A stretch of DNA of 64,000 nucleotides from a virus (lineage: Duplodnaviria > Caudoviricetes): IMG/VR virus record IMGVR_UViG_3300020047_016550, positions 1 through 64,000 of that record; one strand, 5' to 3'. Each line of letters opens with the position of its first letter. Within the stretch, counting starts at the first letter, position 1. The position numbers were made by a program, and so were the translations under genes. The notes beneath the pieces were generated by a model that had not been told where the DNA came from, did no database searches, and saw nothing but the letters and a program-made list of their open reading frames with translations. Below, piece by piece: positions 1 to 64,000 of the stretch.

Positions 1-590
1 CGGTTTGCTTTAACGGCATCACGTAATTGCTCCGCTTTGCTTTTTAAGTCTTCGGGCGAAAGTGCCTTAAACTGTTCTTCTCCTTTTTCCGGATCGGTTT
101 CTTTTAAAAACCCTTCCACAAGTTCTGAATCCGTCAGACTTAAAACCTGGTTAAAATTTGAAGTAACGTTGAAATAAGCTTCTCTTGTTCCTCCGTTTTT
201 AATGAACTCAACAATGGCTTTGCCTTCTACTGAATCATCAAATTCTTTGAAATGGGCATATTTCCCGTTTAACAGTTTTTCTTCAATCTTTGCTTCGATT
301 GATTCTACGGTAGGATTTTCAATATCAAAGCCCAGGTGTTTTGCAAATGGCGTTAAATCAATAGGGTCCGGCTTTTCAACGGGAGGATCCAGAACAAACA
401 AATCGTCATTGACTTCTTGGTTGTTTTGCTCACCGTTTTGTTCTCCGGCTTTTGATTCTTCAGCGGGTTTTGCTTCTTCTCCCGGTTTTGCTTCTTCAGC
501 AGGTATTTCCGTCGAAATACTTACTAAATCATCTTTTACTTCGATAATTGTAGGAGCTTGCTCTTCAAATGCATGTTGTCCTGTTTCCAT
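1..590 (-). CDS. Acidic scaffold-like protein downstream of portal, truncated by window edge
   Basis: Not in the ORF track. Manual translation from ATG at 590 (METGQHAFEEQAPTIIEVKDD...EEAKPGEEAKPAEES...) stays open to position 1. Position after portal matches the pre-capsid gene of crAss-like phages. Confidence 0.7.
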   Translation of the reverse strand, partial: METGQHAFEEQAPTIIEVKDDLVSISTEIPAEEAKPGEEAKPAEESKAGEQNGEQNNQEVNDDLFVLDPPVEKPDPIDLTPFAKHLGFDIENPTVESIEAKIEEKLLNGKYAHFKEFDDSVEGKAIVEFIKNGGTREAYFNVTSNFNQVLSLTDSELVEGFLKETDPEKGEEQFKALSPEDLKSKAEQLRDAVKAN

Positions 591-615
591 AGTGCGAATA
601 TATAAAAATTAATAA

Positions 616-2820
616 TTACTGCGGTGCACTCATTTGCTGTTGTTGTTTTTGGGCCTGGATTTTATCTGATTCAGTTATCATTTCAGCCAAAACTTTACTC
701 ATGTCCGTTTTTCCTTTTGCCTCACCTTTTATAATCTCAATAACCATTTCGTGAAGCTGCTTGTCTTCCTGTAATTCTTTGGCCAATCTTTCGGCACGCT
801 GTTCTGAAGTTTCTTGCATTTGGGCTTCGGCCTGCATTTTTTTTGCTTCAAGTTCCCTGATTTTTTCCCATCCTTCTTCAAGGATACTTTTTGCTTCAGC
901 CAAAGTTTCGCTCATTTCAAATTTCATGGCATCAACCGGCCTCATTTCTCCGCCGTTTATTGCCTGGGGAAAATAACTTCTCATGATTTCACGGATGTAT
1001 CTTTCTTTTCCCGGATCATGAAGATAAGTCCAGTAAGAATTGTAAGGAATGTTTTTTATGGAATTCATGTATGCAATCCCTTCCACTCCTATCAGATTTA
1101 TAAAAAAATCGGGGTCATTGGCTATTGCTACTTTTCCGTATTCAATTAACCGGCCCAAAACATTCTCCGTGAATTTGTCAAAAAAATAAGTCCTTGCAAA
1201 AGTTATTGAACGGGAAGCCTGTATTGCATTTGTACCGGCCGTTGCAGTTTGTGAAGCTTTGGGCATTCCTTCCCTGTTTTCATTTATTCCGGTAACACGG
1301 TCTCCGATACGATCTATCGCGTCAATAATATTTATGCATTGTTGTACCGTAGTTGACGCCGAAAGGTCAATTTCGTTCATTCCCAATTTTTGGGTATTTG
1401 TCATGTCAGCTCCGTATTCATTTCCTTCGGCAGCTGAATTTACTTCTACTATACCATGGTTGATTGCATCGTACAAAACACCTTTCATTGTGCCCCCTTT
1501 TTTCATGTAGGCACGGTCAAATGTGGTAATTTTCCCTTTTGCTTTTTTAATTTCCCGTGTAATCATACCGATGCATACATCGTATAATTCGGAAAGGCCT
1601 TCAAGAAGTCCGTATAAAGAAACACTTCCGCCGGCCGTTCGGTTAAACAAAAGACCCGTATATGAATATGTGGCATCCGCCGGCGATTCAAAACTGCCCA
1701 TTACATACTTTTTTCGCTCCATGTTGGTATACACGGTTTCTCCGATTCGCGTTGCTGTATAAATGAACGTTTTGTATCTTCTGCCTACATTGTATTTTTG
1801 CTTTTTGACATTGTTGGCATGTGTTTCCCATTCATCTTCAAAATCCATGGGATTTGAATAAAAAGGTTTTGTGTGGGTTTTTCCGTAATTGTCAACCGAT
1901 ATTTTGTAATAAAGAGGGGATTCGGCTTTAAATTCTATGTCGGTTACCCAAAACAACATTCCCCTGGTATTGTCGTATTCATAAAAATTAAGGCCGTTGT
2001 ATTGGTTATTGGGAGCTGTTGTTCCCCGAATTGATTTTAATTCCTGAATCTGGCTTGAGGTTAAATCATAAGCAGATAATATTTCTTCAAGGGTCATTTG
2101 TTTTCTGGCTCCTATCACCGGAGTCCTTTCAAGAAAAGGATCATCATCCAGTTCCACAAATATTGAATTCCTTATGTCAATACTTTTGTATTGGGGTATT
2201 TTTGTGCTTTCATTGTAAACAACCTGGCCGAATGTTTCATCGGCCAGAAGAAGATGTTTATAATCCCTGAACAATTTTGATTTTACGTTTCCTTTTTCAA
2301 TGAGTCCGTTTAAAACAAGCTGCATTACGTTTTCATGCTGCAACCGGTCTCTCATTTTATATTCCTGGCTTGTCGGGTCCTCATTTGGAACGGGAAGATT
2401 TTCAAACATGTCAATCCCTGAAATGCTTTTGACTTTATCACGGGCTTCTCTTCCGTGATATAAACCGGTCATTAATGCCAGCTTGTTAAACTTTTCAATT
2501 TTGGCCGAAGGATTTACTGAATAAACAACTCCGTTTAAAGGCTTTTCAAGCATTTCCCCTAAAAGAAGATACAGCTTTGCCGCTGCATAATTGTTGTTTT
2601 TTACGATATGTAAATGCTGGCGGTTTCCAAGTTTATTCATTGAATCGTAATCCTGCGTCACATATCCCGCAAAACGATTCATGTAACGGTCTATTTTCTG
2701 CACTTCAAGAAGTCTTTTATAAGAATTCATTTCGGCAACCGTTATAAATTGCTTGAACCACTCTTTATCATTTTTAAACTTTTCTTGTTCAGTGTTTAAC
2801 TGGTCCGGGAAATAGCTCAT
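616..2820 (-). CDS. Portal protein (crAss-like)
   Basis: 734 aa directly after terminase. Recalled crAss portal features: IxTFDRAY, AINHGIVEVNS, IDxIGDRVTGINENREG, C-terminal coiled coil. Confidence 0.85.
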   Translation of the reverse strand: MSYFPDQLNTEQEKFKNDKEWFKQFITVAEMNSYKRLLEVQKIDRYMNRFAGYVTQDYDSMNKLGNRQHLHIVKNNNYAAAKLYLLLGEMLEKPLNGVVYSVNPSAKIEKFNKLALMTGLYHGREARDKVKSISGIDMFENLPVPNEDPTSQEYKMRDRLQHENVMQLVLNGLIEKGNVKSKLFRDYKHLLLADETFGQVVYNESTKIPQYKSIDIRNSIFVELDDDPFLERTPVIGARKQMTLEEILSAYDLTSSQIQELKSIRGTTAPNNQYNGLNFYEYDNTRGMLFWVTDIEFKAESPLYYKISVDNYGKTHTKPFYSNPMDFEDEWETHANNVKKQKYNVGRRYKTFIYTATRIGETVYTNMERKKYVMGSFESPADATYSYTGLLFNRTAGGSVSLYGLLEGLSELYDVCIGMITREIKKAKGKITTFDRAYMKKGGTMKGVLYDAINHGIVEVNSAAEGNEYGADMTNTQKLGMNEIDLSASTTVQQCINIIDAIDRIGDRVTGINENREGMPKASQTATAGTNAIQASRSITFARTYFFDKFTENVLGRLIEYGKVAIANDPDFFINLIGVEGIAYMNSIKNIPYNSYWTYLHDPGKERYIREIMRSYFPQAINGGEMRPVDAMKFEMSETLAEAKSILEEGWEKIRELEAKKMQAEAQMQETSEQRAERLAKELQEDKQLHEMVIEIIKGEAKGKTDMSKVLAEMITESDKIQAQKQQQQMSAPQ

Positions 2821-2847
2821 TGTTTTTTTTTGTAAATGTAGAAAAAG

Positions 2848-4944
2848 TTAATCAAATGAACTGAATGTCGTTTCGTGTGTGTCGGAATAGTTTTCTTCTT
2901 TTCCTTCAAAATTTTTAATTTCCGAATATCCTTCCGAAGTATGGCTGTATTCCTGAAAACTGGAAATCATAGTTTCTTCTTCTTTCTTTTTTTCAGTTGC
3001 GCGCTCGGGCTGCAATTTTATTTCACCGTCCATAACAAGGGCCAGGCCCAGTGCATCTACTTCATCCCAGTCATTGTCCGTTGTTACTTCGTCATAATTG
3101 GCCAGCCCGTTTATTACATGCGGGAAAACACATTCGTCAACGTAATCATCGGTATAAGACTGTATAAGTGATATTACCTGTTTTTTTGATTCCGGGGAAG
3201 TAGTAAACTTCATTCCGTATTCATGAGTCTGTTTACTGTTGGCGCTTTCATATTTTCTCGGTCTTTTTGCAAGCATTCCGACAAGGCCTATTTTTTTTAG
3301 GTAATCAACTATCCTTGAAGAACCGGCATCTATCATCACTTTTCTTTGAAGGCCGTATAAAACCATTCCTTTGGCACATAGTTCAAAAAACAGCTCTTTT
3401 CTTTTTGGCCGGCACCTGATTAATGCAACCGGGACTTTTTTACCTATAAGACTGTTTCCCCTGGGCCCGTAAACATTGTAGGCGTTTCTTCTCAAAATCA
3501 ACATTGATCCCAAAGATTTTGATGTGGCCGAAAGGTCTTGGTCATACCCGTCAAGACCGGCTACGTCCAAATTTTTAAACTGCGGTTCCGGGCCGGCAAA
3601 AATCATGATATATTCATCTTCGTCCGGATAATCAGCCAAATCAAATTCAATCATTTTTACTTTTAAAGGATTCAGTTTGTTACCTGATTTGTCGGTTTCC
3701 CATTCAAGTCTGTATGTTTTGTAAGGAAGCTCGGTAAGAGAACTTAAATATAAATCCTGTTCACTTATTTTTATTGAATTAAAATTATTTGCATTTAAAT
3801 TCAAAAAAGCCTCTTTTTCATTTGTGGCCCAGTTTTGTAGAAAGTCAAAGTATTTTTTTAACGATTTACCCCTTTTAAGTTTTAATTTTTTGCTTTCTAT
3901 ACTTTCAAGAGAAGCTTTTATGTCTTCACAACCGGTCAGCTGTTCGTCTGAAAGATTTAATTCTTCTTTGAGTTTTTTAAGGTTTGTGCATTTACTGTCG
4001 TTCCGTTCTCCGTTATCCGATCTTGAACCCCAGTAATATTTATTATTCAGCCTTTGGGAAAAAATTGCACACTTTATAAGATTAAAGTCTTCTGCAGCTT
4101 CCCACATTTCCATAAAACCTTTGGAGCCTCCTTTTATGTTTCCTCCGGTTCCATAAACATACGGAGTACCGATCATTTCATCTCCCATTTTAAAAGAGTC
4201 TTCCGTAGCTCCAAATCCTTCAATAAGTAAACCGTTTTCTCCGGACTCTTCAAATATTGCCGCATCAAGAAAAGTTCCTTTTAAAACGTTTGGATCGCTG
4301 TTCATCGTACGTAATTTTACCGTACTGAATGAACCGTCCCTCTTAAATCCCTGGTCCGTTTTTATTTCATATCCCACTACAATTTCAGGTGGCGTTCCTG
4401 AAAGATAATTCAAACGTAATTCCGGATACCGGTTAAGTTCGGCCGATGTTAATTTTGAACCGAAATCCAGAACATATTTTTCAAGACCTGCCGCAACCGC
4501 CGCCTGATATCCCATGAAATTAAAACGTAAGCCGTAATCTATTTCCATGTTTACGACTTTTTCAGACATTCCCCGGCGACGTGATTTAAGGCCTATGATT
4601 CCTTTTTTCTTTGCTTTTGCTTCTTCAATAAGCTGGCTGAATTCATAATCCACGTCAACAAATTCGGGAAGGTGTTTACCTCTTTTTACGGTAGTAATTA
4701 AACAGTGGTTCAGGTAATAATAATAACGGCCGTTTATAATGAATCCGTTTCCGGCGTCATAACCGTTTATGCATCTGTCAACTTCACGGCTCCAGAATTC
4801 TTCCCATAAAGCAGTTCCCACACACGAAGGATTTTTTATTGAATCCGCAAAAAAAGGAATCCCGTATTTTTTTACGGGCTGCGGATCAAAACCTTTAGGT
4901 TTGATTAACGGTTCATATTTTAAAAATCTTACATCAGAAATCAT
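2848..4944 (-). CDS. terL: Terminase large subunit (crAss-like)
   Basis: INGRYYYYLN adenine-binding region, Walker A LKSRRRGMS, Walker B FEESGE, YGTGG motif, RNase H-like AGLDGYDQD and DEVDALG. No intein or intron seen. Confidence 0.93.
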   Translation of the reverse strand: MISDVRFLKYEPLIKPKGFDPQPVKKYGIPFFADSIKNPSCVGTALWEEFWSREVDRCINGYDAGNGFIINGRYYYYLNHCLITTVKRGKHLPEFVDVDYEFSQLIEEAKAKKKGIIGLKSRRRGMSEKVVNMEIDYGLRFNFMGYQAAVAAGLEKYVLDFGSKLTSAELNRYPELRLNYLSGTPPEIVVGYEIKTDQGFKRDGSFSTVKLRTMNSDPNVLKGTFLDAAIFEESGENGLLIEGFGATEDSFKMGDEMIGTPYVYGTGGNIKGGSKGFMEMWEAAEDFNLIKCAIFSQRLNNKYYWGSRSDNGERNDSKCTNLKKLKEELNLSDEQLTGCEDIKASLESIESKKLKLKRGKSLKKYFDFLQNWATNEKEAFLNLNANNFNSIKISEQDLYLSSLTELPYKTYRLEWETDKSGNKLNPLKVKMIEFDLADYPDEDEYIMIFAGPEPQFKNLDVAGLDGYDQDLSATSKSLGSMLILRRNAYNVYGPRGNSLIGKKVPVALIRCRPKRKELFFELCAKGMVLYGLQRKVMIDAGSSRIVDYLKKIGLVGMLAKRPRKYESANSKQTHEYGMKFTTSPESKKQVISLIQSYTDDYVDECVFPHVINGLANYDEVTTDNDWDEVDALGLALVMDGEIKLQPERATEKKKEEETMISSFQEYSHTSEGYSEIKNFEGKEENYSDTHETTFSSFD

Positions 4945-5515
4945 CGGCGTATTTTTTAGTTTCAGTCTGCTGTTCTTTCATTTCGTTTTCAAGCTTTTTA
5001 AGTCTTTCCTGTTCTTCGCGCTTTTTGTTTCTGTTTATTTTCTCGAGAAAAGAAAGTTTTCTGTCGCCTTTAAGTTCAATTTCGTCTTCCGTTTTTTTGA
5101 TTTTTGACTCCATTTCCTCAATCCTTTTCTGCAAGGCTGATATAGCGCTGTCAATCGCTTTTATGGAAACGTGTGAAGTTTCATCCATTAACTGTTCTGT
5201 TAATAGCAAAATCTTCTTTTTGTATGAGTTAAGTATTTCATAATCAACATCATACTGCAAATAAGAATATTCTTCTTTGGCTTTTAGGATTAACGGGCTT
5301 ATTTCAATTTCCGTTTCTCCGAACCATTTTTTCCATGACTTTATTTTTTTGGTTTCTTCATCTATGTATTGCCAGAAAGATCCATGGTAATCTACCCAGT
5401 CAACAAGAAATCCCAATTCTTTTGAATTGAGTTTTTTGATGTGCTCACTAAGCTGGATTATTTCGGGATGTAAGGAAACTCCCGTATTTTTATTGACTCT
5501 GAATAGTGTAAGCAT
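4934..5515 (-). CDS. Hypothetical coiled-coil protein, candidate terminase small subunit
   Basis: 193 aa overlapping the terL start, helical C-terminus. Assignment is positional only. Confidence 0.45.
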   Translation of the reverse strand: MLTLFRVNKNTGVSLHPEIIQLSEHIKKLNSKELGFLVDWVDYHGSFWQYIDEETKKIKSWKKWFGETEIEISPLILKAKEEYSYLQYDVDYEILNSYKKKILLLTEQLMDETSHVSIKAIDSAISALQKRIEEMESKIKKTEDEIELKGDRKLSFLEKINRNKKREEQERLKKLENEMKEQQTETKKYADDF

Positions 5516-5563
5516 ACGTAATGTTTAAAAAAGAAACCCGCACATGCGGGTTTCAAATATACT

Positions 5564-5920
5564 TTAGTTTTCCTCAACTTGCTGCGCGCCCCAGTCATTT
5601 TCTGTCAAATCCATCTGGTTTGGCATCCATCCGATCATAACTGAATCGTCGGCCGCTTTTAGGCAAAAATGCCCTCTTAAACGGATAGGCACGTCTTTTG
5701 CCTTGATTTTTTCGTTTTCCGTAAAAGCAAAATTTTTAAGCACCCCGGCCCGGAACGCCGGAGATATTGTTTCTTTTGCGTCAACAATGTCCTGGGCGCT
5801 TACGATTACTTCTCCCTGATAAAAAACGTACATTCTTTTTCCGTTCCATCCTTTGCGAAAAATTATAAATTTTCCTGTTTTTGCAAGTTCAGAAGCCTGC
5901 CCGAAAGTTAATCCCTCCAT
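5564..5920 (-). CDS. tad2: DUF2829 / Tad2-like immune-signal sponge
   Basis: LTFGQASELAK...RKGWNGKRMYVF...GWMPNQMDLTENDW matches the family pattern FGxALExxK..RKGWNGK...GWxxSQxDxLAxDW. Start moved to MEGLTF at 5920, overlapping the upstream stop. Confidence 0.8.
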   Translation of the reverse strand: MEGLTFGQASELAKTGKFIIFRKGWNGKRMYVFYQGEVIVSAQDIVDAKETISPAFRAGVLKNFAFTENEKIKAKDVPIRLRGHFCLKAADDSVMIGWMPNQMDLTENDWGAQQVEEN

Positions 5921-6153
5921 GTCATTGCTTTTATTGCCCACATCTGGGCGGTTTGTAATTCGGTAATTGTAATGGAACATAAACGTTTTTGTTCCGGAGA
6001 TTCCGTTACGTTCCGTAAGTTGTGCTGTTCGTCAATCAAATCCGCAAAGCGTTTTTTTGTCTGGTGAATGGCATCATTGTTACCGGGATTGAATGTGATC
6101 CCTACTGCTTTTTCGCCGAATGTCAATTCGCGCGTTTCTAATTCTTCTGGCAT
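5908..6153 (-). CDS. Acb2/Tad1-like helical-hairpin protein, putative nucleotide-signal sponge
   Basis: GITFNPGNNDAIHQTKKRFADLID...RLCSITITELQTAQMWAIKA resembles the recalled FNPxG..IKxxxAxLID..R..AxTxLExAxMWAxKA family. Confidence 0.6.
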   Translation of the reverse strand: MPEELETRELTFGEKAVGITFNPGNNDAIHQTKKRFADLIDEQHNLRNVTESPEQKRLCSITITELQTAQMWAIKAMTWRD

Positions 6154-6206
6154 ATTAAATTGTTTTGGGTTTTACTAAGCCGCCCATGGCTGTTATTGAA
6201 AAAATT

Positions 6207-7037
6207 TTAAACCGAAAGAAGTTTTTCAAAATCACTTTTCAGATAAGGAATGTGATACGGAACAACGGCTTTGTTTTTCAAATCTACATAATAAAGTATC
6301 AACCTTCTGATTATGCAGTCATATTCCGTTTCGAGAATATACGCATATCCGGAAACCTGCAGGCCGTAATGATAAAAATTGCAATCTTCAAAATGGGATA
6401 AAGGCGGAAGCATTTTCAGTTTGTATCTGGAATATGTTTCAATTCCCCTACGGATATTTGTTTTATAATCCGTAATGTCAACAATTCTTTTTCCTTTTGA
6501 TTTCCCGACTTCAAAAATTTTATCCGATGTTCCGCATATACCGTGCTTAAATGAAGCGATTACCGCTTCCGGATACAGTCTTTTTGCGTCGGTATGGAAA
6601 GAAAGAACCTGTTTCATCATTTCTACGTTTTCTTCCTGGGAAGATTCAATTGCTTCTCCTTTTGCATGGGATTCTGCCGCATTATGAAAATTGGTTCCCT
6701 GGCTTGAACTGTAATCGCTTATCTGTTTCCAGTCTTTCTTTTTTTTATCAGCAGCAATCTGCATCAGTTCTTTTGAATAATATTTCATCCCGCTTTCACG
6801 GAGCATTTTACCTCCTGAAGCTTTTGACATCATTTCCGTATCAAACTTGTTTTTGAATTTTCCCAGAAAAGAACTCATGCTTTCGAATTCCCGTCCTTTC
6901 TCGTCAAAATATTTATGGCCCGGTTCATAAAGCCTTACGCCTCCCGAAAACGGCTGTAAGACATTTACGATTCCCGCGGGATGAAAATCATTCTTACTTA
7001 CATTCTTTGAGCTGGATATAATGTTCATTTTTGTCAA
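6207..7037 (-). CDS. PD-(D/E)XK (RecB/lambda-exo-like) exonuclease
   Basis: GTNFHNAAE, GICGTSDKI, DITDYKTN and YGLQVSGY motifs. Confidence 0.85.
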   Translation of the reverse strand: MTKMNIISSSKNVSKNDFHPAGIVNVLQPFSGGVRLYEPGHKYFDEKGREFESMSSFLGKFKNKFDTEMMSKASGGKMLRESGMKYYSKELMQIAADKKKKDWKQISDYSSSQGTNFHNAAESHAKGEAIESSQEENVEMMKQVLSFHTDAKRLYPEAVIASFKHGICGTSDKIFEVGKSKGKRIVDITDYKTNIRRGIETYSRYKLKMLPPLSHFEDCNFYHYGLQVSGYAYILETEYDCIIRRLILYYVDLKNKAVVPYHIPYLKSDFEKLLSV

Positions 7038-7413
7038 TGTTGTATTTTACGGTAACATCAAGAATTATTCCTCTTTTTTTACTGAAAAGAAGTTTGAATG
7101 CATCAAAAATGGTTATCGGAAATTTCACTTTTTTAATTACCGAATGTTCTTTATTGAAACTTCTTTCAACAGCCATCAGCGAAATGAATTTTTTGAGTAT
7201 CGGTTTACTCACCGAACTTATATTGTTTATCCGGCCATATTCGTCATGGAGTGACATTATCGCGTTAACACTCATTTTTTCAAGTCCGGATACCACTTCA
7301 AACAAAAATATTCTTTCCCTCGTGCTTAACTTCTCAAATGCCTGTAAAGGCGAACCGCCGCATGAAGCGACGGCACAATCCCAATACAGGTCAATAATTT
7401 CTACTGATTCCAT
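6994..7413 (-). CDS. Hypothetical protein
   Basis: 139-aa ORF tightly packed in the leftward operon. Confidence 0.6.
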   Translation of the reverse strand: MESVEIIDLYWDCAVASCGGSPLQAFEKLSTRERIFLFEVVSGLEKMSVNAIMSLHDEYGRINNISSVSKPILKKFISLMAVERSFNKEHSVIKKVKFPITIFDAFKLLFSKKRGIILDVTVKYNIDKNEHYIQLKECK

Positions 7414-8117
7414 TAAAAGTCTTCCCCCTCTGTTATTTTAGTTTGTTTTCCTTTTCCCTTTTTTGTGGTTTGCGGAACTTCAACAAGCTCCGGCTCCAAC
7501 GGTGCAAGGTCATTCGGTAAATAAGCAACACCTCCGTTTGCTTCAATAATGGCCCTTGCTTCTTCCAGCAGTTCTTCCGGAGAAATGGTTTCGTTTTCTA
7601 TGCTTTTGTGAATCTCTTCATACTGCTGGTATTCTTCTTTGTCTTTTGCGGTACGCATTTTTTCAAAGTTAAAATCCATTACCAGCTGCTTTTCGTTCAC
7701 TTTGACTTCGCCGGAAAGATAAGCGCGTATTTCTTCAACAAGGATATCCCATTCATCTTCCAGGTTTGAAAATGCCGGATAATCTCCTTCGGTCAAAAAC
7801 GGGGTAGTTACCGAAAACCATCCGCCGGTAAGGTCTGATTTTACTTTTACGGAAATGGTAAAACCCTGGCTTTTGCAGTTGATTGAAACAAGTTCCGTTT
7901 CATAGCGGGCTTCACGTTTAAGGTGACAGATGTTTATTGCACGCTGGATAAAAGGCTCGCATGCTTTTTTCAGTTCCGTGTGCGCCGGCGCGGGACACTT
8001 TTTTGTGTAGTTGTTCGGGAAACTGAAATCCCCTGATTTTTCCGTTGAATCATAACCCACTTCAAGGCCTTCAACACCGTTTCTTTTAAATTTTACGGAA
8101 TTAATTACTTTGCTCAT
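7413..8117 (-). CDS. Hypothetical protein with acidic tail
   Basis: Likely start MSKVINSV at 8117. The longer track call overlaps the upstream gene in another frame. Ends in EGEDF like several native genes. Confidence 0.65.
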   Translation of the reverse strand: MSKVINSVKFKRNGVEGLEVGYDSTEKSGDFSFPNNYTKKCPAPAHTELKKACEPFIQRAINICHLKREARYETELVSINCKSQGFTISVKVKSDLTGGWFSVTTPFLTEGDYPAFSNLEDEWDILVEEIRAYLSGEVKVNEKQLVMDFNFEKMRTAKDKEEYQQYEEIHKSIENETISPEELLEEARAIIEANGGVAYLPNDLAPLEPELVEVPQTTKKGKGKQTKITEGEDF

Positions 8118-8442
8118 ATTGATATAAAATAAATGTTTCTTCTTTGGCCAATAAAAGATATGCTTCTTTTTCGGCAATTTTAAATCCTTCCAGCTTGAAA
8201 TACGTTTTACGGGTAACCACGGATATACAGATAAGTTTTCTGTAAACAAACACATATCCTTCTTTGGCTTTTTTGGAAACAAAAGAATAAAGCATTTTGT
8301 CAAGTTCCTGGAACTCGACGCAGGCTCCGCAAAAATAATCCGTATCCGGATCCTTTTTAACCGCTTTTTCTTTTCCTCCCAGGTAAGCCCAGGCTCCTTC
8401 ATTTCTTACTACGGACATCTCTTCTTCGTTTTTCTCTTTCAT
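8101..8442 (-). CDS. Hypothetical protein
   Basis: Start placed after the hairpin/U-tract cassette at about 8450-8485. Stop overlaps the next start. Confidence 0.6.
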   Translation of the reverse strand: MKEKNEEEMSVVRNEGAWAYLGGKEKAVKKDPDTDYFCGACVEFQELDKMLYSFVSKKAKEGYVFVYRKLICISVVTRKTYFKLEGFKIAEKEAYLLLAKEETFILYQYEQSN

Positions 8443-8514
8443 TTTTTCAGTAAAGAAAAAGCGCCCTTCGGCGCCTTTCCTTAACTTTAACATTTAACCG
8501 AAAGAATACCGGAA

Positions 8515-8545
8515 CAAATATAATAATGTTGTACCGATATGCAAC
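8515..8545 (-). promoter_or_regulatory. Bacteroidota sigma-A-type promoter with 18-bp palindrome over the -33 box
   Basis: Minus strand reads GTTGCATATCGGTACAAC-attat-TATATTTG. -7 consensus is TAnnTTTG; spacer from GTTG is 19 nt. Confidence 0.65.
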
Positions 8546-8584
8546 TATTTTGATAAATTTTTAATAAAGAAAAAAAACTGCGAT

Positions 8585-9154
8585 TTATCCGGGATTTTCT
8601 AAAAACAGTTTCATTCTTTCCAAAACATCCGCCGGCGTATGTCCGTCAAACTCAATCAAAGGATACTCATAATCGGGTATTTTAAATAAATCCCATTCGT
8701 TAAGCCTGTAATGATTGGATATCATTCCATGCGGCAAAAGCGCAATCACGATAAACCAACCGCCGCCAAAACAAAGTTCTTTATCGGAATGATGCATGCT
8801 TTTATGAACTACGTAAGGATTACCCTCAATTTTCGCAAGCTCGTTAAAAAACGCAGCATTGTACATTTTACGGAATTCATAAAGCTCTCTGTAACTGTGG
8901 TATCCGTCCGAATATTTACTTTTAAATTCGCTTGCCGTATTATCTATAAGCATCTGAACTTTTAAAAATCCTTCTTCGTCATTAATCTGTTTTTCGTTTT
9001 TTTCATGGGAGAAAAAATAGCTTTCAAGGATTTCCAGTTCTTTTTTGTGTTTCCTTCTTTCAGAATACAATGCTTTTGAGTATGCGGCCAAAATAAGAAG
9101 GCCCGAAAATAAAACGACGTTTAAGATGTCGTATTCCTGTAAAAGTTGTGTCAT
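8585..9154 (-). CDS. WDGH-domain protein with N-terminal TM helix
   Basis: SDGYHSYRELYEFR...HKSMHHSD...WFIVIALLPHGMISNHY...WDLF...FDGHTPADVLER fits the recalled WDGH family. Start MTQLL follows a hairpin cassette. Confidence 0.7.
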   Translation of the reverse strand: MTQLLQEYDILNVVLFSGLLILAAYSKALYSERRKHKKELEILESYFFSHEKNEKQINDEEGFLKVQMLIDNTASEFKSKYSDGYHSYRELYEFRKMYNAAFFNELAKIEGNPYVVHKSMHHSDKELCFGGGWFIVIALLPHGMISNHYRLNEWDLFKIPDYEYPLIEFDGHTPADVLERMKLFLENPG

Positions 9155-9221
9155 CTGTTTTTTGTTTTTAATATGAAAATTTAAATTTAAACCCTTTGAT
9201 AAAAAGCCCATTAAAACGGGC

Positions 9222-9281
9222 TGATAACGGTCGATTAGCGCAATTCCGCTGCGCTCCACTTCGCCCAGCTTTGCGTTGGGC
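9222..9281 (-). mobile_element. attC-like (59-base-element-like) site
   Basis: Minus strand GCCCAAC-gcaaagctgggcgaagtggagcgcagcggaattgcgctaatcgacc-GTTATCA: RYYYAAC...GTT ends, 60 bp, imperfect internal palindrome, GC-rich in very AT-rich flanks. Confidence 0.5.
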
Positions 9282-9381
9282 GATATTTAAGACACCTACC
9301 GGAATTCCAGAATATTTTGCACATTTAATAAACAAAACAAGATCCGGTATATTTTCAAACTCTTTTTTCATAAAACGTGTT

Positions 9382-9771
9382 TTATTTTTTGATTTTTAAA
9401 ATAAAAAAATTATCAATAATAATACCTTCATGAAAATATTGTTCTAAAATAACATCAACATTAAATAACTCTTTTATATCCAATATTTTTTTTTCTGGAT
9501 ACTTTGTTACAAAAAGTATATTTTTCCCATCTTTAATATCTATAATCTTCTCAGAAAGATTGTCTATATATTTTTTGTGAGAAACCAAAGCCCATTTTAA
9601 AAACTTTATTTTATAACTCCCCGTTTCAATTACTACAACCATCGTAATATCAAAAAAATCAATAAAACTACCGCCAAGCTTTAATCTGTTTTTTGGACTT
9701 TTAAAATTAGCACAATAAAACAAATAATAAAAACCGGGAACCAACACAAAACCTTCATTAATCTTTTTCAT
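9382..9771 (-). CDS. Hypothetical, very AT-rich, probably acquired
   Basis: 129-aa ORF with composition unlike its neighbours, upstream of the attC-like site. Confidence 0.55.
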   Translation of the reverse strand: MKKINEGFVLVPGFYYLFYCANFKSPKNRLKLGGSFIDFFDITMVVVIETGSYKIKFLKWALVSHKKYIDNLSEKIIDIKDGKNILFVTKYPEKKILDIKELFNVDVILEQYFHEGIIIDNFFILKIKK

Positions 9772-9898
9772 ATAAACTTTATATCAATAAAAAATGCCGC
9801 GAAATAAAGCTTAAGACACATCAAAAACACATAAACCATACAACCATCCAATCAATAACCCAATGCCCCACAAAACCCTTAATCCCGGCTTACAGCCA

Positions 9899-9930
9899 CA
9901 AATATAAATAACGTTGTACAAATATGCAAC
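9899..9930 (-). promoter_or_regulatory. Leftward sigma-A-type promoter with the same palindrome
   Basis: Minus strand GTTGCATATTTGTACAAC-gttatt-TATATTTG, spacer 20 nt. Confidence 0.65.
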
Positions 9931-10200
9931 AATACTTTCCTTTTTTTGCAGTGAAAGACGGGGCGGTAGGGGTCTTTTCCGAAAAATCTTTTTGCCCGAC
10001 GGTAGGGGGGGCTATGTTTCATTCGCCGGCCTTTTAAAAGATAATCACTTTTTTAAAAAGGATTTTACTTGAGGAAGCACTGGGGAAATGACGGCCGAAA
10101 ATCGCTTCGCTCTTTTCGTGCCGTCAACTTATGTGTGTATGCGGGTAAAAAATCGCTTTGCTCTTTTTTATTCGTGTGTGTGCCCGGCTGAGTGAATGTT

Positions 10201-10208
10201 TATCTTTG
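10201..10208 (+). promoter_or_regulatory. Candidate rightward -7 box
   Basis: TATCTTTG matches TAnnTTTG. The -33 match is weak. A hairpin/U-tract follows at 10219-10245. Confidence 0.4.
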
Positions 10209-10293
10209 TGATGTAATGGCCCTGCGGGCTTTTATCTTTTTTTGGCTTTGAATATAAGCCCGAATCAGATGGTTATCTGGTTAATTAATTAAG

Positions 10294-10507
10294 CACTCCT
10301 GGCTTAGTTAATATGTCACACATGGAGTTAGAAAGGGTCGAACCTTTCTGTAAAAATAGTAGGGTGTAGTAACGCACCTAAAAATGATCAGAGGTTGTGA
10401 CCCTTAAGGTCATTCACGTAAATTCTCTTTATCACGACGATAAAGAAGATCTACGTTATTACGGAGGGTAGGCCGTGATATAATAAAAGGCCTCGCGGCC
10501 TTTTATT
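10294..10507 (+). ncRNA. Candidate structured RNA of tandem hairpins
   Basis: Consecutive stems: agaaagg/cctttct, ggtg/cacc, aatgatc/ggtcatt, tctttatc/gataaaga, ttattacgg/ccgtgataa, aataaaaggcc/ggccttttatt. No family recognised. Confidence 0.35.
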
Positions 10508-10521
10508 TTTGTTTAAACATT

Positions 10522-10611
10522 ATGGCAGCATTTACCGTAGTCACCAGGGAGAAGTGTAAACACTTCTACGTTGCAACTGAACACGGGATCAGGTGTGTTC
10601 ATTGCGAATAA
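10522..10611 (+). CDS. 29-aa Cys/His micro-protein
   Basis: MAAFTVVTREKCKHFYVATEHGIRCVHCE*, preceded by the standard hairpin-TTTT-TTAAACATT-ATG cassette. Confidence 0.55.
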   Translation: MAAFTVVTREKCKHFYVATEHGIRCVHCE

Positions 10612-10739
10612 TGATGAAGGCCCGCATTCGCGGGTTTTTATCTTTTTTGGGCATGTATCCCGTACGTGCCGGGTTAAGGGTTAAAACCTCCACGATTCCT
10701 CCCGGAGTCGTGGGGGATTTTTGTTTTGTTGAAAACGTC

Positions 10740-10865
10740 ATGAAGAAACTCATTTTCATTATTTGCACGGGCATGATAATATCACTTCTGTTGATATCAT
10801 GCGGAACAAGCTATAAAAGCACGTCAACCCCTTACAGGGGAGAATACCGATGTGTAAGCAGATAA
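10740..10865 (+). CDS. 41-aa mini-lipoprotein
   Basis: MKKLIFIICTGMIISLLLIS-CGTSYKSTSTPYRGEYRCVSR*: basic N-terminus, hydrophobic core and lipobox Cys. Confidence 0.6.
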   Translation: MKKLIFIICTGMIISLLLISCGTSYKSTSTPYRGEYRCVSR

Positions 10866-10899
10866 AGGCCCTACGGGCTTTTATTTTTGTTTAAACATT

Positions 10900-11103
10900 A
10901 TGAAAAAGTTATTTATGCCCGTAATGGTATCGTTTTTAATTGGGGTTATTGCTGGAAGTATTACTTCAAAAAGAAGTTCTTTCCTTGACAGTAACGGAAA
11001 TGTAATTCCGGATGAAGTGGTTGAGCTGTATAGTAAAAGCCATTTTGTGCTACTTGACAGCAGCGAGTATGAAATGATTGACCGGTATTACTGGCCGGAT
11101 TAA
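10900..11103 (+). CDS. Small membrane-anchored protein
   Basis: 67 aa with an N-terminal hydrophobic helix. Cassette upstream. Confidence 0.6.
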   Translation: MKKLFMPVMVSFLIGVIAGSITSKRSSFLDSNGNVIPDEVVELYSKSHFVLLDSSEYEMIDRYYWPD

Positions 11104-11141
11104 GTAAGGGCCCTACGGGCTTTTATTTTTGCTTAAACATC

Positions 11142-11315
11142 ATGAAAGAAAAATTACTCGGACAAATCCCGAAAGCTTTTTTTGCCTTAATCTTTTTGGT
11201 TCTGGCAATAATCCTGTTCTCAACGGGAAGCGGAACATTGGCCGCATTGGGAATAGTATCGGCAATTATCGGTATAGTAACCGTACAGCGTATTCTAATT
11301 GAACTTTTTGAGTGA
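11142..11315 (+). CDS. 57-aa two-TM membrane protein
   Basis: Not in the track. MKEKLLGQIPKAFFALIFLVLAIILFSTGSGTLAALGIVSAIIGIVTVQRILIELFE*, cassette upstream. Confidence 0.6.
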   Translation: MKEKLLGQIPKAFFALIFLVLAIILFSTGSGTLAALGIVSAIIGIVTVQRILIELFE

Positions 11316-11409
11316 TGCAAATGTCGCTTCGCTCCATTTACCGTTAATCAGGAACATTACGATAAGGCCCCACATGCATGGGGTTTTATTTTTATTAAAA
11401 CACATAATA

Positions 11410-11688
11410 ATGAAAAACGTAAAACACACAATCATGAAAAACTTAAAAGATTTATCGTTAACGGAAGAAAAAGTAATTGTTGATAAAAAATTCATCAGCT
11501 ACTTTCTAGAAGATCGTGTAAAAGCAGATGTAAACGATCATGCAAGACTTCTTGCTTCCTTTTTAGAAACTAATTACTTTAAAGACAGAAAAGAATTGAC
11601 TGATTTTCTGGAAAAAGAAACTTATATGCTTCTTCTTTCTGACAAACTTGAAGATTACGAAAAAGAAATCAGCCAATTTAATGTCTAA
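11410..11688 (+). CDS. Hypothetical protein
   Basis: Start after the hairpin at 11364-11390. Alternative ATG at 11434. Confidence 0.55.
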   Translation: MKNVKHTIMKNLKDLSLTEEKVIVDKKFISYFLEDRVKADVNDHARLLASFLETNYFKDRKELTDFLEKETYMLLLSDKLEDYEKEISQFNV

Positions 11689-11743
11689 AAATAATAACCC
11701 CTACGTGGGGTTTTATTTCTTTCAAACTTTAATATTTATTTGC

Positions 11744-12286
11744 ATGAAAGTAACAGCAAAAAAATCGTCAATGGGCCTTTTGGCCAAAGGATTCCACGTA
11801 GGAACAATTAAGTCAATCGTAGAAACTACGATTGCAAGCGCAGATCTTAAGGAAGGCGCTTATGCGGATGAAACTCCGCAGCTCGAGATTACCCTGGGCG
11901 TGGGTAACCAAACCACAAAGGCATGGATCATGCTGAAAGGTTATCGCAAGTTTGAAGAGTTCGTAAAAGAACTCACGCCCAAACAAGCCGCAAAATACCG
12001 TCCAGGCGGTTCTTCGGGTTATGCAGTTTTGATTGCAACCAACACCCGTGTTGAGGACGAAGCCCTCACGGAAAAGTGCATGGAGATTGTAAGCAATTTT
12101 GCCGCAAACGCCGGTGCCAAAGACGATGAAGAAATCGAGATCCAGGATCTCGTAGGTTCTGAAATCGGCTTTAAAATCGGTGAGGGCAACAAAGGCCAGA
12201 ACCGTGTAGTCGGTTTCTACGACAAAGCTTATGCTGCTTCCCAAATGGAAAAAGCTGAAGAAGCTGCCGAAGATTTGGAAGATTAA
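11744..12286 (+). CDS. SSB/DUF669-like protein, paralog A
   Basis: MKVTAKK start, beta-rich, acidic tail EEAAEDLED, followed by a strong terminator. Aligns by eye with 12565..13008. Fold call is inference. Confidence 0.5.
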   Translation: MKVTAKKSSMGLLAKGFHVGTIKSIVETTIASADLKEGAYADETPQLEITLGVGNQTTKAWIMLKGYRKFEEFVKELTPKQAAKYRPGGSSGYAVLIATNTRVEDEALTEKCMEIVSNFAANAGAKDDEEIEIQDLVGSEIGFKIGEGNKGQNRVVGFYDKAYAASQMEKAEEAAEDLED

Positions 12287-12287
12287 G

Positions 12288-12315
12288 GAAAAAGCCCTTC
12301 GGGGCTTTTCCTTTT
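12288..12315 (+). terminator. Intrinsic terminator
   Basis: aaaagccc-ttcg-gggcttttcctttt with a cUUCGg loop. Confidence 0.8.
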
Positions 12316-12342
12316 GTGAAGCCGGGCTTACGCAGATACCCG

Positions 12343-12415
12343 GTATAAGCCGTTGACACATCCAAGTATAAGCCGTTGACACATCCAAGTATAAGCCGTT
12401 GACACATCCAAGTAT
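12343..12415. repeat. Perfect tandem repeat, 3 x 23 bp plus 4 bp
   Basis: Unit GTATAAGCCGTTGACACATCCAA at 12343, 12366 and 12389, with no spacers. Confidence 0.95.
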
Positions 12416-12564
12416 GGGCCGCTGACGCGCCTGGCTCCGCGCCAAACGTTCCCGCCACGTCCGGCGTTTTATTCCGTTTCCCGCCGTTTCCGTTTTATTA
12501 TTCCGGAACGGCCCCCGGAAAAACAAAAAGAAAAATCCCGTTTTACGGGGATAATTCTTATTCA

Positions 12565-13008
12565 TCAATACCTTTTAAAGTATTTGACGAAATACTTACC
12601 GTTTGGCGTGTGTTCTATGTTCAGGATTATTTTCCTTCCCACCAGTTCCCCCATTTCAACATCGGCACCGTCCGGGAACCCTGCACATGCAATCATGTCG
12701 GATATACGGTCCGTACATTCTTTTGTCCTTCCCGGATCAACCAGTCTTACCCCGTTTTCGTCAACGGCATACTCACCGGCCTTCCTTAATCCGGTTTTAT
12801 CCTTTAAACCCTCATATCTGGCATACCCGGTCACCGGCATCCAGTCAACCATCTTTTTGCCGTTTTCAATATCATACGACATTTCAAGCTGGGGCGTCGG
12901 GTCACTCCACAGCACTCCAGGCTTATTTACCAGAATCACTCCCGTTATGATTGCACCATACTCCCCCGGAGCAAATTCCGGGACTCTTTTTTTTACTGAA
13001 ATCTTCAT
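12565..13008 (-). CDS. SSB/DUF669-like protein, paralog B
   Basis: MKISVKK start. Shares DxTPQLE, W..xGY, YAV, C..xS..AxAG and LVGxxI with 11744..12286. Confidence 0.5.
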   Translation of the reverse strand: MKISVKKRVPEFAPGEYGAIITGVILVNKPGVLWSDPTPQLEMSYDIENGKKMVDWMPVTGYARYEGLKDKTGLRKAGEYAVDENGVRLVDPGRTKECTDRISDMIACAGFPDGADVEMGELVGRKIILNIEHTPNGKYFVKYFKRY

Positions 13009-13266
13009 GTCCAAAATTTGAAAAAAGCAAAAAATCAACGGCTATAAACACACTTTTTAAAGCCTCTCCCGAATCCTTTTTTTTCAAAGGCATACGGCAT
13101 CAGATTACGGTTAGAAAGTTGAACGGTGCTTTTCTTAGCCCGTTTTTCCGGGTATTTTGTAATAAATGTGGGATATTGTTTAATTTGATCCGGATTTTTT
13201 TTTGGTATGTTTTTGAAATGGGTTTTGAGTTGTGTTGATATTTTTTAGTTAAAAAAAGCTAAAATA

Positions 13267-13299
13267 TTTGGCATTAGTCAAAAAAACCGGCTAACTTCG
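13267..13299 (+). promoter_or_regulatory. Candidate rightward early promoter
   Basis: TTTG-N21-TAACTTCG, one mismatch to TAnnTTTG. Confidence 0.45.
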
Positions 13300-13568
13300 G
13301 CCTAACCAAAAGGGATAAGCGAAATAAGAACGGGGGATTGGATGTGTGGTTAAGCATTGATAAATGTGGGGAAAACGAAAGCCATACGGATGTTTATTTG
13401 GGGTTATGTGTTTGGGGTAATCATTTTAGAAGCCGTATTTAGTGGGGGAATTAACCAAACCTAAGAATAAAAGTAAGAACGGGTTTGGCTATTTCGTGAA
13501 TTATTTGGATGCCTAAGGGTAAGAAGGGTGGGGTGTGTCCTTTCGTGGAAAGGGTGTATTATATATAA

Positions 13569-13606
13569 CGCGCGTGTGTGCGGGCGCGTGTGCGCGTGTG
13601 TGTGCG
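13569..13606. repeat. Alternating purine-pyrimidine (CG/TG) tract
   Basis: cgcgcgtgtgtgcgggcgcgtgtgcgcgtgtgtgtgcg. Confidence 0.85.
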
Positions 13607-13659
13607 GGGATTTTGCGTGGGGTTTTATTTTTTGGTATAACTTAAAACAGATAAAAAGT

Positions 13660-14088
13660 ATGGAAAAGAAAAAATTGGTACCGGTTGGTACTACGGTTTA
13701 TTACTGGCAGATTCCGTGTGCGGGTGTGGTGTCGGAACATCTGGGTAATGAGGATTATCCTTTGGAGGTTGAATTTGGAGATGAACGGTTTTCTGTAACG
13801 CCGGAAGGAAAAGTTAATAAATGCGATTACGGTCCTTCAATATCGTTGACTTCTTACGATTTGGTTAACGGCGGATTTACTCCGTTATCCGAATGGGATA
13901 AACCGAAACTTGGTGATCACGGATTTTTCTGGGGAATAAAAGAAGACCTTTATGAGCTCCAGTTCGGAGTGATCACGGAAATAGACGAAGAAGGGTTTTT
14001 CCAGAGAAATAAGGGCACCTATTACTGCAACTTCTCCCGTGATATTCCCGAATGGTTTGAAAGGCTGGTTAAAGAAACAAAACAATAA
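13660..14088 (+). CDS. Hypothetical protein
   Basis: Start MEKKKLVPVG after an A-rich leader. The GTG start in the track lies in the non-coding leader. Confidence 0.65.
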   Translation: MEKKKLVPVGTTVYYWQIPCAGVVSEHLGNEDYPLEVEFGDERFSVTPEGKVNKCDYGPSISLTSYDLVNGGFTPLSEWDKPKLGDHGFFWGIKEDLYELQFGVITEIDEEGFFQRNKGTYYCNFSRDIPEWFERLVKETKQ

Positions 14089-14098
14089 AAAAGCAATC

Positions 14099-14743
14099 AT
14101 GAAAAGAATTATTTTAAACAACCAAACCATTGTTCTTTACGACGAAATAACCGAAGGGAGCATTGTGGGTTTTGTCGATTCGGGAGGCATAAGGGGATTT
14201 ATAATGCCCGCTTTTGAGGAACTGACAAAACAAAACGGTTACAAAGCTTTCAGCGAAAGACTGTTTTTTGGCCATGACAATGCCGGCGTTTTTGCCTGGA
14301 AAACAATGAAATTTTCAACAAACATCCAACAGGTGCTGTTTCAGATAGACACTGCCGAAATTTATGTTTTTAAAAATTCGCGTCATCTTTTTTCCTGGAT
14401 GTCGGATAGAATATTGCATATCGGTACAAAAAAAGTCACCGTGTCCGATAATTTTGTTTTAGTCAAAAACATAGAAGATTCAGACATTGTGGGAGTAATT
14501 AACGCTAAAGGCAGAAAAGGTGTGTACAGGCATGTTTTCAGCAATGAAGACAATATTGAACATTACAGGGCGATATTTTTTGCCAATAAAGACGAATACG
14601 ATGTTGAAACGGAAGAATTAATCGGAAAAAAAACCTATGAAAGCATCAGGACCGCATTGATAAATAATGAGGACGACATAAAAGAAGCTTATCTTTTTAA
14701 AACGGACCATGAATTAATCAAATGGCTGTCCAAGGATATCTAA
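14099..14743 (+). CDS. Hypothetical protein, two similar halves
   Basis: IVGF...AYVFKNSRHLFSW and IVGV...AYLFKTDHELIKW suggest an internal duplication. Confidence 0.65.
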   Translation: MKRIILNNQTIVLYDEITEGSIVGFVDSGGIRGFIMPAFEELTKQNGYKAFSERLFFGHDNAGVFAWKTMKFSTNIQQVLFQIDTAEIYVFKNSRHLFSWMSDRILHIGTKKVTVSDNFVLVKNIEDSDIVGVINAKGRKGVYRHVFSNEDNIEHYRAIFFANKDEYDVETEELIGKKTYESIRTALINNEDDIKEAYLFKTDHELIKWLSKDI

Positions 14744-14794
14744 AAATAAAAACCGTTGCTCCGGCGCGGTTTTTTTTTATTTATTAAAACAATC

Positions 14795-15721
14795 ATGGAA
14801 AAACAGGAACAAAAAATTAAAGGTCACATAAGAATGACCGATGAAGAAATGACTCTTGAAACGGGAGAAAAGCTGTTCAGGATAGAACTGGCCGTTGACT
14901 GTAGATGGGGAAAAGCCGGCGAAAAAGGCGGATGGATCCAAAGTTTGGATAATATATCAGATGATGCATGGGTTTCCGATAATGCAAAAGTTTATGGTAA
15001 TGCACGGATTTCTAATGAGGCATGGGTTTTCCGTAATGCAAAAGTTTGTGATAATGCACACGTTTACGGCAATTCATGCATTTACGATAATGCACACGTT
15101 TACGACAATGCGCACATTTACGGTAATGCACGGATTTCAGATAATGCACAAATTTTCGGTGATTCAAGAGTTTGGGCCAATGGAAAGGTTTTCGGTAATG
15201 CACGGGTTTACGGTAAAGCATGGGTTTACGGTAATTCACATGTTTTCGGTAAAACAGAAGTTTACGGTAATGCACGGGTTTGCGGTAAAGCAGAAGTTTA
15301 CGGTAATGCACGGGTTTACGGTGATTCACCAGTTTTCGGTAATTCACATGTTTTCGGTAGTGCACGGGTTTACGGTAAAGCATGGGTTTACGATAATGCA
15401 CGGGTTTACGGTAATTCACATGTTTTCGGTAAAGCAGAAGTTTACGGTAATGCACGGGTTTGCGGTAATGCACGAATTTTCGGTAAAGCATGGATTTACG
15501 CCGATAAATGGTCTAAATCACCTTTACAGATACAGGGAACAAAGGACTTTGTATGCAATTGTGCAAAAAACCGTTTATGCATAGGTTGTAAAGATAAAAC
15601 ATTTGAAGAATGGCTTGAATCTTACGAAAAAATAGGAATAGAAAATGATTACTCCGAAAGTGAAATTCAAGAATACAAATCTTACATTGACCTGGCAATC
15701 CGTTTATACGGCCAAAAATAA
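14795..15721 (+). CDS. Hexapeptide-repeat (left-handed beta-helix) protein
   Basis: Long run of (V/I)(Y/F)G(N/K)A(R/H/E/W) hexads encoded by 18-bp units, with GEKGGWIQ N-cap and IGCKDKTFEEW C-terminal motif. Confidence 0.85.
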   Translation: MEKQEQKIKGHIRMTDEEMTLETGEKLFRIELAVDCRWGKAGEKGGWIQSLDNISDDAWVSDNAKVYGNARISNEAWVFRNAKVCDNAHVYGNSCIYDNAHVYDNAHIYGNARISDNAQIFGDSRVWANGKVFGNARVYGKAWVYGNSHVFGKTEVYGNARVCGKAEVYGNARVYGDSPVFGNSHVFGSARVYGKAWVYDNARVYGNSHVFGKAEVYGNARVCGNARIFGKAWIYADKWSKSPLQIQGTKDFVCNCAKNRLCIGCKDKTFEEWLESYEKIGIENDYSESEIQEYKSYIDLAIRLYGQK

Positions 15722-15778
15722 GACATGAAAAAACCGGAAACGGTTTTTTCTTTTGTAAACATTTAATAATCAAAAAAC

Positions 15779-16408
15779 ATGGAGTTAAAAATTCAAATCA
15801 GGATTAAAATTGATGCTTCTGAAGAAGTAATGAAAACGGACGGTGATTTAATCATTTCCGAAGCATACCGTAATGCCGCGGCAAAAATACTGATGGAAAA
15901 ATGGGAAAGTTCGGTCGGGAAATATGCCAGAAACGGAAATACGGCAATCACTACGACCGAAATAGAGTTCACCAAGCAGAACCAGGTTAAGACGGACGGA
16001 AAAACAAATCCGGAAGACGATAAAGACAAAAAAGTAAAAGAATTGTGGGAACAGATCTTTAAATCCACTTTTCCCCTGGGCAAAGACCAACCGTACGGCA
16101 TTACTGATTTCTTGGAAAAAATCCATATTCCGGTCAAAAAAGAAAAACCTGCTTTATCTGAATCTGAAAAAGACGAATTGATTTCGGATATGCTTCAAAA
16201 AAGCATTCGGGCCGTTGTTCCGAAAAGTTTTTTAATGCTTGAGTTTGACGGTTTGGTTCCTAAAAAACCCCAGGATTTAAAAAAGAAACAGAAACTTTCT
16301 GAAATTCTTACCATGGCCCATACCGCTTTGATGATGGAAGGAAACCCGGAAGACCTGGAGACTGCCGGTAAATTACGGGAACTGATTTTTAAGTACGCAG
16401 ACCGTTAA
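15779..16408 (+). CDS. Hypothetical protein
   Basis: 209-aa ORF with cassette upstream. Confidence 0.65.
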   Translation: MELKIQIRIKIDASEEVMKTDGDLIISEAYRNAAAKILMEKWESSVGKYARNGNTAITTTEIEFTKQNQVKTDGKTNPEDDKDKKVKELWEQIFKSTFPLGKDQPYGITDFLEKIHIPVKKEKPALSESEKDELISDMLQKSIRAVVPKSFLMLEFDGLVPKKPQDLKKKQKLSEILTMAHTALMMEGNPEDLETAGKLRELIFKYADR

Positions 16409-16548
16409 ATTCTTTTTGCCGTTTCGTGTTTTGTTAAAATGGTTGTTCTTTTAGGCAAAAAGAAGTGATTTAAGAGACTTTCTTGTGTAAAACATACTTA
16501 GGTATCGTTTGAAGCAGGAAAGTCTTTTATTTTTGCTTAAAACATTTT

Positions 16549-17193
16549 ATGAGAAAAATAGAGATTTCAGTTTTCAGTTACCGTGAGCTTACGGATGAAG
16601 CAAAAGAAAAAGCAAAAGAATGGATATTCGAAAACGGGCCCATGTGCTGGGAAGATTTACGAAATACCCTGAAAGAATTCAAAAAACCGATTCCCGGTCT
16701 GGCCATTAAAACGAAATACACCAGTTATCCGGTAATGTATGTTCAAAACAATTGTTACATAGATTTCAATGACAGACTTGTAAATCTTTCTTTTTATCTG
16801 ATGACTGGACTAAGGTTTTACAAATGGCTTGTCAATAATTTTGACCGTTATCTGTACCGCGGAAAAGTTTACGGCGGTTTCATATCCGGGCATCAGGGAG
16901 TTAAGCCAAAGCACCAGAGTAAAGTTATCAGTGAAAAATATGACTGCCCCTTTACCGGAATGATTTATGATGAATTCATAACCGGTCCCATATCCGAATA
17001 CATAAGTTTTTACGGAAAAAACATACGTGAAGAATATTCTTTTGTGGATTTTATGGAATTCCTTTCAAAATCGTTTTGTCAAAAAGCGGAAGAAACAATT
17101 TCCCATGAATATTCGGATGATGAATTTTCTTCCGATTTTTGTGATGCAAACAATTTTGAATTCTACGAAGACGGAAGACATTACAACGGTTAA
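16549..17193 (+). CDS. Conserved phage hypothetical protein
   Basis: YRELTDEAKEKAKEW start, CPFTG, and ANNFEFYEDG end are typical of a widespread uncharacterised phage family. Confidence 0.65.
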   Translation: MRKIEISVFSYRELTDEAKEKAKEWIFENGPMCWEDLRNTLKEFKKPIPGLAIKTKYTSYPVMYVQNNCYIDFNDRLVNLSFYLMTGLRFYKWLVNNFDRYLYRGKVYGGFISGHQGVKPKHQSKVISEKYDCPFTGMIYDEFITGPISEYISFYGKNIREEYSFVDFMEFLSKSFCQKAEETISHEYSDDEFSSDFCDANNFEFYEDGRHYNG

Positions 17194-17248
17194 TCTTTAA
17201 AATAAAACTTCCCGCGCGGAGTTTTATTTTTTATCAAACATTACAACC

Positions 17249-17440
17249 ATGACTAATAAAGCAAAAACATTTGACCGGGCACTTCTTTACAAAATTGAAG
17301 ACTCAATTATGAAAAACTTAAATTTTTCCTCACGTACCTATCCGGAAAGAAAATTGAAAAACATTGAAGTCCGTAAACTAAAAAGCACCATCGTTAAACT
17401 TAAAAAGAAACTTCAGGATGAAAAGAAAGCAAATATTTGA
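17249..17440 (+). CDS. Small basic hypothetical protein
   Basis: 63 aa with cassette upstream. Confidence 0.55.
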   Translation: MTNKAKTFDRALLYKIEDSIMKNLNFSSRTYPERKLKNIEVRKLKSTIVKLKKKLQDEKKANI

Positions 17441-17615
17441 AATCGCCGTTTTTGTATTAGTATGCCATATTTCCATTTTTTCAGCATCAATGTCAATTTA
17501 TGAGTATTTGCAATATAAAGAAGTTGATTATCTTATTTCGGGAATAGGCTTTTACACGGTGTATTTCGTTAGCGCCTGGATTATCCGCTATTTATTAATG
17601 CAAAAACCCCGTTAA
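17418..17615 (+). CDS. Small two-TM membrane protein
   Basis: Two hydrophobic segments. Confidence 0.6.
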   Translation: MKRKQIFEIAVFVLVCHISIFSASMSIYEYLQYKEVDYLISGIGFYTVYFVSAWIIRYLLMQKPR

Positions 17616-17639
17616 GGGGTTTTTTCTTTTCTTAAAATC

Positions 17640-18008
17640 ATGAAAAAGAAACACGTAAAAAGAATTGTTGAAAGAATAGATCTCAATCTTTTTGGACAAG
17701 AATTTGAAATTTTAGTAAGAAAAGACCGTAAATACGGAAAACGGGTATTTATCCAGATTCAATATGAGGACGAATGCCGTAGTACACGTGAAGTTTTACT
17801 TTTAAAAGGCCGTAAATGGTATCTTTCTGAATTTATGACCGAAGACGAAATCGTAAAAACATGTTACGCTGCATTTGAAGCATGCGTAAAACATGAAATA
17901 ATGGAAGGTTTTTGTGTTGACGGCCAGATTCTTTTTAATCCGCATGTTAATTTTGAGGAATTGTTGAAAATAAGTTCAAAAGAAATAAAAAGAGAGCCCC
18001 ATGGATAA
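17640..18008 (+). CDS. Conserved phage hypothetical (GRKW...HE...F...G...PH family)
   Basis: GRKWYLSEFMTEDEIVKT...KHEIMEGF..DGQILFNPH, recalled from other phages; function unknown. Confidence 0.65.
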   Translation: MKKKHVKRIVERIDLNLFGQEFEILVRKDRKYGKRVFIQIQYEDECRSTREVLLLKGRKWYLSEFMTEDEIVKTCYAAFEACVKHEIMEGFCVDGQILFNPHVNFEELLKISSKEIKREPHG

Positions 18009-18225
18009 AAACCTTAAAACTTTCGTTTACGATAAAAACGGATATTATCCCAGGATCGCAAAGAAGTCAGCTCCGGTCCAAAGCTGGGATTTAATGGTTG
18101 ACGGAAAACGGTATCCGGGTGCAACGGCTTGTCCTTATTCGGTATGCCAGGCAAAAAAGAAGGAACTCAAAATGAAAAAAGCTTTCAAAGATTCCGTTTT
18201 CAAGATTGTTCCTCACAAAAAATAG
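18001..18225 (+). CDS. Small hypothetical protein
   Basis: 74 aa overlapping the previous stop. Confidence 0.55.
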   Translation: MDKNLKTFVYDKNGYYPRIAKKSAPVQSWDLMVDGKRYPGATACPYSVCQAKKKELKMKKAFKDSVFKIVPHKK

Positions 18226-18292
18226 AAAACCGTCCGCGGTTTTTTATTTTATTTTGATATATTTGAATCGTTAAACCAATACACGACAAGCA

Positions 18293-18655
18293 ATGAAAAA
18301 ACAAATTGCATTTCTGGCCCTGGTTGCGTTATGCTCCTCAGTGTCATTGCCGGTGATGGCAGAAAATGACGTGGGTATTGAAAAACAGGAATCGGTGAAA
18401 GAATTCCGCTTTGAAATCGCTACGGTTTCAGAATTTGAGCTTTCACCCGTCCTCGTTTTGCAAAACCCCGAAAAAGAAAGCTTTTACGCTTTTGTAAAAA
18501 GTCCGGCAGTGAATCCCGGCTACGTAAAATTTGACATTACAAAACAGTATGTGTCAACCCGAATACGCAATAACGGCGTGTTTGGTTTAATAATTACGTA
18601 CAATTCAAAACTGCCTAAAAAAAACAAAGGAAAACCTGTTATCCGGTTTTTGTAG
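18293..18655 (+). CDS. Exported protein with signal peptide
   Basis: MKKQIAFLALVALCSSVSLPVMA signal. TATATTTG box at 18258-18265. Confidence 0.6.
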   Translation: MKKQIAFLALVALCSSVSLPVMAENDVGIEKQESVKEFRFEIATVSEFELSPVLVLQNPEKESFYAFVKSPAVNPGYVKFDITKQYVSTRIRNNGVFGLIITYNSKLPKKNKGKPVIRFL

Positions 18656-18734
18656 TTAGGGAATAAGGCATTTTAACATTACAGAAAAATCCTCCGTTAA
18701 CCGGGGGATTTTTTTTGTTTATAAAATCAAATCA

Positions 18735-19334
18735 ATGAATACACTTATTTTTGACGTAGAAACAACCGGCCTTCCGGTTTCATGGAATGCCCCGGTTACA
18801 AATGTCGGGAACTGGCCCAGGGTAATACAGATTGCCTGGCAGGTTTATGATCCGGAAGAAAACCTGATAAAAGAAAAAGAATACCTTATCAAACCCGACG
18901 GATGGGTAATACCAAAAGAAAAATTTTGGATTGACAACGGTTTCTCGACGGAAAAAAACATGGCTGAAGGAATTCCGATTTTGGAAGCGCTGCATGATTT
19001 TGTAAAAGATCTTCAGGACTGTTCGGTAATCGTTTCACACAACATGCAGTTTGATTATTCTTGTGTGGGAGCCGAAATGGTCCGCAAAAACCTGAAATCG
19101 GAAAACAAACCCAAAAAAATCTGTACAAAAGTTTCGGGTACCGATTATTGTAAAATTCCTTCATTAAATCCAAGGTTTAATGATTTTAAATGGCCCAATC
19201 TACAAGAGCTCCATTTCAAACTTTTTGGAAAAGATTTTGACGGAGGTTCACATGACGCGCTTGAAGACGTGAAATGTTGTGCAAAATGCTATTTTGCCAT
19301 GAAAAAAATTGAAGGTATATTCGAAGACTTTTAA
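18735..19334 (+). CDS. DEDDh 3'-5' exonuclease (DnaQ-like)
   Basis: FDVETTG, HNMQFD and HDALEDV motifs. Confidence 0.9.
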   Translation: MNTLIFDVETTGLPVSWNAPVTNVGNWPRVIQIAWQVYDPEENLIKEKEYLIKPDGWVIPKEKFWIDNGFSTEKNMAEGIPILEALHDFVKDLQDCSVIVSHNMQFDYSCVGAEMVRKNLKSENKPKKICTKVSGTDYCKIPSLNPRFNDFKWPNLQELHFKLFGKDFDGGSHDALEDVKCCAKCYFAMKKIEGIFEDF

Positions 19335-19416
19335 GCTGCGGAGATTTCTCCGGTTTTTCCATAGATAAAATCCCGTTCGCGGGATTTTATTTTTTATCAC
19401 ATTTAATCAAATTCTT

Positions 19417-19647
19417 ATGGAAAAAGAAAGAGAAATCTGGGAACGCCAGAAAAAGCGTTATCCCAAAAACATTATTTTCATCAACAACGGGAAAAAAGTT
19501 GTTACGTTTGGCCGGGATGCGGAAACCGTATCGAATGAACCGGGAACATCAATATTTGAATTTCCGAAAAATGCATGCAGGGCTACCGATGCATTTATCG
19601 CAAAACTGAAAGGAAAAATATTCCTGGCCAAATGTTCCGTTGTATGA
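19417..19647 (+). CDS. Stand-alone MutS domain I-like protein
   Basis: KKRYPKNIIFINNGKKVVTFGRDAETVS resembles the MutS-I pattern K..YPD.IL.FR.GDFYE.FG.DA..AS. Confidence 0.55.
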   Translation: MEKEREIWERQKKRYPKNIIFINNGKKVVTFGRDAETVSNEPGTSIFEFPKNACRATDAFIAKLKGKIFLAKCSVV

Positions 19648-19686
19648 CAAAATGCCCTACGGGGCTTTTTGTTTTTTCTAAAAAAA

Positions 19687-20163
19687 ATGAAAAACAGCGC
19701 AGAATACACCAATCCGGCCATAGTAGCCGAAATAGAGGTAGTTTACCGTTCAATGGTGAAAGCATCCGAAAGAAAACAGATAAAAAGCAGTTCAGACGCT
19801 GCCAAAATATTCCGTGAAGCATACCCGGACGGCCAAATTGAATACAGAGAATTATTTTATGCAATGTATTTAAGTAAAGCCAATAAAGTATTGGCAATAC
19901 AAAAAATAAGTGAAGGAGGTACTGCTTCAACTGTTGTTGACGTTAAAATGATAATGCAGAGTGCCCTTAAAACAAATTCACATAGAATAATTCTATGTCA
20001 TAATCATCCAAGCGGAGCTTTAAAACCAAGTGAAATGGACATAAAACTGACTAAAAAATTAATTCAAGCCGGTGTTATTTTAGAAATTGAAATAACGGAT
20101 CATATAATATTAACAGAAGAAGATTATTATTCTTTTGCTGATAACGGAATAATGAATGCATAA
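19687..20163 (+). CDS. radC: RadC-like JAB/MPN protein
   Basis: YRELFYAMYL, ISEGG, HNHPSG, PSEMD, DHIIL. JAB domain only. Confidence 0.92.
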   Translation: MKNSAEYTNPAIVAEIEVVYRSMVKASERKQIKSSSDAAKIFREAYPDGQIEYRELFYAMYLSKANKVLAIQKISEGGTASTVVDVKMIMQSALKTNSHRIILCHNHPSGALKPSEMDIKLTKKLIQAGVILEIEITDHIILTEEDYYSFADNGIMNA

Positions 20164-20196
20164 AAAATCCTTCGCGGATTTTTTTTTCTTTTAAAA

Positions 20197-20463
20197 ATGA
20201 TTGGAGTAATAAACGATGAAGCATATTTCCACAATGAATTTGTGGGAAAACTTTCAGAAGGAAAATGGAAAGCCGTAAAAGGAAAAGAAAAAGAAATGAT
20301 CCGTGCAATTAAAAAAGGCTATCTGCCGGTAAAGGAAAAAGGGTTTTATGTTGAACGCATTCTGAACGATGCAGTGATGTTGGTTTTTTCCATTTTTCCG
20401 CTGGTTGGGATGATTTTATATTATCTCTACCAGATTGCATTGGAAAATGAGAAAATGCCGTAG
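20197..20463 (+). CDS. Small protein with C-terminal TM helix
   Basis: 88 aa, hydrophobic C-terminus. Confidence 0.55.
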   Translation: MIGVINDEAYFHNEFVGKLSEGKWKAVKGKEKEMIRAIKKGYLPVKEKGFYVERILNDAVMLVFSIFPLVGMILYYLYQIALENEKMP

Positions 20464-20488
20464 GGCATTTTCTTTTTCATTAAACATC

Positions 20489-20794
20489 ATGACAGAATAC
20501 AATTACTCAAAGCTTATCGTAATAAGCCTGAAAGACAGAAAAACCGGCGAAGAATCACACAGCCTGATTGAATATTCTCTGTACGGAAAAAACAATGATT
20601 ACGCCGTTTCGGTTTATGTAAGCACAAAAAATCCCGGAGAATACATTACATGCGTAAATCATGAGATTCCTTACCAATTTGTTCCGGGAACCGTTGAGTT
20701 CATAACTTTGGAAGATAAAACAAGAAAATATATCCAGAGTGCAAAACGAATTTTGATAAACCATTCAAAAAAGAAAATCTTCATTGAAATTTAA
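20489..20794 (+). CDS. Hypothetical protein
   Basis: Start after cassette. Confidence 0.6.
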   Translation: MTEYNYSKLIVISLKDRKTGEESHSLIEYSLYGKNNDYAVSVYVSTKNPGEYITCVNHEIPYQFVPGTVEFITLEDKTRKYIQSAKRILINHSKKKIFIEI

Positions 20795-20824
20795 AAGCCC
20801 GTGGGCTTTTATTTTTTTTTAAAC

Positions 20825-21238
20825 ATGAAAACTCAAATCAAATTACAAGGCCAAGAAATTAATATCTCGGCAAAACTTACCGCAAAATCTGTATATTTTC
20901 CAAACTCGGATTCAAAAACAAAGCACAACCAGTACAGTATTTCCATTTCAAATGGTTCAGAAAATGTATCATTTAACTTTTATGATTCACAAGCCAATTT
21001 GAGCAAAACAGAGTTAAACGCAAACGGTTTGAAATATGCCCTTTATTGCTGTCTGACTGATTCTAACTATGCAGATTCAAATTTTGAAGATTTTTGCTCA
21101 TCACTTGGATATGATGCAGATAACAAATACCCCAAACGAATTTACTCGATTTGTAAAAAAGCAAATGAAAAGATGAATTTGATATTTTCAGACATTTATG
21201 AGGCTATGGAAGAATTAAGAGAAATTTTAGGCGAATAA
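20825..21238 (+). CDS. Conserved phage hypothetical protein
   Basis: ALYCCLTD...FEDFCSSLGYDAD motif recalled from early phage proteins. Confidence 0.6.
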   Translation: MKTQIKLQGQEINISAKLTAKSVYFPNSDSKTKHNQYSISISNGSENVSFNFYDSQANLSKTELNANGLKYALYCCLTDSNYADSNFEDFCSSLGYDADNKYPKRIYSICKKANEKMNLIFSDIYEAMEELREILGE

Positions 21239-21288
21239 TAGGGTGAGGCAACCTCAGTCAACATGTTTAATCTTTAATAATTAGTAAA

Positions 21289-21498
21289 ATGTCACAACAC
21301 GAACAAATAAACGCAATACACGAAAGCCTGATAAACGGACAAGGCAGACAGGCAGTTAAACAGATGCAGGATTATAGTATGTATGATTTTTTTGCCGACT
21401 ATAGTACATACTTAAGAGCTATTTATGACGATGCAGAGAAGCGAGAGTCTTACTTACTTGCTGCCGCTAACTACTATTTCAGAATAACCAACAGATAA
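21289..21498 (+). CDS. Small hypothetical protein
   Basis: 69 aa beginning QINAIHESLINGQ..QA. Confidence 0.55.
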   Translation: MSQHEQINAIHESLINGQGRQAVKQMQDYSMYDFFADYSTYLRAIYDDAEKRESYLLAAANYYFRITNR

Positions 21499-21604
21499 TA
21501 CCACCAACCCCGGACCGATTGACGGCAAAATAACAGTAAATTAAAAGTGCTTTTCAATCTTTCAAATGAAAGCCCCGTTCGCGGGGTTTTCTTTTTTCAT
21601 AAAC

Positions 21605-22606
21605 ATGGAAAAATTAGAAACAATTGAAATTACAGAAAAGAAAAATGTATTTTTCAGTAAATACGCCGGAAAGTTTGACACTCCAAAAAAAATAAACAGA
21701 AGTTCCAAAAGTATACCGGAAAACTTCATTGATAAAATAGAAAATGGAGAATGTAACAGCGCAGATATTGAAATGCTACAAAATATCGTGCCAGTTTATA
21801 CTTACAAAACCTGTTTAACAATACACGGAAACTTTCCTGACATAAACAGAACAAGAATAGGTGTCTATAAAAACATCATTCAAAACCAAAACGGAAGTCT
21901 TGAAATACGATGGAGTGCAATTGACAACCACAAAAAAAAGCAAATAAAGGAATATATACGCCCCTATTCAGGTTACAATGTCCAAGAAAACAGCACATCC
22001 GGAATATATTTTGAAAAAAATGTAGTAACAAGCAACAAGGCAGAAGCTTATAAAGTACTTGCAGAAATGAAAGCAGAAGCCGAAAATATGAACATACCAG
22101 GAATGATGGCAAAATTCTATGTAATGGGATATTCATATTGGGGCAGATACTATATAACACTTACAATTTTACCGTTTAAAATACACGGAGATCCTTTGGA
22201 AATAGCAGCAACAATAGTAGGAGTAAACAGTAATGAAATGCTTGAAACTTACAATGCAAGAAAAGCAGAACAAGAACGGAAAGACAAAGAACACAAAGAA
22301 CAAATTGACCGAATAAACAATATAGTAGAAGAACAAATGCAAAAAGCATTAGAAGGAATAAAGCATCTCAGTAAAACCAAAATAGAACCGGTGCCCGGAT
22401 CCGTTTATATTGTACCTACAGTTTCCAATTCAAAAAAACCATGTTACCGTTTTTATAAAATAACAGAAAAAGGCAGTTTTGGTAGAGTGAAAGTTGAAAC
22501 ATACCTTGCTGAAAGTCCGGAAATTGACAATAGTAAGTTTACTCCATTAATGAAAGGTAAACAACTAAAAGTTTCTGAAATAACAACAAAGGAAGTTTAT
22601 AAATAA
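21605..22606 (+). CDS. Hypothetical protein, atypical A-rich composition
   Basis: Long ORF with cassette upstream, CG-poor core. Confidence 0.65.
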   Translation: MEKLETIEITEKKNVFFSKYAGKFDTPKKINRSSKSIPENFIDKIENGECNSADIEMLQNIVPVYTYKTCLTIHGNFPDINRTRIGVYKNIIQNQNGSLEIRWSAIDNHKKKQIKEYIRPYSGYNVQENSTSGIYFEKNVVTSNKAEAYKVLAEMKAEAENMNIPGMMAKFYVMGYSYWGRYYITLTILPFKIHGDPLEIAATIVGVNSNEMLETYNARKAEQERKDKEHKEQIDRINNIVEEQMQKALEGIKHLSKTKIEPVPGSVYIVPTVSNSKKPCYRFYKITEKGSFGRVKVETYLAESPEIDNSKFTPLMKGKQLKVSEITTKEVYK

Positions 22607-22647
22607 ATATAAAACCCCCGTTCGCGGGGTTTTATATTTTCTTAAAC

Positions 22648-22917
22648 ATGAAAAAAACTTATGACGTACTTTCTCCCGACGGTTTTCCCATTAACCCTGA
22701 AATGGATTATCCAAACATTAAAACCGCAATCAAAGAAACCAAAAAATTTGCCAAACGGTATATCGGTCAGGGATATTACTCTTCAAACAAGGGACGTATT
22801 CCCATTGATTACATACCAAGCGAATGTACCCTTGTTGAAAAAGACGTAAACGGCAAACAAGTTTCTATTCCTTTGTGCGATTATTTACCCGGACGTTTTA
22901 ACCAACCTTATTTCTAA
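22648..22917 (+). CDS. Small hypothetical protein
   Basis: 89 aa with cassette upstream. Confidence 0.6.
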   Translation: MKKTYDVLSPDGFPINPEMDYPNIKTAIKETKKFAKRYIGQGYYSSNKGRIPIDYIPSECTLVEKDVNGKQVSIPLCDYLPGRFNQPYF

Positions 22918-23513
22918 TGTATACGGAACTTACACAACATGTCAGGTATATGCCTGAAAGCAGTAGAAAACCATATTTTATTGCAAAAAATCAGGAAAAT
23001 TTTATTAAACTTGTTCCCGTATTCAAATCTGAAGAGAAATTTGACTTTGAAGAGTTTATTACTCCAAGACGGGTATTTTGGGCAGATAATGAAGAACTGG
23101 AAAATGTGGAAAAATTTTTTGAAAACGTAAATGCTGTCATACAATCACATCATCAAAGCATATTTTTGATTAAAAAAATGGCACTTGAAAAACTTATCCA
23201 AGAATCAGAAAAACAGGCCGCGGCCTTTTTTCTTTTAAAAAACAGAAAAATGAAAATAAAAAAAATCAGGCTGGAAAAAGCCTTAATCACGCCGCAACAA
23301 AAGATTTCCGTTTCAATGGAAGCTGAAATCGAACCGGGAGAAAATCACGGGGAATGTCTTTTAGAACTGGAACAAAAGATTAATGAGGCAATCGGAACCG
23401 AAGGAACCCTCGAACTTTATCCTTCCGGTGTTTCAAAAGTTACAAAGCCCCAAAAAGCAGAACCGGAAGAAACTCCCGTAATCGAAAACAACGAAGAAAA
23501 CGACGATTTTTAA
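22917..23513 (+). CDS. Hypothetical, probably two genes in one frame (second start 23250)
   Basis: Internal hairpin/U-tract cassette at 23211-23236 followed by in-frame ATG MKIKKIR. Confidence 0.5.
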   Translation: MYTELTQHVRYMPESSRKPYFIAKNQENFIKLVPVFKSEEKFDFEEFITPRRVFWADNEELENVEKFFENVNAVIQSHHQSIFLIKKMALEKLIQESEKQAAAFFLLKNRKMKIKKIRLEKALITPQQKISVSMEAEIEPGENHGECLLELEQKINEAIGTEGTLELYPSGVSKVTKPQKAEPEETPVIENNEENDDF

Positions 23514-23532
23514 CAAACAAATACCAATTAAA

Positions 23533-24066
23533 ATGCTGGAAGCAATATTAAACGCATTGGGTGAAGGAAAAGACATCCAACTGAATTTCAAAAACAACAT
23601 GGTAATCATCGCCATGAAAGAAAATGATGAAGAAACATTTAATTCTCCCGTTATCGTAAAGAAACTGGATGAAAGTGTTATCGCTTCAACAATCGTGCAG
23701 TATGCAAAAATTCTTTCCACTGTTGAAGAACCGGATGTTACGGGCCTTGAAAATGTAAAATCGGTGAAAAAAGAACCTAAAGCTGCCGGAAAAACAAAAG
23801 CAAAAGCAAACGCTGAAGAAAAACCGGCTGAAAAAGAATCAGCTGAGGAAAAACCAGCCGATCCAAAATCAATCCAGGGCCCAAATCCTGAGTTGTTCAA
23901 ATTGCCGAGCGAAGAACGTATTGAAAAATACAAATCAGAAAGTTCCACAGCATCACAGGCTTCTCCCGGAGATGAATTTCCCGAGCCCGTAAATGAGCCG
24001 GTAAAAGAAGAAACGGCATCGGCCACTGACGTAGCATCTTATTTAGACGAAGAGGAGGATTTTTAA
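23533..24066 (+). CDS. PRTRC system protein E-like
   Basis: Short N-terminal beta domain plus long acidic/Pro-rich tail, in the canonical position before protein C. Confidence 0.55.
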   Translation: MLEAILNALGEGKDIQLNFKNNMVIIAMKENDEETFNSPVIVKKLDESVIASTIVQYAKILSTVEEPDVTGLENVKSVKKEPKAAGKTKAKANAEEKPAEKESAEEKPADPKSIQGPNPELFKLPSEERIEKYKSESSTASQASPGDEFPEPVNEPVKEETASATDVASYLDEEEDF

Positions 24067-24285
24067 ATGAATGAAGCACAAGTAATGGTGAGAGAGTTCT
24101 TGGTAAAGAACGGCACCAAAGAAACCGTTTTCCCGGATCCGGGAATAAAATTCACCGTCAATGAAGTGAAAAAAATGGCATCTTCCGTTTATCCGCCTGT
24201 TTTAACTTCGTCAATAGAAGGTCCTGTTTATGAAGGTGAAAAAGCAAAATATACTTTTGTATGTGGAGCGAAGACCAAAGGTTAA
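24067..24285 (+). CDS. PRTRC system protein C (ubiquitin-like)
   Basis: FPDP...EVKKMASSVYPPVLTSSIEGP...YTF...KTKG matches the pattern LxDP..SxxEV...S..YPELxxAxxxGP...YxF....GxKG; C-terminal Gly. Confidence 0.8.
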   Translation: MNEAQVMVREFLVKNGTKETVFPDPGIKFTVNEVKKMASSVYPPVLTSSIEGPVYEGEKAKYTFVCGAKTKG

Positions 24286-24319
24286 AAACTGTCGAACTTA
24301 AAAACAAGTATCTTAAAAA

Positions 24320-25336
24320 ATGGGGAAAATCAAAAAAAGAGACAAAAACCATCGAACAAATGGAAAATCTCAAATTCGATTTCTACAAAAATTCAAAAAC
24401 GATACCTGTTCCCACGGAATGTTTGAATGTAAAACTGTAATAACCGATTTAAAGCCCAGATTAAAACCCTGGGCTTTTTTTACGGTTGATTATAACGAAA
24501 GCGGAAATTATGAAACACACTGGGAGCAAGTTTTTGAAAATTTTGTTGAAGCTTTTTCCGGATATAAAAAGTTTGACATTATCAGCGAAAGTAATCTGGA
24601 CAAAAATCCTGAAGAAATGATTGATTTGATGGGCCAGAAACTGAATTTGGTTTCTTATGTCCATTATACCGATTTTTACGGAATTGCCAGTTTTGTTGAA
24701 AATATTGAGCTTAAATGGGTAAAAGTTTCATTAATAAACAGTCTTCCCGAAAAAGAAAAGATTCTTTTTAAATGTTTGTGTTATCTGCTTTACCATGTCT
24801 TTGACAAAGGGAACGATTCAGTTTATATTGATGAACTTTCAGAAATCATTACCGAAACGGAACAGTATTCAAAAAATGAATTTACGGTTGAGTTGTTTTC
24901 GGGTCATTCGAGAAACAGAAAAAACAGTCTGGCTTTGACAAAAAATGAAAGAAAGGCAAAAGAAATATATTCTTTCATCGAAAATGCTTCAATACATGAA
25001 GTAATCCAGATACTTGAAGAACAGTCTTACTCAAACACAAGAAATCTGCTTTTAAAAGCCGCAAAATGTTATTCACATACTGACGGTTATTCAATCTGTT
25101 GTGTTTCTGATTTAGGCACAGGTGAAATATTTCCTGTCGATCCGGTTGTTTTTTCATGGGATTTTGATGATTCTGATTTAAATTATGGATACATAGTAAC
25201 GGTAATTCCGCTTCATGAAAATGTACCTTTTCAAAGTCCGAAATACAAAAAAATAGAAAAACTGATTTATTTATCATTAAAACTTTTGACCGAATATGAG
25301 CGCTTTGAAACTCACGAATGCGTTACTGGTGTTTAA
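24320..25336 (+). CDS. PRTRC-associated helical protein (protein F position)
   Basis: 338 aa between C and B. Assignment by synteny. Confidence 0.45.
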   Translation: MGKIKKRDKNHRTNGKSQIRFLQKFKNDTCSHGMFECKTVITDLKPRLKPWAFFTVDYNESGNYETHWEQVFENFVEAFSGYKKFDIISESNLDKNPEEMIDLMGQKLNLVSYVHYTDFYGIASFVENIELKWVKVSLINSLPEKEKILFKCLCYLLYHVFDKGNDSVYIDELSEIITETEQYSKNEFTVELFSGHSRNRKNSLALTKNERKAKEIYSFIENASIHEVIQILEEQSYSNTRNLLLKAAKCYSHTDGYSICCVSDLGTGEIFPVDPVVFSWDFDDSDLNYGYIVTVIPLHENVPFQSPKYKKIEKLIYLSLKLLTEYERFETHECVTGV

Positions 25337-25892
25337 AACCGGCGACAATCATAATTATTACGAGCTGGCCACTTACCGGCAAATTTCGGAAACTTCTTAT
25401 GAAGAAACTGAAAGAAAACCTGTTACCCCCGATTTAATCAGGAAGTTGAATCTTTTTACCATTCCCGAAAAAGAAAAGTTTTCACTGAAAGGAAAGCTAA
25501 ACCGAAACGTCATAAAAATGGATGTTTCAAACCAGGGATATGAAATAACGTGGGAGCCCAAAAACTACAGTTCAACCGTAATTGTGGTAGGAGAACATTT
25601 TCCCGTGAAATGGCCTAAAATCATTTTTAAGGCCAATGTTGACAAATTATGGGTTTACGTATTAAAACAGGGAAAACTTATGTCAAATCCTTTCCCCAAT
25701 GTTTCCGGAGGTTCCCAGATGTGTTTTGGCAATATTGATAAAAAAAACTCATTCAGTGATTTTGAAGACTTTTTTGAAACATTTGAAAGTTATTTTTTCA
25801 ATACTTCATTTACGGATTCAAACGAATTTCTGGAAAGTTGTATCAATTTAAAACCGAATTTAACATTACTGAAAAACCATGCATCTGATTAA
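25296..25892 (+). CDS. PRTRC system protein B / prokaryotic E2 family D
   Basis: WPKIIF, PFPNVSGGSQMCFGN, FFNTSFT motifs. Confidence 0.8.
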   Translation: MSALKLTNALLVFKTGDNHNYYELATYRQISETSYEETERKPVTPDLIRKLNLFTIPEKEKFSLKGKLNRNVIKMDVSNQGYEITWEPKNYSSTVIVVGEHFPVKWPKIIFKANVDKLWVYVLKQGKLMSNPFPNVSGGSQMCFGNIDKKNSFSDFEDFFETFESYFFNTSFTDSNEFLESCINLKPNLTLLKNHASD

Positions 25893-26613
25893 TCATTTTA
25901 TCCAAAAAGAAGGAAACCAGGATCCGGTAACAATTGCGGTAATAGGCGCCGGCGGAAACGGCTCACATTTTCTTTATTCACTGGCGGCATTACAGAATGT
26001 TCTTTACCAAATCCGGGGCCAGGAATTGGCCGTAATGGTATATGATGATGACCTGGTTGAAAAACACAATTGCGGAAGGCAGTTGTTTTTCGAACAGGAA
26101 ATAGGAATGTCAAAATCAAGAGCCATAATCCAGAGAATAAACAGAAGCTATGGCTATTCATGGGAATTTCGTGAACAAAAGATGAAATCGTGCCCATCGG
26201 CAAACATTGTCGTTACTTGTACCGATAACATTGCTTCGCGAAAAATCATAGAAAAAGCACGTTCCAAAACACATCAGCACAGATACCATAACCATTATTC
26301 CAATTTGTATTGGCTGGATATGGGTAATGACCGAAATTCAGGAAACGTGATTTTGTCAACTTTTGTAAAATCCGGTAATAATTCACTTAAAAGCGTATTT
26401 GAAATTTTCCCGGAATTGATGAAAAAAAAAGAAGACAATAAACCTTCATGCGGAATGCTGGAATCTTTAATGCAGCAAGATGTTTTTATCAATAAAATAA
26501 TTGCGACACTGGCCGCAAAAATGTTGAAAACGCTGTTTTTGGATTCTACAACAAACCACCATGGAATATTTGTTGACATAGAAAATCCTTCAATGACAGA
26601 AATACCCTGCTGA
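25879..26613 (+). CDS. PRTRC ThiF-family E1-like enzyme
   Basis: VIGAGGNGS, DDDLVEKHNCGRQLF, TCTDNIASR, YWLDMGND, PSCG and QDVFIN. Confidence 0.92.
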   Translation: MHLINHFIQKEGNQDPVTIAVIGAGGNGSHFLYSLAALQNVLYQIRGQELAVMVYDDDLVEKHNCGRQLFFEQEIGMSKSRAIIQRINRSYGYSWEFREQKMKSCPSANIVVTCTDNIASRKIIEKARSKTHQHRYHNHYSNLYWLDMGNDRNSGNVILSTFVKSGNNSLKSVFEIFPELMKKKEDNKPSCGMLESLMQQDVFINKIIATLAAKMLKTLFLDSTTNHHGIFVDIENPSMTEIPC

Positions 26614-26642
26614 CGCGGGGTTTTTCTTTTATGTAAAATTTT

Positions 26643-26837
26643 ATGGATGATATCAACTATGTGCCAAAAGAAATACTAAAATTGGCCAAAGACGTAATTT
26701 TGCTCGGGGAAAAAACAGAATTTCATTTAAACGGACATGAAATAACGGTAGAAGTGGGTGAAGAAGAAACAGTGTTTACCAAACTTATGAACTGGAGTAA
26801 AACCATTCCGAATTCGGAAATAATCAAAAAGGCTTAA
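26643..26837 (+). CDS. Small hypothetical protein
   Basis: 64 aa between two hairpins. Confidence 0.5.
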   Translation: MDDINYVPKEILKLAKDVILLGEKTEFHLNGHEITVEVGEEETVFTKLMNWSKTIPNSEIIKKA

Positions 26838-26850
26838 GGCCTTTTGTTTT

Positions 26851-26889
26851 TTTGAAAATATTAAAAAAACGTTGTATGTTTGTGCAACA
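26851..26889 (+). promoter_or_regulatory. Sigma-A-type promoter, -7 box inside the 18-bp palindrome
   Basis: TTTG(26851)-N20-TATGTTTG. Palindrome GTTGTATGTTTGTGCAAC at 26871-26888. Confidence 0.7.
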
Positions 26890-26898
26890 CAAAAGCGT

Positions 26899-28545
26899 AT
26901 GAAAAAACCAAGAGATTATCAGATTGAAGGCGTTGTAGCTTCGGAAGCTGCATTAAAAAGAGGCGTAGACAGACAGCTTATAGTTTACGCAACCGGATTG
27001 GGAAAGACATTTACGGCCGTTACCATTGCAAAAAAAATGAAAAGAATGCTATGGCTGACACACCGTGAAGAATTGATAGGACAGTCGGCCCTTTCTTTTG
27101 CTTATGACATATTTGAATATGAAAAAGCAAACATCATAAGCGACGAAGGAATCATTCCTCTGCTTAAAAGAATCAAAAAACAAAAGTTGGACCAGCCTTC
27201 CATTTTTAATCCCGATGCCAATTTTTATTACGAAATAAAAAGAAACATCGGAATCATAAAAGAAGAAAACTTTGATATTGACGCAAAATACGTTTTTGCT
27301 TCGGTACAGACTCTTTACAACAGGCTTGAATTAATATCCCCGGATCATTTTGACGGAATAATCATTGACGAAGCACACCTTTCAATGGCCGAAACATGGA
27401 AAGCGTGCGTTGAACATTTTAAGTTCAGGATTCTTATCGGACTTACCGCTACACCGAAAAGGCTTGACGGATTGCCGTTGACCCATATTTTTAAAGAAGT
27501 GGTTATTGAAAAAGACATTCTTTTCGGAATAAAAAACGGATGGCTTGTTCCCATAAAAGCGGTAAGGGTTAAAACAAAACTGAATATTTCAAAAGTTTCT
27601 TCAACCGGAGGTGATTTCAATACCAAAGACCTTGAAATAATTAACTGCCGGGAAAGAAATGAACTTATTGTTGAGTCTTACATAAAAGAAGCAAAAGGTT
27701 TAAAAGCTATTTTATTTTGTTCCAGCGTGCGTCATGCAATTGATTTATGCGAAGTTTTTTTGGAATACGGAATAACAGCTTCATTTGTGTGTGCTGATAA
27801 GAATATATGTCCGGACAGAAAACAACGTCTTGCAAAGCATAAAAAAGGCGAAATTGATGTAATGCTGAACGTTGACATTCTTACTGCCGGATACGACGAT
27901 CCGACAATAAAAGTAATCGGTCACGCAAGCCCAACACAAAGTCTTGTGGCATACCTTCAGAGAACCGGAAGGGGGACAAGGCCGTTACCGGGACTTGTGG
28001 ACGGACTGGACAGTGCCAAAGACCGTATTGCCGCAATCCTGAATTCCGAAAAACCGGAAATGATTCTTTTGGATTTTGTCGACATAACGACAAAACACAA
28101 CCTGGTTAACAGTTTTACCCTTGATGAAGGGAAAGAAATAGAAGATCTTGTTTTCGTAACAAATGAAGAACGTCAAAAGCTCGAAGAAGAACGTATACGC
28201 CAGCTTGAAGCAGTTACGGAAGAAACTGAATATGTTGATCTGTTAAAACTTCCAAAACATAATTCCCTTCAGTTTGCTTCAGATAAAATGAGAGAACCGG
28301 CCACTCCCGGCCAGCTTGATTTTTTACGGAAACTCGGTGTTTACCAAGATGGGGTATTTTATACAAAAGGCCAATGTACTGAACTTATTTCAAGCGCCCA
28401 GGCAAGTGCGGCCCACAAAGAACTCTTACGTAAAAACGGTTATGACATATCCATGGGATGCACCATTGCACAGGCAAATGCCGCGCTTTTGGAATTAAGG
28501 AGCAAAGAAATGAAAATGAGCACTTCGTTTAAAGGCCTTATGTAA
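26899..28545 (+). CDS. SF2 DEAH helicase (ResIII/YejH/UvsW-like)
   Basis: ATGLGKT, IIIDEAH, GLTATP, LTAGYD, QRTGRG. Confidence 0.92.
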   Translation: MKKPRDYQIEGVVASEAALKRGVDRQLIVYATGLGKTFTAVTIAKKMKRMLWLTHREELIGQSALSFAYDIFEYEKANIISDEGIIPLLKRIKKQKLDQPSIFNPDANFYYEIKRNIGIIKEENFDIDAKYVFASVQTLYNRLELISPDHFDGIIIDEAHLSMAETWKACVEHFKFRILIGLTATPKRLDGLPLTHIFKEVVIEKDILFGIKNGWLVPIKAVRVKTKLNISKVSSTGGDFNTKDLEIINCRERNELIVESYIKEAKGLKAILFCSSVRHAIDLCEVFLEYGITASFVCADKNICPDRKQRLAKHKKGEIDVMLNVDILTAGYDDPTIKVIGHASPTQSLVAYLQRTGRGTRPLPGLVDGLDSAKDRIAAILNSEKPEMILLDFVDITTKHNLVNSFTLDEGKEIEDLVFVTNEERQKLEEERIRQLEAVTEETEYVDLLKLPKHNSLQFASDKMREPATPGQLDFLRKLGVYQDGVFYTKGQCTELISSAQASAAHKELLRKNGYDISMGCTIAQANAALLELRSKEMKMSTSFKGLM

Positions 28546-28575
28546 TTCGCGGTATTTTATAGTTTTTAAAAATCT

Positions 28576-29160
28576 ATGAATTTCACAAGTAAAAAAGATA
28601 CCAAAATGCCCAAAGGATTCAGTTACATAAACCACGAAAAAAGGTCCCGTTTAAAATTAACGGTCAATGAGTACATTTTTGCCGACTATCTGGAACAGTG
28701 TTTAAAAACGGATATCAAAATAAACACGGAAAGCCTTGTTAAAATGATGGGGCCGGACGTAATTGAAAAACCCGTTGAAACACTTGATTCCTTAAAATTT
28801 AAAGGAATAATCAATTACACAAAAATCAACGGAATTTTTAATGTTGAAATGACAAACGTATGGGGCCTTGTTTCCAAAAAAGACGAGCTGTTTGAAAAAA
28901 TATGGAAAATTCTCCGTAATAAAGGAACCAAAGAGAAAGCGCGGAAAAATTTCGTAAAAACGATCCGTGTGGTTCCTTATGAAACACTTGAAAAAGCTGC
29001 TTTAAAACTTGTCAGTGAAACCCCGGACGTGACATTCCAGATGTCCGGACATAATTTTCTTGATCCATCGATTAAAGCCTGGGAAGACATACTTGCAAAA
29101 AAAGCCGAAGAACCGGTAAATAAAATTGCAGTTCCGGACGGCAGAAAGGAGACCCGATGA
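28576..29160 (+). CDS. Putative replication initiator (N-terminal HTH-like)
   Basis: Coupled to dnaB as in O/P-type modules. Positional inference. Confidence 0.45.
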   Translation: MNFTSKKDTKMPKGFSYINHEKRSRLKLTVNEYIFADYLEQCLKTDIKINTESLVKMMGPDVIEKPVETLDSLKFKGIINYTKINGIFNVEMTNVWGLVSKKDELFEKIWKILRNKGTKEKARKNFVKTIRVVPYETLEKAALKLVSETPDVTFQMSGHNFLDPSIKAWEDILAKKAEEPVNKIAVPDGRKETR

Positions 29161-30539
29161 AAGAAAAAGAAATTTTGGGTAAAGTGCCTCCCAATGCGGT
29201 TGAAGTTGAAGAAGCCGTATTGGGAGCACTTCTTCTTGAAAAAGATTCATTTTTCATTGTTGACATGATATTAAACGAAGACTGTTTTTATAAAGAAGAA
29301 CACAAAATCGTTTATTCGGCAATAAAGGAACTGAACCAAAAAAATGAGCCTTGCGACATTCTTTCGGTAACAAATTTTTTGCGAAAAAAAGGGAAACTGA
29401 ATGACGTGGGCGGTGCATATTATATTGCATGGCTTACAAACAGGGTAGGTTCGGGTGTTAATATTGAATATCATTCAAAGATAGTCAAAGAACAATGGAT
29501 CAAACGGGAACTCATAAATATCGGTTCGCGTTTAATGATGGAAGCCTATGACAACCAGGTTGAAGCTTATGACATTCTTGATAAAGCAGGTTATTATCTG
29601 TCAAAAATTGAAACAGGACAAAATTCTTCCAGTTTAAAAACTGCCGCGCAGCTTTCAAAAGAAGTCTGGGATTATTCAATAAAAGTAGCGGCCGGTGAAG
29701 ATATGGGAGGTATTTATTCCGGGATAGAGTCAATAGACAAAATTACGGGAAAATGGCTTCCCGGAGACCTTGTTTTAATAGGCGGACGTCCTTCAATGGG
29801 AAAAACCATGACAATGATGAACATTGTTATGAGTAATGCCATAGAAAAAAGAAAAGGCCTTGTTATTTCCATTGAAATGAAAGACCTTAAATTGGGGATT
29901 CGTCTTGCTGCTTCACTTGCCGAAATTGATTCCGAAAAAATCAAAAACGGAACGATGACTACCGAAGAACGGAAAGCTTTTGACAAAGCAATCGGTTATA
30001 TGGAACAAATGCCTATTTTAATTGAGGATTCCATTACCGATATCAACAAAATCAAAAGTCTTGTCCGGAAAGTCAAAAGAAAAAATCCCGATCTGGAATA
30101 CGTAATGATTGATTACGTACAAAAAGCAACCGGTAAAAATCCTGAAATAAGCAATCCGAGCAGGGAACAGCAGATATCGTATATCAGCGGGCTTTGTAAA
30201 ACAATCGCAAAAGAAGAAAAAGTCGTTGTGGTATTGCTTAGCCAGTTATCGAGAATTGACGGAAAAACAAAAGATTTTGATTCCAAAAAACCTGATCTTT
30301 CGGATTTACGTGAATCCGGAAGTCTTGAACAGGATGCGGATATTGTACTTTTCCCGTTCAGGCCGGCGTATTACCGAGAATATGAAGGAGCAAACGGAGA
30401 AGATATTACGGACGATATCTGGTTTCTTATCCGTAAAAACCGGGACGGTTCTATCGGTGACGGCGTTTCAAAATGTAACCTGAGAACACAAAAAATTATT
30501 TCAACACAACTTTACAATTCACAAACAGAGTTATTTTAA
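29157..30539 (+). CDS. dnaB: Replicative helicase DnaB
   Basis: PPNAVEVEEAVLG, GRPSMGKT, ISIEM, MIDYVQ, LSQLSR, LRESGSLEQDAD, KNRDG. Confidence 0.95.
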   Translation: MKEKEILGKVPPNAVEVEEAVLGALLLEKDSFFIVDMILNEDCFYKEEHKIVYSAIKELNQKNEPCDILSVTNFLRKKGKLNDVGGAYYIAWLTNRVGSGVNIEYHSKIVKEQWIKRELINIGSRLMMEAYDNQVEAYDILDKAGYYLSKIETGQNSSSLKTAAQLSKEVWDYSIKVAAGEDMGGIYSGIESIDKITGKWLPGDLVLIGGRPSMGKTMTMMNIVMSNAIEKRKGLVISIEMKDLKLGIRLAASLAEIDSEKIKNGTMTTEERKAFDKAIGYMEQMPILIEDSITDINKIKSLVRKVKRKNPDLEYVMIDYVQKATGKNPEISNPSREQQISYISGLCKTIAKEEKVVVVLLSQLSRIDGKTKDFDSKKPDLSDLRESGSLEQDADIVLFPFRPAYYREYEGANGEDITDDIWFLIRKNRDGSIGDGVSKCNLRTQKIISTQLYNSQTELF

Positions 30540-30541
30540 TC

Positions 30542-31516
30542 ATGAACATTACAGTAAGATCAAAAGCGCAGATTGAACAGGATTTTTCCGGGTTCAAAAA
30601 ATTGATTGAGGATTACAATGCCAAAATATCAAAAATTGAAGTAAAAGACGATGTTTCCGAAACGGAGCTTTCGTTAATGCTGAAATCGTTAAACGATTTG
30701 GATAAACAGATCGACGACAAACGCAAAGAACTTAACAGTCCTTTCCAAGAACAAATTACGCTGCATAACGACGTGGCAAAGTTTGTAATGGGATTGACGC
30801 CCCAGGTATTAACCGAAGGCCGTAAAAAGCTTGCGGATTACCGTATCCGCAAGGAAGAAGAAAATAAACGGAAAGCCGAAGAGCTTAAGAAAAAAGCCGA
30901 AGAACAGAAAAAAACAATCAATGCCGACGAGGCTGAACAGAATGTTTTAAAAATCAGGCTTCTTGAGCACGCAAAAAGCACTATTCTTAAAATTGCCGAA
31001 ACCGAAACATACGAGCAGTTGAATTCCGTTTTTGATACTGAATTTCGTAAATACGGCTGGGACGAATTTAAATCGGTGGAAAAATCGGTGGAAAAAACAA
31101 AAGAAATCATCAAGAATGCTGCTTCAAGCCGGAAAGTGTTTGTAATGATTGAAGAGCCGAACGAACAGCAGCTCAAAGACGCACAAACTGTTTTAAGCCA
31201 GATTTTCAAAACCAAAACGGACATTGAAGGTTTAATCAAAAAATTGTCCGAAAAAACGGCTAAAACCGTTGAAAAAATGGAAGAAGTTGCCGTTGCGACA
31301 ATTGAAGCCAACAAGTTAACCAAAGCTTCAACCGGTTTAAGAAAAACCTGGACTTTTGATGTTTTGGACATCAGTAAAATTCCCATTGAATATCTTCAGG
31401 TAAACGAAAAAGCAATTAAGAATTACATTGCCAAAAATCTTCAGGGTACCAAAAAAGAAGAAGATGTTTCAATCGAAGGAATCCGTTTCTACAAAAAAGC
31501 AAGTGCAACACTTTAG
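30542..31516 (+). CDS. Coiled-coil phage protein (Gp157-like C-terminus)
   Basis: Long helices and WTFDVLDISKIPIEYLQVNEKAI...IEGIRFY. Confidence 0.55.
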   Translation: MNITVRSKAQIEQDFSGFKKLIEDYNAKISKIEVKDDVSETELSLMLKSLNDLDKQIDDKRKELNSPFQEQITLHNDVAKFVMGLTPQVLTEGRKKLADYRIRKEEENKRKAEELKKKAEEQKKTINADEAEQNVLKIRLLEHAKSTILKIAETETYEQLNSVFDTEFRKYGWDEFKSVEKSVEKTKEIIKNAASSRKVFVMIEEPNEQQLKDAQTVLSQIFKTKTDIEGLIKKLSEKTAKTVEKMEEVAVATIEANKLTKASTGLRKTWTFDVLDISKIPIEYLQVNEKAIKNYIAKNLQGTKKEEDVSIEGIRFYKKASATL

Positions 31517-31555
31517 AAAAAGCCCGAAAGGGCTTTTTTCTTTGATTAAATCATC

Positions 31556-31783
31556 ATGAAAATAAATTCTGTAAAAGACCTGGCAAATATGGCAGCCGAA
31601 GTTTCCGGAATTAAAGACGTAAATCCGGAATCACTCATTAAGCGCTTTTTTAAATTTACGGAAACGCAGACCAGAATGAACAGAAGTCCAAACTGGTCCT
31701 TTGTGCGTTTTATAAAAATCAGACCAAAAAAGACAAAAAGAAAAAAAAAGACGGGTCATTTAAAAAATAGTTTCAAAATCTAA
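31556..31783 (+). CDS. Small basic hypothetical protein
   Basis: 75 aa after a GAAA-loop hairpin. Confidence 0.5.
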   Translation: MKINSVKDLANMAAEVSGIKDVNPESLIKRFFKFTETQTRMNRSPNWSFVRFIKIRPKKTKRKKKTGHLKNSFKI

Positions 31784-31808
31784 AAAAACGTTGTATGTTT
31801 GTGCAACA
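31781..31808 (+). promoter_or_regulatory. Promoter/operator identical to 26862-26889
   Basis: 28-bp exact repeat TAAAAAAACGTTGTATGTTTGTGCAACA. Confidence 0.75.
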
Positions 31809-31829
31809 AATTTTAATAAAGTATAAAGT

Positions 31830-32513
31830 ATGAAAGCAAAGTCAACAGGAAACGGAGAAGGTAATTATGCTATGCCCACACCAGGTTCACAACAAGCAAT
31901 TTTAACTCAGGTAATCGATCTTGGAACACAAAAAGAAGATTTCAAAGGTGAAGAAAAATTAATCCATAAAGTGAGAATCGGATTTGAGCTTACCGACGAA
32001 TTTTATGAAAAAGGAGAGAACAAAGAGAAAGTGCCTTTTACCGTATCAAGGGATTTCACTTTTTCAACTTCAAGCAAGGCCCATTTACGAGCTTTCATTG
32101 AAGGTGCGATTGCCAGAAAAATTACCGCCGAAGAAGAAGAAGAAGGATTTGATCTTTTTACGCTTTTGCCGGGAAAAAACAAATCGGGCAATTTTATCAT
32201 CAACCTTTCAATCAACAAAAGCACAAAAGGGAAAGATTATGTGTTTATTAACAGCATAAGCCCTTTAATGAAAGGACAGGTTGAGAAAAAGCCAAAAACG
32301 GCATTGGTAAAATTTGATTTCACCAGTGATGAACCGACCGGCCGCTACCGTGATTCTTCCCACGACGTAACCGGACACATTGAAACATTCGAAGTTCTTC
32401 CAGAATACGTACAAAAGAAAATTAAAGCTTCCATGGAATACTCTTCAGTGTTTCTTAAAAAAGATACTGAAGACGGAATTTCCGAAGAGCAAAGTGATGA
32501 TGTACCGTTTTAA
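31830..32513 (+). CDS. Phage SSB-like protein
   Basis: VIDLGTQ, S.KAHLRAFIEG, and acidic C-terminal DDVPF tail typical of SSBs. Confidence 0.65.
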   Translation: MKAKSTGNGEGNYAMPTPGSQQAILTQVIDLGTQKEDFKGEEKLIHKVRIGFELTDEFYEKGENKEKVPFTVSRDFTFSTSSKAHLRAFIEGAIARKITAEEEEEGFDLFTLLPGKNKSGNFIINLSINKSTKGKDYVFINSISPLMKGQVEKKPKTALVKFDFTSDEPTGRYRDSSHDVTGHIETFEVLPEYVQKKIKASMEYSSVFLKKDTEDGISEEQSDDVPF

Positions 32514-32550
32514 CACAAAGGGCGAAAGCCCTTTTTTTTCTTTTTAAAAT

Positions 32551-33036
32551 ATGAAAGTAAAAGCAAAAAACGTAAGTCCCGCAAAAATCATTTCCTGGGA
32601 TCCCGGAAATTATACGGTTCTGATTAAAAACATGCAGTTGGCCAGGACAAAATACGGCCAGCCGATAATGACTAAAAACCAGGAACCAAAAATTGAAGTC
32701 ATTTTTAAATGCATAAACACCAAGAAAGAGATTTCTTATTTCTTTTTTGATACGGAAAAATCAAAATGGATAATCAAAAAACTTTGTAAAGCCGTTGGTA
32801 TTCCCGAAACAAAAACCATTGATGTTTCACTTTTTGTCAAAAAGCCCGTTGTTATTTCAGTGCGTCATTGTAAATACAGTGAAGACGGAGAAACAGTTTT
32901 GCATGATTCACTCGGTAATGAAATCATAACCGTTGAAGTATTTGACTTTATGAATGTGGAAGGTGCTCCTTCCCAGCTTGAAGAAGACAAGTTTATCTTT
33001 TACAGAAGTGCCGCGGAATTAAAATGGAACCAGTGA
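32551..33036 (+). CDS. DUF669-like protein
   Basis: PGNYTVLIK...W.IKKLCKAVGI...KPVVISVRH pattern. Confidence 0.5.
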   Translation: MKVKAKNVSPAKIISWDPGNYTVLIKNMQLARTKYGQPIMTKNQEPKIEVIFKCINTKKEISYFFFDTEKSKWIIKKLCKAVGIPETKTIDVSLFVKKPVVISVRHCKYSEDGETVLHDSLGNEIITVEVFDFMNVEGAPSQLEEDKFIFYRSAAELKWNQ

Positions 33037-33037
33037 T

Positions 33038-33505
33038 ATGGAAGATACGATTAATTTTTACGGCACCGTAATCAACGGTAAACTGATGCATTATAAACCG
33101 AATTTATTCCATAAGCATTTAATGTCGCTTGACGGAAAAGAATTCCAGCTCAGGGTTGTCCAGAGAGAAGAACCGACTACGGTTAACCAGCACGCTTATT
33201 ACAGGTACGGCATCATAAAACAGACCTGCATGAAAACAGAAATTTTCGGAGGCTGGAAAGAAAATGAAATTCATGATTTTTTTGTTGACAGGTTTTTGAG
33301 TGTGGAAGTAATAAAAGAAATTGACGACGAACAGGTAATATTCAAGAAGAAAAAAAGCACATCAAACCTGAGTAAAAAAGCATTTGCGCAATTTATAAAC
33401 GATGTGAATGAGTTTTTGGCCCAGTATGACATTTATCCTTTATTGCCGGAAGAATACCACTCCGAAAAACATAGAGGAAATGAATCTGAACAAAGAAAAA
33501 CTTAA
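33038..33505 (+). CDS. NinB-like recombination protein
   Basis: TVNQHAYYRYGII...EIHDFF...STSNLSKKAFAQFIN. Confidence 0.6.
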   Translation: MEDTINFYGTVINGKLMHYKPNLFHKHLMSLDGKEFQLRVVQREEPTTVNQHAYYRYGIIKQTCMKTEIFGGWKENEIHDFFVDRFLSVEVIKEIDDEQVIFKKKKSTSNLSKKAFAQFINDVNEFLAQYDIYPLLPEEYHSEKHRGNESEQRKT

Positions 33506-33881
33506 AACAAATCCCGTAAGCGTTCTGGTACAGGACGATTTACTGAGAAACGAAGTTAAATTCAGGCTGGATAACAGCGGATATTCAATGTCCGCAATAT
33601 GCCAAAGATTGAGGGAAGCCGGTGTTGCCATAGACAAAACCCGGCTTTCCAGATATCTTTCGCTGACAGGTGAAAAAAACGGGCTTACCGATGAAATACT
33701 CATAGCGCTATGTAAGTTTTTGGGCATATCCATAGAGCTCAAAGTAAAATATACCGGAAGAACGGAAAAAGAAAACATTAAAGAACTTTTAATTTACATC
33801 AATGGCCTTAAAGAAATCAGAAAAGAAAAGCCGAAAAGACAGGCCGAAAGTCCTATTTTTGACCCAGACGCCGACTTTTAA
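33480..33881 (+). CDS. XRE-like HTH DNA-binding protein
   Basis: SMSAICQRL...IDKTRLSRYL...ILIALCKFLGI. Confidence 0.55.
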   Translation: MNLNKEKLKTNPVSVLVQDDLLRNEVKFRLDNSGYSMSAICQRLREAGVAIDKTRLSRYLSLTGEKNGLTDEILIALCKFLGISIELKVKYTGRTEKENIKELLIYINGLKEIRKEKPKRQAESPIFDPDADF

Positions 33882-34350
33882 GGAAGTAAAAAAACTGAAG
33901 GTTGAGAATGCTGTTTTTATTCCGGGAGACGTAATTTCTTCAAAAAACTCAAAAGTTAATATACGGATCAAAAACAGCAAGTTTAATCCTTCAATAATGA
34001 GCCCGGCCGCAACCAGGTATTTAAAAGTATCAAAAAACGACTGGGAAAACATGGCAATGGTTTTCAGGCATAAAGTAAGACTTCTTCAGGACAGTTTTCC
34101 GCTTTTCCTACAGTTCATTTTTGTAAGACAGGAAAAAAGGCTTTTTGATTATCACAACATGGTTCAATTTCCGGTAGACATCATGCAGAAATTTGGATGG
34201 ATTAATGATGATGATATAAGCCAAATTATAATTATCCCTTACCACACTGTTTTTTTAAACCGTGAAAAACCGGGTATGTACATAAAAGTACTTACCAAAG
34301 AAGAAATAGAAATATTCAAAATAATAGGAGACGTACAGTATGATGAATAG
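33802..34350 (+). CDS. RusA-like Holliday junction resolvase
   Basis: IPGDVISSKNS and FDYHNMVQFPVDIMQKFGWINDDD. Confidence 0.65.
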   Translation: MALKKSEKKSRKDRPKVLFLTQTPTFKEVKKLKVENAVFIPGDVISSKNSKVNIRIKNSKFNPSIMSPAATRYLKVSKNDWENMAMVFRHKVRLLQDSFPLFLQFIFVRQEKRLFDYHNMVQFPVDIMQKFGWINDDDISQIIIIPYHTVFLNREKPGMYIKVLTKEEIEIFKIIGDVQYDE

Positions 34351-35407
34351 AAAATATCTGTTTTCCCGTGGTTTTTTATATTTTAAGGACCAATCCGGAA
34401 AAGAATACAGAAGTATAGAATTGTCCATGCCCCATTTTCCTGAAAACATTCTTAACAATGACAGGATGTTTATAAAAAAAGCCCTTTCAAATTTTTCGGA
34501 CACACAAATTTCAAAACTGCAGGTAACTTCTTACGGTCTTCCAAAAATATTCAGGAAAGAACTCTCTGAACCTTTTTTTGAAAGCAACATTACAATCAAA
34601 GAATGGTTTGAATTGGGACTTCTCTTTTCCGCAGACAAAGAAAAACTTTATAAGGACGTGAATAATTTCACCAAAAATGTTGTGTTTGAAGACAAGCATA
34701 TCACATGGAAACCGATTCTTGAAAAACTTTTTGTTTTGCCGGAAGTAAAAAAATATCTTGAATTCGTGAAAGAAGAACGAAAATCAAAAAACATATTTCC
34801 TTCCGAAAAAGAAATGTTCAATGCTTTTAAGTTTACGCAGTTTAATGCGGTAAACGTGGTAATCGTGGGCCAGGATCCTTATCCTACCGCCGGACATGCA
34901 CACGGACTTTCTTTTAGTTGTTTAAAAGGGATTCCGGCTTCGCTGAAAAATATATATACCGAAATTACTTTCGAACTATACAATACAAAAAACTTCAGTG
35001 ATTATTTTGCCGACGGGAACCTTATACCCTGGGCCGAACAGGGAGTATTGCTTTTGAACACTGTTTTGAGCGTCGAAGAAGGAAAACCGGAAAGTCATGT
35101 AAAAAAAGGATGTGAAGTGTTGACATCAAACATAATTAAAAAACTTTCCGAAGAAAGAAAAAACATAGTGTTTATGTTATGGGGATCAAAAGCACAATCT
35201 TTCATTCCGTTAATCGACACAAAAAAACACCTTGTCCTTAAATCGGGCCATCCTTCACCAATGTCCGCAAACAAAGGTTTGTGGTTTGACAACAAACATT
35301 TTGTACTGGCCAATGATTATTTTATAAAAAACGAAAAACCTATCATAAAGTGGACGGGTGAAAAAATTGAAAGAAAATCCCTAACCATTGAAACAGATGA
35401 TTTTTAA
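34340..35407 (+). CDS. ung: Uracil-DNA glycosylase family 1 with N-terminal extension
   Basis: GQDPY, HGLSFS, GVLLLN, FMLWG, HPSP. Confidence 0.93.
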   Translation: MMNRKYLFSRGFLYFKDQSGKEYRSIELSMPHFPENILNNDRMFIKKALSNFSDTQISKLQVTSYGLPKIFRKELSEPFFESNITIKEWFELGLLFSADKEKLYKDVNNFTKNVVFEDKHITWKPILEKLFVLPEVKKYLEFVKEERKSKNIFPSEKEMFNAFKFTQFNAVNVVIVGQDPYPTAGHAHGLSFSCLKGIPASLKNIYTEITFELYNTKNFSDYFADGNLIPWAEQGVLLLNTVLSVEEGKPESHVKKGCEVLTSNIIKKLSEERKNIVFMLWGSKAQSFIPLIDTKKHLVLKSGHPSPMSANKGLWFDNKHFVLANDYFIKNEKPIIKWTGEKIERKSLTIETDDF

Positions 35408-35422
35408 ACAAAAAACAAAGCA

Positions 35423-36388
35423 ATGAATACCGTACATTTATACACCAATCCGTACAGAAGATTGCCGGGAGAAGAAATCCCGGTAATGCTTTCAAAAGGA
35501 ACGATAAAACATTTTGTCGTTCCTTTTCATTTTAATGACAAAATCATTCCGTACAAAACGCGTTTCTTTCTGCATGAAAAAGAAACGGTATGTAAAGGGA
35601 GCGCCACGGTAACGGGGATTGAAGAAATTTTTATCAGGATATCTTTGGGAAATCTTATTGTTTATTACGAAAATGAACAGCCCTGGAGCCGGTACATGAC
35701 CAAAATGTTTATCCGGAATTGCGGTTTTCATTCTGATACCGAAATGATGAACTATTTAATATCCAGCCTTGGTGTCAATACCTCTACCGTAGGAAAACGT
35801 CTTAAACTGCTTTATTTTGGCAATTACGGGTATGATGAAAGGAATGTTATATGTCTTTCATGCGGAACGTTGAAGCATTCCCCGGCCGGAAGCTATATAA
35901 ATCCGGAAACATCAAACCTGATATGTGAAGACAATACGCTGGGTATATGTACCAAATGCATAGGAAAAACTTTTGCGGAATTCGGCTATTCGTTTTTGTT
36001 CCCGAAGAACAACATAAAAAACAGAAATGTTTTGATAAATAATGACATTTTTGAACGGATTTCAATGAGGATTCCGGTTGAGGCATTTTTCTATTACAAC
36101 ATTCCCCGTTCGCACCTGGGCAATTTCAGCATTTCAAAAATCCAGGATCCAAACAGGCCTAAAAATTCCATAACCATAAGAATTAAAAGGGTGATTACTG
36201 AAAAAAGACTTGCAGAAAGCGCAAAAAAAGACATGGTTGTGATAAGCAGGTACGGAACCATAAAGCTGAAAAAAAAACAGTTTTTGAAAAATATGGAAAG
36301 GATAAACGGCCAGACGGAAAATATTTATTCGGACCTTTTTTCAAGACAGTTTGTAAAAGGAAACATTAAATTTGAACATAAACAATGA
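35423..36388 (+). CDS. Hypothetical, possible ASCH-like N-terminus and Cys cluster
   Basis: FIRNCGFHSDTEMMNYL, CLSC, CTKC. Confidence 0.45.
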   Translation: MNTVHLYTNPYRRLPGEEIPVMLSKGTIKHFVVPFHFNDKIIPYKTRFFLHEKETVCKGSATVTGIEEIFIRISLGNLIVYYENEQPWSRYMTKMFIRNCGFHSDTEMMNYLISSLGVNTSTVGKRLKLLYFGNYGYDERNVICLSCGTLKHSPAGSYINPETSNLICEDNTLGICTKCIGKTFAEFGYSFLFPKNNIKNRNVLINNDIFERISMRIPVEAFFYYNIPRSHLGNFSISKIQDPNRPKNSITIRIKRVITEKRLAESAKKDMVVISRYGTIKLKKKQFLKNMERINGQTENIYSDLFSRQFVKGNIKFEHKQ

Positions 36389-36600
36389 AAACAACAAAGT
36401 GGATTAAACAAAAAGAAATTGAAATAAGTAACGAAATAGAATTATTGGAACAACAAATTCGTGAACGAAATATTAAAGAAACTGATTATGTAAATACTAT
36501 TTATATGCACAAATCAGGAAAAGAAAGCACTTTGACTATAGATCAAATGCTAAATATTTTAGTTGCGAAAAAAAGTTTACTTACTGAAATTTTACATTAA
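36385..36600 (+). CDS. Small hypothetical protein
   Basis: 71 aa, last rightward gene. Confidence 0.5.
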   Translation: MKTTKWIKQKEIEISNEIELLEQQIRERNIKETDYVNTIYMHKSGKESTLTIDQMLNILVAKKSLLTEILH

Positions 36601-36601
36601 C

Positions 36602-36626
36602 AAAAAAGCCCCGGTAAGGGGCTTTT
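36602..36626. terminator. Bidirectional terminator where the two units converge
   Basis: aaaagcccc-ggtaa-ggggctttt. Confidence 0.85.
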
Positions 36627-36668
36627 CTGTTACACCGATTGGGTATGCGTGAACTGGGATTACAAAGA

Positions 36669-37346
36669 TTATAATTTTTCGCAATATTCCAAAATTTCTT
36701 TGCTTCTTGACAAAGCTTTTGCACGGCCTCCCGTATGATCATTTTTGATATATTCCAATGTACGGCCCCAGCCGGCGTTTGCATGGTAAAAATAATTTAC
36801 CGCATCATCCAGGTTTTTAAACTGCTTTGCATTCTTGATTTTGTATTCGGTCATTAAATCAGCCGGACATTTTTCAATACGGTTTTCCATGTCTGCAATA
36901 CAGGCCTGTACCGCATTATCAAAATATTCAATCAGCTCGGGATTTTTAACAAAATCAATGCCGGTTTTCTTTTTAAGAAGATTAAAAACGTTTTTGAAAG
37001 TTGACTGGTTAAATCCACCCCCACGGTATTTCCATCCGTCGCCGTATTCTTTGTTTCCGTTACTGTTTCCGTAAAGCACTTCGAAAAAAGCTTCATTGTT
37101 TTTTTTGTTGCGCTCAATCCACGAATCACTGTATTTTGCCAGTTTTGTCCTGAATATTTTACGGATTCTTGCCAGGGGAGTATTTCCGTATCCTTTTTCA
37201 CGTACCGGCCTGAATCCGCTTTCTTTGCTTAAAACACAAAGAACGGCAACCGCCGAAATAAGATTAAACTGTTTTTCACGGAAAGCTTTGTAAATCTTTT
37301 CCATATTGGAAACAGATTCCGGTTTTAAAGTCTTGATGTAGCTCAT
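36669..37346 (-). CDS. Endolysin, GH19-like
   Basis: KESGF, LYGNSNGN...GDGWKYRGGGFNQST, GIDFVKNPEL. Confidence 0.85.
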   Translation of the reverse strand: MSYIKTLKPESVSNMEKIYKAFREKQFNLISAVAVLCVLSKESGFRPVREKGYGNTPLARIRKIFRTKLAKYSDSWIERNKKNNEAFFEVLYGNSNGNKEYGDGWKYRGGGFNQSTFKNVFNLLKKKTGIDFVKNPELIEYFDNAVQACIADMENRIEKCPADLMTEYKIKNAKQFKNLDDAVNYFYHANAGWGRTLEYIKNDHTGGRAKALSRSKEILEYCEKL

Positions 37347-37756
37347 TATTTTTTGTTTAAAATTTGCTCTCTTTTTTTTGCATATTCATCTTCAAGCTTG
37401 GACAGCTCCGAATATTTTTTTGTGTCAGTTACGTAAACTCCGATTTTTTTTTGGGTTTCTCCCCGTATGTATGCATCGGTATCCGCTTTTAAAATACGGT
37501 TACGCTGCACTTCCTTTTTATGTTCAGAATAAGTTTTTACGGCAACCTGAATGCCCCTGATAAGCCAGTAAAAACAAAAGGAAAGAGTAACGGCCAATGA
37601 AGCCCAGGTAGGTATTTCGGCTCCCGGAACCGATATCTGGTTTCCTATTTTCTGAGCCATGAACCGCAATGCCAGAATGAATGAAGGAATGGCCACCACT
37701 GCATCTAAAACCTGTATCCCGGTCATTTTACTTTCTGTTATAAGTTTTCCCTGCAT
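37346..37756 (-). CDS. Two-TM lysis-cluster protein (holin/antiholin candidate)
   Basis: Probable start MQGKLITE, two TM segments and a charged tail. Confidence 0.5.
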   Translation of the reverse strand: MQGKLITESKMTGIQVLDAVVAIPSFILALRFMAQKIGNQISVPGAEIPTWASLAVTLSFCFYWLIRGIQVAVKTYSEHKKEVQRNRILKADTDAYIRGETQKKIGVYVTDTKKYSELSKLEDEYAKKREQILNKK

Positions 37757-38102
37757 GATCAATCTGTTTAAATTTAAACAACTTTGTACGACTGTCAATC
37801 TGTGAAATAATATGGTGTGGCGCATATCCGCATAACCAGGTGCATGATCTCTCAAAAACTGTGTAAAGCTGGGGATCGGATATTTTATTGAAAAGATAAA
37901 CATCAAAATCAAGCAGATGATATGAAACTACCAAAAGGATTGAAATTAATGCCGAAATCAAATGCGAAACGAAATTGTCTTTTATGTAAAACAAAACATC
38001 AAGATGTTCGGGAGTGTTTGTGCTTTTTTTATCCCGGCGGTAAATGGAAACGGCTACTGCAACCGCTATTCCGATTAAGGTTAAGAATACTTTTTCTTTC
38101 AT
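37728..38102 (-). CDS. Holin candidate
   Basis: 124 aa with 2-3 hydrophobic segments, next to the endolysin. Confidence 0.5.
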   Translation of the reverse strand: MKEKVFLTLIGIAVAVAVSIYRRDKKSTNTPEHLDVLFYIKDNFVSHLISALISILLVVSYHLLDFDVYLFNKISDPQLYTVFERSCTWLCGYAPHHIISQIDSRTKLFKFKQIDHAGKTYNRK

Positions 38103-38110
38103 TGTTTCAA

Positions 38111-38794
38111 TTATTTGATTTCAAATTTAATATTCTTTTCATAAACGGGAAGTGAATCACAATTATCAATAACTTTTACTTTGTAATTCCATTTGTCGGT
38201 TCCGATAAGTTTCCATTTAAAAGTCCAGAATCTTTTAAAATCACGCATGGAATGACCTTTGTTTTTTTCTTTGAAAGAAAGTATGTCAATGTTTTTTTTC
38301 AAAGTGCCGTTAACTGAAGCAACCGTATCTCCCGTTATCCAGGTTACTGTTCCCGGAGAACATCCCCATATAAACGAAATTGAATTTTTTTCATTTGCAA
38401 CCGAATCGGTATAAACTGTATCACGTATAATTACAATAGAATCCGAATACTGTTTTGAAGAAATTATTTTATGGAGTCCTTTTATTCTGGACTCTTTTAA
38501 ATCATTTTCTTTGGCCAGTCTTTTTATCTCATTTTCGAAATACGGAAATTGGTTTAATTCACTTTTAAGTAAATTGATTTCGGCAACATATTCCGAAGTA
38601 TCATTGACTGCACTTTGGGCGTTTGCGGCCCATCTTTGGCGTTCAAGTTCAAGATTGTTGTATGATTTATTTTTTTGGCGAACGGTAAACATAAGTATGC
38701 CCACCAATACACACAACAGAAAAATAACGAAAAAAGGCCAATACTTTTTAAGTATCGGCCATACAGTTTTTACTATCGGAGTCAAAAAATCCAT
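38111..38794 (-). CDS. Spanin-like protein (N-terminal TM plus coiled coil)
   Basis: WPFFVIFLLCVLVGILMF then coiled coil, within the lysis cluster. Confidence 0.55.
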   Translation of the reverse strand: MDFLTPIVKTVWPILKKYWPFFVIFLLCVLVGILMFTVRQKNKSYNNLELERQRWAANAQSAVNDTSEYVAEINLLKSELNQFPYFENEIKRLAKENDLKESRIKGLHKIISSKQYSDSIVIIRDTVYTDSVANEKNSISFIWGCSPGTVTWITGDTVASVNGTLKKNIDILSFKEKNKGHSMRDFKRFWTFKWKLIGTDKWNYKVKVIDNCDSLPVYEKNIKFEIK

Positions 38795-38813
38795 ATTTCT
38801 ATAAAATTAACTT

Positions 38814-39707
38814 TTAACCCATATCTCTCCATGCTCCATTCTCAAAGACACGAAATTTATTTGATGCGGTATTGTAATACATTGCACCGTTTTCACCGGT
38901 AGGCTCAACAGAAAGATTAGGTAATACAAGGCCGTTTGCGTTGTATTTTAATGCGGCACCGGGTGTTGTTACCCCGGCAACTTTTTTGCTTCCAAACTTC
39001 CATTCCCAACCATTATCATTTAAATCAACTCGGTGTTCATCCCAGTTATCTGCATCAACAATATTGAACGCCCACCAAGAGTAAATTCCAAGAGAGCCAA
39101 CGAAGTTTCCTGCAATATCGCTGAGAATGTCTTGGTCAAATAAATAATGGTCGGCCGTTGCTTCGGTAAGTGAAGCTCCTTTGGCAGAAAAACCGGCTTG
39201 TAAGCCGTCTTGGGTAACTTTACGGGCCGAAAGATTTGTAATGTATAATCCGGTATTAGGATCAAGTCCGGTTTCAAGACCCGCAAATTCACCGGTTGCA
39301 AAATTGAAATAACCGTTCATTACCTGTTTACCAAGACCTGGGCTAAATGCATCACGGTCAAATATTGCGTTATGAAATACGTCGTCTGCGGAAATTCCAA
39401 GCTGCGGAATACTTAAAGGCCCGTAAACAAAAGGAATATTACTGAACTTATAATCACCGGAAACAAGTTCATATTGATGTGCTCCCGTATTAATTTGGGT
39501 ATTTCTTACTAAATTTCCCCCTTGCTCAACAAAACCCTGAAATACATTAGCTCCGTTACGCGCTTTTAAAATTTGATCGGCATAATTTTTATTAGCGGCA
39601 TCATATTTATGAATGGGATCATTAACCATACCCAGTCTTGTGGGTTTTCCTTCCGGAACCAGGTTTACTTTTGGGTATTTACCCTGTGTCAATATTACGT
39701 GAAACAT
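38814..39707 (-). CDS. Putative tail fibre/virion protein
   Basis: DAANKNY motif and C-terminal GAMYYNTASNKFRVFENGAW. Confidence 0.55.
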   Translation of the reverse strand: MFHVILTQGKYPKVNLVPEGKPTRLGMVNDPIHKYDAANKNYADQILKARNGANVFQGFVEQGGNLVRNTQINTGAHQYELVSGDYKFSNIPFVYGPLSIPQLGISADDVFHNAIFDRDAFSPGLGKQVMNGYFNFATGEFAGLETGLDPNTGLYITNLSARKVTQDGLQAGFSAKGASLTEATADHYLFDQDILSDIAGNFVGSLGIYSWWAFNIVDADNWDEHRVDLNDNGWEWKFGSKKVAGVTTPGAALKYNANGLVLPNLSVEPTGENGAMYYNTASNKFRVFENGAWRDMG

Positions 39708-39709
39708 TT

Positions 39710-40042
39710 TTATATCGGAATTAAATTGTTACAAACGCCAAATACGGGAAGCTCTTCCGGCTTATCCATACATAAACCCAGATATGAATTTACAAAAAAA
39801 TAAAAAGAGGAAAAACGGTCTTTGTCCGTTTCATTAATTTCTGACTGCATAAATTCAAAGTTTTCTGAGCACAAATATTTTTTAATCATCATCTGGTAAT
39901 TAGCCCAGACAAAATTGAATTCATCCCATTCACTCTGTGATACATTGCCGCCGGCCAGCTTTGACTTAAGCAGACAGGCACGTTTGCACATCAATGCACA
40001 AAGAATACCTTTCAAATATTTTGCTGTCTGGCCTTTTTTCAT
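39710..40042 (-). CDS. Cys-containing hypothetical virion-cluster protein
   Basis: 110 aa. Confidence 0.55.
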   Translation of the reverse strand: MKKGQTAKYLKGILCALMCKRACLLKSKLAGGNVSQSEWDEFNFVWANYQMMIKKYLCSENFEFMQSEINETDKDRFSSFYFFVNSYLGLCMDKPEELPVFGVCNNLIPI

Positions 40043-40728
40043 TACGGTTGTAAATATTTAGTTATTTTATAGTCTGCTATTTGTAACTCAGCATTAGAAT
40101 TATTTATTCTAAATGTAGGGATAATTACTAAATCATTTCCATATTCCTGAGTGTATCCGTTTACTTGATTATTTGGAGTATACGGTAAAAAACCTTTGTT
40201 AGCTGCATAACAAGAATGATCAATAACAAATTGAAAGTTTAAGTCACCCGCAACTTTTTGTCTTGTAATTGTTGTTCTTATGCGTATTCTTGAAGATTCT
40301 ATATCAGAATCAACGTTACTATATGCTTGTGTTTCAACTCCATTTATAAACATTTTTATAGCAAATGCAGAACCGGTTCCACTATCACCAAATCCAACTA
40401 ACCAATCTATAACTGCATAGTCACCGATTTTAGGAATTTCAGAACCAAGTAACGTGAAAGATAAACCTGTCATTTGTTGGTCAGAAGACGTAATCAATGG
40501 ATCAGTAGAACAACTTGATGCATATACCGGGTCCCAAATTCCGGTACTGAATAAAACTGGTTTATATCCATTCGGTGGGTTTACATTTCCCGCATTGTAT
40601 TGGGTGCCATCGCTTATGGTAATGATTAAATCGCCGTTTTCATTAATTACCGCATTCGTAATCGTATTGCATTCGGCAAAACAATATTTTTTACAGCTGC
40701 ATTTCTTTTTTCCTTTACCGCAACACAT
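40042..40728 (-). CDS. Cys-rich N-terminus, putative fibre protein
   Basis: MCCGKGKKKCSCKKYC and INENGDLIITISDG..NAG motif. Confidence 0.55.
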   Translation of the reverse strand: MCCGKGKKKCSCKKYCFAECNTITNAVINENGDLIITISDGTQYNAGNVNPPNGYKPVLFSTGIWDPVYASSCSTDPLITSSDQQMTGLSFTLLGSEIPKIGDYAVIDWLVGFGDSGTGSAFAIKMFINGVETQAYSNVDSDIESSRIRIRTTITRQKVAGDLNFQFVIDHSCYAANKGFLPYTPNNQVNGYTQEYGNDLVIIPTFRINNSNAELQIADYKITKYLQP

Positions 40729-40729
40729 A

Positions 40730-41284
40730 TTAAAGAGTTTTAATCAGTTCAACATTCAAATCCACACCTTCATAATTTCCGCAACAAAAAGAAGCTTCTG
40801 CCGCCTCTAATGCCAGCCATGCTTCCATGGCCGCTTTTTTACGGTCATTCCCTTTACAGCATTTTTCTTTTTTTGGCTTTATTGCATCTGCAAAAAGTTC
40901 TTCAGTACGTTCTTTTGAAGCACATAACAATGGAAAATCCTCGGGCTCACTTTCAAAATAATCAACCACTACCGTAAGCGCCTGGGTCTGCAAAATTGCA
41001 TATATCGTGTATACTCCGTCAGAAAGGCCTTCATATACATCAGAAACATTTACGCAAAGATTAAACTCAAGTCCGTCTATCGCTTCATTAACCTGTTCCG
41101 TGGTAAGTTCCATTATCTGCACAGCAAAAGCATCTTCATCAGGATAACGGTTCACATAAAAAGAAATCTGGGGACTGCCTTCAGTGAGAAAAGTTTCTTT
41201 TTCTTCTTCGGAAGTAAATGTAAGGGAGAAACAGTATTCTATTTCTTCACAACATTTTGGGCATACTGTTACTGTTCCTTCCAT
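40730..41284 (-). CDS. Hypothetical virion-cluster protein
   Basis: 184 aa, acidic, with several CC pairs. Confidence 0.55.
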   Translation of the reverse strand: MEGTVTVCPKCCEEIEYCFSLTFTSEEEKETFLTEGSPQISFYVNRYPDEDAFAVQIMELTTEQVNEAIDGLEFNLCVNVSDVYEGLSDGVYTIYAILQTQALTVVVDYFESEPEDFPLLCASKERTEELFADAIKPKKEKCCKGNDRKKAAMEAWLALEAAEASFCCGNYEGVDLNVELIKTL

Positions 41285-41297
41285 GATTCAAAAGTAA

Positions 41298-44200
41298 TTA
41301 TTTTTTTGATTCTTTTTCTTTTTTAAGTTCTTCGGCCCGAGCTTTTTTCTTGTCAAATGCTTCAAGAAATTCAAGATATTCTTCCTGATCAAGCATTTTC
41401 CGTGCCTTTGCTTTGGAAAGACTTTTGTAAAAAGTTTCTTTGTTGTAGTCATATTCCCCGAATATGGGGAAAAGTGTTTTCGTGTATATGTTTTCATATC
41501 CGGCCAACGCCGACAATGAACGGATTATCCTGGGCATTCCGGCCGAATGAAACTTCCCGTCTTTTTGGTATTCCGCGAACCATTCACCTTTTTCCCAGTC
41601 ATAAATATCTTTGGCTGGCTTTCTGAAATCTTCAAGTACCGACATGGGAGCAATATCAAAAACGGAAGTAACCGTTCCCACGGGATTTGTTATCGGAGCG
41701 TTCTGAACCATTATTGAATGGATATACGGCTTGATTGTTTTTGCGATTGCCACGTCTTTTGCCGAAAAAACTTCATCTTCATCATCATCATCGTCCGGAA
41801 GCATGGACTGAACCATCATGTACATGGAAATCAGCATTGCGGAAACAACCATGTGTGAAGCAAATGACCTGGTACGTTCACGCTGGAATACCAGAACTTT
41901 ATCTTTTAATTTACGGTATTCCTTCATTTCTGAAGCCGTTTTTCTTTTTTTATTCCGAAGTTCCCAAAAACGCTCCTGTTCACTTTCTGTTGCCACAACT
42001 GTTTTGTCGGCCCATACCGATTCACGGAAACTCTTTTTCTCTTCAAAAATATCCCGATAAATCCCGGCCATCCCTCCCGCGAATGGAGCCCTGAATATTC
42101 CCTGTTTGTAACGGTATCCGTTAACCACACGTAAATCACCGAACCAGTTTGTCCATACATCCGGCCCCCACCATTTCATTGACAGCATAATGCGTACCAT
42201 CACCATTTTTTTACCGGCGCGCTGTCCGGCTGTTCCGTAATCTCCGATCGCATCATTTATCTTATCCATGTACATTTTAAGCTGTTCAATCGAAGGAGCT
42301 TTATCATTAAGTGCGTTACCTTCGTTATCAAGGGCATTCCATTCTTCTTTCGAAAGTTTTCCGGCAAGCGCCATTGCTTTAAACGCATATTCTCCGACAG
42401 TCCACCCGAACATGGCCATTTTTGAAATAATACCGGCTTTGTCCGAAGTTTCGTAATTCATGGTACCGGAATAATTCTGTTCACCCAGTTTGGCCATTAT
42501 TGAATCTATTTTTCCACGGTTTCTTTTTACCGCGTCCATGGACCGGCTTAATTCTTCGGCAGATAATCCGGCCTGTATGCCAAACTCACGGTTAAGCCAT
42601 GTCTGTACCTGTTTTTTTTTCATGCCGGCAACCCTTGACATTCCGGTAGCGGTTTCAGCAACCGAACCGTCAACCATTAAAGAAAGTATTCCTCCAAAAA
42701 AGTTAACTGTAGCTCCTTTAAAATTAAACCACATTTTTGCCCGGAAAAAAAGACCTAACGTTTCCTGCATAATTGTCTGGCCCATTTTTTCAGTAAAGGT
42801 TTGTCCTTTTTTTACCTCTGGAGAACTTCCGGTAATGCTTTCTTTTCCCAAAACGTTTGCATCAACGTAGTTCCTGAAAAAAGAAGCAAGGTTGGTCATG
42901 TCTTTAGTTTCTCCGTATAATGTCGCTATGGTACCAAAAAATGCGTTTTCTTCATATTCTGAACGGGTAATCACGTCTTCCATGAATTCAATCATTGATT
43001 CATACAAATCAACTTTCACTTTTACACCTTTGGGAACTTTGTCATAATCAAAACGGCTTCCCAGCTGAAAATTTTCCTTCAGTGTAAAGCGCTGCTTTGA
43101 ACGGTCAAGATTATACATTTCTATTTTTCCGTTATGCACCCTTATGCTTTTTGCTCCTTTTTGGTCAAACGGGAAATCACGTTTTACGGAATGGGTAAGC
43201 TTGGCCATCTTTAATGCCGTAAGCAGATCGATAACCGTTTTTGTTCCAAACTTTGCATCTATCGGTCTTCCGCGTAAAAGTGCCATGGCTTCCTCATAAG
43301 TTTTTTCTTCCGAATTACCGCCGGTTCCGTCTTTAACGGTTTCCATGCTGTCAGGTAAGGGGAAAAGGTTATCCGAAAGCAGAACGGTTTCATTTCCCAT
43401 CAAAGAATTAACCGATCTTGTATTGTAAACCGCTTCGGTAAAACTCTTTGTTTCTTTGAATATTTCCCAGAAGCCTTTAAATTTTACCGGTATGAACGTC
43501 TTTTTTTGGCCCGGTATGTATCGGGCATATTTGGGATTATTGTAAAAAGCTTTTACGGTCAGATAAAAATCTTTTGCGGATCCGGCCGGGATTTTAGCTT
43601 CAGGCTTTAAAACCGGTCTTCCGTTCTTGTTTATTTCGTAAATTTTTGAATAAAATGATTCTTTGGCTTTTTCCCATTTGGATTTAAACAACGGACTGTT
43701 TTTGGCTATCATCAGTGAAGCTTTTCCGAACAGTAATTCCATTTCTTCTTCAACTCCTTTTTGAAAAACCATTCCCAGGTTGTCTTTCCATTTGTTTATT
43801 TCATCAATGGCTTTAAGCTCGTTATGGAGTATTTTATTTGCTAAAAAAGCAGCAGCCCCGTTATTTAGATAATTAACGTCGGAAAGTTTTTTGAAATACT
43901 TGTCAAGCTGGTTCATATCTTCATTTCCGACATGGCCGTGGAAATTCTTTTTGGCACCTTCCTCAATTGCTTTTTCAATGATTTTTGTTTCAAAAGCATT
44001 AATCATCTGGGTAAAACGGTCAGTGTTTGCCCAGGCATGAAGATTCATCGTTTTAAAGATATTCAGGTATTCTTCCAGTTCCTCATAAGTAAGGTCATCG
44101 GGAGTCTGGCCGTTATCGCGCATTTCTTTAAAAAGTGCGTTTACCGTTTTTAGCTCGCTTACATAGTTGTCATACTTGATTTTTATTGCCCGTAAACGGA

Positions 44201-45965
44201 GCCTTAGTTCAGCAATACGCAAATTGATTTTTTTGTGCTCATGCATCGGAGCCGTATCAAGCTCACTTTTTAATTTTTTGATTTCTTCCTTAATGGGATT
44301 TACTCCGCGCATGAAAGTTTTTTTCGGGCCTTCCATTCCTTCGCCCGTAATTTCGGCGAATTCATTAAAAGACATCGGACTTAAATCCATTTCATCAACC
44401 GCTTTTACTTCAGCGTTCGCTTCTGCCCGTTTAAATTCTTTGATTATTTCAACCGTTTCATCGTAGAGCTCGTTTTCACCGGTAAAATCAACTTCCATTT
44501 CCGGAATTACTTTTTGGGCAAATCCGGTTCCGTCGTCAGTAATAAGAAAAGGTTTTATGTACATTCCTTCTATTGTTACCGGCATCCCCATTGCACTAAG
44601 TATTTTTTTGTAGATACTCAGCTGCATTCCGTGTTTTTCAAACTTGCTTGCTTTTTCGACATTGTTGAATTTACCTTTTTTCGTGTAAGTGGGATCAAGT
44701 TCTCCTTCAGTATCAATGATTGAAGTTTTTGAAAACTTGAAATCAAAAATTTTAACGGCAACACCACGGCCTTTTTTCTTTACCGCAATAAGGTCAACCC
44801 TCGAAACTATCTGCTCATTTACGTCAACCACACGCATTTCAGGTAAAAGAGTATATCCTTCGTTAACCAGATCCGAAACAATATTTTTCATTTCGTCAAA
44901 TATGGTTTTTCCGGCTTCGCGGCTTATTCCGGTAACGGCACTCATGTTCCATATTGAGTCAAAGTCCGTTTTTCCGGACATTACATCTTCAATATTTTTT
45001 ACAAGCTCTTCAATTATTTTATGGCCGTCAGTTCCCGCTTTCGTATTTTTTTCGGTCAGTTTTTCATTATCAAACTGGTCCGAGCCTTCAAAACTTGTGG
45101 AAGGGTTTACGGCCAGAATGTCGGAAGGGCTTTTTGTATGCACTTTTTTGCCGTTGGGCATGGTAATCACATACATTGAATTGGTTTTGTCGTATTCAAG
45201 CGTGGACGAAGACAATTCAATTTTATTTAAGAAATCGGCAACTTCCGCAGAAGCCGATAACGGCATGTATTTTATGACAGAATTTGAGCCCAGCGGCAAT
45301 GCAGCTTTCATTTTTGCATTTTCCCACATCCGGGAAGAAAGCATCCTGGCCACGTCTTTATGGTTTGCAATTCCTATGGCATTTTTTACCGAAGCCCAGA
45401 AATCTTTCATCAGGTCAAGAAACTTTTCAAGCTTCGTTCCTTCAAAGTCAAGTTTTGCACGGTCCGATCCGGCAAGCTGTAAAGCGATTACCGCACCTTC
45501 TTCAGCTCCCAGGGGATGATCTTCCATAAAATCTTTCAGCGCTTTTTTGGAAGGATGGTTTTCGGGAAGATAATCCCAGTAAAGGTGTGCATATTCATGC
45601 ATGAAAACATTCTGGACCGGAGCCGTTTCGTCTATGTAAACGGCATTGCCCAAAGTTGCACCTATTCTGTTTACATCAACCTGACGACCGGGGAAATGAC
45701 GGTCTGCAAATTCCTGAAATTTTTCAGGATCATTAAAGATTTCCACTCCTTTAAAAAGGCCTCCCAGTGTTTCGCGGACATGGTTTTCAAAAGCCATGTT
45801 CTTTGAATCTTTTTCTATTCCGTCATGAACGGCAATCCATGAAGCAGCTTCCGCAATGGAAGGAATATCATCGTTAAACGCTTTAAAAATCTGCATGGCC
45901 CGTACTTTTCCGTACTGCATTTCAAGCATTTTCCATTCAGGTAAATTTGTGTTAGGACATCCCAT
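41298..45965 (-). CDS. Giant ejection protein with zincin and PD-(D/E)XK nuclease domains
   Basis: MGCPN..PEWK start typical of crAss giants, HEYAH at about 45585-45599, GTDGH/RVDLI/IFDFK/QLSIY nuclease motifs. Confidence 0.75.
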   Translation of the reverse strand: MGCPNTNLPEWKMLEMQYGKVRAMQIFKAFNDDIPSIAEAASWIAVHDGIEKDSKNMAFENHVRETLGGLFKGVEIFNDPEKFQEFADRHFPGRQVDVNRIGATLGNAVYIDETAPVQNVFMHEYAHLYWDYLPENHPSKKALKDFMEDHPLGAEEGAVIALQLAGSDRAKLDFEGTKLEKFLDLMKDFWASVKNAIGIANHKDVARMLSSRMWENAKMKAALPLGSNSVIKYMPLSASAEVADFLNKIELSSSTLEYDKTNSMYVITMPNGKKVHTKSPSDILAVNPSTSFEGSDQFDNEKLTEKNTKAGTDGHKIIEELVKNIEDVMSGKTDFDSIWNMSAVTGISREAGKTIFDEMKNIVSDLVNEGYTLLPEMRVVDVNEQIVSRVDLIAVKKKGRGVAVKIFDFKFSKTSIIDTEGELDPTYTKKGKFNNVEKASKFEKHGMQLSIYKKILSAMGMPVTIEGMYIKPFLITDDGTGFAQKVIPEMEVDFTGENELYDETVEIIKEFKRAEANAEVKAVDEMDLSPMSFNEFAEITGEGMEGPKKTFMRGVNPIKEEIKKLKSELDTAPMHEHKKINLRIAELRLRLRAIKIKYDNYVSELKTVNALFKEMRDNGQTPDDLTYEELEEYLNIFKTMNLHAWANTDRFTQMINAFETKIIEKAIEEGAKKNFHGHVGNEDMNQLDKYFKKLSDVNYLNNGAAAFLANKILHNELKAIDEINKWKDNLGMVFQKGVEEEMELLFGKASLMIAKNSPLFKSKWEKAKESFYSKIYEINKNGRPVLKPEAKIPAGSAKDFYLTVKAFYNNPKYARYIPGQKKTFIPVKFKGFWEIFKETKSFTEAVYNTRSVNSLMGNETVLLSDNLFPLPDSMETVKDGTGGNSEEKTYEEAMALLRGRPIDAKFGTKTVIDLLTALKMAKLTHSVKRDFPFDQKGAKSIRVHNGKIEMYNLDRSKQRFTLKENFQLGSRFDYDKVPKGVKVKVDLYESMIEFMEDVITRSEYEENAFFGTIATLYGETKDMTNLASFFRNYVDANVLGKESITGSSPEVKKGQTFTEKMGQTIMQETLGLFFRAKMWFNFKGATVNFFGGILSLMVDGSVAETATGMSRVAGMKKKQVQTWLNREFGIQAGLSAEELSRSMDAVKRNRGKIDSIMAKLGEQNYSGTMNYETSDKAGIISKMAMFGWTVGEYAFKAMALAGKLSKEEWNALDNEGNALNDKAPSIEQLKMYMDKINDAIGDYGTAGQRAGKKMVMVRIMLSMKWWGPDVWTNWFGDLRVVNGYRYKQGIFRAPFAGGMAGIYRDIFEEKKSFRESVWADKTVVATESEQERFWELRNKKRKTASEMKEYRKLKDKVLVFQRERTRSFASHMVVSAMLISMYMMVQSMLPDDDDDEDEVFSAKDVAIAKTIKPYIHSIMVQNAPITNPVGTVTSVFDIAPMSVLEDFRKPAKDIYDWEKGEWFAEYQKDGKFHSAGMPRIIRSLSALAGYENIYTKTLFPIFGEYDYNKETFYKSLSKAKARKMLDQEEYLEFLEAFDKKKARAEELKKEKESKK

Positions 45966-45966
45966 A

Positions 45967-48900
45967 TTACATACAATCCATTAAATTTTTTAACTCCTGG
46001 CCGTATTGTCCGGCCGTATCAAATTTAAGCGAAGATAATTTGATTTGCTCAGCTGCCGTTTTAATTTTTTCGGGCCCGTATTCTTTGGCCAGCTCATTTT
46101 CCATCAAAACAGAATTTTCTTCATTAAAATCAAGCGAATTGAATGATTCGGGTATGCTGTAATTTTTTTTACTATTTGACTGATTTAAAGTTTCTTCATA
46201 AACATCTTTTATTGCCTGCATGGCTTTTTCTGCTTTTTCATCACCCACATACTCTTTTCTTGGTTGCCATTTTCCTTCAATCTGAACATTATAGTTTTCA
46301 ATATCTCTACTGCCTATTCCTGCAAAGTTTTTAGTTAGTGTTGGTGTTTCTGTAGGTTCAAATATTCCTATATCTGTTTTATTAACTACTTTATATTCAA
46401 TTTGCCAAGCTTCATTTAATCTTGGTTTAACTTTAGAATTAAAATAATCTACACTCCACCCTTCTAATTTACTCCATTGTTCAGCATTTTTACCACTACC
46501 TACTAATTTATGTAAGGGTTTTGTAACTTCGACTAATACTTTTTCTCCATTCTTACCTTCCCATTCTATAATATCTCCTTCTTTTAATTTTTTCCAATAG
46601 TCTATATGTCCATCAGATTCATATCTTGTAGTTGCAGTTCTTTCACCTTGCTTAATAGCTTCTATTGTAGAAATTGATTTAACATCTGACCTTTTATTAT
46701 CATTATAATTAAAAGTCATTTTACCTTTAGCTGAAATAGGTTTTTCTTTTGTTTTTTGTTCAAAGCTATACCACTGTTCAGTGTTTATATCCCAAACATA
46801 AACAGGTTTATTTAACTTAATACCTAATTGCACAGCAGTATTTGTACCTCCTTTAACACCATTATCATCACTATTTAATTTAGCAATAGCATAGACAGCA
46901 TCAGCATTATAAACTTGGTAGTAGTTTCTGATCTGAAGATTCTTCTTTATTGTATCTGTATACTTAGTAAGATACTCTGGTCCAAGAAGATCATTTATTT
47001 CAGCTTCAGCTTTATCAAGTTGTTCTTGAGTTAGAATAGTAGCACCTTGAATTTGTTTTGAAATTAATCCTGTTTTAGTAGTATTAAGCTCTGTAACTAA
47101 TCCAAAGTTATCGAACAGCTCTTGTTGTAACCACGTTGCAAATCTTGTTGGTAATTTTGCTTTCTCGGTAGCAAATCCTGGAGGAAATACTAGTTTGGAA
47201 TATCCACTATTGTTTATCCTGGATATCAATTCAGTATTTAATCTTGTAAACTCTTTAAAATCTGAATCTGTATCTGACCATTGACCACCAGCAACCTGAG
47301 TTTTCTTGGTGATTATAGCTAATGCATTTGGATTCCTGTTTCCATTTCTATCTGTCCTGATAATAGCTTGTGTCTGAGATACATTCTTATCAGTATCAAG
47401 CATTTCAGCATTCTCAGTAAAAATGAATCCTGTATCAGGATTATTTGGAGCAGTATCTTTTGTGTAATTAACTTTGGTAATCTGAACCCTATCTCTTAGT
47501 TGCTTAGAAAGATTTGCATTTCCGGCATCTTTATAGTGTTTATGATTAGTAACACCATATTCTCTACCAATTAAATCCCAATAAGTATCTCCCCCATAAG
47601 ATTCTCCTGAATGGTTTACAAAATCTTTCATTAAATTCGTTTTCTCTTTATTAAAATCAAATTCTTTGATTGTTTTCGCTTCACCACGTATCGCCAGCGG
47701 CTTAGAATTTGCTTTGTCCAGATAAAATACTGTCCACTCTTCACTTTCCGCATTTTCTTTGGCCCTCACAAAACGGCTCTGGCCTTCTTTAAGCTTTTTG
47801 AATGCGGAATCTCCTTTATAGTCACTTTCGTCAACTTTGCTTATCATATCAGCCATTCCGGGATTATAACGTATCACGTTTGCTATCCACGTAAGTTCTT
47901 TTTTATAGCTCTCATTTTTTTTGTAGGCATTGACAACCGCTTCTTTTCTTTTACCGAATTCAATCCGCGTCTGATCATCAATTATGGAAAAATAACCTTT
48001 TGCTTGTACGGACTCCGACATTCCGTTGTTTAAAACCTGGTTTGCCAGTAAAATCATTTTTTCTTCAAAAGGAAGCCGGCCGAATGCTTCTCTTACTGAA
48101 TTTTCATAGTTTATGTCACCCACCCGTTTTTTATAATCGGAACTCAATGTTACCGAATCGGAAGTTTTTCCGATATCAATGCTTAATGCTTCTTTTAAAA
48201 TTCCTGACTGTTTTTGCACAATTGCTATGGCCTGCTTTTGTACAGTTTCCGCATCAAAGTCAATAACGGCTGATTTGTCTATGATGTCGTAAATGGTTTC
48301 ATAAGTTGATTTGATAAATCTTGAAGGCATGGCTTGAAGTATATTCCATCCGTTAAAAGAAAAAAACGGATCTATGGCCATTGCATTTCTTTGCATTAAT
48401 GAATAACCCATTTTGTTTCTTTCAAGAATCGGACTTGTTTCGAATCCCGGCCAGTCAAATTTTTTCTGGAGTTTTACCATGGACTCCCGTATTTTCAAAA
48501 GCTCCCAGGGCTGAAACGTAAAACTTTTGGTCATTTTGATAATCGGATTTAATACAAATTGGATATCCGATGAAACATTCATAAGTTTTGAAAGATGAAC
48601 CAAAGCCATTAAACGGTCAATCGGTTTATCTGAATTAACATCGTATTGAGTAAGCTCAAACTTGTAAACATTGAAATTTCCGTCATAATTGTATGAGTCA
48701 TTAAGCTCTTTGTTTTTTCTTAATAAATCGTCAATTTCACCGTCAATGATATCTTTCAATTCTTCATTTGAAAGCATGCTTTGTCTTTTGTTGAGCTTTT
48801 CATAGATTTCAGTAAAGAACGGAGATTGCATATAACGGATGACTTCTTCGTTTGAACTTCCCGACATTCTCATTACCGAAGCCAGGGTAATGGTATCCGG

Positions 48901-51900
48901 TCCCATACGCAGTTCATCCATGCCTTGTTCTTTTGCATTGTCTGTCGCGTGGTTAAGTTTGTTTGCCAGCGCAAAAATAACGTCGTTGAGTTTTTTTGAA
49001 ATTACTCCGTTTACTTTTTCCAGGTTTAAAAAGTTTCCGGAAGTAGGAGTGACTTTTCCTTTTAAATATTTTAAAACAGGAAAATTGAATTTGTGTTTTA
49101 TGCCCTGTGAAAGAATATAAGTAAAAGCGGCATTGTCGTTTGCCTGAATGGATATTCCCGTTTTACCGTTGGAATTTGCATCCCATGAAGCAGTCATATC
49201 AACAAGACTTAACTGGCTTGGTTTTTCTTTGTTTGACGCACCCCGTTCGTTTTGTGCAATCTCAATATCTTTTTGCGTGTCAATGGGAGTAGTAAGATAT
49301 TCGTGGTTTCTGGGTTTTCCGTTTAAAAGCGTTTCGTATTCGGATTTCATTGCTCCGATTATTTTATTGCTTAACGCTTTTTTCTTTTTGTCTTCAAGCC
49401 GGCGTTTTTCTTTTTTCATTTCAACGGCCCGTTCATCTGAAACTTTAACGGATTCAGAATTTAAAAAACGGTCAATTTTATCTAAAATATCCTGATCTCC
49501 TTGTGTAAACGTAACAAGTTTTCCTTCTTTTGTACGGTATTCACCCATTACATGCCGCTGGTCTCCGTCATTGTCGGAACCGGACATTTTTTGTGTTCCG
49601 GGATCCACTATCATCATGTTTTCCATGTCGCCCGTCGTAAATCCGGCAATTTCAACAAGTGAAACCGAATGAAGCGCGGAAGTCGGGATTCTTTCAATCA
49701 ATACCTTGTCTCCTTCAACACGAAATTTTCCGTTTTCTTCAAAAATAGGATTTGTTCGGAATTCTCCCCTGTAGTTTTGGGCTTCTTCCAACGTAGAGAA
49801 TGTTTCACCGGCAATGTATCTGTTTGCAAATTCAGCGGGCATGATTACTTCAGGAAAAAGCCAGTGTTCTTTTCCTTCAATGTCTTTTACCGCTTTTTGG
49901 TTTTTACCTCCGTAAGTACGGAGTTTTATTCCCAATGCAGGAACTTCGGTAAGAATGTTTTTGTTTACTTTGGTATCAATCGCTTTTTTCTTTATTTCGG
50001 AACCTATGAGGGTATAAATTGTTTTTAATGCATCACGGTCAAACATCCAGTTATATCCCGGAATTTTCATTTTCTCGATAACCGGATTATAATCACCTTC
50101 TTTTTGTCTGTTGATTACACGGTCTTTTGCATTTTTTCCTTCTTTTAAAAGTTCTTCCTGTAACCGTTCGGTTTCAATACGTGCAATTTCATTTAATGAA
50201 GATACAATTTCCGGGCCGCTGTCCGTAGGTAAAAAATATGATATGCCCTGTGTGGGCATTTTACCTTCGGTTTCTTCCGTTGACTGTCTTTGGTCTTGCT
50301 GGACATAATAAAATTCATTATTCAGAATTTCTGTTTTAACCGATTCCGGATTTGAATCATTGTCAATTAAAAATGAAGCATCAGCCCATCCGTTTTTTTT
50401 CTTTAATGCTTCGAAAAATGCATTTTTTTGTTTTTCAATACGTTTTTCATTCAGTTTTCCTTCTTTGCTTCTTTTGGCTCCCGTCGTAAATGAAATCTGA
50501 TCAATTTCTTCGGCATCCATTAAATCAAGAATGTTGAGAAGAGTGTAATCAGGCATACCTCTTTCTTCATTAAAATTTGCAGCAAATTCAGCAAATTCAC
50601 GGCTTATAAGAACGGTATTTGTTTTAATATAGGTATGGGCACCCGTAGCTAAATCCATTTCATTATAAATCGCTTTTATTGATCCGCCGAAATCAAAAGT
50701 GTTTCCAAACGATTTGTTTATTTTTGAATTCTGTACTGAATTGATAATCGTGATTCCGTCAGCCAGCTCCGCTTTCATCGGTAAACCCAGGCTTTCAAAA
50801 AATGAAGAGTAAATCTCCGAATCAATTTCAAAATCCGGAATAATAAGCGCTTTCTGTGTTTTACCCATTCCCCCTTCTATTTCCGTATCGGGATTTACCC
50901 CGGAAGCCCTCATTTCGCGTTTTACTTTGTCGATAAAACCTTTGGAGTAATTTTCAGGATTTCCGTAATAAAAATGATCCGTAAATATTTTGTTCACGGC
51001 AAAAGAATAAGCAAACTGTAATGCAAGGTCATTGGCGGTAATTCCGTTTACCGTAAGTTTATTTAAACCTATTTTGCTGCTTACCGTGTTGAGCATTTTC
51101 AAATAAGTATATGAATCCTCCAAAAGTTTTTCTTCGGTGATTTCATTGGCTATTTTATTTATTTCGGGATTTTTGCTTTTCTGTAAATCCGAAAGTATTT
51201 TTTTAGATTCTTCTATTCCGTATTTTTTAACCGGAACATAAATCTGTTTTCCCTTATCGGACATTACCTCGACAAGCTGGCCCGTTTTTCCTTTTCCGAA
51301 TAAGTTCTGGAAATCATTTCCAAAAAACATTATTAAATGATTCAACATGATGTCGGAACCTTTCTGCTGGTCCGCTTTCATGTTTCTGTTACCCTGGATT
51401 AAAGCCCCGTCAAACAAAATCATTGTTCCTTCAGGGTTTCCGTTTTGAAGATAATCATTCCTCATTACGGTTCCGTTTTCCAGCTCATAATCAAAACGCC
51501 TGTTTTCTTTTATTTCATCGGTTTTGATTTTGTGGGTAAGCTTGGATATCGTTGAATTGTATTCTCCGGTAGTTTTTAAGTCTTTGTTTACGTCCTGGTA
51601 TGAAGAAGCCAGCTGGTCCGGTTTCGGATCTAAATTCAGTCTCGCAATGTTGTCAATCTGTGGACTGATTACTTTTCCCGTAGTTGCATTTACCGTTTGT
51701 TTTGTCAGAGAATCACGGACTTTTTTTGCCGACAATACGGGCTCGTCTATTTTAATTTTGTCATATATGTTGTAGTAAATATTAGTTCTGGGCATTATAA
51801 ACGGAGCGTCAATTGCATATTGCATGAGATAAAAATGTGCAAGATTTTCAAATCCTTTGTAAGTAGGCTTTTTGCCTGTTTCAATTGACATTGAGGATTT

Positions 51901-53241
51901 ATTGTATTCTTTCATCATTTCCGGCGGTATCCCGGTTAACGTATGGGCAAACATAAGCTCCATGTTTTCGTATTCAAGAAGCTGTCTGTATATGACTTCG
52001 GTTCTTTTGTCTTTTTGGGCTTCATCCAAAAACTGAAGCGCAATTTCTTTTGCTTTTTCAGGATTTGAAGCTACGGCCGAAACGTCTTTCAAAAAGTTTT
52101 TGTAAGTCATTTCAACTTCCTGGTTCCCATAATTTATTTTCACTTTACGGGCCATGAACTGGGCAGGAAAACTTTGTTTTGCATAACTGTTCAGTTCACC
52201 GATAATCCATTTTCTTTTTTTCTCAAAATCAGAATAGGCATCTTTCATTTTTTTTACCGCTTCTTTTTTGTTTTCACGGTTTTCAAGTATGTCACTAATG
52301 GTTGAGCCCTGAATGAATTTGGTAAGGTTTGATGCTATTACGAATTTATTTTCGAGTGCATTGCTCAATCCTATCTGATAAGTGCCGTAACTGTTTTCAA
52401 TTACCCGGACGGCCGGAACCATAATCATTGATCTTACATATTGACGAAGGGAAACTAAAAGTTTGTTTGATGCATTTTCTGAGATTTCTTTTACCCAGGT
52501 GCCCAATTTTTCATTGTAGCTGTCCGCGGCCATAAAATATTCTTTTACGGATTTCTGCGTCATCTGAACGTTTTGCACATAATCAGAAATCATCCTTAAA
52601 AGATAATCCGGAGTAACGTTCATTTTTTTGGCAACCGGGCTCCAAAGCTTATGCATTTTTTTGGTATCACCGTCAAAAGTTTTTTCATCAAAAGCCTGCG
52701 CCACACTTTCTTCCATCGCTTCTTCCAAAGCTTCGTTGTTGGTTTCAAATATTTCGGCAATGGCTTTCATTTTTTCTTTACGGGACAAAAGACTTTCATT
52801 TAACGAAGCTTCCGTAAAACTTTCAAATCTTGACGAAATCATTGAATGGATCGCGTTAAAGTATTCAATGATTTCGTTATTGTTGAGTGAATTGGGATTC
52901 ACTTTTTTATCCATGATTAATTTTCTGGATATTTTTTCGGCCATACGGTAATTGTCGCTTTCATCCAGAAGTTGTGCTTCGGACATAATCATGCTTTCAT
53001 TGGCATCAATGATGTTTTTTACTTTTTCAGAAAGCTGTGTACGGTTTTTTTTAATCGCGCTGTTTATTTCATTAAAAAGCTGGCTTTTGGTAACAACTCC
53101 TTCGTTGATGAAATTTGCAATATTTTCTGATGCATAAAGCTCGTTTAGGATATCTTCATAAGAAGTAAAGCCTTCCTTTACGGAAAGCTTTATAAATTCT
53201 CTTATCTCATCTATCGGAACGCATTTTTTCATAATGAACAC
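45967..53241 (-). CDS. Virion-packaged RNA polymerase (crAss-like, 2424 aa)
   Basis: ERIPTSALHS followed by SGSDNDGD (DxDGD at 49561-49575), LADGITI, KAIY..YIKTN and HATDNAKE, within a trio of giant genes. Confidence 0.85.
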   Translation of the reverse strand: MFIMKKCVPIDEIREFIKLSVKEGFTSYEDILNELYASENIANFINEGVVTKSQLFNEINSAIKKNRTQLSEKVKNIIDANESMIMSEAQLLDESDNYRMAEKISRKLIMDKKVNPNSLNNNEIIEYFNAIHSMISSRFESFTEASLNESLLSRKEKMKAIAEIFETNNEALEEAMEESVAQAFDEKTFDGDTKKMHKLWSPVAKKMNVTPDYLLRMISDYVQNVQMTQKSVKEYFMAADSYNEKLGTWVKEISENASNKLLVSLRQYVRSMIMVPAVRVIENSYGTYQIGLSNALENKFVIASNLTKFIQGSTISDILENRENKKEAVKKMKDAYSDFEKKRKWIIGELNSYAKQSFPAQFMARKVKINYGNQEVEMTYKNFLKDVSAVASNPEKAKEIALQFLDEAQKDKRTEVIYRQLLEYENMELMFAHTLTGIPPEMMKEYNKSSMSIETGKKPTYKGFENLAHFYLMQYAIDAPFIMPRTNIYYNIYDKIKIDEPVLSAKKVRDSLTKQTVNATTGKVISPQIDNIARLNLDPKPDQLASSYQDVNKDLKTTGEYNSTISKLTHKIKTDEIKENRRFDYELENGTVMRNDYLQNGNPEGTMILFDGALIQGNRNMKADQQKGSDIMLNHLIMFFGNDFQNLFGKGKTGQLVEVMSDKGKQIYVPVKKYGIEESKKILSDLQKSKNPEINKIANEITEEKLLEDSYTYLKMLNTVSSKIGLNKLTVNGITANDLALQFAYSFAVNKIFTDHFYYGNPENYSKGFIDKVKREMRASGVNPDTEIEGGMGKTQKALIIPDFEIDSEIYSSFFESLGLPMKAELADGITIINSVQNSKINKSFGNTFDFGGSIKAIYNEMDLATGAHTYIKTNTVLISREFAEFAANFNEERGMPDYTLLNILDLMDAEEIDQISFTTGAKRSKEGKLNEKRIEKQKNAFFEALKKKNGWADASFLIDNDSNPESVKTEILNNEFYYVQQDQRQSTEETEGKMPTQGISYFLPTDSGPEIVSSLNEIARIETERLQEELLKEGKNAKDRVINRQKEGDYNPVIEKMKIPGYNWMFDRDALKTIYTLIGSEIKKKAIDTKVNKNILTEVPALGIKLRTYGGKNQKAVKDIEGKEHWLFPEVIMPAEFANRYIAGETFSTLEEAQNYRGEFRTNPIFEENGKFRVEGDKVLIERIPTSALHSVSLVEIAGFTTGDMENMMIVDPGTQKMSGSDNDGDQRHVMGEYRTKEGKLVTFTQGDQDILDKIDRFLNSESVKVSDERAVEMKKEKRRLEDKKKKALSNKIIGAMKSEYETLLNGKPRNHEYLTTPIDTQKDIEIAQNERGASNKEKPSQLSLVDMTASWDANSNGKTGISIQANDNAAFTYILSQGIKHKFNFPVLKYLKGKVTPTSGNFLNLEKVNGVISKKLNDVIFALANKLNHATDNAKEQGMDELRMGPDTITLASVMRMSGSSNEEVIRYMQSPFFTEIYEKLNKRQSMLSNEELKDIIDGEIDDLLRKNKELNDSYNYDGNFNVYKFELTQYDVNSDKPIDRLMALVHLSKLMNVSSDIQFVLNPIIKMTKSFTFQPWELLKIRESMVKLQKKFDWPGFETSPILERNKMGYSLMQRNAMAIDPFFSFNGWNILQAMPSRFIKSTYETIYDIIDKSAVIDFDAETVQKQAIAIVQKQSGILKEALSIDIGKTSDSVTLSSDYKKRVGDINYENSVREAFGRLPFEEKMILLANQVLNNGMSESVQAKGYFSIIDDQTRIEFGKRKEAVVNAYKKNESYKKELTWIANVIRYNPGMADMISKVDESDYKGDSAFKKLKEGQSRFVRAKENAESEEWTVFYLDKANSKPLAIRGEAKTIKEFDFNKEKTNLMKDFVNHSGESYGGDTYWDLIGREYGVTNHKHYKDAGNANLSKQLRDRVQITKVNYTKDTAPNNPDTGFIFTENAEMLDTDKNVSQTQAIIRTDRNGNRNPNALAIITKKTQVAGGQWSDTDSDFKEFTRLNTELISRINNSGYSKLVFPPGFATEKAKLPTRFATWLQQELFDNFGLVTELNTTKTGLISKQIQGATILTQEQLDKAEAEINDLLGPEYLTKYTDTIKKNLQIRNYYQVYNADAVYAIAKLNSDDNGVKGGTNTAVQLGIKLNKPVYVWDINTEQWYSFEQKTKEKPISAKGKMTFNYNDNKRSDVKSISTIEAIKQGERTATTRYESDGHIDYWKKLKEGDIIEWEGKNGEKVLVEVTKPLHKLVGSGKNAEQWSKLEGWSVDYFNSKVKPRLNEAWQIEYKVVNKTDIGIFEPTETPTLTKNFAGIGSRDIENYNVQIEGKWQPRKEYVGDEKAEKAMQAIKDVYEETLNQSNSKKNYSIPESFNSLDFNEENSVLMENELAKEYGPEKIKTAAEQIKLSSLKFDTAGQYGQELKNLMDCM

Positions 53242-56200
53242 GGATTTCTTTTGTTGTCAATATTAGCAATTATTTCCTGTTTTTTCCTGGCTATTTCCTT
53301 TTTTTCGGTTTTGGCCTGTTCAATCATTCTTTCAAAACGTATGTCAATTTTTTCTTCTTTGGTAAGTGTAGGATCCGTTTCGGTTTCTATCACAGAACCC
53401 GTTTGCGGATTTTTGGTTTTGGTCTGGAGTCTTCCGTTTTCGGTAATCTTTCTTGAACCTAAACCTTCAGAAATATTGCTTACCAATTTTCCGGCCGGAT
53501 CACGTACTTCAATTTTATCTCCATAAGGTGTGCCGTCTTTTCTTTTTGCTTCGTCAAAACGGTTCCATTCGTTTTTTGGAACATAGTTCAAAGTCACCGG
53601 TAATGATTCTCCGGGTTTTAAGTCTTTGTATTTTTTTGGCAGTTTATAGGAAACCATTTGTAGTTCACGGCCCGAATTGTCAACTACCGCAATCCGCGTT
53701 TCTCCGTTTTTTTGTGCCAGGGCCTTTACTTCCATTTTATACTGGCGTTTTCCTGTTTTCTGAAAAACATCGGCCAGCTTTTTTACGGTAGTTTTAAAAC
53801 GGTTTGCATGGCTTAGTGCGTTATGTTTTTCAATGTCCGTTTTTCCTTTTATTTTTTGTTTTGATTCAGGTAATGATTCTTTTTTTCCAAGATTTTGGTA
53901 ATAATCATTTACGGCATCAATATCTAATCCGAATTTTTCAGAAAAATTTATTCTTAAGTCTTCAATTTCTTTTGTTAAATCAGTTCTGTTATTTTCTTCT
54001 TCAATATTTTTTTTCGTAATTCCTGAAGGAAATTCATTTACTGTTTCAATAATTAAATCAATGACATCTTGTTCATCATATCCTGAATGGCCCTCACTTC
54101 TTAATTCTTCCAATAGGTAATCCGAAACAAAAGTATCTATTTTGACTCCTTTTTCTGAAAACCATTTTTTTTCAGATACATCGGTTACGTTTTCTTTTAT
54201 TTCTTTTAATGGTTTAAATTTAGTTTTGAGGATATTTGACATAATTATTGATTTCAAAGATCTTGAACCGTTTTTTTGTGCATTTTTTGAAATTTCATAA
54301 TTATAATCTTCAATAAATTCAATGACTTGTTTTTTTGTTTTTGGAGTTAAAACATTGTTCCACCATACATTTATCATGTTTGGTATTTTAGAAGCTTTTT
54401 TTGAATGGCTTATGGTATGTTTTGATGATTTTTTTTCTGTGCCTTGATTATCCGTGAATATAATCTTTTCATTTTCAAAATCTATTTGAGCTTTTGTTGA
54501 AGAAGTTAATTTGTATCCTTGATTTTGTTTTGATTTAGATGATTTTGTATTTACAGTTTCCGTATTTGTTTTTTGAGCCGGTGTGCTTGTTTTGGTAGAT
54601 GGTGTACTAACGGCTTCGGCAGCTGGCAATTTCGTCCCAATTTCTTTTTTCCCACTTAATATTTCAACAACATCATTTTTAAATTTAGATAATCCATCTC
54701 TGTTTATTACATTACTATCAGTTTGCTTGTAATCAGCCGATTTTAATTCAAAAATAGCCTGTTCCATTTCAGGAGTAATATTATCCGTAAGTTCAAATAT
54801 TACAGAAGCACCTCCTTCTCTCCCGAAAACATCACTTCCAGACATCGCAACTTGAATGTATTGTTTTTTATTTTTACTTTCAAAAACTCGATATTTTGCA
54901 CCCGTAGTTCTATAATGTTTTTTATCCGTAGTCTTTTCACCTTCAAAATTAACGTAAGTAAAGTCCGCAGATGTACGAGGGTCGGTATCAAACGTCCTCA
55001 TTTCATTTTCACCCCCTATTGTGTTTTCAATTTGTGTAAGTCCAGATAATGTAGAGTTCGATATTACTGCATTTTCATTAATTATAGAACCTTGATTTTG
55101 TTTTTCAACCGTTGCCTCACCCACTACCGTTTCAGCAGGCGAAACAACAGGGGATATTTCACCCCCGTTGTCAACCGTAGTTTGCTCAACTACGGGGGGC
55201 ACAACTTCAGGTGAAACAGTTTCAGCCGAAGATTCTTTTTTCTGTTTTTTGGATACGGGAACAACCATATATTCACCCGGTGAAATTAAAGTTCCGTTAC
55301 TCCATACTTCATTTTTTATTACCCGCGTTACAGAACCTTCCGGCAAATCAGAAGTTGCATCAGGTATAATTTTTGATTCTTTTGAAATTTCATTTGAACT
55401 TTTATATGCCGGTATTTCATACTCAGTACCGGCCAGGTCTTCAATTTCCGCTTCATATATTTCTTTTTCCGCACCCTCAAGCTCAGAAGGGTTGACATTG
55501 GCCAGCCATTTAACTTTGCTTTCCATGTTCACTTTTTCATTTATTGCCATGGCCAAAGCATCCTGGGAATTTTTCACGGTTTCTTTTTCTTTGTCGGCTA
55601 AAACAAAAGGATCGGTCTCAGGAATTTCTGCTTCCGTTTTTTCAGTTTCGGGCTCTGCTTTTTTTGCGGTTACTTTTAATGAAGGTTTTTTATTTGCGTT
55701 TTTGTCCCTGTTTGCGATTTCATTCCCGGCAATGGCCAGAAGTTCTTTTTGATGTTTTAAATGCTCCTGGGCCCCATGTAAACCGTTTCCGCTTATGGTT
55801 TCTTCACCGTTTACGATATCCCATTTAAACATATCATAGTCAGGAAGATTTTTCTCGCTTTCGGTTTTAATCAAAAGTTCTAAATCGGCAATATTTTTTT
55901 TGGTTGTCTCAATAAGGTTTTCAACTTTGTCAATGGTAACTTCCGGCATTGTTTTTTTTACCATTGCTCTTTCTTTCTGCAAATGTCCGGATATGGCCAC
56001 ACTTTCAATTTCCATCAGTTTATCCCGTTCTTCCTGATTCATGGCCATTCTTTTTTCACGGGTTTCTTCAACGGCCTGTTGGGTGCCTGTTTTTTTCCCG
56101 TCAGGATCTGATGAACCCATGGCCATACCCATTAAAAAAGTTCCGGCCAGAAAGAATGTGGCATCACTTACATTTCCAAACTGCTGTTTAATCTGGCCCA

Positions 56201-58274
56201 TAAATTCTTTACCGTTATCCGTTTCGGAATACATCTGGTAAAGAGTCTGCATTGTTTCTTCCGCTGTTTCACCGGTGCCCTGTCCAATTTTTCGGCCTAC
56301 ATAATCATTGACTATTTTCAATGTCGCATTTTCGGAATTTCCTCCAAAAAACTTTACTATTCCGGGAACAAATTTTCCAAGTTTTGTTCTCTTTGAAAGT
56401 GAATCAATAAACTGGGAACCCATTTCACCTGCAACACCGGAACCAAAATTAAGTTCTCCCGCCTGGCGCTCAAAAATTAATCCACCGGTCTGGTATTCAA
56501 TTCCCGCTTTTAATATTTTGGCCATTCTTGTATCACTTTCCAATACCCATTTTGCCGCAGTTCCCAATTTCGGAGTTTTGGAAGCAATTGTTAATCCGGT
56601 TTTTGTCAATCCGGCTCCGGTAACCGCCGGCCCGATTATTCCCGTTGTCACGCCTATCATTTCGGCAACGGATTCCGGAGTCCATGATTCATAAGGTTTC
56701 GAACGTTCGTCAAGCATTTCTTTTACATCCGGGCTGGCAGATGAATAATCGGCTCCGGTAAAAATAAAAGCATCCTGTAAACGGCGCGCGCGTTCCTGAT
56801 CCGTTGCTGTTACAATTTTAGAACGGGAACCGACTGATAATTGTAAAGGATCTCCTCCTACGGCAGTATTCCATGCTGCTTTTAAAAATATTGCTTCGGG
56901 TGATTCAGTTTTCCCGATAATCGGATTTCTGTTGGCCAAAGCCACTGGTGCAAGGTCTTGGATTATTTCAATGTTTTCCTGAAGCTTCATCCATTTTTCG
57001 GTTCCTACCAATTGCCTTAACTGATTTCGGCCATGAAGATATAATTCCGTTAACGGATTTATATCTGAATCTTTTTCATATCCGTTCCAGGAATTAACCC
57101 TGGGATCAATTAATTTTTGAATGTCGGCTTCCGGATATCCAAATTCCTGAAGTATGTCTTTTGACTCCTGATATTTTGACAACATGTATCCGGTTAACTT
57201 TTGACGGTCTGAAAGATTTTCAAAAGGACTGGCCGATAATTTGTATTCTTTTACTTTGTCAGAAGCATATTTTTCGGGATTTAAGAAAAACTCTTTCCGG
57301 CCTTTAAATTCACTTATTTTTTTATCAATTTCTTTCAGTTTTAATTCTTTTTCTGTTTCGCTGTAATAAGGATGATTAAAGACTTTATCTCTTTCTGAAG
57401 TAAGACTTTGAATTTTTAAATCAATTTCGGAATTGCTTTTTTCAGAAAGGTCTTTGTAATTTTTAAGCTGCGTCGACATTATTTTTTTTGCCGATTCTAT
57501 TTTAAGTTTTTCTTCAGAAGTAAGTGAACGTTGTTCTTTTTTTGCTTTTTCTTCTAAAGACAAAGCTTCCCGATAAAAAGGCATGGCCGCTTCTACTTTT
57601 TTAATCGCGCCGAATTCTATTTTTTCGGTTGGGGAAAGAGCATATTCGGCAATATTGTTTACTGTTGTTATTGCATGATCTTTTAATGATGTTTTTTTGT
57701 AAAAAGCATCTTTGGCAAAACCGACGATTCCCATTTTGTAATCATCCATTTCTTCCGGCAACTTAGCTTTTAATGGAGTAACCGTTGGCTTGTATTCTTG
57801 GTAATACGGTTTATTTTTTAAAACTTCTTCTTCTTTTTCTTGTGATTCACGTCTTTCTTTCGCCTGGGCCAATGCCTGTTTGTACATGTCGTCACGCCAT
57901 TTAATCATTTCTTCTTCACTGGGTAAGTCAAGAAGGCTTTGATTATTTTTTACGGCAAATTCTATGGCATTTTTTGGATTATCAATTTTGGCCGTAGTAA
58001 CGGTTTTTGGCATTACTTTTTTAGAAAACGTTTCAAAGTCCGGAACTTTTGCTTTTCCCGTTTTTGAAATTTCATCATAAAGACCTTTTACGAATTCCGG
58101 ATTTGACAAGTTTTCCTTAAACAGTTTTTCATCAACCTGGGGAAATTTTGACGAAAGATTACGCTTTGAAAAATCAAGTATTTTACCTACATAATCTTCA
58201 TCGTAATCTGACTTATAAGGACCGGGAAACGCCGGCTTATTTACCGGCGGATCTGTTACGTTTTGATTTTCCAT
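53229..58274 (-). CDS. Giant ejection/cargo protein (1681 aa)
   Basis: Upstream of vRNAP, with a central Gly/Ala-rich hydrophobic region (GxxxG, EETMQ). Confidence 0.7.
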   Translation of the reverse strand: MENQNVTDPPVNKPAFPGPYKSDYDEDYVGKILDFSKRNLSSKFPQVDEKLFKENLSNPEFVKGLYDEISKTGKAKVPDFETFSKKVMPKTVTTAKIDNPKNAIEFAVKNNQSLLDLPSEEEMIKWRDDMYKQALAQAKERRESQEKEEEVLKNKPYYQEYKPTVTPLKAKLPEEMDDYKMGIVGFAKDAFYKKTSLKDHAITTVNNIAEYALSPTEKIEFGAIKKVEAAMPFYREALSLEEKAKKEQRSLTSEEKLKIESAKKIMSTQLKNYKDLSEKSNSEIDLKIQSLTSERDKVFNHPYYSETEKELKLKEIDKKISEFKGRKEFFLNPEKYASDKVKEYKLSASPFENLSDRQKLTGYMLSKYQESKDILQEFGYPEADIQKLIDPRVNSWNGYEKDSDINPLTELYLHGRNQLRQLVGTEKWMKLQENIEIIQDLAPVALANRNPIIGKTESPEAIFLKAAWNTAVGGDPLQLSVGSRSKIVTATDQERARRLQDAFIFTGADYSSASPDVKEMLDERSKPYESWTPESVAEMIGVTTGIIGPAVTGAGLTKTGLTIASKTPKLGTAAKWVLESDTRMAKILKAGIEYQTGGLIFERQAGELNFGSGVAGEMGSQFIDSLSKRTKLGKFVPGIVKFFGGNSENATLKIVNDYVGRKIGQGTGETAEETMQTLYQMYSETDNGKEFMGQIKQQFGNVSDATFFLAGTFLMGMAMGSSDPDGKKTGTQQAVEETREKRMAMNQEERDKLMEIESVAISGHLQKERAMVKKTMPEVTIDKVENLIETTKKNIADLELLIKTESEKNLPDYDMFKWDIVNGEETISGNGLHGAQEHLKHQKELLAIAGNEIANRDKNANKKPSLKVTAKKAEPETEKTEAEIPETDPFVLADKEKETVKNSQDALAMAINEKVNMESKVKWLANVNPSELEGAEKEIYEAEIEDLAGTEYEIPAYKSSNEISKESKIIPDATSDLPEGSVTRVIKNEVWSNGTLISPGEYMVVPVSKKQKKESSAETVSPEVVPPVVEQTTVDNGGEISPVVSPAETVVGEATVEKQNQGSIINENAVISNSTLSGLTQIENTIGGENEMRTFDTDPRTSADFTYVNFEGEKTTDKKHYRTTGAKYRVFESKNKKQYIQVAMSGSDVFGREGGASVIFELTDNITPEMEQAIFELKSADYKQTDSNVINRDGLSKFKNDVVEILSGKKEIGTKLPAAEAVSTPSTKTSTPAQKTNTETVNTKSSKSKQNQGYKLTSSTKAQIDFENEKIIFTDNQGTEKKSSKHTISHSKKASKIPNMINVWWNNVLTPKTKKQVIEFIEDYNYEISKNAQKNGSRSLKSIIMSNILKTKFKPLKEIKENVTDVSEKKWFSEKGVKIDTFVSDYLLEELRSEGHSGYDEQDVIDLIIETVNEFPSGITKKNIEEENNRTDLTKEIEDLRINFSEKFGLDIDAVNDYYQNLGKKESLPESKQKIKGKTDIEKHNALSHANRFKTTVKKLADVFQKTGKRQYKMEVKALAQKNGETRIAVVDNSGRELQMVSYKLPKKYKDLKPGESLPVTLNYVPKNEWNRFDEAKRKDGTPYGDKIEVRDPAGKLVSNISEGLGSRKITENGRLQTKTKNPQTGSVIETETDPTLTKEEKIDIRFERMIEQAKTEKKEIARKKQEIIANIDNKRNPCSL

Positions 58275-58276
58275 GT

Positions 58277-59875
58277 TTATTGAGTTAAATCTTCTTGATT
58301 TCCTTGATTGTTTATGTAATTGGGAGTATAAATACTTGGAGAGTTTTGTTTATTTTTTTCAGAAGATTGTTTTCCGTTATTTTGATTTCCGGCATTACTT
58401 TCAATAATTATCTCCGTATCCGGTAATCCGTATTGGGGAGTTGTTATTGCTGCTTTTTGTCCGATAAATTGTTTTTCATAACTCATTACCGAATTATTGG
58501 TTTCATTCCCCTGAAAATAAACAACCGCATTACCCGATAAAAATTGTTGTTTCATTAATTCTTCTGCTTCTACAATACTTTTTACTCCGAAAGCCTGTTG
58601 ATATTGCTGCATATTTTGAAAGCCTAATGCGTCAAGAAATGACTTTCTGATTGAAGGCTCAATTTCTGCCGTGGCTGAATAACCTAAATATAATTTTCCG
58701 TCCGGCCCTTTAAATCCTTGGTCATTAAAACGCAAAATCGGAATTGATTTTGTAGTAGCCGGAGTAGTTATCGGATATAATTTTTTTTGTCCGTCAGGCA
58801 TTGTAACCTGAATAAATCCTTTCTGGTTTGGCATTACGGTATATTGTCCGTTTTGGCCTTTTGGTAAATTATTAAATACGCTTAATTCTTTTCCATTTAT
58901 CGTTGATAAAGGTTGTTTACTTAAAATGTTTGTAAAATATGGATAAACACCTCCTTCGTTTTCTCCTTTTTTTGCCTGCATTGCAAGCTGGGCTTTCAAC
59001 CCCCAGTTATCGTCTTTTGAATATTTATAATCGGTAAACGGCAATAATTTATCAGTAAGATAATTCATTTTTGCCATTTCTTCATTACCGTATTGATTTA
59101 TTAAAAGTTCTTTTAATTCAGGATTTTCATCTTTCCACAATTTTTCCCATTTAAAACGGTTATTGCTTTTTAAAGCCGTTGACATGGCTTCCATTGCGTC
59201 TTCCCTTGTTACTTGTACTTCTTGGATTTTAGTTCCTTTGATATCTTTTGTTATATCATTTGAACCTACTGTTCCCGCAATTTTAGCCAATTCTCCTTCG
59301 TAATTGAAATTATCTATACCCATAAAAGTAAATTCTTTTATAAGTTTTTCAGGGCCTTTTACCATATTGCCGGCTTCATCATAAACAGGTTGGGTATATT
59401 GTTCCCCGTCAGTGTTTCCGTATTTACGGTAATTTTCAACCTGCGTAAAGTAAGACTGGATATCCGGATCGTCTTTCATTTCGGGATTTTTGGCAATAAA
59501 ATCCTGTAATGCTTTCGCTTCGGCATCAAATCTTGTGGCCCTCCGGATTATGTCGTTGTTCTGAAGCTCATTTGTCATCTGTTTATATTGCATGTAAGCC
59601 ATCGGGTCTGTTTGCCAGTTGGGATTGGAAAGAATATGTTCACCGATTTTTTTTACCGTTTCGATTGAATAGTTTTTCAGTTCTCCCGCATCGTATTCAT
59701 TGTTGACGTTGGCAAATTTTAAATCATCTGCCATCATTTTAACTTTTGCCGCGGCATCTGCCTGTTGGCGCCTTTGTGATTCAGCCTGCTGCTGGCGCAT
59801 ACCGAATGCGGCATTCCAGTCATGTTTATATGCCAGTCCGACTTTACCGCCGAATTCTAAAATTGGTTCTGCCAT
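58277..59875 (-). CDS. Putative virion/ejection protein
   Basis: 532 aa in the late operon. Confidence 0.55.
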   Translation of the reverse strand: MAEPILEFGGKVGLAYKHDWNAAFGMRQQQAESQRRQQADAAAKVKMMADDLKFANVNNEYDAGELKNYSIETVKKIGEHILSNPNWQTDPMAYMQYKQMTNELQNNDIIRRATRFDAEAKALQDFIAKNPEMKDDPDIQSYFTQVENYRKYGNTDGEQYTQPVYDEAGNMVKGPEKLIKEFTFMGIDNFNYEGELAKIAGTVGSNDITKDIKGTKIQEVQVTREDAMEAMSTALKSNNRFKWEKLWKDENPELKELLINQYGNEEMAKMNYLTDKLLPFTDYKYSKDDNWGLKAQLAMQAKKGENEGGVYPYFTNILSKQPLSTINGKELSVFNNLPKGQNGQYTVMPNQKGFIQVTMPDGQKKLYPITTPATTKSIPILRFNDQGFKGPDGKLYLGYSATAEIEPSIRKSFLDALGFQNMQQYQQAFGVKSIVEAEELMKQQFLSGNAVVYFQGNETNNSVMSYEKQFIGQKAAITTPQYGLPDTEIIIESNAGNQNNGKQSSEKNKQNSPSIYTPNYINNQGNQEDLTQ

Positions 59876-59881
59876 GGATTA

Positions 59882-61810
59882 TTATTTTGTCAAAGATTCT
59901 AAATATTTTTTCATTTGAAGATCAAATGCTTCTTTGTCTTTTTCTTCGGTTCCCATAATGTCACGCATCTGTTTGTTTCCGACAAAATTGTGAATTCCGG
60001 CCCCAATCAGCTCCGCATTTGCTCCCTGGTTTTGTTGGAAAGCCTGTAATTTTTCCTGTTGTATTTGCTGGAATACCGAAGCTTTAGCTTGTGCAAGACT
60101 GTCAGTTCTTGATTTGTTTCCCATCATTATCTGGTTGTCTTTTGCTTCAGCTTCCAAAACTGCCCTTACCGCATCGGAATTGGCAGCTCTCTGTCCAGAT
60201 ATCGCAAGGGCCGCGTTTCCCCCTGAAAGATTTCTTGCTGTTTCATTTCCTGCAATACGGTTTGCTTCAATGGCATTTAAAACGACATCTTTTTGCTCGG
60301 GAGTAAATCCCCGGTTGTCAAACCTTTTGGCATCTTCAAGCCTGGCAGTTAAATCAGGATCAACTTTAGATTCCGGTCTTTTCCCTTCCAATATCTGATT
60401 GGCCAGTCCAAATCCCAGCTGGGCCAAACTTAATGCTCCCGTAGTTCCTCCGAATGCATCAATTATTTTTTGGCCCGTAGTGTTTTGTTCCGGTGGTTTT
60501 ACTTCTGAAGTTCCGGGAACATTTGTGGCTTCAACTATGCTTTTGTTGTTTTCGTTCCGCGAAGGATCATTCGCTTTTTTTTCATAGACACTTGATTTTT
60601 CGTAATCCGCGTTTTCGGAAAAACCGAAAAATTCTTTTGAATTGGAAAGTTTCATGATAATGTTGGGGTCAACATTTTTGTACCATTCTTTTCCGTATCC
60701 TTCAACTTCACTCATGTATTTGTCAAATGCTTCCGCATCCCCAACACCAATTTCTTTAGCTTTTTTAACCCCGCCTCCGTCACTTAATCTGTTTGTTGAG
60801 TAGTTGGAGTATTCTTCGGAAGTAAGAAGCGCATTGAGCTCATTTTCGGTTATGTCATCAGCCCAGTCTTCTCCTATCACCGTTGAAAGGTAATTGTCTG
60901 AATCCGCATTGACAAGAGCTGAAATTTCAGGAGATTTTATCCCCGCTAAAAACTTCTCGGTTGAAGGTCGTAGTTTTTGTTTTGAATCAGGGGCAAGATT
61001 ATCAAGGTTTATTCCTTTCTGTTCAATTTTTCTTACTTCGTCCGGAACAAAAACATGCTCGTTTTTTGATACGGCAACCGGTTCTCCTTTTGATAACTCA
61101 GCTTCTTTTTTTGGATTTTCACCTAAAACGGCTTTTCTTATTTTTTCCGCTTTTTCAGCGTTTTCTGCCGGAACCACAAATGAACCTTCGGGAAGCGCAC
61201 CTTTTACGCTGTCACTTTTTTCGGTTCCCGGACCTTTGACTTTTCCCCCTTCGGCCAAATCATTCCAGTTAAATGTTTTATTCGGCCCGGCTCCGCTTTC
61301 CTGAAGTGCGGCAGCATCGGCCGTGTCTTCTTTAAAATACTCTTCTTTTAATTTTTTGTTCGTGGACGCTGATTTTATTCCTCCCACGCCGGCTCCCACC
61401 GCCATACCGATTATTGTACCGATAGGGCCGAATGCTCCGCCGATCTGACTTCCGATACCGGCACCTTTACCTACCGAAGCCATTGAATTAGCCCCGGTGG
61501 TAGTTCGGCCACGTTCATCTTTTTTCATGTCGTTTTTTGCAATATCCTGAAACATGGGCCCGATTCCGGAAACCGCATTTCCGGCTCCCGTTAAAAATTC
61601 ACCGGTTTTGTTTTGGTTTTCAGTTTCAGGCTGTGCCGCGGCCGCAATGTTTAAATTGTCATTATCCGTTTGGGCATCATAACCTAAACCCGTCAAGTAG
61701 TTTTGCTTGCCGGTGTCGTCAAGGTTATTCAAAGTTTCAACTTGTTCCGGAGTAAGTCCTTCAGGATAATTCCATCCCCCGTTTGCTAATTTTTTATACT
61801 TTTTTATCAT
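59882..61810 (-). CDS. Putative ejection (membrane-channel) protein
   Basis: GxxxG helices (GAGIGSQIGGAFGPIGTIIGMAVGAGVGG) and GGKVKGPGTEKSDSV...VSKNEHV motif. Confidence 0.6.
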   Translation of the reverse strand: MIKKYKKLANGGWNYPEGLTPEQVETLNNLDDTGKQNYLTGLGYDAQTDNDNLNIAAAAQPETENQNKTGEFLTGAGNAVSGIGPMFQDIAKNDMKKDERGRTTTGANSMASVGKGAGIGSQIGGAFGPIGTIIGMAVGAGVGGIKSASTNKKLKEEYFKEDTADAAALQESGAGPNKTFNWNDLAEGGKVKGPGTEKSDSVKGALPEGSFVVPAENAEKAEKIRKAVLGENPKKEAELSKGEPVAVSKNEHVFVPDEVRKIEQKGINLDNLAPDSKQKLRPSTEKFLAGIKSPEISALVNADSDNYLSTVIGEDWADDITENELNALLTSEEYSNYSTNRLSDGGGVKKAKEIGVGDAEAFDKYMSEVEGYGKEWYKNVDPNIIMKLSNSKEFFGFSENADYEKSSVYEKKANDPSRNENNKSIVEATNVPGTSEVKPPEQNTTGQKIIDAFGGTTGALSLAQLGFGLANQILEGKRPESKVDPDLTARLEDAKRFDNRGFTPEQKDVVLNAIEANRIAGNETARNLSGGNAALAISGQRAANSDAVRAVLEAEAKDNQIMMGNKSRTDSLAQAKASVFQQIQQEKLQAFQQNQGANAELIGAGIHNFVGNKQMRDIMGTEEKDKEAFDLQMKKYLESLTK

Positions 61811-64000
61811 TGGGCGTCACGTATTTCTGAAATCAAAGATACAATTTTAACCGGGCTGTTGTCAGATACCGTAGGATCGGTCACATAGTTTTTTCTTCGA
61901 AATAAAAACCTGAACCATGTGCCTATCAAATATGCTTTTGTCGTATTGTTTAACGGAATATTAAAATACCATTTTGTATCACGGTATTCATATTCTTTGT
62001 TTATAAGTGAATTAATGTCAGCATCCAATCCAAATTCTGTATTAGGATCTTCAACCCTTAACGACGTAAAAAAGAATCTGTTTCCGACGATTTCACAATG
62101 ATCCAAGAATTTATCGGTTTCATTTTGGTCATTAAGAATAAACTGGATATTGTTTTCATAAACAACACCGTGAAATTTACATATCGGTCCCCGGAACATC
62201 AATTCAATATCATTTGAACTCTGGACTTTTTTCCAGTGCACGGGATCTAATTCAGGGGATACCGGAATTCCTAATGTAGAAAATGATTCTATACACACGT
62301 AAATATCGTAGACGGATGTTTCCGGATAAGTTACGTTGTCAATTACGGCAACAAGTGATTCTCCGATAAAATAAGAAGTGTTCGGCTGTATCGTGTTTTC
62401 TATTCCCGAATAAGAACAATAACCGTGTATTCCGTTATCTCCGTACAAAGGAGCCAAAAATGAATACCTGGTTGAGATATTCTTATTAAGCCAGTCAAAA
62501 GATATTGCCCTGTATGAAGACTGCTGTGAAGATTTTAACACAAAAATGCTTTCTCTTCTTCTTCTGTCAAAATAAGCATAAATACCTTTTTTAAATGAAG
62601 TGCTGTCGCCTTTATTCAGTTCTCCGGAAATGGCATTAAAGAAATTATTAATGTATGCTTTTCCTGAACTTATTTCCTGTGGCTTTCCGTTTATCGGCAT
62701 AAAAAGCATAGTTCGGTGTCTTGCATCAATCCAGGCCCATCCGTCCGGCGTATCCGATATGCCGAATGTATGTTGGGAACCGAACATTTTTTCTATTTCT
62801 TCATAAAAACTCATTACGCCGGTAGTTCCCAATATCGTAGGCGTTCCGCTTTGGCCGGTTATGGTTTGTCTTTCGGTAATGGTAATGTAACCCACACATC
62901 CGTCTTCCTGCCAATAATAAAGCCTTCCCGCTGCCGTACGTACATTTGCTATCGGCCCGAATGAACCTGTTACGTCAAGATACTGGCCTACTGGAAATTT
63001 TCTGAAATTATCAATCCTTTCTCCGGATATTTTAATTTTTGAATAAAGCGCCCTGTAACGGAACTCATTAATGTTTTGGTAATTTACGGGAAGGGCCGGA
63101 AAAGTTTGTTCAATATCTTCACCCGAATATCCGTAATTGTAAAGAAAGTCTTCCGGTTGCTGCGGATTTAAAAATGATACACCGTTATCATTTACTCCGG
63201 GCAAATAACTCCAGTCTTTGGTAAATGTACGGCCGCGTCTTAAATTAGTGTTTATGGTAGACTGACAGGGAAATATTACTCCTGAAGCTATTGATTGTTC
63301 CTGGTAATGTTTTGACTGCGTAAAATCAAAAAAGTTTACAAAAGTATCTCCGCCAAAAACCTGGATGCCGTCTGCTATTCCGGAATTGCCGTTAAGGTAA
63401 GTCAAAAATGCGCTATCAAAAGCCTGAAAATGTCCGGTAAAAATATATGGAGTATTGGCCTTTGCCTGTTCAGTATTGCCGCCATATAAATTTCCTTTTC
63501 TTCTTACCCATGAAACAAGAGGTCTCATGGGTCTTCTTCCGGGTAAAGTACCATCACTGTACTGTGACTCTATTTCTCCAAGCTGCATAGTGAAATATCC
63601 AAATCCTAAACGATAGTCAGACGGTGATGAAAGTTGTCCTTCGCTGTTTCCGGTTAAAACGATCATTCCTTTATTGGCAACACCTTTGTTGGCCGGCGCT
63701 GCACGGTAAAGACTAAATGAATAAACTTCACTCGGAGCCGGAAAGCTTTCAAATGTATTAGGATCGGCATTGAAAGGTCTTGCATACTGAATGTCCGGTA
63801 TCAACTGGGAAGTTCCTTTAGGAGTAGGAACGCACGGATAATTTATGCCTCCTATTACAAAATTGTTTGATACTGCCGATTCATCATTTGACTGGTACAT
63901 TTTACTGTATGCCGCAAAATGGGATGTTGAAGGCGCAATATCAGTCAGATAAAAATGATCCCGGCCGGGAACACCGGAATCATAAGGCCCGAATTCCGAT
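61807..64000 (-). CDS. Tail stabilisation/nozzle-like protein, 5' end beyond the window
   Basis: Frame stays open upstream of the ATG at 63900 to the edge (SEFGPYDSG...). FGGDTFV, YSKIKISGE..DNFRKF, GSQH motifs as in crAss tail proteins. Confidence 0.7.
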   Translation of the reverse strand, partial: SEFGPYDSGVPGRDHFYLTDIAPSTSHFAAYSKMYQSNDESAVSNNFVIGGINYPCVPTPKGTSQLIPDIQYARPFNADPNTFESFPAPSEVYSFSLYRAAPANKGVANKGMIVLTGNSEGQLSSPSDYRLGFGYFTMQLGEIESQYSDGTLPGRRPMRPLVSWVRRKGNLYGGNTEQAKANTPYIFTGHFQAFDSAFLTYLNGNSGIADGIQVFGGDTFVNFFDFTQSKHYQEQSIASGVIFPCQSTINTNLRRGRTFTKDWSYLPGVNDNGVSFLNPQQPEDFLYNYGYSGEDIEQTFPALPVNYQNINEFRYRALYSKIKISGERIDNFRKFPVGQYLDVTGSFGPIANVRTAAGRLYYWQEDGCVGYITITERQTITGQSGTPTILGTTGVMSFYEEIEKMFGSQHTFGISDTPDGWAWIDARHRTMLFMPINGKPQEISSGKAYINNFFNAISGELNKGDSTSFKKGIYAYFDRRRRESIFVLKSSQQSSYRAISFDWLNKNISTRYSFLAPLYGDNGIHGYCSYSGIENTIQPNTSYFIGESLVAVIDNVTYPETSVYDIYVCIESFSTLGIPVSPELDPVHWKKVQSSNDIELMFRGPICKFHGVVYENNIQFILNDQNETDKFLDHCEIVGNRFFFTSLRVEDPNTEFGLDADINSLINKEYEYRDTKWYFNIPLNNTTKAYLIGTWFRFLFRRKNYVTDPTVSDNSPVKIVSLISEIRDAQ

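Follow-up and report, generated by a model that had tools for sequence, protein, structure and literature searches.

Nearly every small accessory gene of this uncultured crAss-like phage is flanked by one compact type of cassette, made up of a terminator hairpin and, at a fixed spacing behind it, a T-rich tract turning to AAA shortly before an ATG. We tentatively regard these cassettes as a family of composite stop/start units, about 25 in number and specific to this lineage, analogous to the PeSLs of T4, a reading to which we give somewhat less than an even chance. Their anatomy, enrichment, fixed spacing, sense-RNA bias, lineage restriction and siting between non-conserved genes were established directly in the window, a 64,000-nucleotide stretch of viral DNA, and in comparisons with related phages.

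Across the + strand block at 10.2 to 36.6 kb, a co-oriented hairpin made of an A-tract, GC stem and U-tract lies upstream of 25 genes, with 17 to 35 nt between stem end and ATG and two at 53 to 57 nt. The preliminary description had placed such hairpins before a list of starts, and one is present at every start listed, within the same 17 to 35 nt; at 9154 (-), however, the hairpin lies about 50 nt from the ATG and is atypical (9152-9222, hairpin 9205-9222). Starts 16549 and 18293, missing from that list, are also preceded by a hairpin. The first + strand cassettes lie at 10482-10524 (hairpin 10482-10507, tail TTTTATTTTTGTTTAAACATT, ATG 10522), with the full -7 box TATTTTTG at 10504-10511, and at 10687-10742, where the hairpin (10687-10716) is strong at -23.9 kcal/mol (ATG 10740). 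These are followed by 10860-10902, which lies over the stop codon at 10865 (ATG 10900, full -7 box 10882-10889), 11102-11144 over the stop codon at 11103 (ATG 11142, full -7 box 11124-11131), 11361-11412 with the variant box TATTTTTA (ATG 11410), 11689-11746 (ATG 11744, 33 nt from the stem) and 14744-14797 (ATG 14795). The cassette at 15727-15781 has a GAAA loop and an AAACAT adjoining the hairpin (ATG 15779, 35 nt from the stem), that at 16471-16551 has a long imperfect hairpin (ATG 16549, full -7 box 16528-16535), and others lie at 17199-17251 (ATG 17249) and 17602-17642 (ATG 17640), the latter with the preceding gene's stop codon within the hairpin. Hairpin and -7 box are separate at 18221-18295, where TATATTTG at 18258-18265 comes after the hairpin and a 27-nt leader runs up to ATG 18293.

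Farther along the + strand are 18683-18737 (ATG 18735), a pair of hairpins at 19339-19352 and, with a UUCG loop, at 19363-19392 (19339-19419, ATG 19417), 19646-19689 with a UACG loop (ATG 19687), 20162-20199 (ATG 20197), 20450-20491 with the preceding stop codon inside the hairpin (ATG 20489), 20792-20827 with tail TTTTATTTTTTTTTAAAC (ATG 20825), and two with UUCG loops at 21568-21607 (ATG 21605) and 22606-22650 (ATG 22648). The cassette at 23207-23252 precedes the first gene of a PRTRC-like module (ATG 23250), and that at 26598-26645 again holds the preceding stop codon within its hairpin (ATG 26643). In the unit at 26827-26901 a palindrome promoter, AAAAAAACGTTG-TATGTTTG-TGCAAC (box 26875-26882), stands between the hairpin and the helicase ATG at 26899; another palindrome promoter lies at 31794-31832 with no hairpin (box TATGTTTG at 31794-31801, ATG 31830). 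GAAA loops are found in the cassettes at 31516-31558 (ATG 31556) and 32517-32553 (ATG 32551). In the - strand cassette at 5513-5561, hairpin 5533-5554 is immediately preceded by TATATTTG (5554-5561) and followed by TTTCTTTTTTAAACATTACGT and ATG 5515. The unit at 8440-8522 has a palindrome promoter, GTTGCA-N6-TACAAC (box 8515-8522), with hairpin 8461-8474 and its U-tract in the 5'UTR (ATG 8442), and a further palindrome promoter, GTTGCATATTTGTACAAC with TATATTTG, occupies the divergent junction at 9899-9933 (-).

Hairpins are enriched over shuffled sequence. A tool scan returned 71 terminator-like sites at 5 to 25 kb against 20.0 ± 4.6 in shuffles and 37 at 25 to 45 kb against 18.9 ± 4.3, while a stricter scanner found 16 sense hairpins in the accessory block at 10.2 to 23.3 kb versus 0.88 ± 0.92 (maximum 4) in 100 dinucleotide shuffles. 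The near absence of the element from the structural operon, as first described, is borne out by the - strand block at 36.7 to 73.4 kb, where clear intergenic hairpins number just three, all of them beyond the window (68107, 70045 and 71215). Cassettes occupy the gaps among lineage-specific accessory genes and often overlap the stop codon upstream, the hairpin beginning within -16 to +5 nt of it in 17 of 24. Some are near-identical, as also first described: copies 10482, 10860 and 11102 share 90% identity over 29 to 39 nt and adjoin unrelated ORFs.

Comparison with relatives suggests that the array belongs to this lineage. Hairpins are 5 to 10 times fewer in four related phages, phi14:2 and crAss001, where 41 kb of phi14:2 contain 5 sense hairpins and 43 kb of crAss001 contain 3, compared with about 25 here in 26 kb. 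A profile built from 21 copies gave matches at E<0.1 confined to this genome, with none in 305 kb of relatives or 50 kb of phi14:2, and the exact cassette pattern was not found in other viral or metagenome contigs. The cassette-rich genes at 10.5 to 26.8 kb have no homologues in the relatives; the conserved replication genes, in contrast to these cassette-flanked ones, are tightly coupled.

The hairpins have the GC-rich stem-loop and immediate U-tract on the transcribed strand that define Rho-independent terminators, and they resemble them further in their stable tetraloops, upstream A-tract, co-orientation with genes and location at gene 3' ends. They differ in occurring about once per gene, in series, in a T-richness that reaches 14 nt and closes at a fixed A-run, and in overlapping stop codons while abutting the next ATG. 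Leaky serial intrinsic terminators occur in phiX174. Predicted fold energies range from -7 to -24 kcal/mol, stem sequences are not conserved among cassettes, and an Rfam covariance-model search of 5 to 37 kb (E up to 0.1) returned a single chance miRNA match and no known RNA family. The preliminary description correctly noted UUCG, UACG and GAAA loops but overstated them as the majority, since UNCG and GNRA tetraloops account for about 10 of the 30 loops (UUCG four times, UACG once, UCCG twice, GAAA three times). These make up roughly half of the 4-nt loops, and the antisense reading gives one such loop. Its proposal that the element acts as RNA fits the fold comparison, in which the sense strand beats the antisense in 21 of 30 hairpins (Wilcoxon p=0.003) with 28 G-U pairs versus 7. 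Selection on the hairpins acts at the level of sense RNA.

Behind the stem, the tail has a fixed spacing. Counted from the last G/C of the stem, T occupies positions 1 to 4 in 23 to 24 of 24 copies and positions 8 to 10 in 20 to 24, and the 14-nt T-rich tract gives way to AAA at +15 to +17, where A is found in 22, 20 and 20 of the 24 (1.33, 0.98 and 0.93 bits). When the copies are aligned on the ATG instead, no position downstream of the T-tract exceeds 0.72 bits; the AAA signal is locked to the hairpin rather than to the ATG. This spacer and its AAA had escaped the preliminary description. The signal is absent from hairpins with no gene directly behind them, namely the terminal cUUCGg hairpin at 12290-12309 (+), which has no downstream gene, the terminal hairpin that closes the + block at the convergent junction (36604-36626, +) and the one at 19339.

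It had also been claimed that the cassettes leave no room for a promoter. That claim presumes a sigma-70-type promoter plus a leader, and for Bacteroidota sigma-A the main requirement is an 8-bp box at -12 to -5 (PMC9723704). The claim is right only in part: six cassettes have a full Bacteroidota -7 box (TAnnTTTG) and the other 19 of 25 have no recognizable one, and a consensus host promoter is not found inside every cassette. In relatives, hairpin, TAnnTTTG, 4 nt and ATG commonly occur together (27 cases at spacing 4 versus 0 to 8 at neighboring spacings), and these composites span 22 nt from stem to ATG; promoters therefore fit this space, and leaderless messages are in use. TATTTTTG is present in four cassettes. 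Box geometry in the tail is T4 A5 nn T8-10 G11, filling positions 4 to 11 and placing +1 at A16, and A5 and G11 coincide only in the four core copies (10482, 10860, 11102 and 16500), where +1 falls on the AAA. Since the T-tract of these four is a perfect sigma-A -7 box with +1 on the A-run, host RNA polymerase is their likely reader, but the four boxes are not independent because they form one near-identical subfamily. Full boxes also lie directly behind the hairpins at 18258, 70045 (-) and 71211 (-). In the other 19 cassettes one or both of the informative box positions, A(-11) and G(-5), are missing; G occupies tail position 11 in 5 of 24, no more often than background, and no TTTG at -33 with the right spacing was found in the cassettes.

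Taken as stop/start units, the cassettes would turn the accessory genes, singly or in small groups, into separate expression modules. The first part would be a hairpin of Rho-independent type, its GC core lengthened by A-tract/U-tract pairing and often capped by a UNCG or GNRA loop, that folds in the sense transcript at or across the preceding gene's stop codon; we infer that it terminates or attenuates the upstream message, whose 3' end is left with a protective hairpin. The second part, the 14-nt pyrimidine (T-rich) tract leading to AAA(C/A)A at a fixed 15 to 17 nt from the stem, with the ATG 2 to 20 nt further, would serve as the next unit's start signal, and transcription would restart at the A-run to give very short leaders. 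Behind hairpins 18221 and 26827, a separate box with an ordinary leader may take this role, and the other cassettes, about 19, may be read by an injected RNA polymerase or by weak sigma-A recognition. In favor of this reading are the spacing fixed to the stem, the lack of AAA at terminal hairpins, the promoter geometry, the hairpin, box and ATG composites of relatives, ten hairpins in series at 18.7 to 23.2 kb, the sense-RNA selection, the siting beside genes that have no homologues in relatives, the near-identical copies beside unrelated ORFs, and the precedents of the PeSLs and of Thermus phage P23-45. Several points count against it. The predicted leaders of 2 to 7 nt are neither leaderless nor typical (in B. 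thetaiotaomicron, 5'UTRs of <10 nt make up 3.7%; PMC7366714), and a long U-tract running into a generally A-rich leader could yield the T-to-A switch with no promoter. Boxes are incomplete in 19 of 25, with the full ones drawn from one subfamily, hairpin 8461 must be read through at least there, and the early transcripts of phi14:2 have no common upstream motif.

The closest known analogue is the PeSL, which the preliminary description itself raised among its alternatives. In T4-type phages, the stem-loop of the PeSL (promoter-early stem-loop; Arbiol et al. 2010) overlaps a promoter (PMC2839356). The present cassettes are likewise repeated intergenic stem-loops, terminator or attenuator in type, that overlap or abut a putative start signal, are concentrated among ORFans in a hyperplastic region, and recur as near-identical copies beside unrelated genes (PMC2839356; Comeau et al. 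2014, PMC4122927). PeSLs, however, span about 100 bp and include an SD as well as an entire sigma-70 promoter (-35/-10), whereas the cassettes span 35 to 55 nt, have no SD, hold a complete host box in only 6 of 25, and have a canonical A-tract/U-tract terminator as their stem-loop. Host phylum and phage order also differ, and recombination at the present cassettes is putative.

That putative recombination leads to a reading that is compatible with the others and quite possible, if somewhat doubtful, in which the cassettes have an evolutionary role only, as conserved recombination sites that shuffle accessory genes. The 90%-identical copies beside unrelated ORFs, the clustering of cassettes among genes without homologues in relatives and the PeSL precedent all favor it, but near-identity over >25 nt is confined to a few copies, and with the best TerL match 45% identical there is no close relative for breakpoint mapping, and the exact cassette was not found in any other contig.

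The main rival to the stop/start reading, and the one first proposed, is that the hairpins are ordinary terminators or attenuators and 3' stabilizers with no initiation inside the cassette, which we consider possible but rather unlikely. The T-tract would then be a U-tract only, AAA(C)A the onset of an SD-less, A-rich translation leader, and either an injected two-barrel RNA polymerase would ignore the hairpins or the host enzyme would be antiterminated. A virion RNA polymerase homologue is encoded: as suspected, the 2421-aa protein at 45967-53232 (-) is homologous to phi14:2 gp66, and the alignment spans the catalytic motif (DNDGD here, DFDID in gp66). Both phi14:2 and crAss001 share the genome plan, with a rightward early/replication block facing the RNA polymerase and cargo genes and an A/C-rich motif just ahead of many starts (AAAACTAA in phi14:2). 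The entire rightward block of phi14:2 is early and rifampicin-resistant with no shared motif upstream of its transcripts, which agrees with read-through, as do the 19 box-less cassettes and the A-rich, G-poor leaders that every gene of this phage has. The good promoter with its box at 8515-8522 has hairpin 8461 in its 5'UTR, where read-through is therefore required. On the other side, sense-RNA selection on about 25 U-tract hairpins is hard to explain if the polymerase ignores them, the AAA keeps its distance from the hairpin and not from the ATG, and relatives with the same polymerase family have far fewer hairpins. A Pfam search of 30 early proteins, most of them ORFans, detected no NusG, KOW, Q or N family, which is a weak negative for the antiterminator proposed. 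The preliminary inference is supported in so far as ten box-less hairpins stand in series at 18.7 to 23.2 kb with no other promoter between them, and passive read-through by a terminator-sensitive polymerase is therefore implausible.

A more specific proposal, which we consider unlikely, is that the 14-nt pyrimidine tract and A-run serve as promoter for the injected two-barrel RNA polymerase of crAss type, with the U-tract hairpin as its terminator. The two-barrel virion RNA polymerase of Thermus phage P23-45, also injected and related to crAss gp66, has 14 promoters that share a conserved AT-rich motif, and a conserved terminator motif of its own lies at one end of the genome (PMC10770324). 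Those motifs are unrelated in sequence to the cassettes, and they were mapped by ONT-cappable-seq and ChIP-seq, whereas the signals in the cassettes are predicted ones.

It is improbable that the hairpins instead mark RNA processing or stability, with long early transcripts cut in the single-stranded U/A-rich stretch behind each hairpin, as in RNase III processing of the T7 early region, to give monocistronic mRNAs with 3' hairpin protection and only incidental termination. The sense-strand selection and stable tetraloops, the 3'-end hairpin of nearly every accessory ORF and the AU-rich junction at a fixed distance would suit this, but the invariant U4 right after the stem is a termination hallmark that a stabilizer does not need, and the host has no known processing enzyme or consensus site. 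Coliphage N4 has few early promoters, each a template-strand hairpin with a short stem, 3-nt loop and conserved sequence. Although N4 (P1-P3; PMC4496689) also sets hairpin signals before the early genes of an RNA polymerase-injecting phage, and phi14:2 gp66, like the N4 enzyme, needs denatured or single-stranded DNA as its template in vitro, hairpin promoters extruded here from supercoiled or single-stranded template ahead of nearly every early gene are very improbable, as the template-strand fold is the weaker in 21 of 30, 28 sense G-U pairs become A-C mismatches on that strand, stems are not conserved in sequence, loops are mostly at least 4 nt, and the A-tract/U-tract anatomy is that of a terminator.

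If the pyrimidine tract and A-run do prove to be the promoter of the injected two-barrel polymerase, that enzyme would read the array as about 25 early units, each monocistronic and nearly leaderless, whose start and stop signals would be the first to be defined for this polymerase family in crassviruses. The cassettes are a testable candidate for how crAss-like phages turn on their first genes.

The virus record is 73,391 bp long with a 121-bp terminal repeat, and the window covers its first 64 kb. The minus strand carries one set of genes leftwards from 9.8 kb, including portal and TerL, and another running from 73.4 to 36.7 kb; a plus-strand gene block occupies 10.2-36.6 kb. A co-oriented hairpin precedes every start for which the preliminary description had reported one; the 45 genes of the plus block divide into 25 behind a hairpin, 14 in tight coupling, 1 with just a promoter and 5 classed as other. 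Terminator-like sites numbered 71 against 20.0 +/- 4.6 expected and 37 against 18.9 +/- 4.3 in tool scans, and a stricter scanner returned 16 hairpins at 10.2-23.3 kb with 0.88 +/- 0.92 expected. The stem ends 17-35 nt before the ATG (17-22 nt in 13 of 24), and hairpin starts fall -16 to +5 nt from the upstream stop codon for 17 of 24, so that the cassette occupies the entire intergenic gap. The hairpin cassette is a real, specific and well-defined feature.

With the final G/C of the 3' arm as alignment anchor, the tail of the copies reads T4-N-T-N-T3-N4-AAA-(C/A)-A. Counted from that base, T is found at positions 1-4 in 23-24 of 24 copies and at positions 8-10 in 20-24, and A at positions 15-17 in 22, 20 and 20 copies. 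The A-run carries less information when copies are aligned on the ATG than on the stem, AAACAT stays with the hairpin where the ATG is more distant (15779, 17249 and 5515), and terminal hairpins that no gene follows (12290, 36604 and 19339) lack the AAA signal. MAFFT followed by RNAalifold gave no consensus pairs for the cassettes because the stems sit in different registers. At 11396-11448, the leader and start codon are duplicated in a 24-nt unit (TAAAACACAnAATnATGAAAAACG x2.2), which gives the gene at 11410 two in-frame ATGs. The 8101-8493 (-) ORF, whose ATG at 8442 lies behind a hairpin, overlaps a 329-aa ORF (7413-8402, -) by 300 nt in another frame; a frameshift or misassembly could account for this, or the ORF could be spurious.

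For 21 of 30 hairpins the RNA folds more stably in the sense than in the antisense orientation (mean -13.2 versus -11.4 kcal/mol; Wilcoxon p=0.003), with 28 G-U pairs in sense folds and 7 in antisense folds. This strand asymmetry argues for a function in the sense transcript and against a DNA cruciform or protein operator, which were rejected on these grounds. A selfish MITE/REP-like element was also rejected, as the stem sequences differ and conservation is limited to the 3' tail. RNA-stabilizing tetraloops, described earlier as making up most of the loops, account for about a third of them, but those loops are strongly sense-biased.

The main promoter element of Bacteroidota is TAnnTTTG at -12 to -5 (PMC9723704), with little or no -33 element (PMC7366714). 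Plausible promoters of this genome carry TAnnTTTG boxes, which points to a Bacteroidota host; sigma-70-type promoter scans ran at chance (54 vs 55.6; 42 vs 52.4), that model being wrong for this host. Genes of this genome lack Shine-Dalgarno sequences and have A-rich, G-poor leaders, and ARAGORN found no tRNA. Mapped onto the cassette, the box corresponds to T4 A5 nn T8-10 G11 of the tail, which places +1 at A16. Four cassettes (10482, 10860, 11102 and 16500) have a perfect box (TATTTTTG). Hairpins 18221 and 26827 in the window, and 70045(-) and 71215(-) beyond it, each have a full box a few nucleotides behind them. A5 and/or G11 is missing in 19 of 25 cassettes, G at position 11 does not exceed background, and the four cassettes with a perfect box are near-identical to one another.

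In 1.19 Mb of relatives, TAnnTTTG precedes an ORF-opening ATG at a spacing of exactly 4 nt 27 times (loci L015, L045, L050, L064, L065, L080 and others), compared with 0-8 times at neighboring spacings, a geometry that fits leaderless messages. Many of the 27 lie immediately downstream of a terminator hairpin with 22 nt from stem to ATG. The contention that the cassettes leave no room for a promoter therefore lacks general force in this clade, since hairpin, box and ATG fit together in that space. A variant, TAACTTTA-N4-ATG, also recurs in the phage clade. The leaderless box (TAnnTTT[GA]-N4-ATG) is absent from the cassettes of this genome, the sole example being TACTTTTG-AATC-ATG at 41296 (41289-41299, -) before gene 40730-41284. 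Ten box-less hairpins stand in series at 18.7-23.2 kb ahead of a five-gene PRTRC-like module, and we calculated that 30% termination at each would let <3% of host transcripts past all ten. This calls for a start signal of some kind or for a polymerase insensitive to the hairpins.

An 18-bp palindrome is common to four promoters, at 9889-9933 (-), 8515-8550 (-), 26860-26890 (+) and 31780-31810 (+), in two geometries: GTTGCA-N6-TACAAC upstream of TATATTTG, and GTTG-TATGTTTG-TGCAAC with the box inside the palindrome. These are probably operator-controlled middle or late promoters. Relative G001 has a comparable motif, TGCAACCTT, 12 times.

TerL shares 28-32% identity with Crassvirales terminases, and its top non-self match among 5.8 billion proteins is only 45% identical, so the phage has no close relatives. 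No close locus was found with TerL as a single query, and megablast of 20 kb against a phage collection gave no match; comparisons were made with IMG/VR relatives whose TerL is 35-42% identical. The same scanner found 32 intergenic terminator-like hairpins in this genome, 5-11 in each of four whole relatives, 5 in sense orientation in the 41-kb early block of phi14:2 and 3 in the 43-kb early block of crAss001. An nhmmer profile built from 21 cassettes, which match it by construction, had no match below E=0.5 in these comparison genomes. The exact cassette motif gave 104 single matches in viral contigs, only 3 with a hairpin (chance level), and none in metagenome contigs, and Rfam had no match for the cassettes. 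Given the low counts elsewhere and these null searches, cassette density is, on the sequences compared, lineage-specific within crassviruses. A similar density has been described for PeSLs, the promoter-early stem-loop cassettes, in the hyperplastic regions of T4-type phages (PMC2839356). In relatives, starts are immediately preceded by other short A/C-rich motifs, which resemble TTAAACAT of this genome but lack a hairpin: AAAAACTATCA occurs 6 times 0-4 nt before ATG in relative G004 (63.2-64.1, 7.5 and 14.3-14.8 kb), and AAAACTAA 2-8 nt before ATG in phi14:2 (2-9 and 39.8-40.4 kb).

Between 26.9 and 36.6 kb, where the helicase and further replication genes lie, genes have homologs in relatives and are mostly coupled; those boxed by cassettes, at 10.5-26.8 kb, are almost without homologs. 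Pfam names few of the latter: a YdcK-type beta-solenoid (14795-15721), an RNase T/DEDD-like exonuclease (18735-19334) and a RadC-like JAB domain (19687-20163), the last being one of only two accessory genes common to a relative. Among 30 early proteins Pfam found no antiterminator family, a weak negative. The early block is headed by two long non-coding gaps: 9772-10480 has several hairpins, and 12310-13659 has an iteron-like 23-bp tandem repeat (x3.7, 12343-12426) and three copies of GCGTGTGTGCGG (13572-13608). Abundant early non-coding RNAs of phi14:2 offer a comparison for these two gaps.

By sequence, the feature is a variant form of PeSL-like composite cassettes or intrinsic terminators. 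Our tentative preference, held a little short of even confidence, is that the cassettes are composite stop/start units. The hairpin would end and stabilize the upstream message, and the pyrimidine tract and A-run would start the next; the reader would be host sigma-A at full boxes and elsewhere probably an injected RNA polymerase. Precedents for stop/start reading are PeSLs, whose stem-loops overlap promoters (PMC2839356), and the two-barrel virion RNA polymerase of P23-45, which has 14 promoters and a terminator motif of its own (PMC10770324). The 2421-aa protein encoded at 45967-53232 (-) is colinear with gp66, the virion RNA polymerase of phi14:2, in a weak BLASTP alignment (catalytic loop SGSDNDGD versus GSDFDID), and this weak but colinear match through the catalytic loop suggests a gp66 homolog; phmmer against PDB gave no match, and neither Pfam nor PHROGs returned an RNA polymerase family for it.

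The main rival, which we regard as rather unlikely, is that an injected polymerase reads through the hairpins, the T-to-A switch then being merely a U-tract meeting the A-rich leader common to all genes. Such a leader is indeed general to this genome, and in phi14:2 the rightward block is transcribed early throughout, resists rifampicin and lacks a shared motif. The 5'UTR of the putative operator-controlled promoter 8522 contains hairpin 8461, so read-through is required at least there. The earlier suggestion, on which downstream expression depends on read-through of terminators, finds only partial support; start signals fit the space and some cassettes carry full boxes. A processing or stability signal is improbable, and N4-like template-strand DNA hairpins are more improbable still, the sense-fold bias arguing against them. 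A recombination role may accompany stop/start, read-through, processing or N4-like function, being compatible with each.

How early genes are started in crAss-like phages has been an open question since their virion RNA polymerase was described, and the phi14:2 study reported early transcripts without a common upstream motif. The array, a compact signal in about 25 copies that align with fixed geometry, offers a start-signal candidate for crassvirus early transcription, and its value as a test bed is moderate to good. It also bears on promoter annotation, as a -7 box and leaderless ATG can fit in 12 nt. PeSL-like organization, in which each accessory gene is flanked by an element uniting terminator and start signal, would be present outside T4-type phages, in the phage order most abundant in the gut and other Bacteroidota habitats, and may bear on how accessory, probably anti-defense, genes are exchanged among crAss-like phages.

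Follow-up and report, generated by a model that had tools for sequence, protein, structure and literature searches.

Two overlapping genes of the uncultured phage in record IMGVR_UViG_3300020047_016550 probably constitute a co-expressed, two-gene counter-defense cassette, in which an Acb2-family sponge and a long-insert Tad2 sponge are placed together in a leftward unit that ends before the packaging genes. The two products are most likely to be co-expressed signal sponges, one for the cyclic oligonucleotides of CBASS and the other for an ADPR-derived TIR signal; their exact ligands are predicted, with several of the specificity residues differing. The source virus is a complete record of 73,391 bp with direct terminal repeats, of which bases 1-64000 (hereafter the window) were analyzed. 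No match for the locus (blastn) or for the large terminase TerL (tblastn) was found in the isolate phages of INPHARED, from which near-identical records may be missing. The phage or its 90-99% relatives are present in wastewater metagenomes. Three giant ORFs in succession (1555, 2424 and 1681 aa; Table 1), together with the PHROG families of the terminase and portal, are reminiscent of the virion proteins of crAss-like or N4-like phages.

Gene overlap and transcription unit

The stop codon of the Acb2-like ORF at 5908 and the ATG of the Tad2-like ORF at 5920 had been predicted to overlap by 13 nt, and direct reading of the sequence bears this out. The junction reads ACATGGAGGGATTAA, and the ATG of gene 2 lies within the codons for Thr-Trp in gene 1. 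Starting from another ATG, at 5980, would give a Tad2 of 138 aa, which is 20 residues longer. However, the start is likely to be at 5920, since 40 Tad2 relatives start 1-3 residues ahead of an L-[TNS]-F-G motif (L-x-F-G), as does the protein that begins at 5920. The Tad2 frame is open for 37 codons on the 5' side of its ATG, within the Acb2 gene. The start is not preceded by a Shine-Dalgarno-like core, which is consistent with the scarcity of such cores genome-wide: just 3 of the 43 starts have one (background 3.9%), and the upstream regions are 44% A. The host thus probably has translation initiation of the Bacteroidota type, without the use of Shine-Dalgarno sequences. Because the starts lack these cores, any coupling would run by termination-reinitiation and not by a Shine-Dalgarno site inside gene 1, and the 13-nt overlap would probably let ribosomes that end gene 1 restart on gene 2.

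Table 1. Features of the window and of the related loci (nt positions; those of other records are identified by accession)
Feature	Coordinates	Strand	Basis or remarks
Gene 1, Acb2-family, 81 aa	5908..6153	minus	ATG 6153, TAA 5910-5908
Gene 2, long-insert Tad2 (DUF2829), HgmTad2/AcrIIA7-like, 118 aa	5564..5920	minus	ATG 5920-5918, TAA 5566-5564
Overlap of gene 1 stop and gene 2 start, 13 nt, out of frame	5908..5920	minus	Direct sequence reading
Insertion-domain-coding part of Tad2 gene, residues about 34-81	5678..5821	minus	Alignments to HgmTad2 and AF2 elements
Open Tad2 frame 5' of the ATG	5921-6031	minus
Intrinsic terminator, GAAACCCGC-AUGU-GCGGGUUUC then U6	about 5527..5554	minus	Terminator scan
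TAtaTTTG box, Bacteroidota -7 type	5554..5561	minus	Motif scan; overlaps terminator foot
193-aa ORF	5515..4934	minus	No family match
Large terminase TerL	2848..4944	minus	phrog_6681, E 6.7e-53
Portal gene, past TerL		same strand	phrog_6547
139-aa ORF	6994-7413	minus	No Pfam or PHROG match
WDGH-domain protein, 224 aa	8585-9259	minus	PF25311, E 1e-28
24-nt element GTTGCATATnnGTACAACnTTATT, two copies	9907-9930 and 8522-8545	minus	Exactly two copies
Three giant ORFs	41298-58274	minus
Acb2-Tad2 pair L163, IMGVR_UViG_3300027806_000142	1450-1973		46% GC; Acb2 of the same FNP clade; 4-nt ATGA overlap
Acb2-Tad2 pair L162, IMGVR_UViG_3300034072_002251	1435-2210		High-GC provirus; PaMx33-like Acb2 clade; Tad2 ATG 2 nt past stop
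JBD67 acb2 (L165), NC_042135	22985-23311 (L165 286-612)

The prediction that the pair lies 5' of the terminase also holds, as TerL is encoded downstream on the same strand with the 193-aa ORF in between. The position of this ORF and its 11-nt overlap with TerL suggest that it encodes the small terminase. An intrinsic terminator (5554..5533), with a 9-bp stem (6 G-C pairs) that is capped by a 4-nt loop and followed by a U6 tract, is located 9 nt past the Tad2 stop and ahead of the 193-aa ORF and TerL; on RNA folding, the 9-bp stem is kept in both the MFE and centroid structures. Because this terminator follows the Tad2 stop, we place the sponge pair as the last cistrons of a leftward, exonuclease-bearing unit and not as the leader of the packaging operon. 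On the 5' side of the pair this unit comprises an exonuclease (phrog_298), two unknown ORFs, the WDGH-domain protein and a 129-aa ORF. Next comes a divergent region at about 10 kb, and on its far side replication genes (helicases) occupy the plus strand as far as 36 kb.

The 24-nt element is present in two copies where none would be expected by chance, and a TAtaTTTG -7 box lies directly 3' of each copy. The two copies probably act as closely similar promoters or operator sites at the head of the leftward genes that end with the sponge pair. Both sponge genes would be transcribed together at the 3' end of this unit, with the transcript ending at the intrinsic terminator. The separate TAtaTTTG box at the foot of the terminator is a weak call that possibly starts the packaging unit. 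A protein-atlas feature search with the 139-aa ORF pointed weakly (0.91) to Cdc6-type winged-helix domains, and this ORF may encode a DNA-binding protein. A short Logan contig from an RNA library (a wastewater run) covers 5991-6177 at about 91% identity, and is uninformative on transcription, strand or ends.

The Acb2-family protein and the long-insert Tad2

The 81-aa product of gene 1 contains the Pfam domain PF24729 (Acb2_Tad1_hairpin; 37.4 bits against a cut-off of 27, E 2.9e-9), as do all but one of its 47 metagenomic homologues (46-91% identity). The alignment of this clade displays two conserved blocks, an N-terminal [FY]-G-[EQ]-K-A-V-G...F-N-P and a C-terminal I-T-E-L-Q-T-A-Q-M-W-A-V-K-A. 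The AF2 model (pLDDT 92.9) contains helices at residues 12-16, 27-49 and 53-78, that is, a short N-terminal helix and a long antiparallel two-helix hairpin, which is the published topology of the Acb2 protomer. Owing to the simplicity of this fold, searches with the model are non-specific: Foldseek returned no match at E <= 0.001, and re-ranking with VIA-align placed T4 Vs.4 (7uq2_B; Z 6.4, rmsd 2.1, 60 residues, 20% identity) amid unrelated generic hairpins. Sequence comparisons with the solved proteins gave a marginal E of 0.062 for the clade profile against Vs.4 and a probability of 33% in hhalign for the clade against JBD67 Acb2. The proposed Acb2/Tad1-like identity is supported by the PF24729 score, by the Acb2 topology and by 49% identity over 73 residues to a tested homologue, no. 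41 (see below). With respect to the proposed check by HMM and structure, the domain hit lies above its cut-off and the structural match to Vs.4 is non-specific.

Arg57 and Thr64 are at least 90% conserved in the clade. In alignments of low confidence they correspond to Asp61 and Thr68 of Vs.4 and to Arg82 and Thr89 of JBD67 Acb2, equivalent to Arg67 and Thr74 of PaMx33, in the cA3 pocket; weak as they are, the two alignments concur on this placement, and the literature agrees with it. Arg67 and Thr74 hold cA3 in PaMx33 Acb2, and T4 Vs.4 lacks the arginine, which is the reason for the published D61R mutant of Vs.4. The N-terminal part of the 81-aa protein does not align with the solved Acb2 proteins and so no equivalents of PaMx33 Tyr11 and Lys26, of the dinucleotide pocket, were mapped. 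Candidates for this pocket are Phe12 (Phe or Tyr throughout the clade), Lys15 and Lys33, all of which are conserved. By analogy with Acb2, the protein would assemble as a hexamer and sequester CBASS cyclic trinucleotides through the conserved Arg57/Thr64 pocket, and it would probably also take dinucleotides of the 3'3'-cGAMP type.

The clade is present in the Acb2 homologue list and tree of Hadary et al. (2025; Table S1; 10.1101/2025.08.24.671296), whose screen took in four of its members and one looser relative. Homologue no. 41 blocked E. albertii CBASS signaling with 3'3'-cGAMP and was without effect on type I or II Thoeris or on cUA CBASS, no. 36 was positive in a plaque assay with the E. 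albertii system, and cUA CBASS was blocked by no. 15 (10.1101/2025.08.24.671296). Nothing was blocked in the same screen by no. 24 or by no. 2, which has only the FNP motif in common with the clade (10.1101/2025.08.24.671296).

The 118-aa product of gene 2 matches PF11195 (Tad2-like) with 53.3 bits (cut-off 25, E 4.2e-14), which is below the score of its relatives (53 versus about 80 bits). The best sequence match in the PDB is pdAcrIIA7 (9kzr, E 2.4e-18), followed by HgmTad2/AcrIIA7 (8kbi, 7e-17) and then SptTad2. The AF2 model (pLDDT 93.2) was matched by Foldseek to 8kbi_A with an E of 2.4e-9 (TM 0.75/0.84, rmsd 2.3) and to 8wjd (SptTad2) with 3.3e-9; 8kbk, 9eib and 8smf were also among the matches, which after HgmTad2 take in SptTad2, ModTad2 and SPO1 Tad2, and no unrelated structure was matched below an E of 0.28. 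Thus, the assignment of this ORF to Tad2 (DUF2829) is upheld by both the HMM score and the fold match to HgmTad2 and SptTad2. Its sequence is divergent. Among 1.84 billion representatives, a full HMMER scan returned none above 46% identity, and at a level of 50% identity the protein stands as a singleton; a word-index search for closer relatives returned the query alone and a metagenome scan returned none.

The insertion domain, located between β2 and β5, is modeled with confidence and superposes on 8kbi. At 48 residues versus 41 in HgmTad2, the extended insert of the original prediction is real; its AF2 elements are two strands (residues 38-41 and 78-81) enclosing three helices (42-47, 54-63 and 71-74). 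An N-terminal head is a separate feature of pdAcrIIA7, whose annotated sequence exceeds that of an otherwise near-identical metagenomic AcrIIA7 by 48 N-terminal residues; the head is visible in the crystal and is therefore real in pdAcrIIA7. No helical head is evident in the 118-aa protein.

The published contacts of HgmTad2 were mapped onto the 118-aa protein through alignments and were compared with 40 Tad2 relatives. In HgmTad2, gcADPR is contacted by Trp21, Asn22, Gly23, Trp87 and Asp93 (10.1101/2023.11.15.567273), which correspond here to Trp25, Asn26, Gly27, Trp98 and Asp104; the two tryptophans, the asparagine and the aspartate are invariant in the 40 relatives and the glycine is present in 39. 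The lid residues Ser90 and Thr92 of HgmTad2, which read adenine and ribose, are replaced by Asn101 and Met103. The serine is found in 37/40 relatives and the threonine in 24/40, and the change of Ser90 to asparagine is unique among them. An S90A/T92A/D93A triple mutant of HgmTad2 lost gcADPR binding (10.1101/2023.11.15.567273). The 118-aa protein would form a tetramer and would sequester an ADP-ribose-derived TIR/Thoeris signal in the pocket formed by Trp25, Asn26, Gly27, Trp98 and Asp104.

A second pocket, for cGG and cGAMP, is built by the insertion domain of HgmTad2 and SptTad2, and binding of both ligands by HgmTad2 is abolished by R31A/N85A (10.1101/2023.11.15.567273). Here, Arg31 and Asn85 correspond to Gln35 and Ile96, Phe70 to Leu81 (Phe in 17/40 relatives) and Ser47 to Thr51 (Ser in 15/40). 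The arginine and asparagine occur together in 14 of the 40 relatives, and the asparagine never occurs without the arginine. Because this guanine-reading pair is missing, the insertion pocket probably does not bind c-di-GMP or cGAMP in the HgmTad2 manner. The earlier suggestion that the insert could change the ligand range therefore stands in part: a link between insert and ligand is published for HgmTad2 and SptTad2, but the sequence argues against cGG binding in the HgmTad2 style and not for a wider range. Since the insert is among the longest in the family, the R/N pair is lost and the Ser-to-Asn change in the ADPR pocket is unique, it is conceivable, although we consider it unlikely, that the protein binds signals bound by no characterized long-insert Tad2; such a signal might be a cyclic mononucleotide held at the interface of the insert, as in MoTad2, or else another isomer of ADPR.

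Occurrence of the pair and alternative readings

Pairing of the two families was surveyed from both sides. Tad2 was found within +/-4 kb of the Acb2 relatives in none of the 80 closest viral loci (tblastn and HMM search) and, using Pfam, anywhere in none of 42 whole records that carry the closest Acb2 relatives. Among 80 viral records with Tad2 relatives, PF24729 was above the cut-off in two (about 2.5%), and each of the two has its Acb2 gene directly 5' of Tad2 on the same strand; both pairs were confirmed by Pfam (L163 and L162 in Table 1). By these counts the pair is not a conserved module among its relatives. The L163 and L162 contigs are unrelated and differ in Acb2 clade and GC content. 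The arrangement of Acb2 then Tad2 is thus rare, yet it recurs in a fixed order with members of different clades, and it has arisen more than once. The pairing as such is not described in the literature searched.

All three Acb2-paired Tad2 proteins (from this phage, L163 and L162) lack the R/N pair, which is a hint only, given that n = 3 and that 65% of the background lacks it. It would fit a division of labor, with Acb2 taking the cyclic oligonucleotides and the Tad2 insert freed to change. The Tad2 of L162 is extended at its N-terminus by about 80 residues that have no family assignment. Fusion of the two families was considered because pdAcrIIA7 carries a 48-residue two-helix head fused to Tad2, and was rejected: ten Tad2 relatives with N-terminal extensions of 60-85 residues all lack PF24729, four longer relatives of the 81-aa protein lack PF11195, and neither the 81-aa protein nor its profile matches 9kzr.

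The original prediction had assigned the pair to the unit leading to the packaging genes, timed against defenses triggered by late proteins, and this assignment is not supported, given the terminator that separates the pair from the 193-aa ORF and TerL. Membership of a late packaging transcript, directed against defenses that sense capsid, portal or terminase, would agree with the strand shared with the 193-aa ORF and TerL and with a distance of only 49 nt to the former, and terminators can leak. Moreover, the experimentally studied acb2 gene of Pseudomonas phage JBD67 sits between the genes for the major head protein and the head-tail adaptor, so that in other phages a late morphogenesis module can house an Acb2 gene. 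We nevertheless judge a late transcript to be improbable here, as the terminator directly past the Tad2 stop is strong, the possible -7 box beside it suggests that the packaging unit has a start of its own, and the genes on the 5' side of the pair are an exonuclease and small unknowns, none of which is structural.

The function of gene 2 could also be construed differently, as mainly anti-CRISPR activity of the AcrIIA7 type, with tracrRNA bound in the groove of the tetramer, in place of a signal-sponge role. AcrIIA7 uses the basic groove residues Lys58, Lys66, Lys71, Lys93 and Arg101 for tracrRNA binding (PMC13133391). Three of these five are kept (Lys14, Lys23 and Lys28 here, for Lys58, Lys66 and Lys71), pdAcrIIA7 is the best sequence match in the PDB and the protein is headless, as is the active metagenomic AcrIIA7. 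However, the three lysines are part of a core motif common to all Tad2 proteins, Lys93 and Arg101 are replaced by Glu50 and Ala58, inhibition of Cas9 by HgmTad2 was not reproduced in one laboratory (10.1101/2023.11.15.567273) and the host of the phage has no known type II-A CRISPR link, which together make an anti-CRISPR role highly improbable. It is possible, if unlikely, that the two genes are unrelated accessory cargo sharing an insertion slot, with the overlap reflecting compaction only and one product having perhaps drifted to a different ligand or to none. The rare co-occurrence (0/42 and 2/80), the isolation of the Tad2 (a singleton at 50% identity, with the nearest representative at 46% or less), its reduced PF11195 score and its unique replacement of Ser90 would all fit such a history. 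Against it, the other two-family records (2/122 examined) both have the two genes next to each other and closely joined, in this same order, despite their differing Acb2 clades and GC content, and the ADPR pocket retains its invariant core. We favor the co-expressed pair of sponges.

Comparison with known systems

Acb2, Tad2, dual-pocket Tad2, the diversification of both families and anti-signaling gene clusters have all been published, and no new kind of mechanism is described here. What the locus contributes is an Acb2 of the FGEKAVG/FNP clade and a divergent Tad2 with a long insert, both encoded by a novel phage whose host probably belongs to the Bacteroidota. In this Tad2 both pockets vary naturally, which makes it useful for mapping sponge specificity.

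The 81-aa protein shares with Acb2 (PaMx33/JBD67, T4 Vs.4 7uq2 and no. 41) its Pfam hairpin domain, size and helix-plus-hairpin topology, and the arginine and threonine of the cyclic-trinucleotide pocket of PaMx33/JBD67 Acb2 are conserved. It differs from the solved Acb2 structures in its marginal sequence similarity and in the extra conserved N-terminal motif. The 118-aa protein has the same fold, including the insertion domain, as HgmTad2/AcrIIA7 (8kbi-8kbm, 8wjc and 9kzr) and SptTad2 (8wjd), which are long-insert Tad2 sponges of Bacteroidota phages, and is stand-alone and headless like the metagenomic AcrIIA7. It shares only about 32-40% identity with proteins of the HgmTad2 type, has an insert that is seven residues longer and lacks an N-terminal head domain of the pdAcrIIA7 type.

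In phages, 17.8% of anti-defense systems lie within 1 kb of another and T4 has islands of them (AntiDefenseFinder; PMC11724313), and an anti-signaling hotspot is described in N4-like phages (bioRxiv 10.64898/2026.06.04.730250). The pair resembles these islands and the N4-like hotspot in that small inhibitors of different signaling defenses lie side by side near DNA-metabolism genes. Unlike them, it consists of only two genes, of the Acb2 and Tad2 families, that are joined by an overlap.

Follow-up and report, generated by a model that had tools for sequence, protein, structure and literature searches.

Cassette identity and layout

On balance, positions 23533-26613 of the virus sequence IMGVR_UViG_3300020047_016550 probably hold a five-gene PRTRC core of the Bacteroidota type (E-C-F-B-ThiF), which here lacks both ParB and the JAB protein A and is predicted to conjugate a ubiquitin-like protein (Ubl) by means of its E1 and E2. 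The carrier is a complete, non-integrating phage, probably a distant relative of the crAss-like phages, and the core sits in its early/replication region, at a locus common to part of that phage lineage. The window that was analyzed is the whole stretch from 1 to 64000 (64,000 nucleotides), and its positions are used throughout. In Iyer, Burroughs and Aravind 2006 (PMC1779556), such a core appears as operon type 6d. Five intact, tightly packed ORFs were found on the + strand, with junctions that abut (E/C) or overlap (F/B by 41 nt, B/ThiF by 14 nt), and their products (177 aa, 72 aa, 338 aa, 198 aa and 244 aa) follow the PRTRC order E-C-F-B-(A)-ThiF. An earlier note, made from the sequence, had described five coupled genes in the order E-C-x-B-ThiF as a PRTRC-type Ubl/E2/E1 cassette, and that description stands, with HMM support for C, B and ThiF. 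The features of the region are:

22648..23513, + strand: two ORFs upstream of the cassette, 89 aa (22648-22917) and 198 aa (22917-23513), no family match
23533..24066, + strand: E-position gene, putative PRTRC protein E analogue, 177 aa (position, size, composition, weak language-model lead)
24067..24285, + strand: ubiquitin-like protein, PRTRC protein C, 72 aa (Prok_Ub above GA; ends KTKG, then stop)
24320..25336, + strand: F-position gene, putative PRTRC protein F analogue, 338 aa (position, size, one homologue)
25296..25892, + strand: E2-like conjugating enzyme, PRTRC protein B / Prok-E2_D, 198 aa (Prok-E2_D above GA)
25879..26613, + strand: E1-like adenylating enzyme, PRTRC ThiF family, 244 aa (TIGR03736 above cut-off)
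26604..26631, + strand: intrinsic terminator-like hairpin with T-tract at the end of the cassette (predicted from stem and T-rich tail)

The predicted hairpin (stem of 7 pairs, 5 of them GC; loop of 4 nt; T-rich tail) overlaps the ThiF stop codon. The closest + strand terminator-like site upstream is at 22616-22629, with none between there and 26604, so the two upstream ORFs may be co-transcribed with the cassette; neither had a family match in HMM and PADLOC model searches, and the longer one has an acidic tail with NDDF as its last residues. GC content of the cassette (0.345-0.357) is in line with its surroundings (neighboring bins to 0.372), which bears out the native composition claimed previously. 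At the nucleotide level, BLASTN of the cassette against INPHARED gave no match. A 59-aa ORF at 24261-24440 was considered as the counterpart of the small gene between C and F in relatives and was rejected for lack of similarity.

Ubiquitin-like protein, E1 and E2

Matches of the three core proteins were scored against public models and against local C, B and ThiF profiles built from 79 viral loci. Protein C matched Prok_Ub (PF14454) at 42.3 bits (GA 25; E 6.7e-11) and the local profile at 7.5e-21, and fell just under the cut-off of TIGR03738 (45.4 versus 45.95 bits). Its gene stops immediately 3' of the codon for the C-terminal Gly72 (24280-24282), so no processing of this Ubl would be needed. 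The same end (...KG, then stop) is found in 74 of the 75 C-family ORFs from the viral loci and the window itself, and among the Bacteroidota loci of E-C-F-B-T form (62/80) every Ubl ends G(T/V)KG and none is accompanied by protein A. In Ralstonia phage Dina, the one cassette seen with a JAB protein, a 65-aa extension follows the beta-grasp Ubl domain, implying that this Ubl is processed. The survey thus suggests a rule by which cassettes without a JAB protein encode a Ubl already ending at Gly, and a cassette with one (Dina only) encodes an extended precursor.

The ThiF protein matched TIGR03736 at 195.8 bits (NCBIfam cut-off 144.75; E 7e-58) and the local profile at 8e-84. It carries GxGGxG (G23-G28, 25945-25962), NCGRQ (64-68) and PSC with C191, each falling on invariant columns in alignment A1, and keeps 22/22 such columns in all, including D56, D58, N64, G66, R67, Q68, K79, D116, R121, D147, P189 and C191, the last of which (26449-26451) is the candidate thioester residue. 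Among solved structures, adenylation domains of eukaryotic E1s (UBA6, UBA3, UBA1; ∼1e-10) lie nearest to the ThiF family profile, closer than ThiF or MoeB, whose models the window E1 matches weakly. The nearest ThiF relatives at Bacteroidota-type loci (L125-L204; IMG/VR L005-L083) are all from Bacteroidota, with ≤41% identity to the window protein; a single Logan protein (P0002) reaches 58%. Single-protein locus scans of IMG/VR with ThiF and with the terminase returned no close relatives. In a quick tree, the protein clustered with the ThiF of two terminase-related phages, G021 and G033 (SH-aLRT 84).

The E2 matched Prok-E2_D (PF14460) at 40.5 bits (GA 25; E 3e-10) and the local profile at 4e-37, and its 31 bits against TIGR03737 lie far under the cut-off of 131. 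Comparison with PDB sequences gave chance-level matches only, and word-indexed homologue searches with the E2 and with the F-position protein each found the query alone. The motif MCFGN is present, with the catalytic Cys143 at 25722-25724, and the four residues invariant in 79 viral E2s (P107, N135, C143, G145) are all kept. A His C-terminal to the catalytic Cys has been called absolutely conserved (Iyer et al. 2006, PMC1779556). At this column the window E2 has Asp174 (25815-25817), as reported in the earlier note, where 72/79 viral E2s have His and the other six have S/S/Q/E/N/A. The tail beyond the column is 24 residues long (median 42), the shortest of the 79. Asp174 and the short tail could mean that the enzyme is impaired; the six other viral E2s without His suggest that the position is tolerant. 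The motifs quoted from sequence inspection (KTKG in the Ubl; GxGGxG, NCGRQ and PSC in E1; MCFGN in E2) were all real, those of E1 falling at invariant columns. In the PRTRC HMM search that the same inspection had proposed, TIGR03736, PF14454 and PF14460 were matched above their thresholds and the TIGRFAM cut-offs for B, C, E and F were not reached.

Genes at the E and F positions

The 177-aa and 338-aa ORFs are putative analogues of PRTRC E and F, an assignment based on position and size for both, on composition and a weak language-model lead for E, and on one homologue for F. The prior labels (E and F-like) agree with position and size, whereas no similarity to known E or F was detected by HMM, profile-profile or shuffle comparison. 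The E-position protein has a small N-terminal domain, a low-complexity middle rich in Lys, Glu and Ala, and an acidic C-terminus with EEEDF as its last residues. Canonical E shares this layout (small N-domain, charged low-complexity stretch, acidic tail), and the gene lies directly 5' of the Ubl gene, as in 62/80 Bacteroidota loci and most viral loci. Its nearest ESM Atlas clusters are PRTRC_E (score 0.79), which is a lead only; there was no HMM match to PRTRC E (TIGR03741 / PF19556) at E up to 0.1, and no similarity by BLAST, by local E profiles (full length or N-domain only) or by shuffles (z below 2).

The F-position gene fills a C-to-B gap of 1010 nt, compared with 0.93-1.3 kb in nearly all loci. 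No HMM match to PRTRC F (TIGR03742 / PF14456 alpha-hel2) was found, with an hhalign probability of 7.6% and a shuffle z below 0; canonical F members are themselves alpha-helical and fast-diverging, being just 8-17% identical to one another. When 1.84 billion representatives were scanned in full with HMMER, one homologue was recovered, P0042 (28% identity). The similarity begins at residue 26, favoring the start at 24320 over an alternative at 24419 that would give 305 aa. P0042 and the ThiF homologue P0002 each derive from a Logan contig that is 10,906 bp long, so that a single contig appears to carry both; their seeming presence together on a second contig suggests that this odd F is a maintained gene. 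In 300-shuffle Smith-Waterman comparisons the E and F of the relatives were clearly alike among themselves (z = 19 and 28), whereas those of the window scored z below 2 against them, and the window proteins may be unrelated replacements.

Structure prediction was also applied to the F slot. Modeled alone with AlphaFold, the F-position protein reached pLDDT 34, and no usable match was found in the ESM Atlas. The canonical F of G033, modeled from 53 sequences, reached pLDDT 79 and pTM 0.79; this model had no Foldseek match in the PDB at E 0.001 or better and a VIA-align Z below 5, and its fold gives no functional clue.

Phage genome and relatives

The phage genome is complete at 73,391 bp with direct terminal repeats, and includes three giant ORFs (1555-2424 aa). 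Among 50,697 phage records, its terminase matched Crassvirales only (∼28% identity over the N-terminal 40%, E 1e-9 or weaker), so the crAss-like label given to it earlier is supported at a distance only, and the phage is probably a remote relative of that group. The cassette lies beside replication genes in the early/replication region. The absence of parB and integrase first noted for the window holds for the entire 73,391-bp genome, in which no ParB_N was found at E up to 0.1, and from which tyrosine integrases and serine recombinases are likewise absent. The whole genome also has no match to TIGR03735, the model of protein A (DUF2016 with a JAB peptidase), and its sole JAB is RadC. The possibility that this upstream RadC (19669-20163) replaces protein A was rejected, as relatives without PRTRC also keep RadC and as a RadC-type JAB domain would probably have no room for a ubiquitin tail (PMC5512222). 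Taken as a whole, what is unusual here is the lack of ParB, integrase and JAB (other than RadC), the Asp for His and shortest tail of the E2, and the unrecognizable E and F.

In two relatives, G021 and G033, whose terminases show 36-37% identity, the cassette occupies this same locus and again precedes the SF2 helicase gene; neither of them has ParB. Among terminase relatives, the cassette was present in 1/5 complete genomes and in one half-complete fragment, and absent from the other four complete genomes, suggesting that it is dispensable. Any novelty, which was to be lost if the cassette proved common in related phages, is weakened by these two carriers, though four complete relatives do lack it.

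Distribution in phages and Bacteroidota

PRTRC ThiF was found in at least 114 IMG/VR virus contigs, and one search pattern gave at least 589 contig matches in GTDB species-representative genomes. The E-C-F-B-ThiF form without protein A is the standard Bacteroidota form (62/80 genome loci) and also the main layout in the 79 IMG/VR virus loci. Protein A was found in none of the 80 Bacteroidota loci and Prok-JAB in none of 50 PRTRC-bearing virus records, 21 of which had ParB_N. RefSeq annotates a full PRTRC cassette in Ralstonia phage Dina, and PRTRC has been described in a Burkholderia gladioli prophage (PMC13366799), where its function is stated as not studied, and in a Phocaeicola vulgatus prophage (bioRxiv 10.64898/2026.10.01.756045). 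In the latter, PRTRC protein B is reported to be a recurrent mutational hotspot, which fits an E2 engaged in a conflict-type interaction. Together with the two terminase-related phages, these viral occurrences mean that the view of PRTRC as known mainly from plasmids and ICEs, taken in the earlier note, understates its range. Phage annotations of this cassette existed before; the present finding, modest as a discovery, brings a new host lineage and no new kind of system.

Proposed mechanism and alternatives

Judging by the families involved, the ThiF-type E1 would adenylate the free C-terminal Gly72 of the 72-aa Ubl, carry it as a thioester on Cys191 and hand it to Cys143 of the E2, which would join it to lysines of at least one target. 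The fast-evolving E- and F-position proteins would most likely serve as adaptors or substrates, the former being Lys-rich and disordered. As the cassette encodes no deubiquitinase, the tag would be one-way. Favored targets would be proteins that help to establish or replicate the DNA entering the cell, or host proteins encountered at an early stage of infection. A non-integrating crAss-related phage lineage might use a one-way Ubl module (without deubiquitinase or ParB) early in infection, with the fast-evolving E- and F-position proteins and a variable E2 surface directing irreversible tagging of host or phage replication/injected proteins; we regard this extended scenario as speculative and hold it with considerable doubt. 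If true, it would be the first ubiquitin-like "writer" system used by, and not against, a phage.

The features that set this copy apart might also indicate a decaying or partly inactive remnant, in which E1 and Ubl survive, the E2 and the E and F slots have drifted, and no productive conjugation occurs. Asp174 in place of the conserved His, the shortest E2 tail, the 31 bits against a TIGR03737 cut-off of 131, unrecognizable E- and F-position proteins and loss of the cassette from most complete relatives are all consistent with decay, which we nonetheless consider unlikely: none of the five tightly coupled ORFs is disrupted, E1 and E2 retain all of their invariant residues, the six other viral E2s without His indicate a tolerant position, and the F-position homologue seems to travel with ThiF on a second contig. 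A role as a partition or maintenance module for a plasmid-like prophage state would agree with the usual annotation of PRTRC as a ParB-related cassette, with the reading given for prophage AB2 (PMC13366799) and with ParB_N in 21/50 PRTRC-bearing virus records. This is quite improbable for a complete 73-kb genome with direct terminal repeats that has neither ParB nor a tyrosine integrase or serine recombinase, and whose relatives G021 and G033 are also without ParB; a minimal copy lacking ParB, JAB peptidase and integrase, beside replication genes, argues against a purely plasmid-partition role.

It was previously proposed that the cassette possibly interferes with Ubl-based defenses (Bil, CBASS Cap2/Cap3); it would then compete for, or mis-tag, parts of those host systems. 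An accessory cassette in the early region, patchy among relatives, with fast-evolving partner proteins and an E2 that is a mutational hotspot in another phage, would suit such counter-defense. We found the proposal unsupported and judge it very unlikely: the likeness to Bil and CBASS goes no further than generic matches to the Rossmann part of E1 (E 6e-6 or weaker), a deubiquitinase (JAB type), which would be the most direct antagonist, is missing, and the wide occurrence of the same cassette on chromosomes and mobile elements of Bacteroidota speaks for a broader function. The E1 and Ubl might instead form a sulfur-carrier pair like ThiS-ThiF or MoaD-MoeB, serving cofactor or nucleoside thiolation and not tagging. 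A small beta-grasp protein ending in Gly, such as this Ubl, is a hallmark of sulfur carriers too, and the E1 weakly matches ThiF and MoeB models. Against this, the cassette always has an E2 with invariant Cys and Asn, no rhodanese/sulfurtransferase and no thiamin or molybdopterin genes lie nearby, and the family profile resembles eukaryotic E1s more closely than ThiF; this is the least probable of the alternatives. The preferred reading is a five-gene PRTRC core predicted to conjugate its Ubl. Few ubiquitin-like gene sets of bacteria are as widespread as PRTRC, and the minimal phage copy offers a compact five-gene construct for biochemistry.

Comparison with known systems

The cassette resembles PRTRC as defined (NCBIfam TIGR03734-TIGR03742; type 6d, PMC1779556) in its Ubl ending in Gly, Prok-E2_D E2, ThiF-type E1, a putative counterpart of the fast-diverging helical protein encoded between Ubl and E2, and the order E-C-F-B-ThiF. 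It differs in having neither JAB protein A nor ParB, in its unrecognizable E and F and in the Asp for His of its E2, and its B, C, E and F do not reach the curated TIGRFAM cut-offs. The five-gene core of Bacteroidota chromosomes, mobile elements and prophages (L125-L204; IMG/VR L005-L083) shares the JAB-less E-C-F-B-ThiF arrangement, the mature ...KG end of the Ubl and a C-to-B gap of ∼1.0-1.3 kb; relative to that core, E, F and E2 of the window are the most diverged, and the cassette is carried here by a crAss-related phage that does not integrate. Phage Dina (NC_055026, gp02-gp07) likewise has a phage-borne PRTRC in the order E-C-F-B...ThiF, but there protein A (DUF2016 with Prok-JAB) separates B from ThiF and the Ubl is extended by 65 aa, neither of which is seen here.

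Ubl conjugation has been demonstrated for Bil (types I and II), Bub and CBASS Cap2, with E1 adenylation, a Cys thioester relay via E2 and a C-terminal Gly (bioRxiv 10.1101/2024.11.21.623966). PADLOC models of Bil and CBASS Cap2 gave weak partial matches to the E1 (E 6e-6 or weaker, Rossmann part) and none to the Ubl, E2 or flanking proteins. The same E1-to-E2-to-C-terminal-Gly logic is predicted here from Gly72 of the Ubl, the nucleotide-binding motifs and Cys191 of E1, and Asn135 and Cys143 of E2; whereas those systems use other E2 and Ubl families together with a dedicated deubiquitinase in host defense operons, the cassette of the window is borne by the phage.

Cassette layout and protein identities

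The source record is complete in IMG/VR (73,391 bp, direct terminal repeats), and the window covers its first 64 kb. As the earlier note had observed, five coupled ORFs, all abutting or overlapping, occupy 23533-26613; three were identified by HMM as C, B and ThiF. The five ORFs and the two upstream of them are:

22648-22917, + strand, upstream ORF, no family named
22917-23513, + strand, upstream ORF, no family named
within 23533-26613, first, + strand, E-position ORF, 177 aa
within 23533-26613, second, + strand, Ubl ORF (C), 72 aa
within 23533-26613, third, + strand, F-position ORF, 338 aa
within 23533-26613, fourth, + strand, E2 ORF (B), 198 aa
within 23533-26613, fifth and last, + strand, ThiF/E1 ORF, 244 aa

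Terminator-like hairpins on the + strand flank the block at 22616-22629 and 26604-26621, and no + strand terminator-like site was found between 22629 and 26604, cassette interior included; the transcription unit may therefore extend to the two upstream ORFs. The product of ORF 22917-23513 (198 aa, no family match) has an acidic tail (...NEENDDF) resembling that of the E-position protein (...LDEEEDF), and this common tail could mark one binding partner. GC content of the cassette is in line with that of its surroundings, in agreement with the native-looking composition noted earlier.

HMM searches bore out the proposed PRTRC identities of C, B and ThiF, if not at every threshold. The last gene encodes a PRTRC ThiF-family E1 (TIGR03736, 195.8 bits versus a cut-off of 144.75) that, aligned with 23 homologues, keeps every invariant residue (GxGGxG, D56/D58, N64-G66-R67-Q68, K79, D116, R121, D147, P189-x-C191). 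The 72-aa protein is a Prok_Ub/PRTRC-C ubiquitin-like protein (over the Pfam threshold, 0.5 bit under that of TIGR03738) ending in ...KTKG directly before the stop codon, and the 198-aa cassette protein is a Prok-E2_D/PRTRC-B E2 that passes the Pfam threshold and misses that of TIGR03737 by far. Local profiles built from 79 viral loci matched C at 7.5e-21, B at 4e-37 and ThiF at 8e-84. The E2 has the four invariant residues (P107, N135, C143, G145), the shortest C-terminal tail in the set (24 residues versus a median of 42) and, confirming the His-to-Asp change already seen, Asp174 at a column that is His in 72/79 sequences. This His was described as absolutely conserved in operon type 6d, which is PRTRC (Iyer et al. 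2006, PMC1779556); it is replaced in 7/79 of the viral set, so the position is tolerant. Six more viral PRTRC E2s are without it (loci L005, L031, L042, L053, L057 and L070, with Q, E, N, S, S and A), and L005 and L031 fall in the window's ThiF subclade.

E- and F-position proteins

For the 177-aa and 338-aa ORFs, family searches in Pfam, NCBIfam, PHROG and PADLOC gave no match, nor did comparison with E and F of Ralstonia phage Dina; local E and F profiles from the viral loci did not match them either, also when every filter was disabled. Profile-profile comparison of the F-position protein with the F family gave a probability of 7.6%, and shuffle tests of both ORFs against E and F of the PRTRC-bearing, terminase-related phages G021 and G033 gave z below 2 (control: G021 and G033 E match each other at z = 19, F at z = 28). 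Gene order around both ORFs agrees with the PRTRC E and F slots, and the C-to-B gap is 1010 nt (0.93-1.3 kb in nearly all loci). The E-position protein is built like canonical E (small N-domain, Lys/Glu-rich disordered stretch, acidic tail), and a language-model search points weakly to PRTRC_E clusters (score 0.79). Canonical F members are mutually 8-17% identical, and F is rapidly diverging (Iyer et al. 2006, PMC1779556). The F-position protein has one homologue (28% identity), from a 10,906-bp Logan contig; a 58%-identical ThiF is encoded on a Logan contig of equal length (10,906 bp). Given no similarity to canonical E or F in the sequence and profile searches, together with order, gap, build and divergence, we treat both proteins as putative positional analogues of E and F, homology being unproven. 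Identity between G021 and G033 is graded (helicase 65%, ThiF 50%, C 44%, B 40%, E 35%, F 26%) and the window's helicase is just 42-43% identical to theirs, which makes divergence beyond recognition plausible for E and F.

In both relatives a small acidic ORF separates the Ubl and F genes (57 aa, L037:8057-8230 in G021; 59 aa, L056:8028-8207 in G033), with a common QPVSF motif and an acidic C-terminus; in the window, a 59-aa ORF at 24261-24440, considered as its counterpart, is basic and unrelated. A model of canonical F from G033 (L056:8204-9304, m96ee7799c500; pLDDT 79, pTM 0.79) is mostly helical with a small sheet, and no solved structure matched it convincingly (Foldseek E above 0.6, VIA-align Z below 5).

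Phage lineage and cassette history

PHROG profiles matched a portal protein, large terminase, virion structural protein, DnaB-like helicase and SF2-type DNA helicase, and the window holds three giant ORFs (1555-2424 aa). Among 50,697 phage records the terminase matched only Crassvirales, at ~28% identity over its N-terminal part; the phage therefore appears only distantly related to crAss-like phages. In the cultured Crassvirales member Kolpuevirus sp. 'frurule' (OQ198718), the replication module contains a Prok-JAB gene (426 aa, 25.1 bits) next to a ThiF/E1-like gene (338 aa, 9e-20; L002:4343-6642 for the two); no recognisable Ubl or E2 was found near this ubiquitin-related pair, which is distinct from PRTRC.

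A terminase-profile search gave 32 related contigs. G021 (40-kb fragment) and G033 (80.5 kb, terminal repeats), with terminases 36-37% identical to the window's, both have a canonical PRTRC cassette that is placed as in the window, upstream of the SF2 helicase (38-39% identity). Four of the five complete relatives are without the cassette, G033 being the exception. G052, G060 and G064 have no cassette upstream of this helicase, and share several genes with the corresponding neighbourhood of G033. In a quick ThiF tree the window and Logan proteins group with G021 and G033 (SH-aLRT 84, modest). From this grouping and the patchy presence, the cassette seems to be a long-standing accessory that the lineage can do without.

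Distribution and the Ubl end

A survey by one peptide pattern found PRTRC ThiF on 114 or more IMG/VR contigs and gave no fewer than 589 contig matches in species-representative genomes; the best 80 of the latter are Bacteroidota, except one contig binned as Micrarchaeota, which fits a Bacteroidota host for the phage. That 3.3-kb contig (L156, CAZLMI010000127.1; Candidatus Micrarchaeota) has a Bacteroidota-like ThiF, which probably reflects mis-binning and not a cassette in an archaeon. E-C-F-B-ThiF is the dominant layout (62/80 genome loci, most viral loci). No protein A homologue was found in the 80 genome loci, nor Prok-JAB in 50 PRTRC viral records. The Ubl ends in ...KG then stop in 74/75 C-family ORFs, the window's included, and in all 65 genomic Ubl genes; that of Dina, the sole one adjoining a JAB, has a 65-aa extension. 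Absence of protein A and a Ubl ending exactly at ...KG are thus linked as a clear rule.

The window's 73,391-bp genome has no protein A; its sole JAB is RadC (19669-20163), a type considered unable to bind a ubiquitin tail (PMC5512222). RadC-type JABs also lie upstream of the helicase in G033 (L056:459-923) and in G060 (L122:3613-4071) and G064 (L123:2003-2656) (40-42% identity); as G060 and G064 are PRTRC-less, RadC is not tied to the cassette.

Function and comparison with known systems

The gene content is best read as a minimal PRTRC module active in conjugation. E1 would adenylate Ubl Gly72, pass it as a thioester from its Cys191 to E2 Cys143, and the Ubl would be attached to target lysines, with E and F as possible adaptors or substrates and no eraser built into the cassette. 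A role in sulfur carriage by E1 and Ubl is argued against by the invariant E2 in the cassette. A partition-only role is argued against by the absence of ParB and integrase: no ParB, tyrosine integrase or serine recombinase was found in the whole genome, extending what had been noted for the window (ParB occurs in 21/50 other viral PRTRC records; G021 and G033 lack it). The earlier suggestion of interference with Bil or CBASS found no evidence in a PADLOC comparison. Decay of the cassette is a real alternative to an active module because of the E2 changes, Asp174 in place of His and the shortened tail.

Bacterial Ubl conjugation has so far been shown only for CBASS Cap2, Bil and Bub operons (bioRxiv 10.1101/2024.11.21.623966). 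The PRTRC cassette was reported from a Burkholderia gladioli prophage in a paper that describes its function as unstudied (PMC13366799, 2026), and a preprint names protein B as a hotspot of recurrent mutation in a prophage of Phocaeicola vulgatus (bioRxiv 10.64898/2026.10.01.756045); we found no papers tying PRTRC to crAss-like phages. The window copy adds another member to a known and widespread cassette, uncharacterised in function, and differs from the full cassette annotated in Ralstonia phage Dina (RefSeq NC_055026) in lacking protein A, which in that phage comprises DUF2016 and a JAB peptidase.
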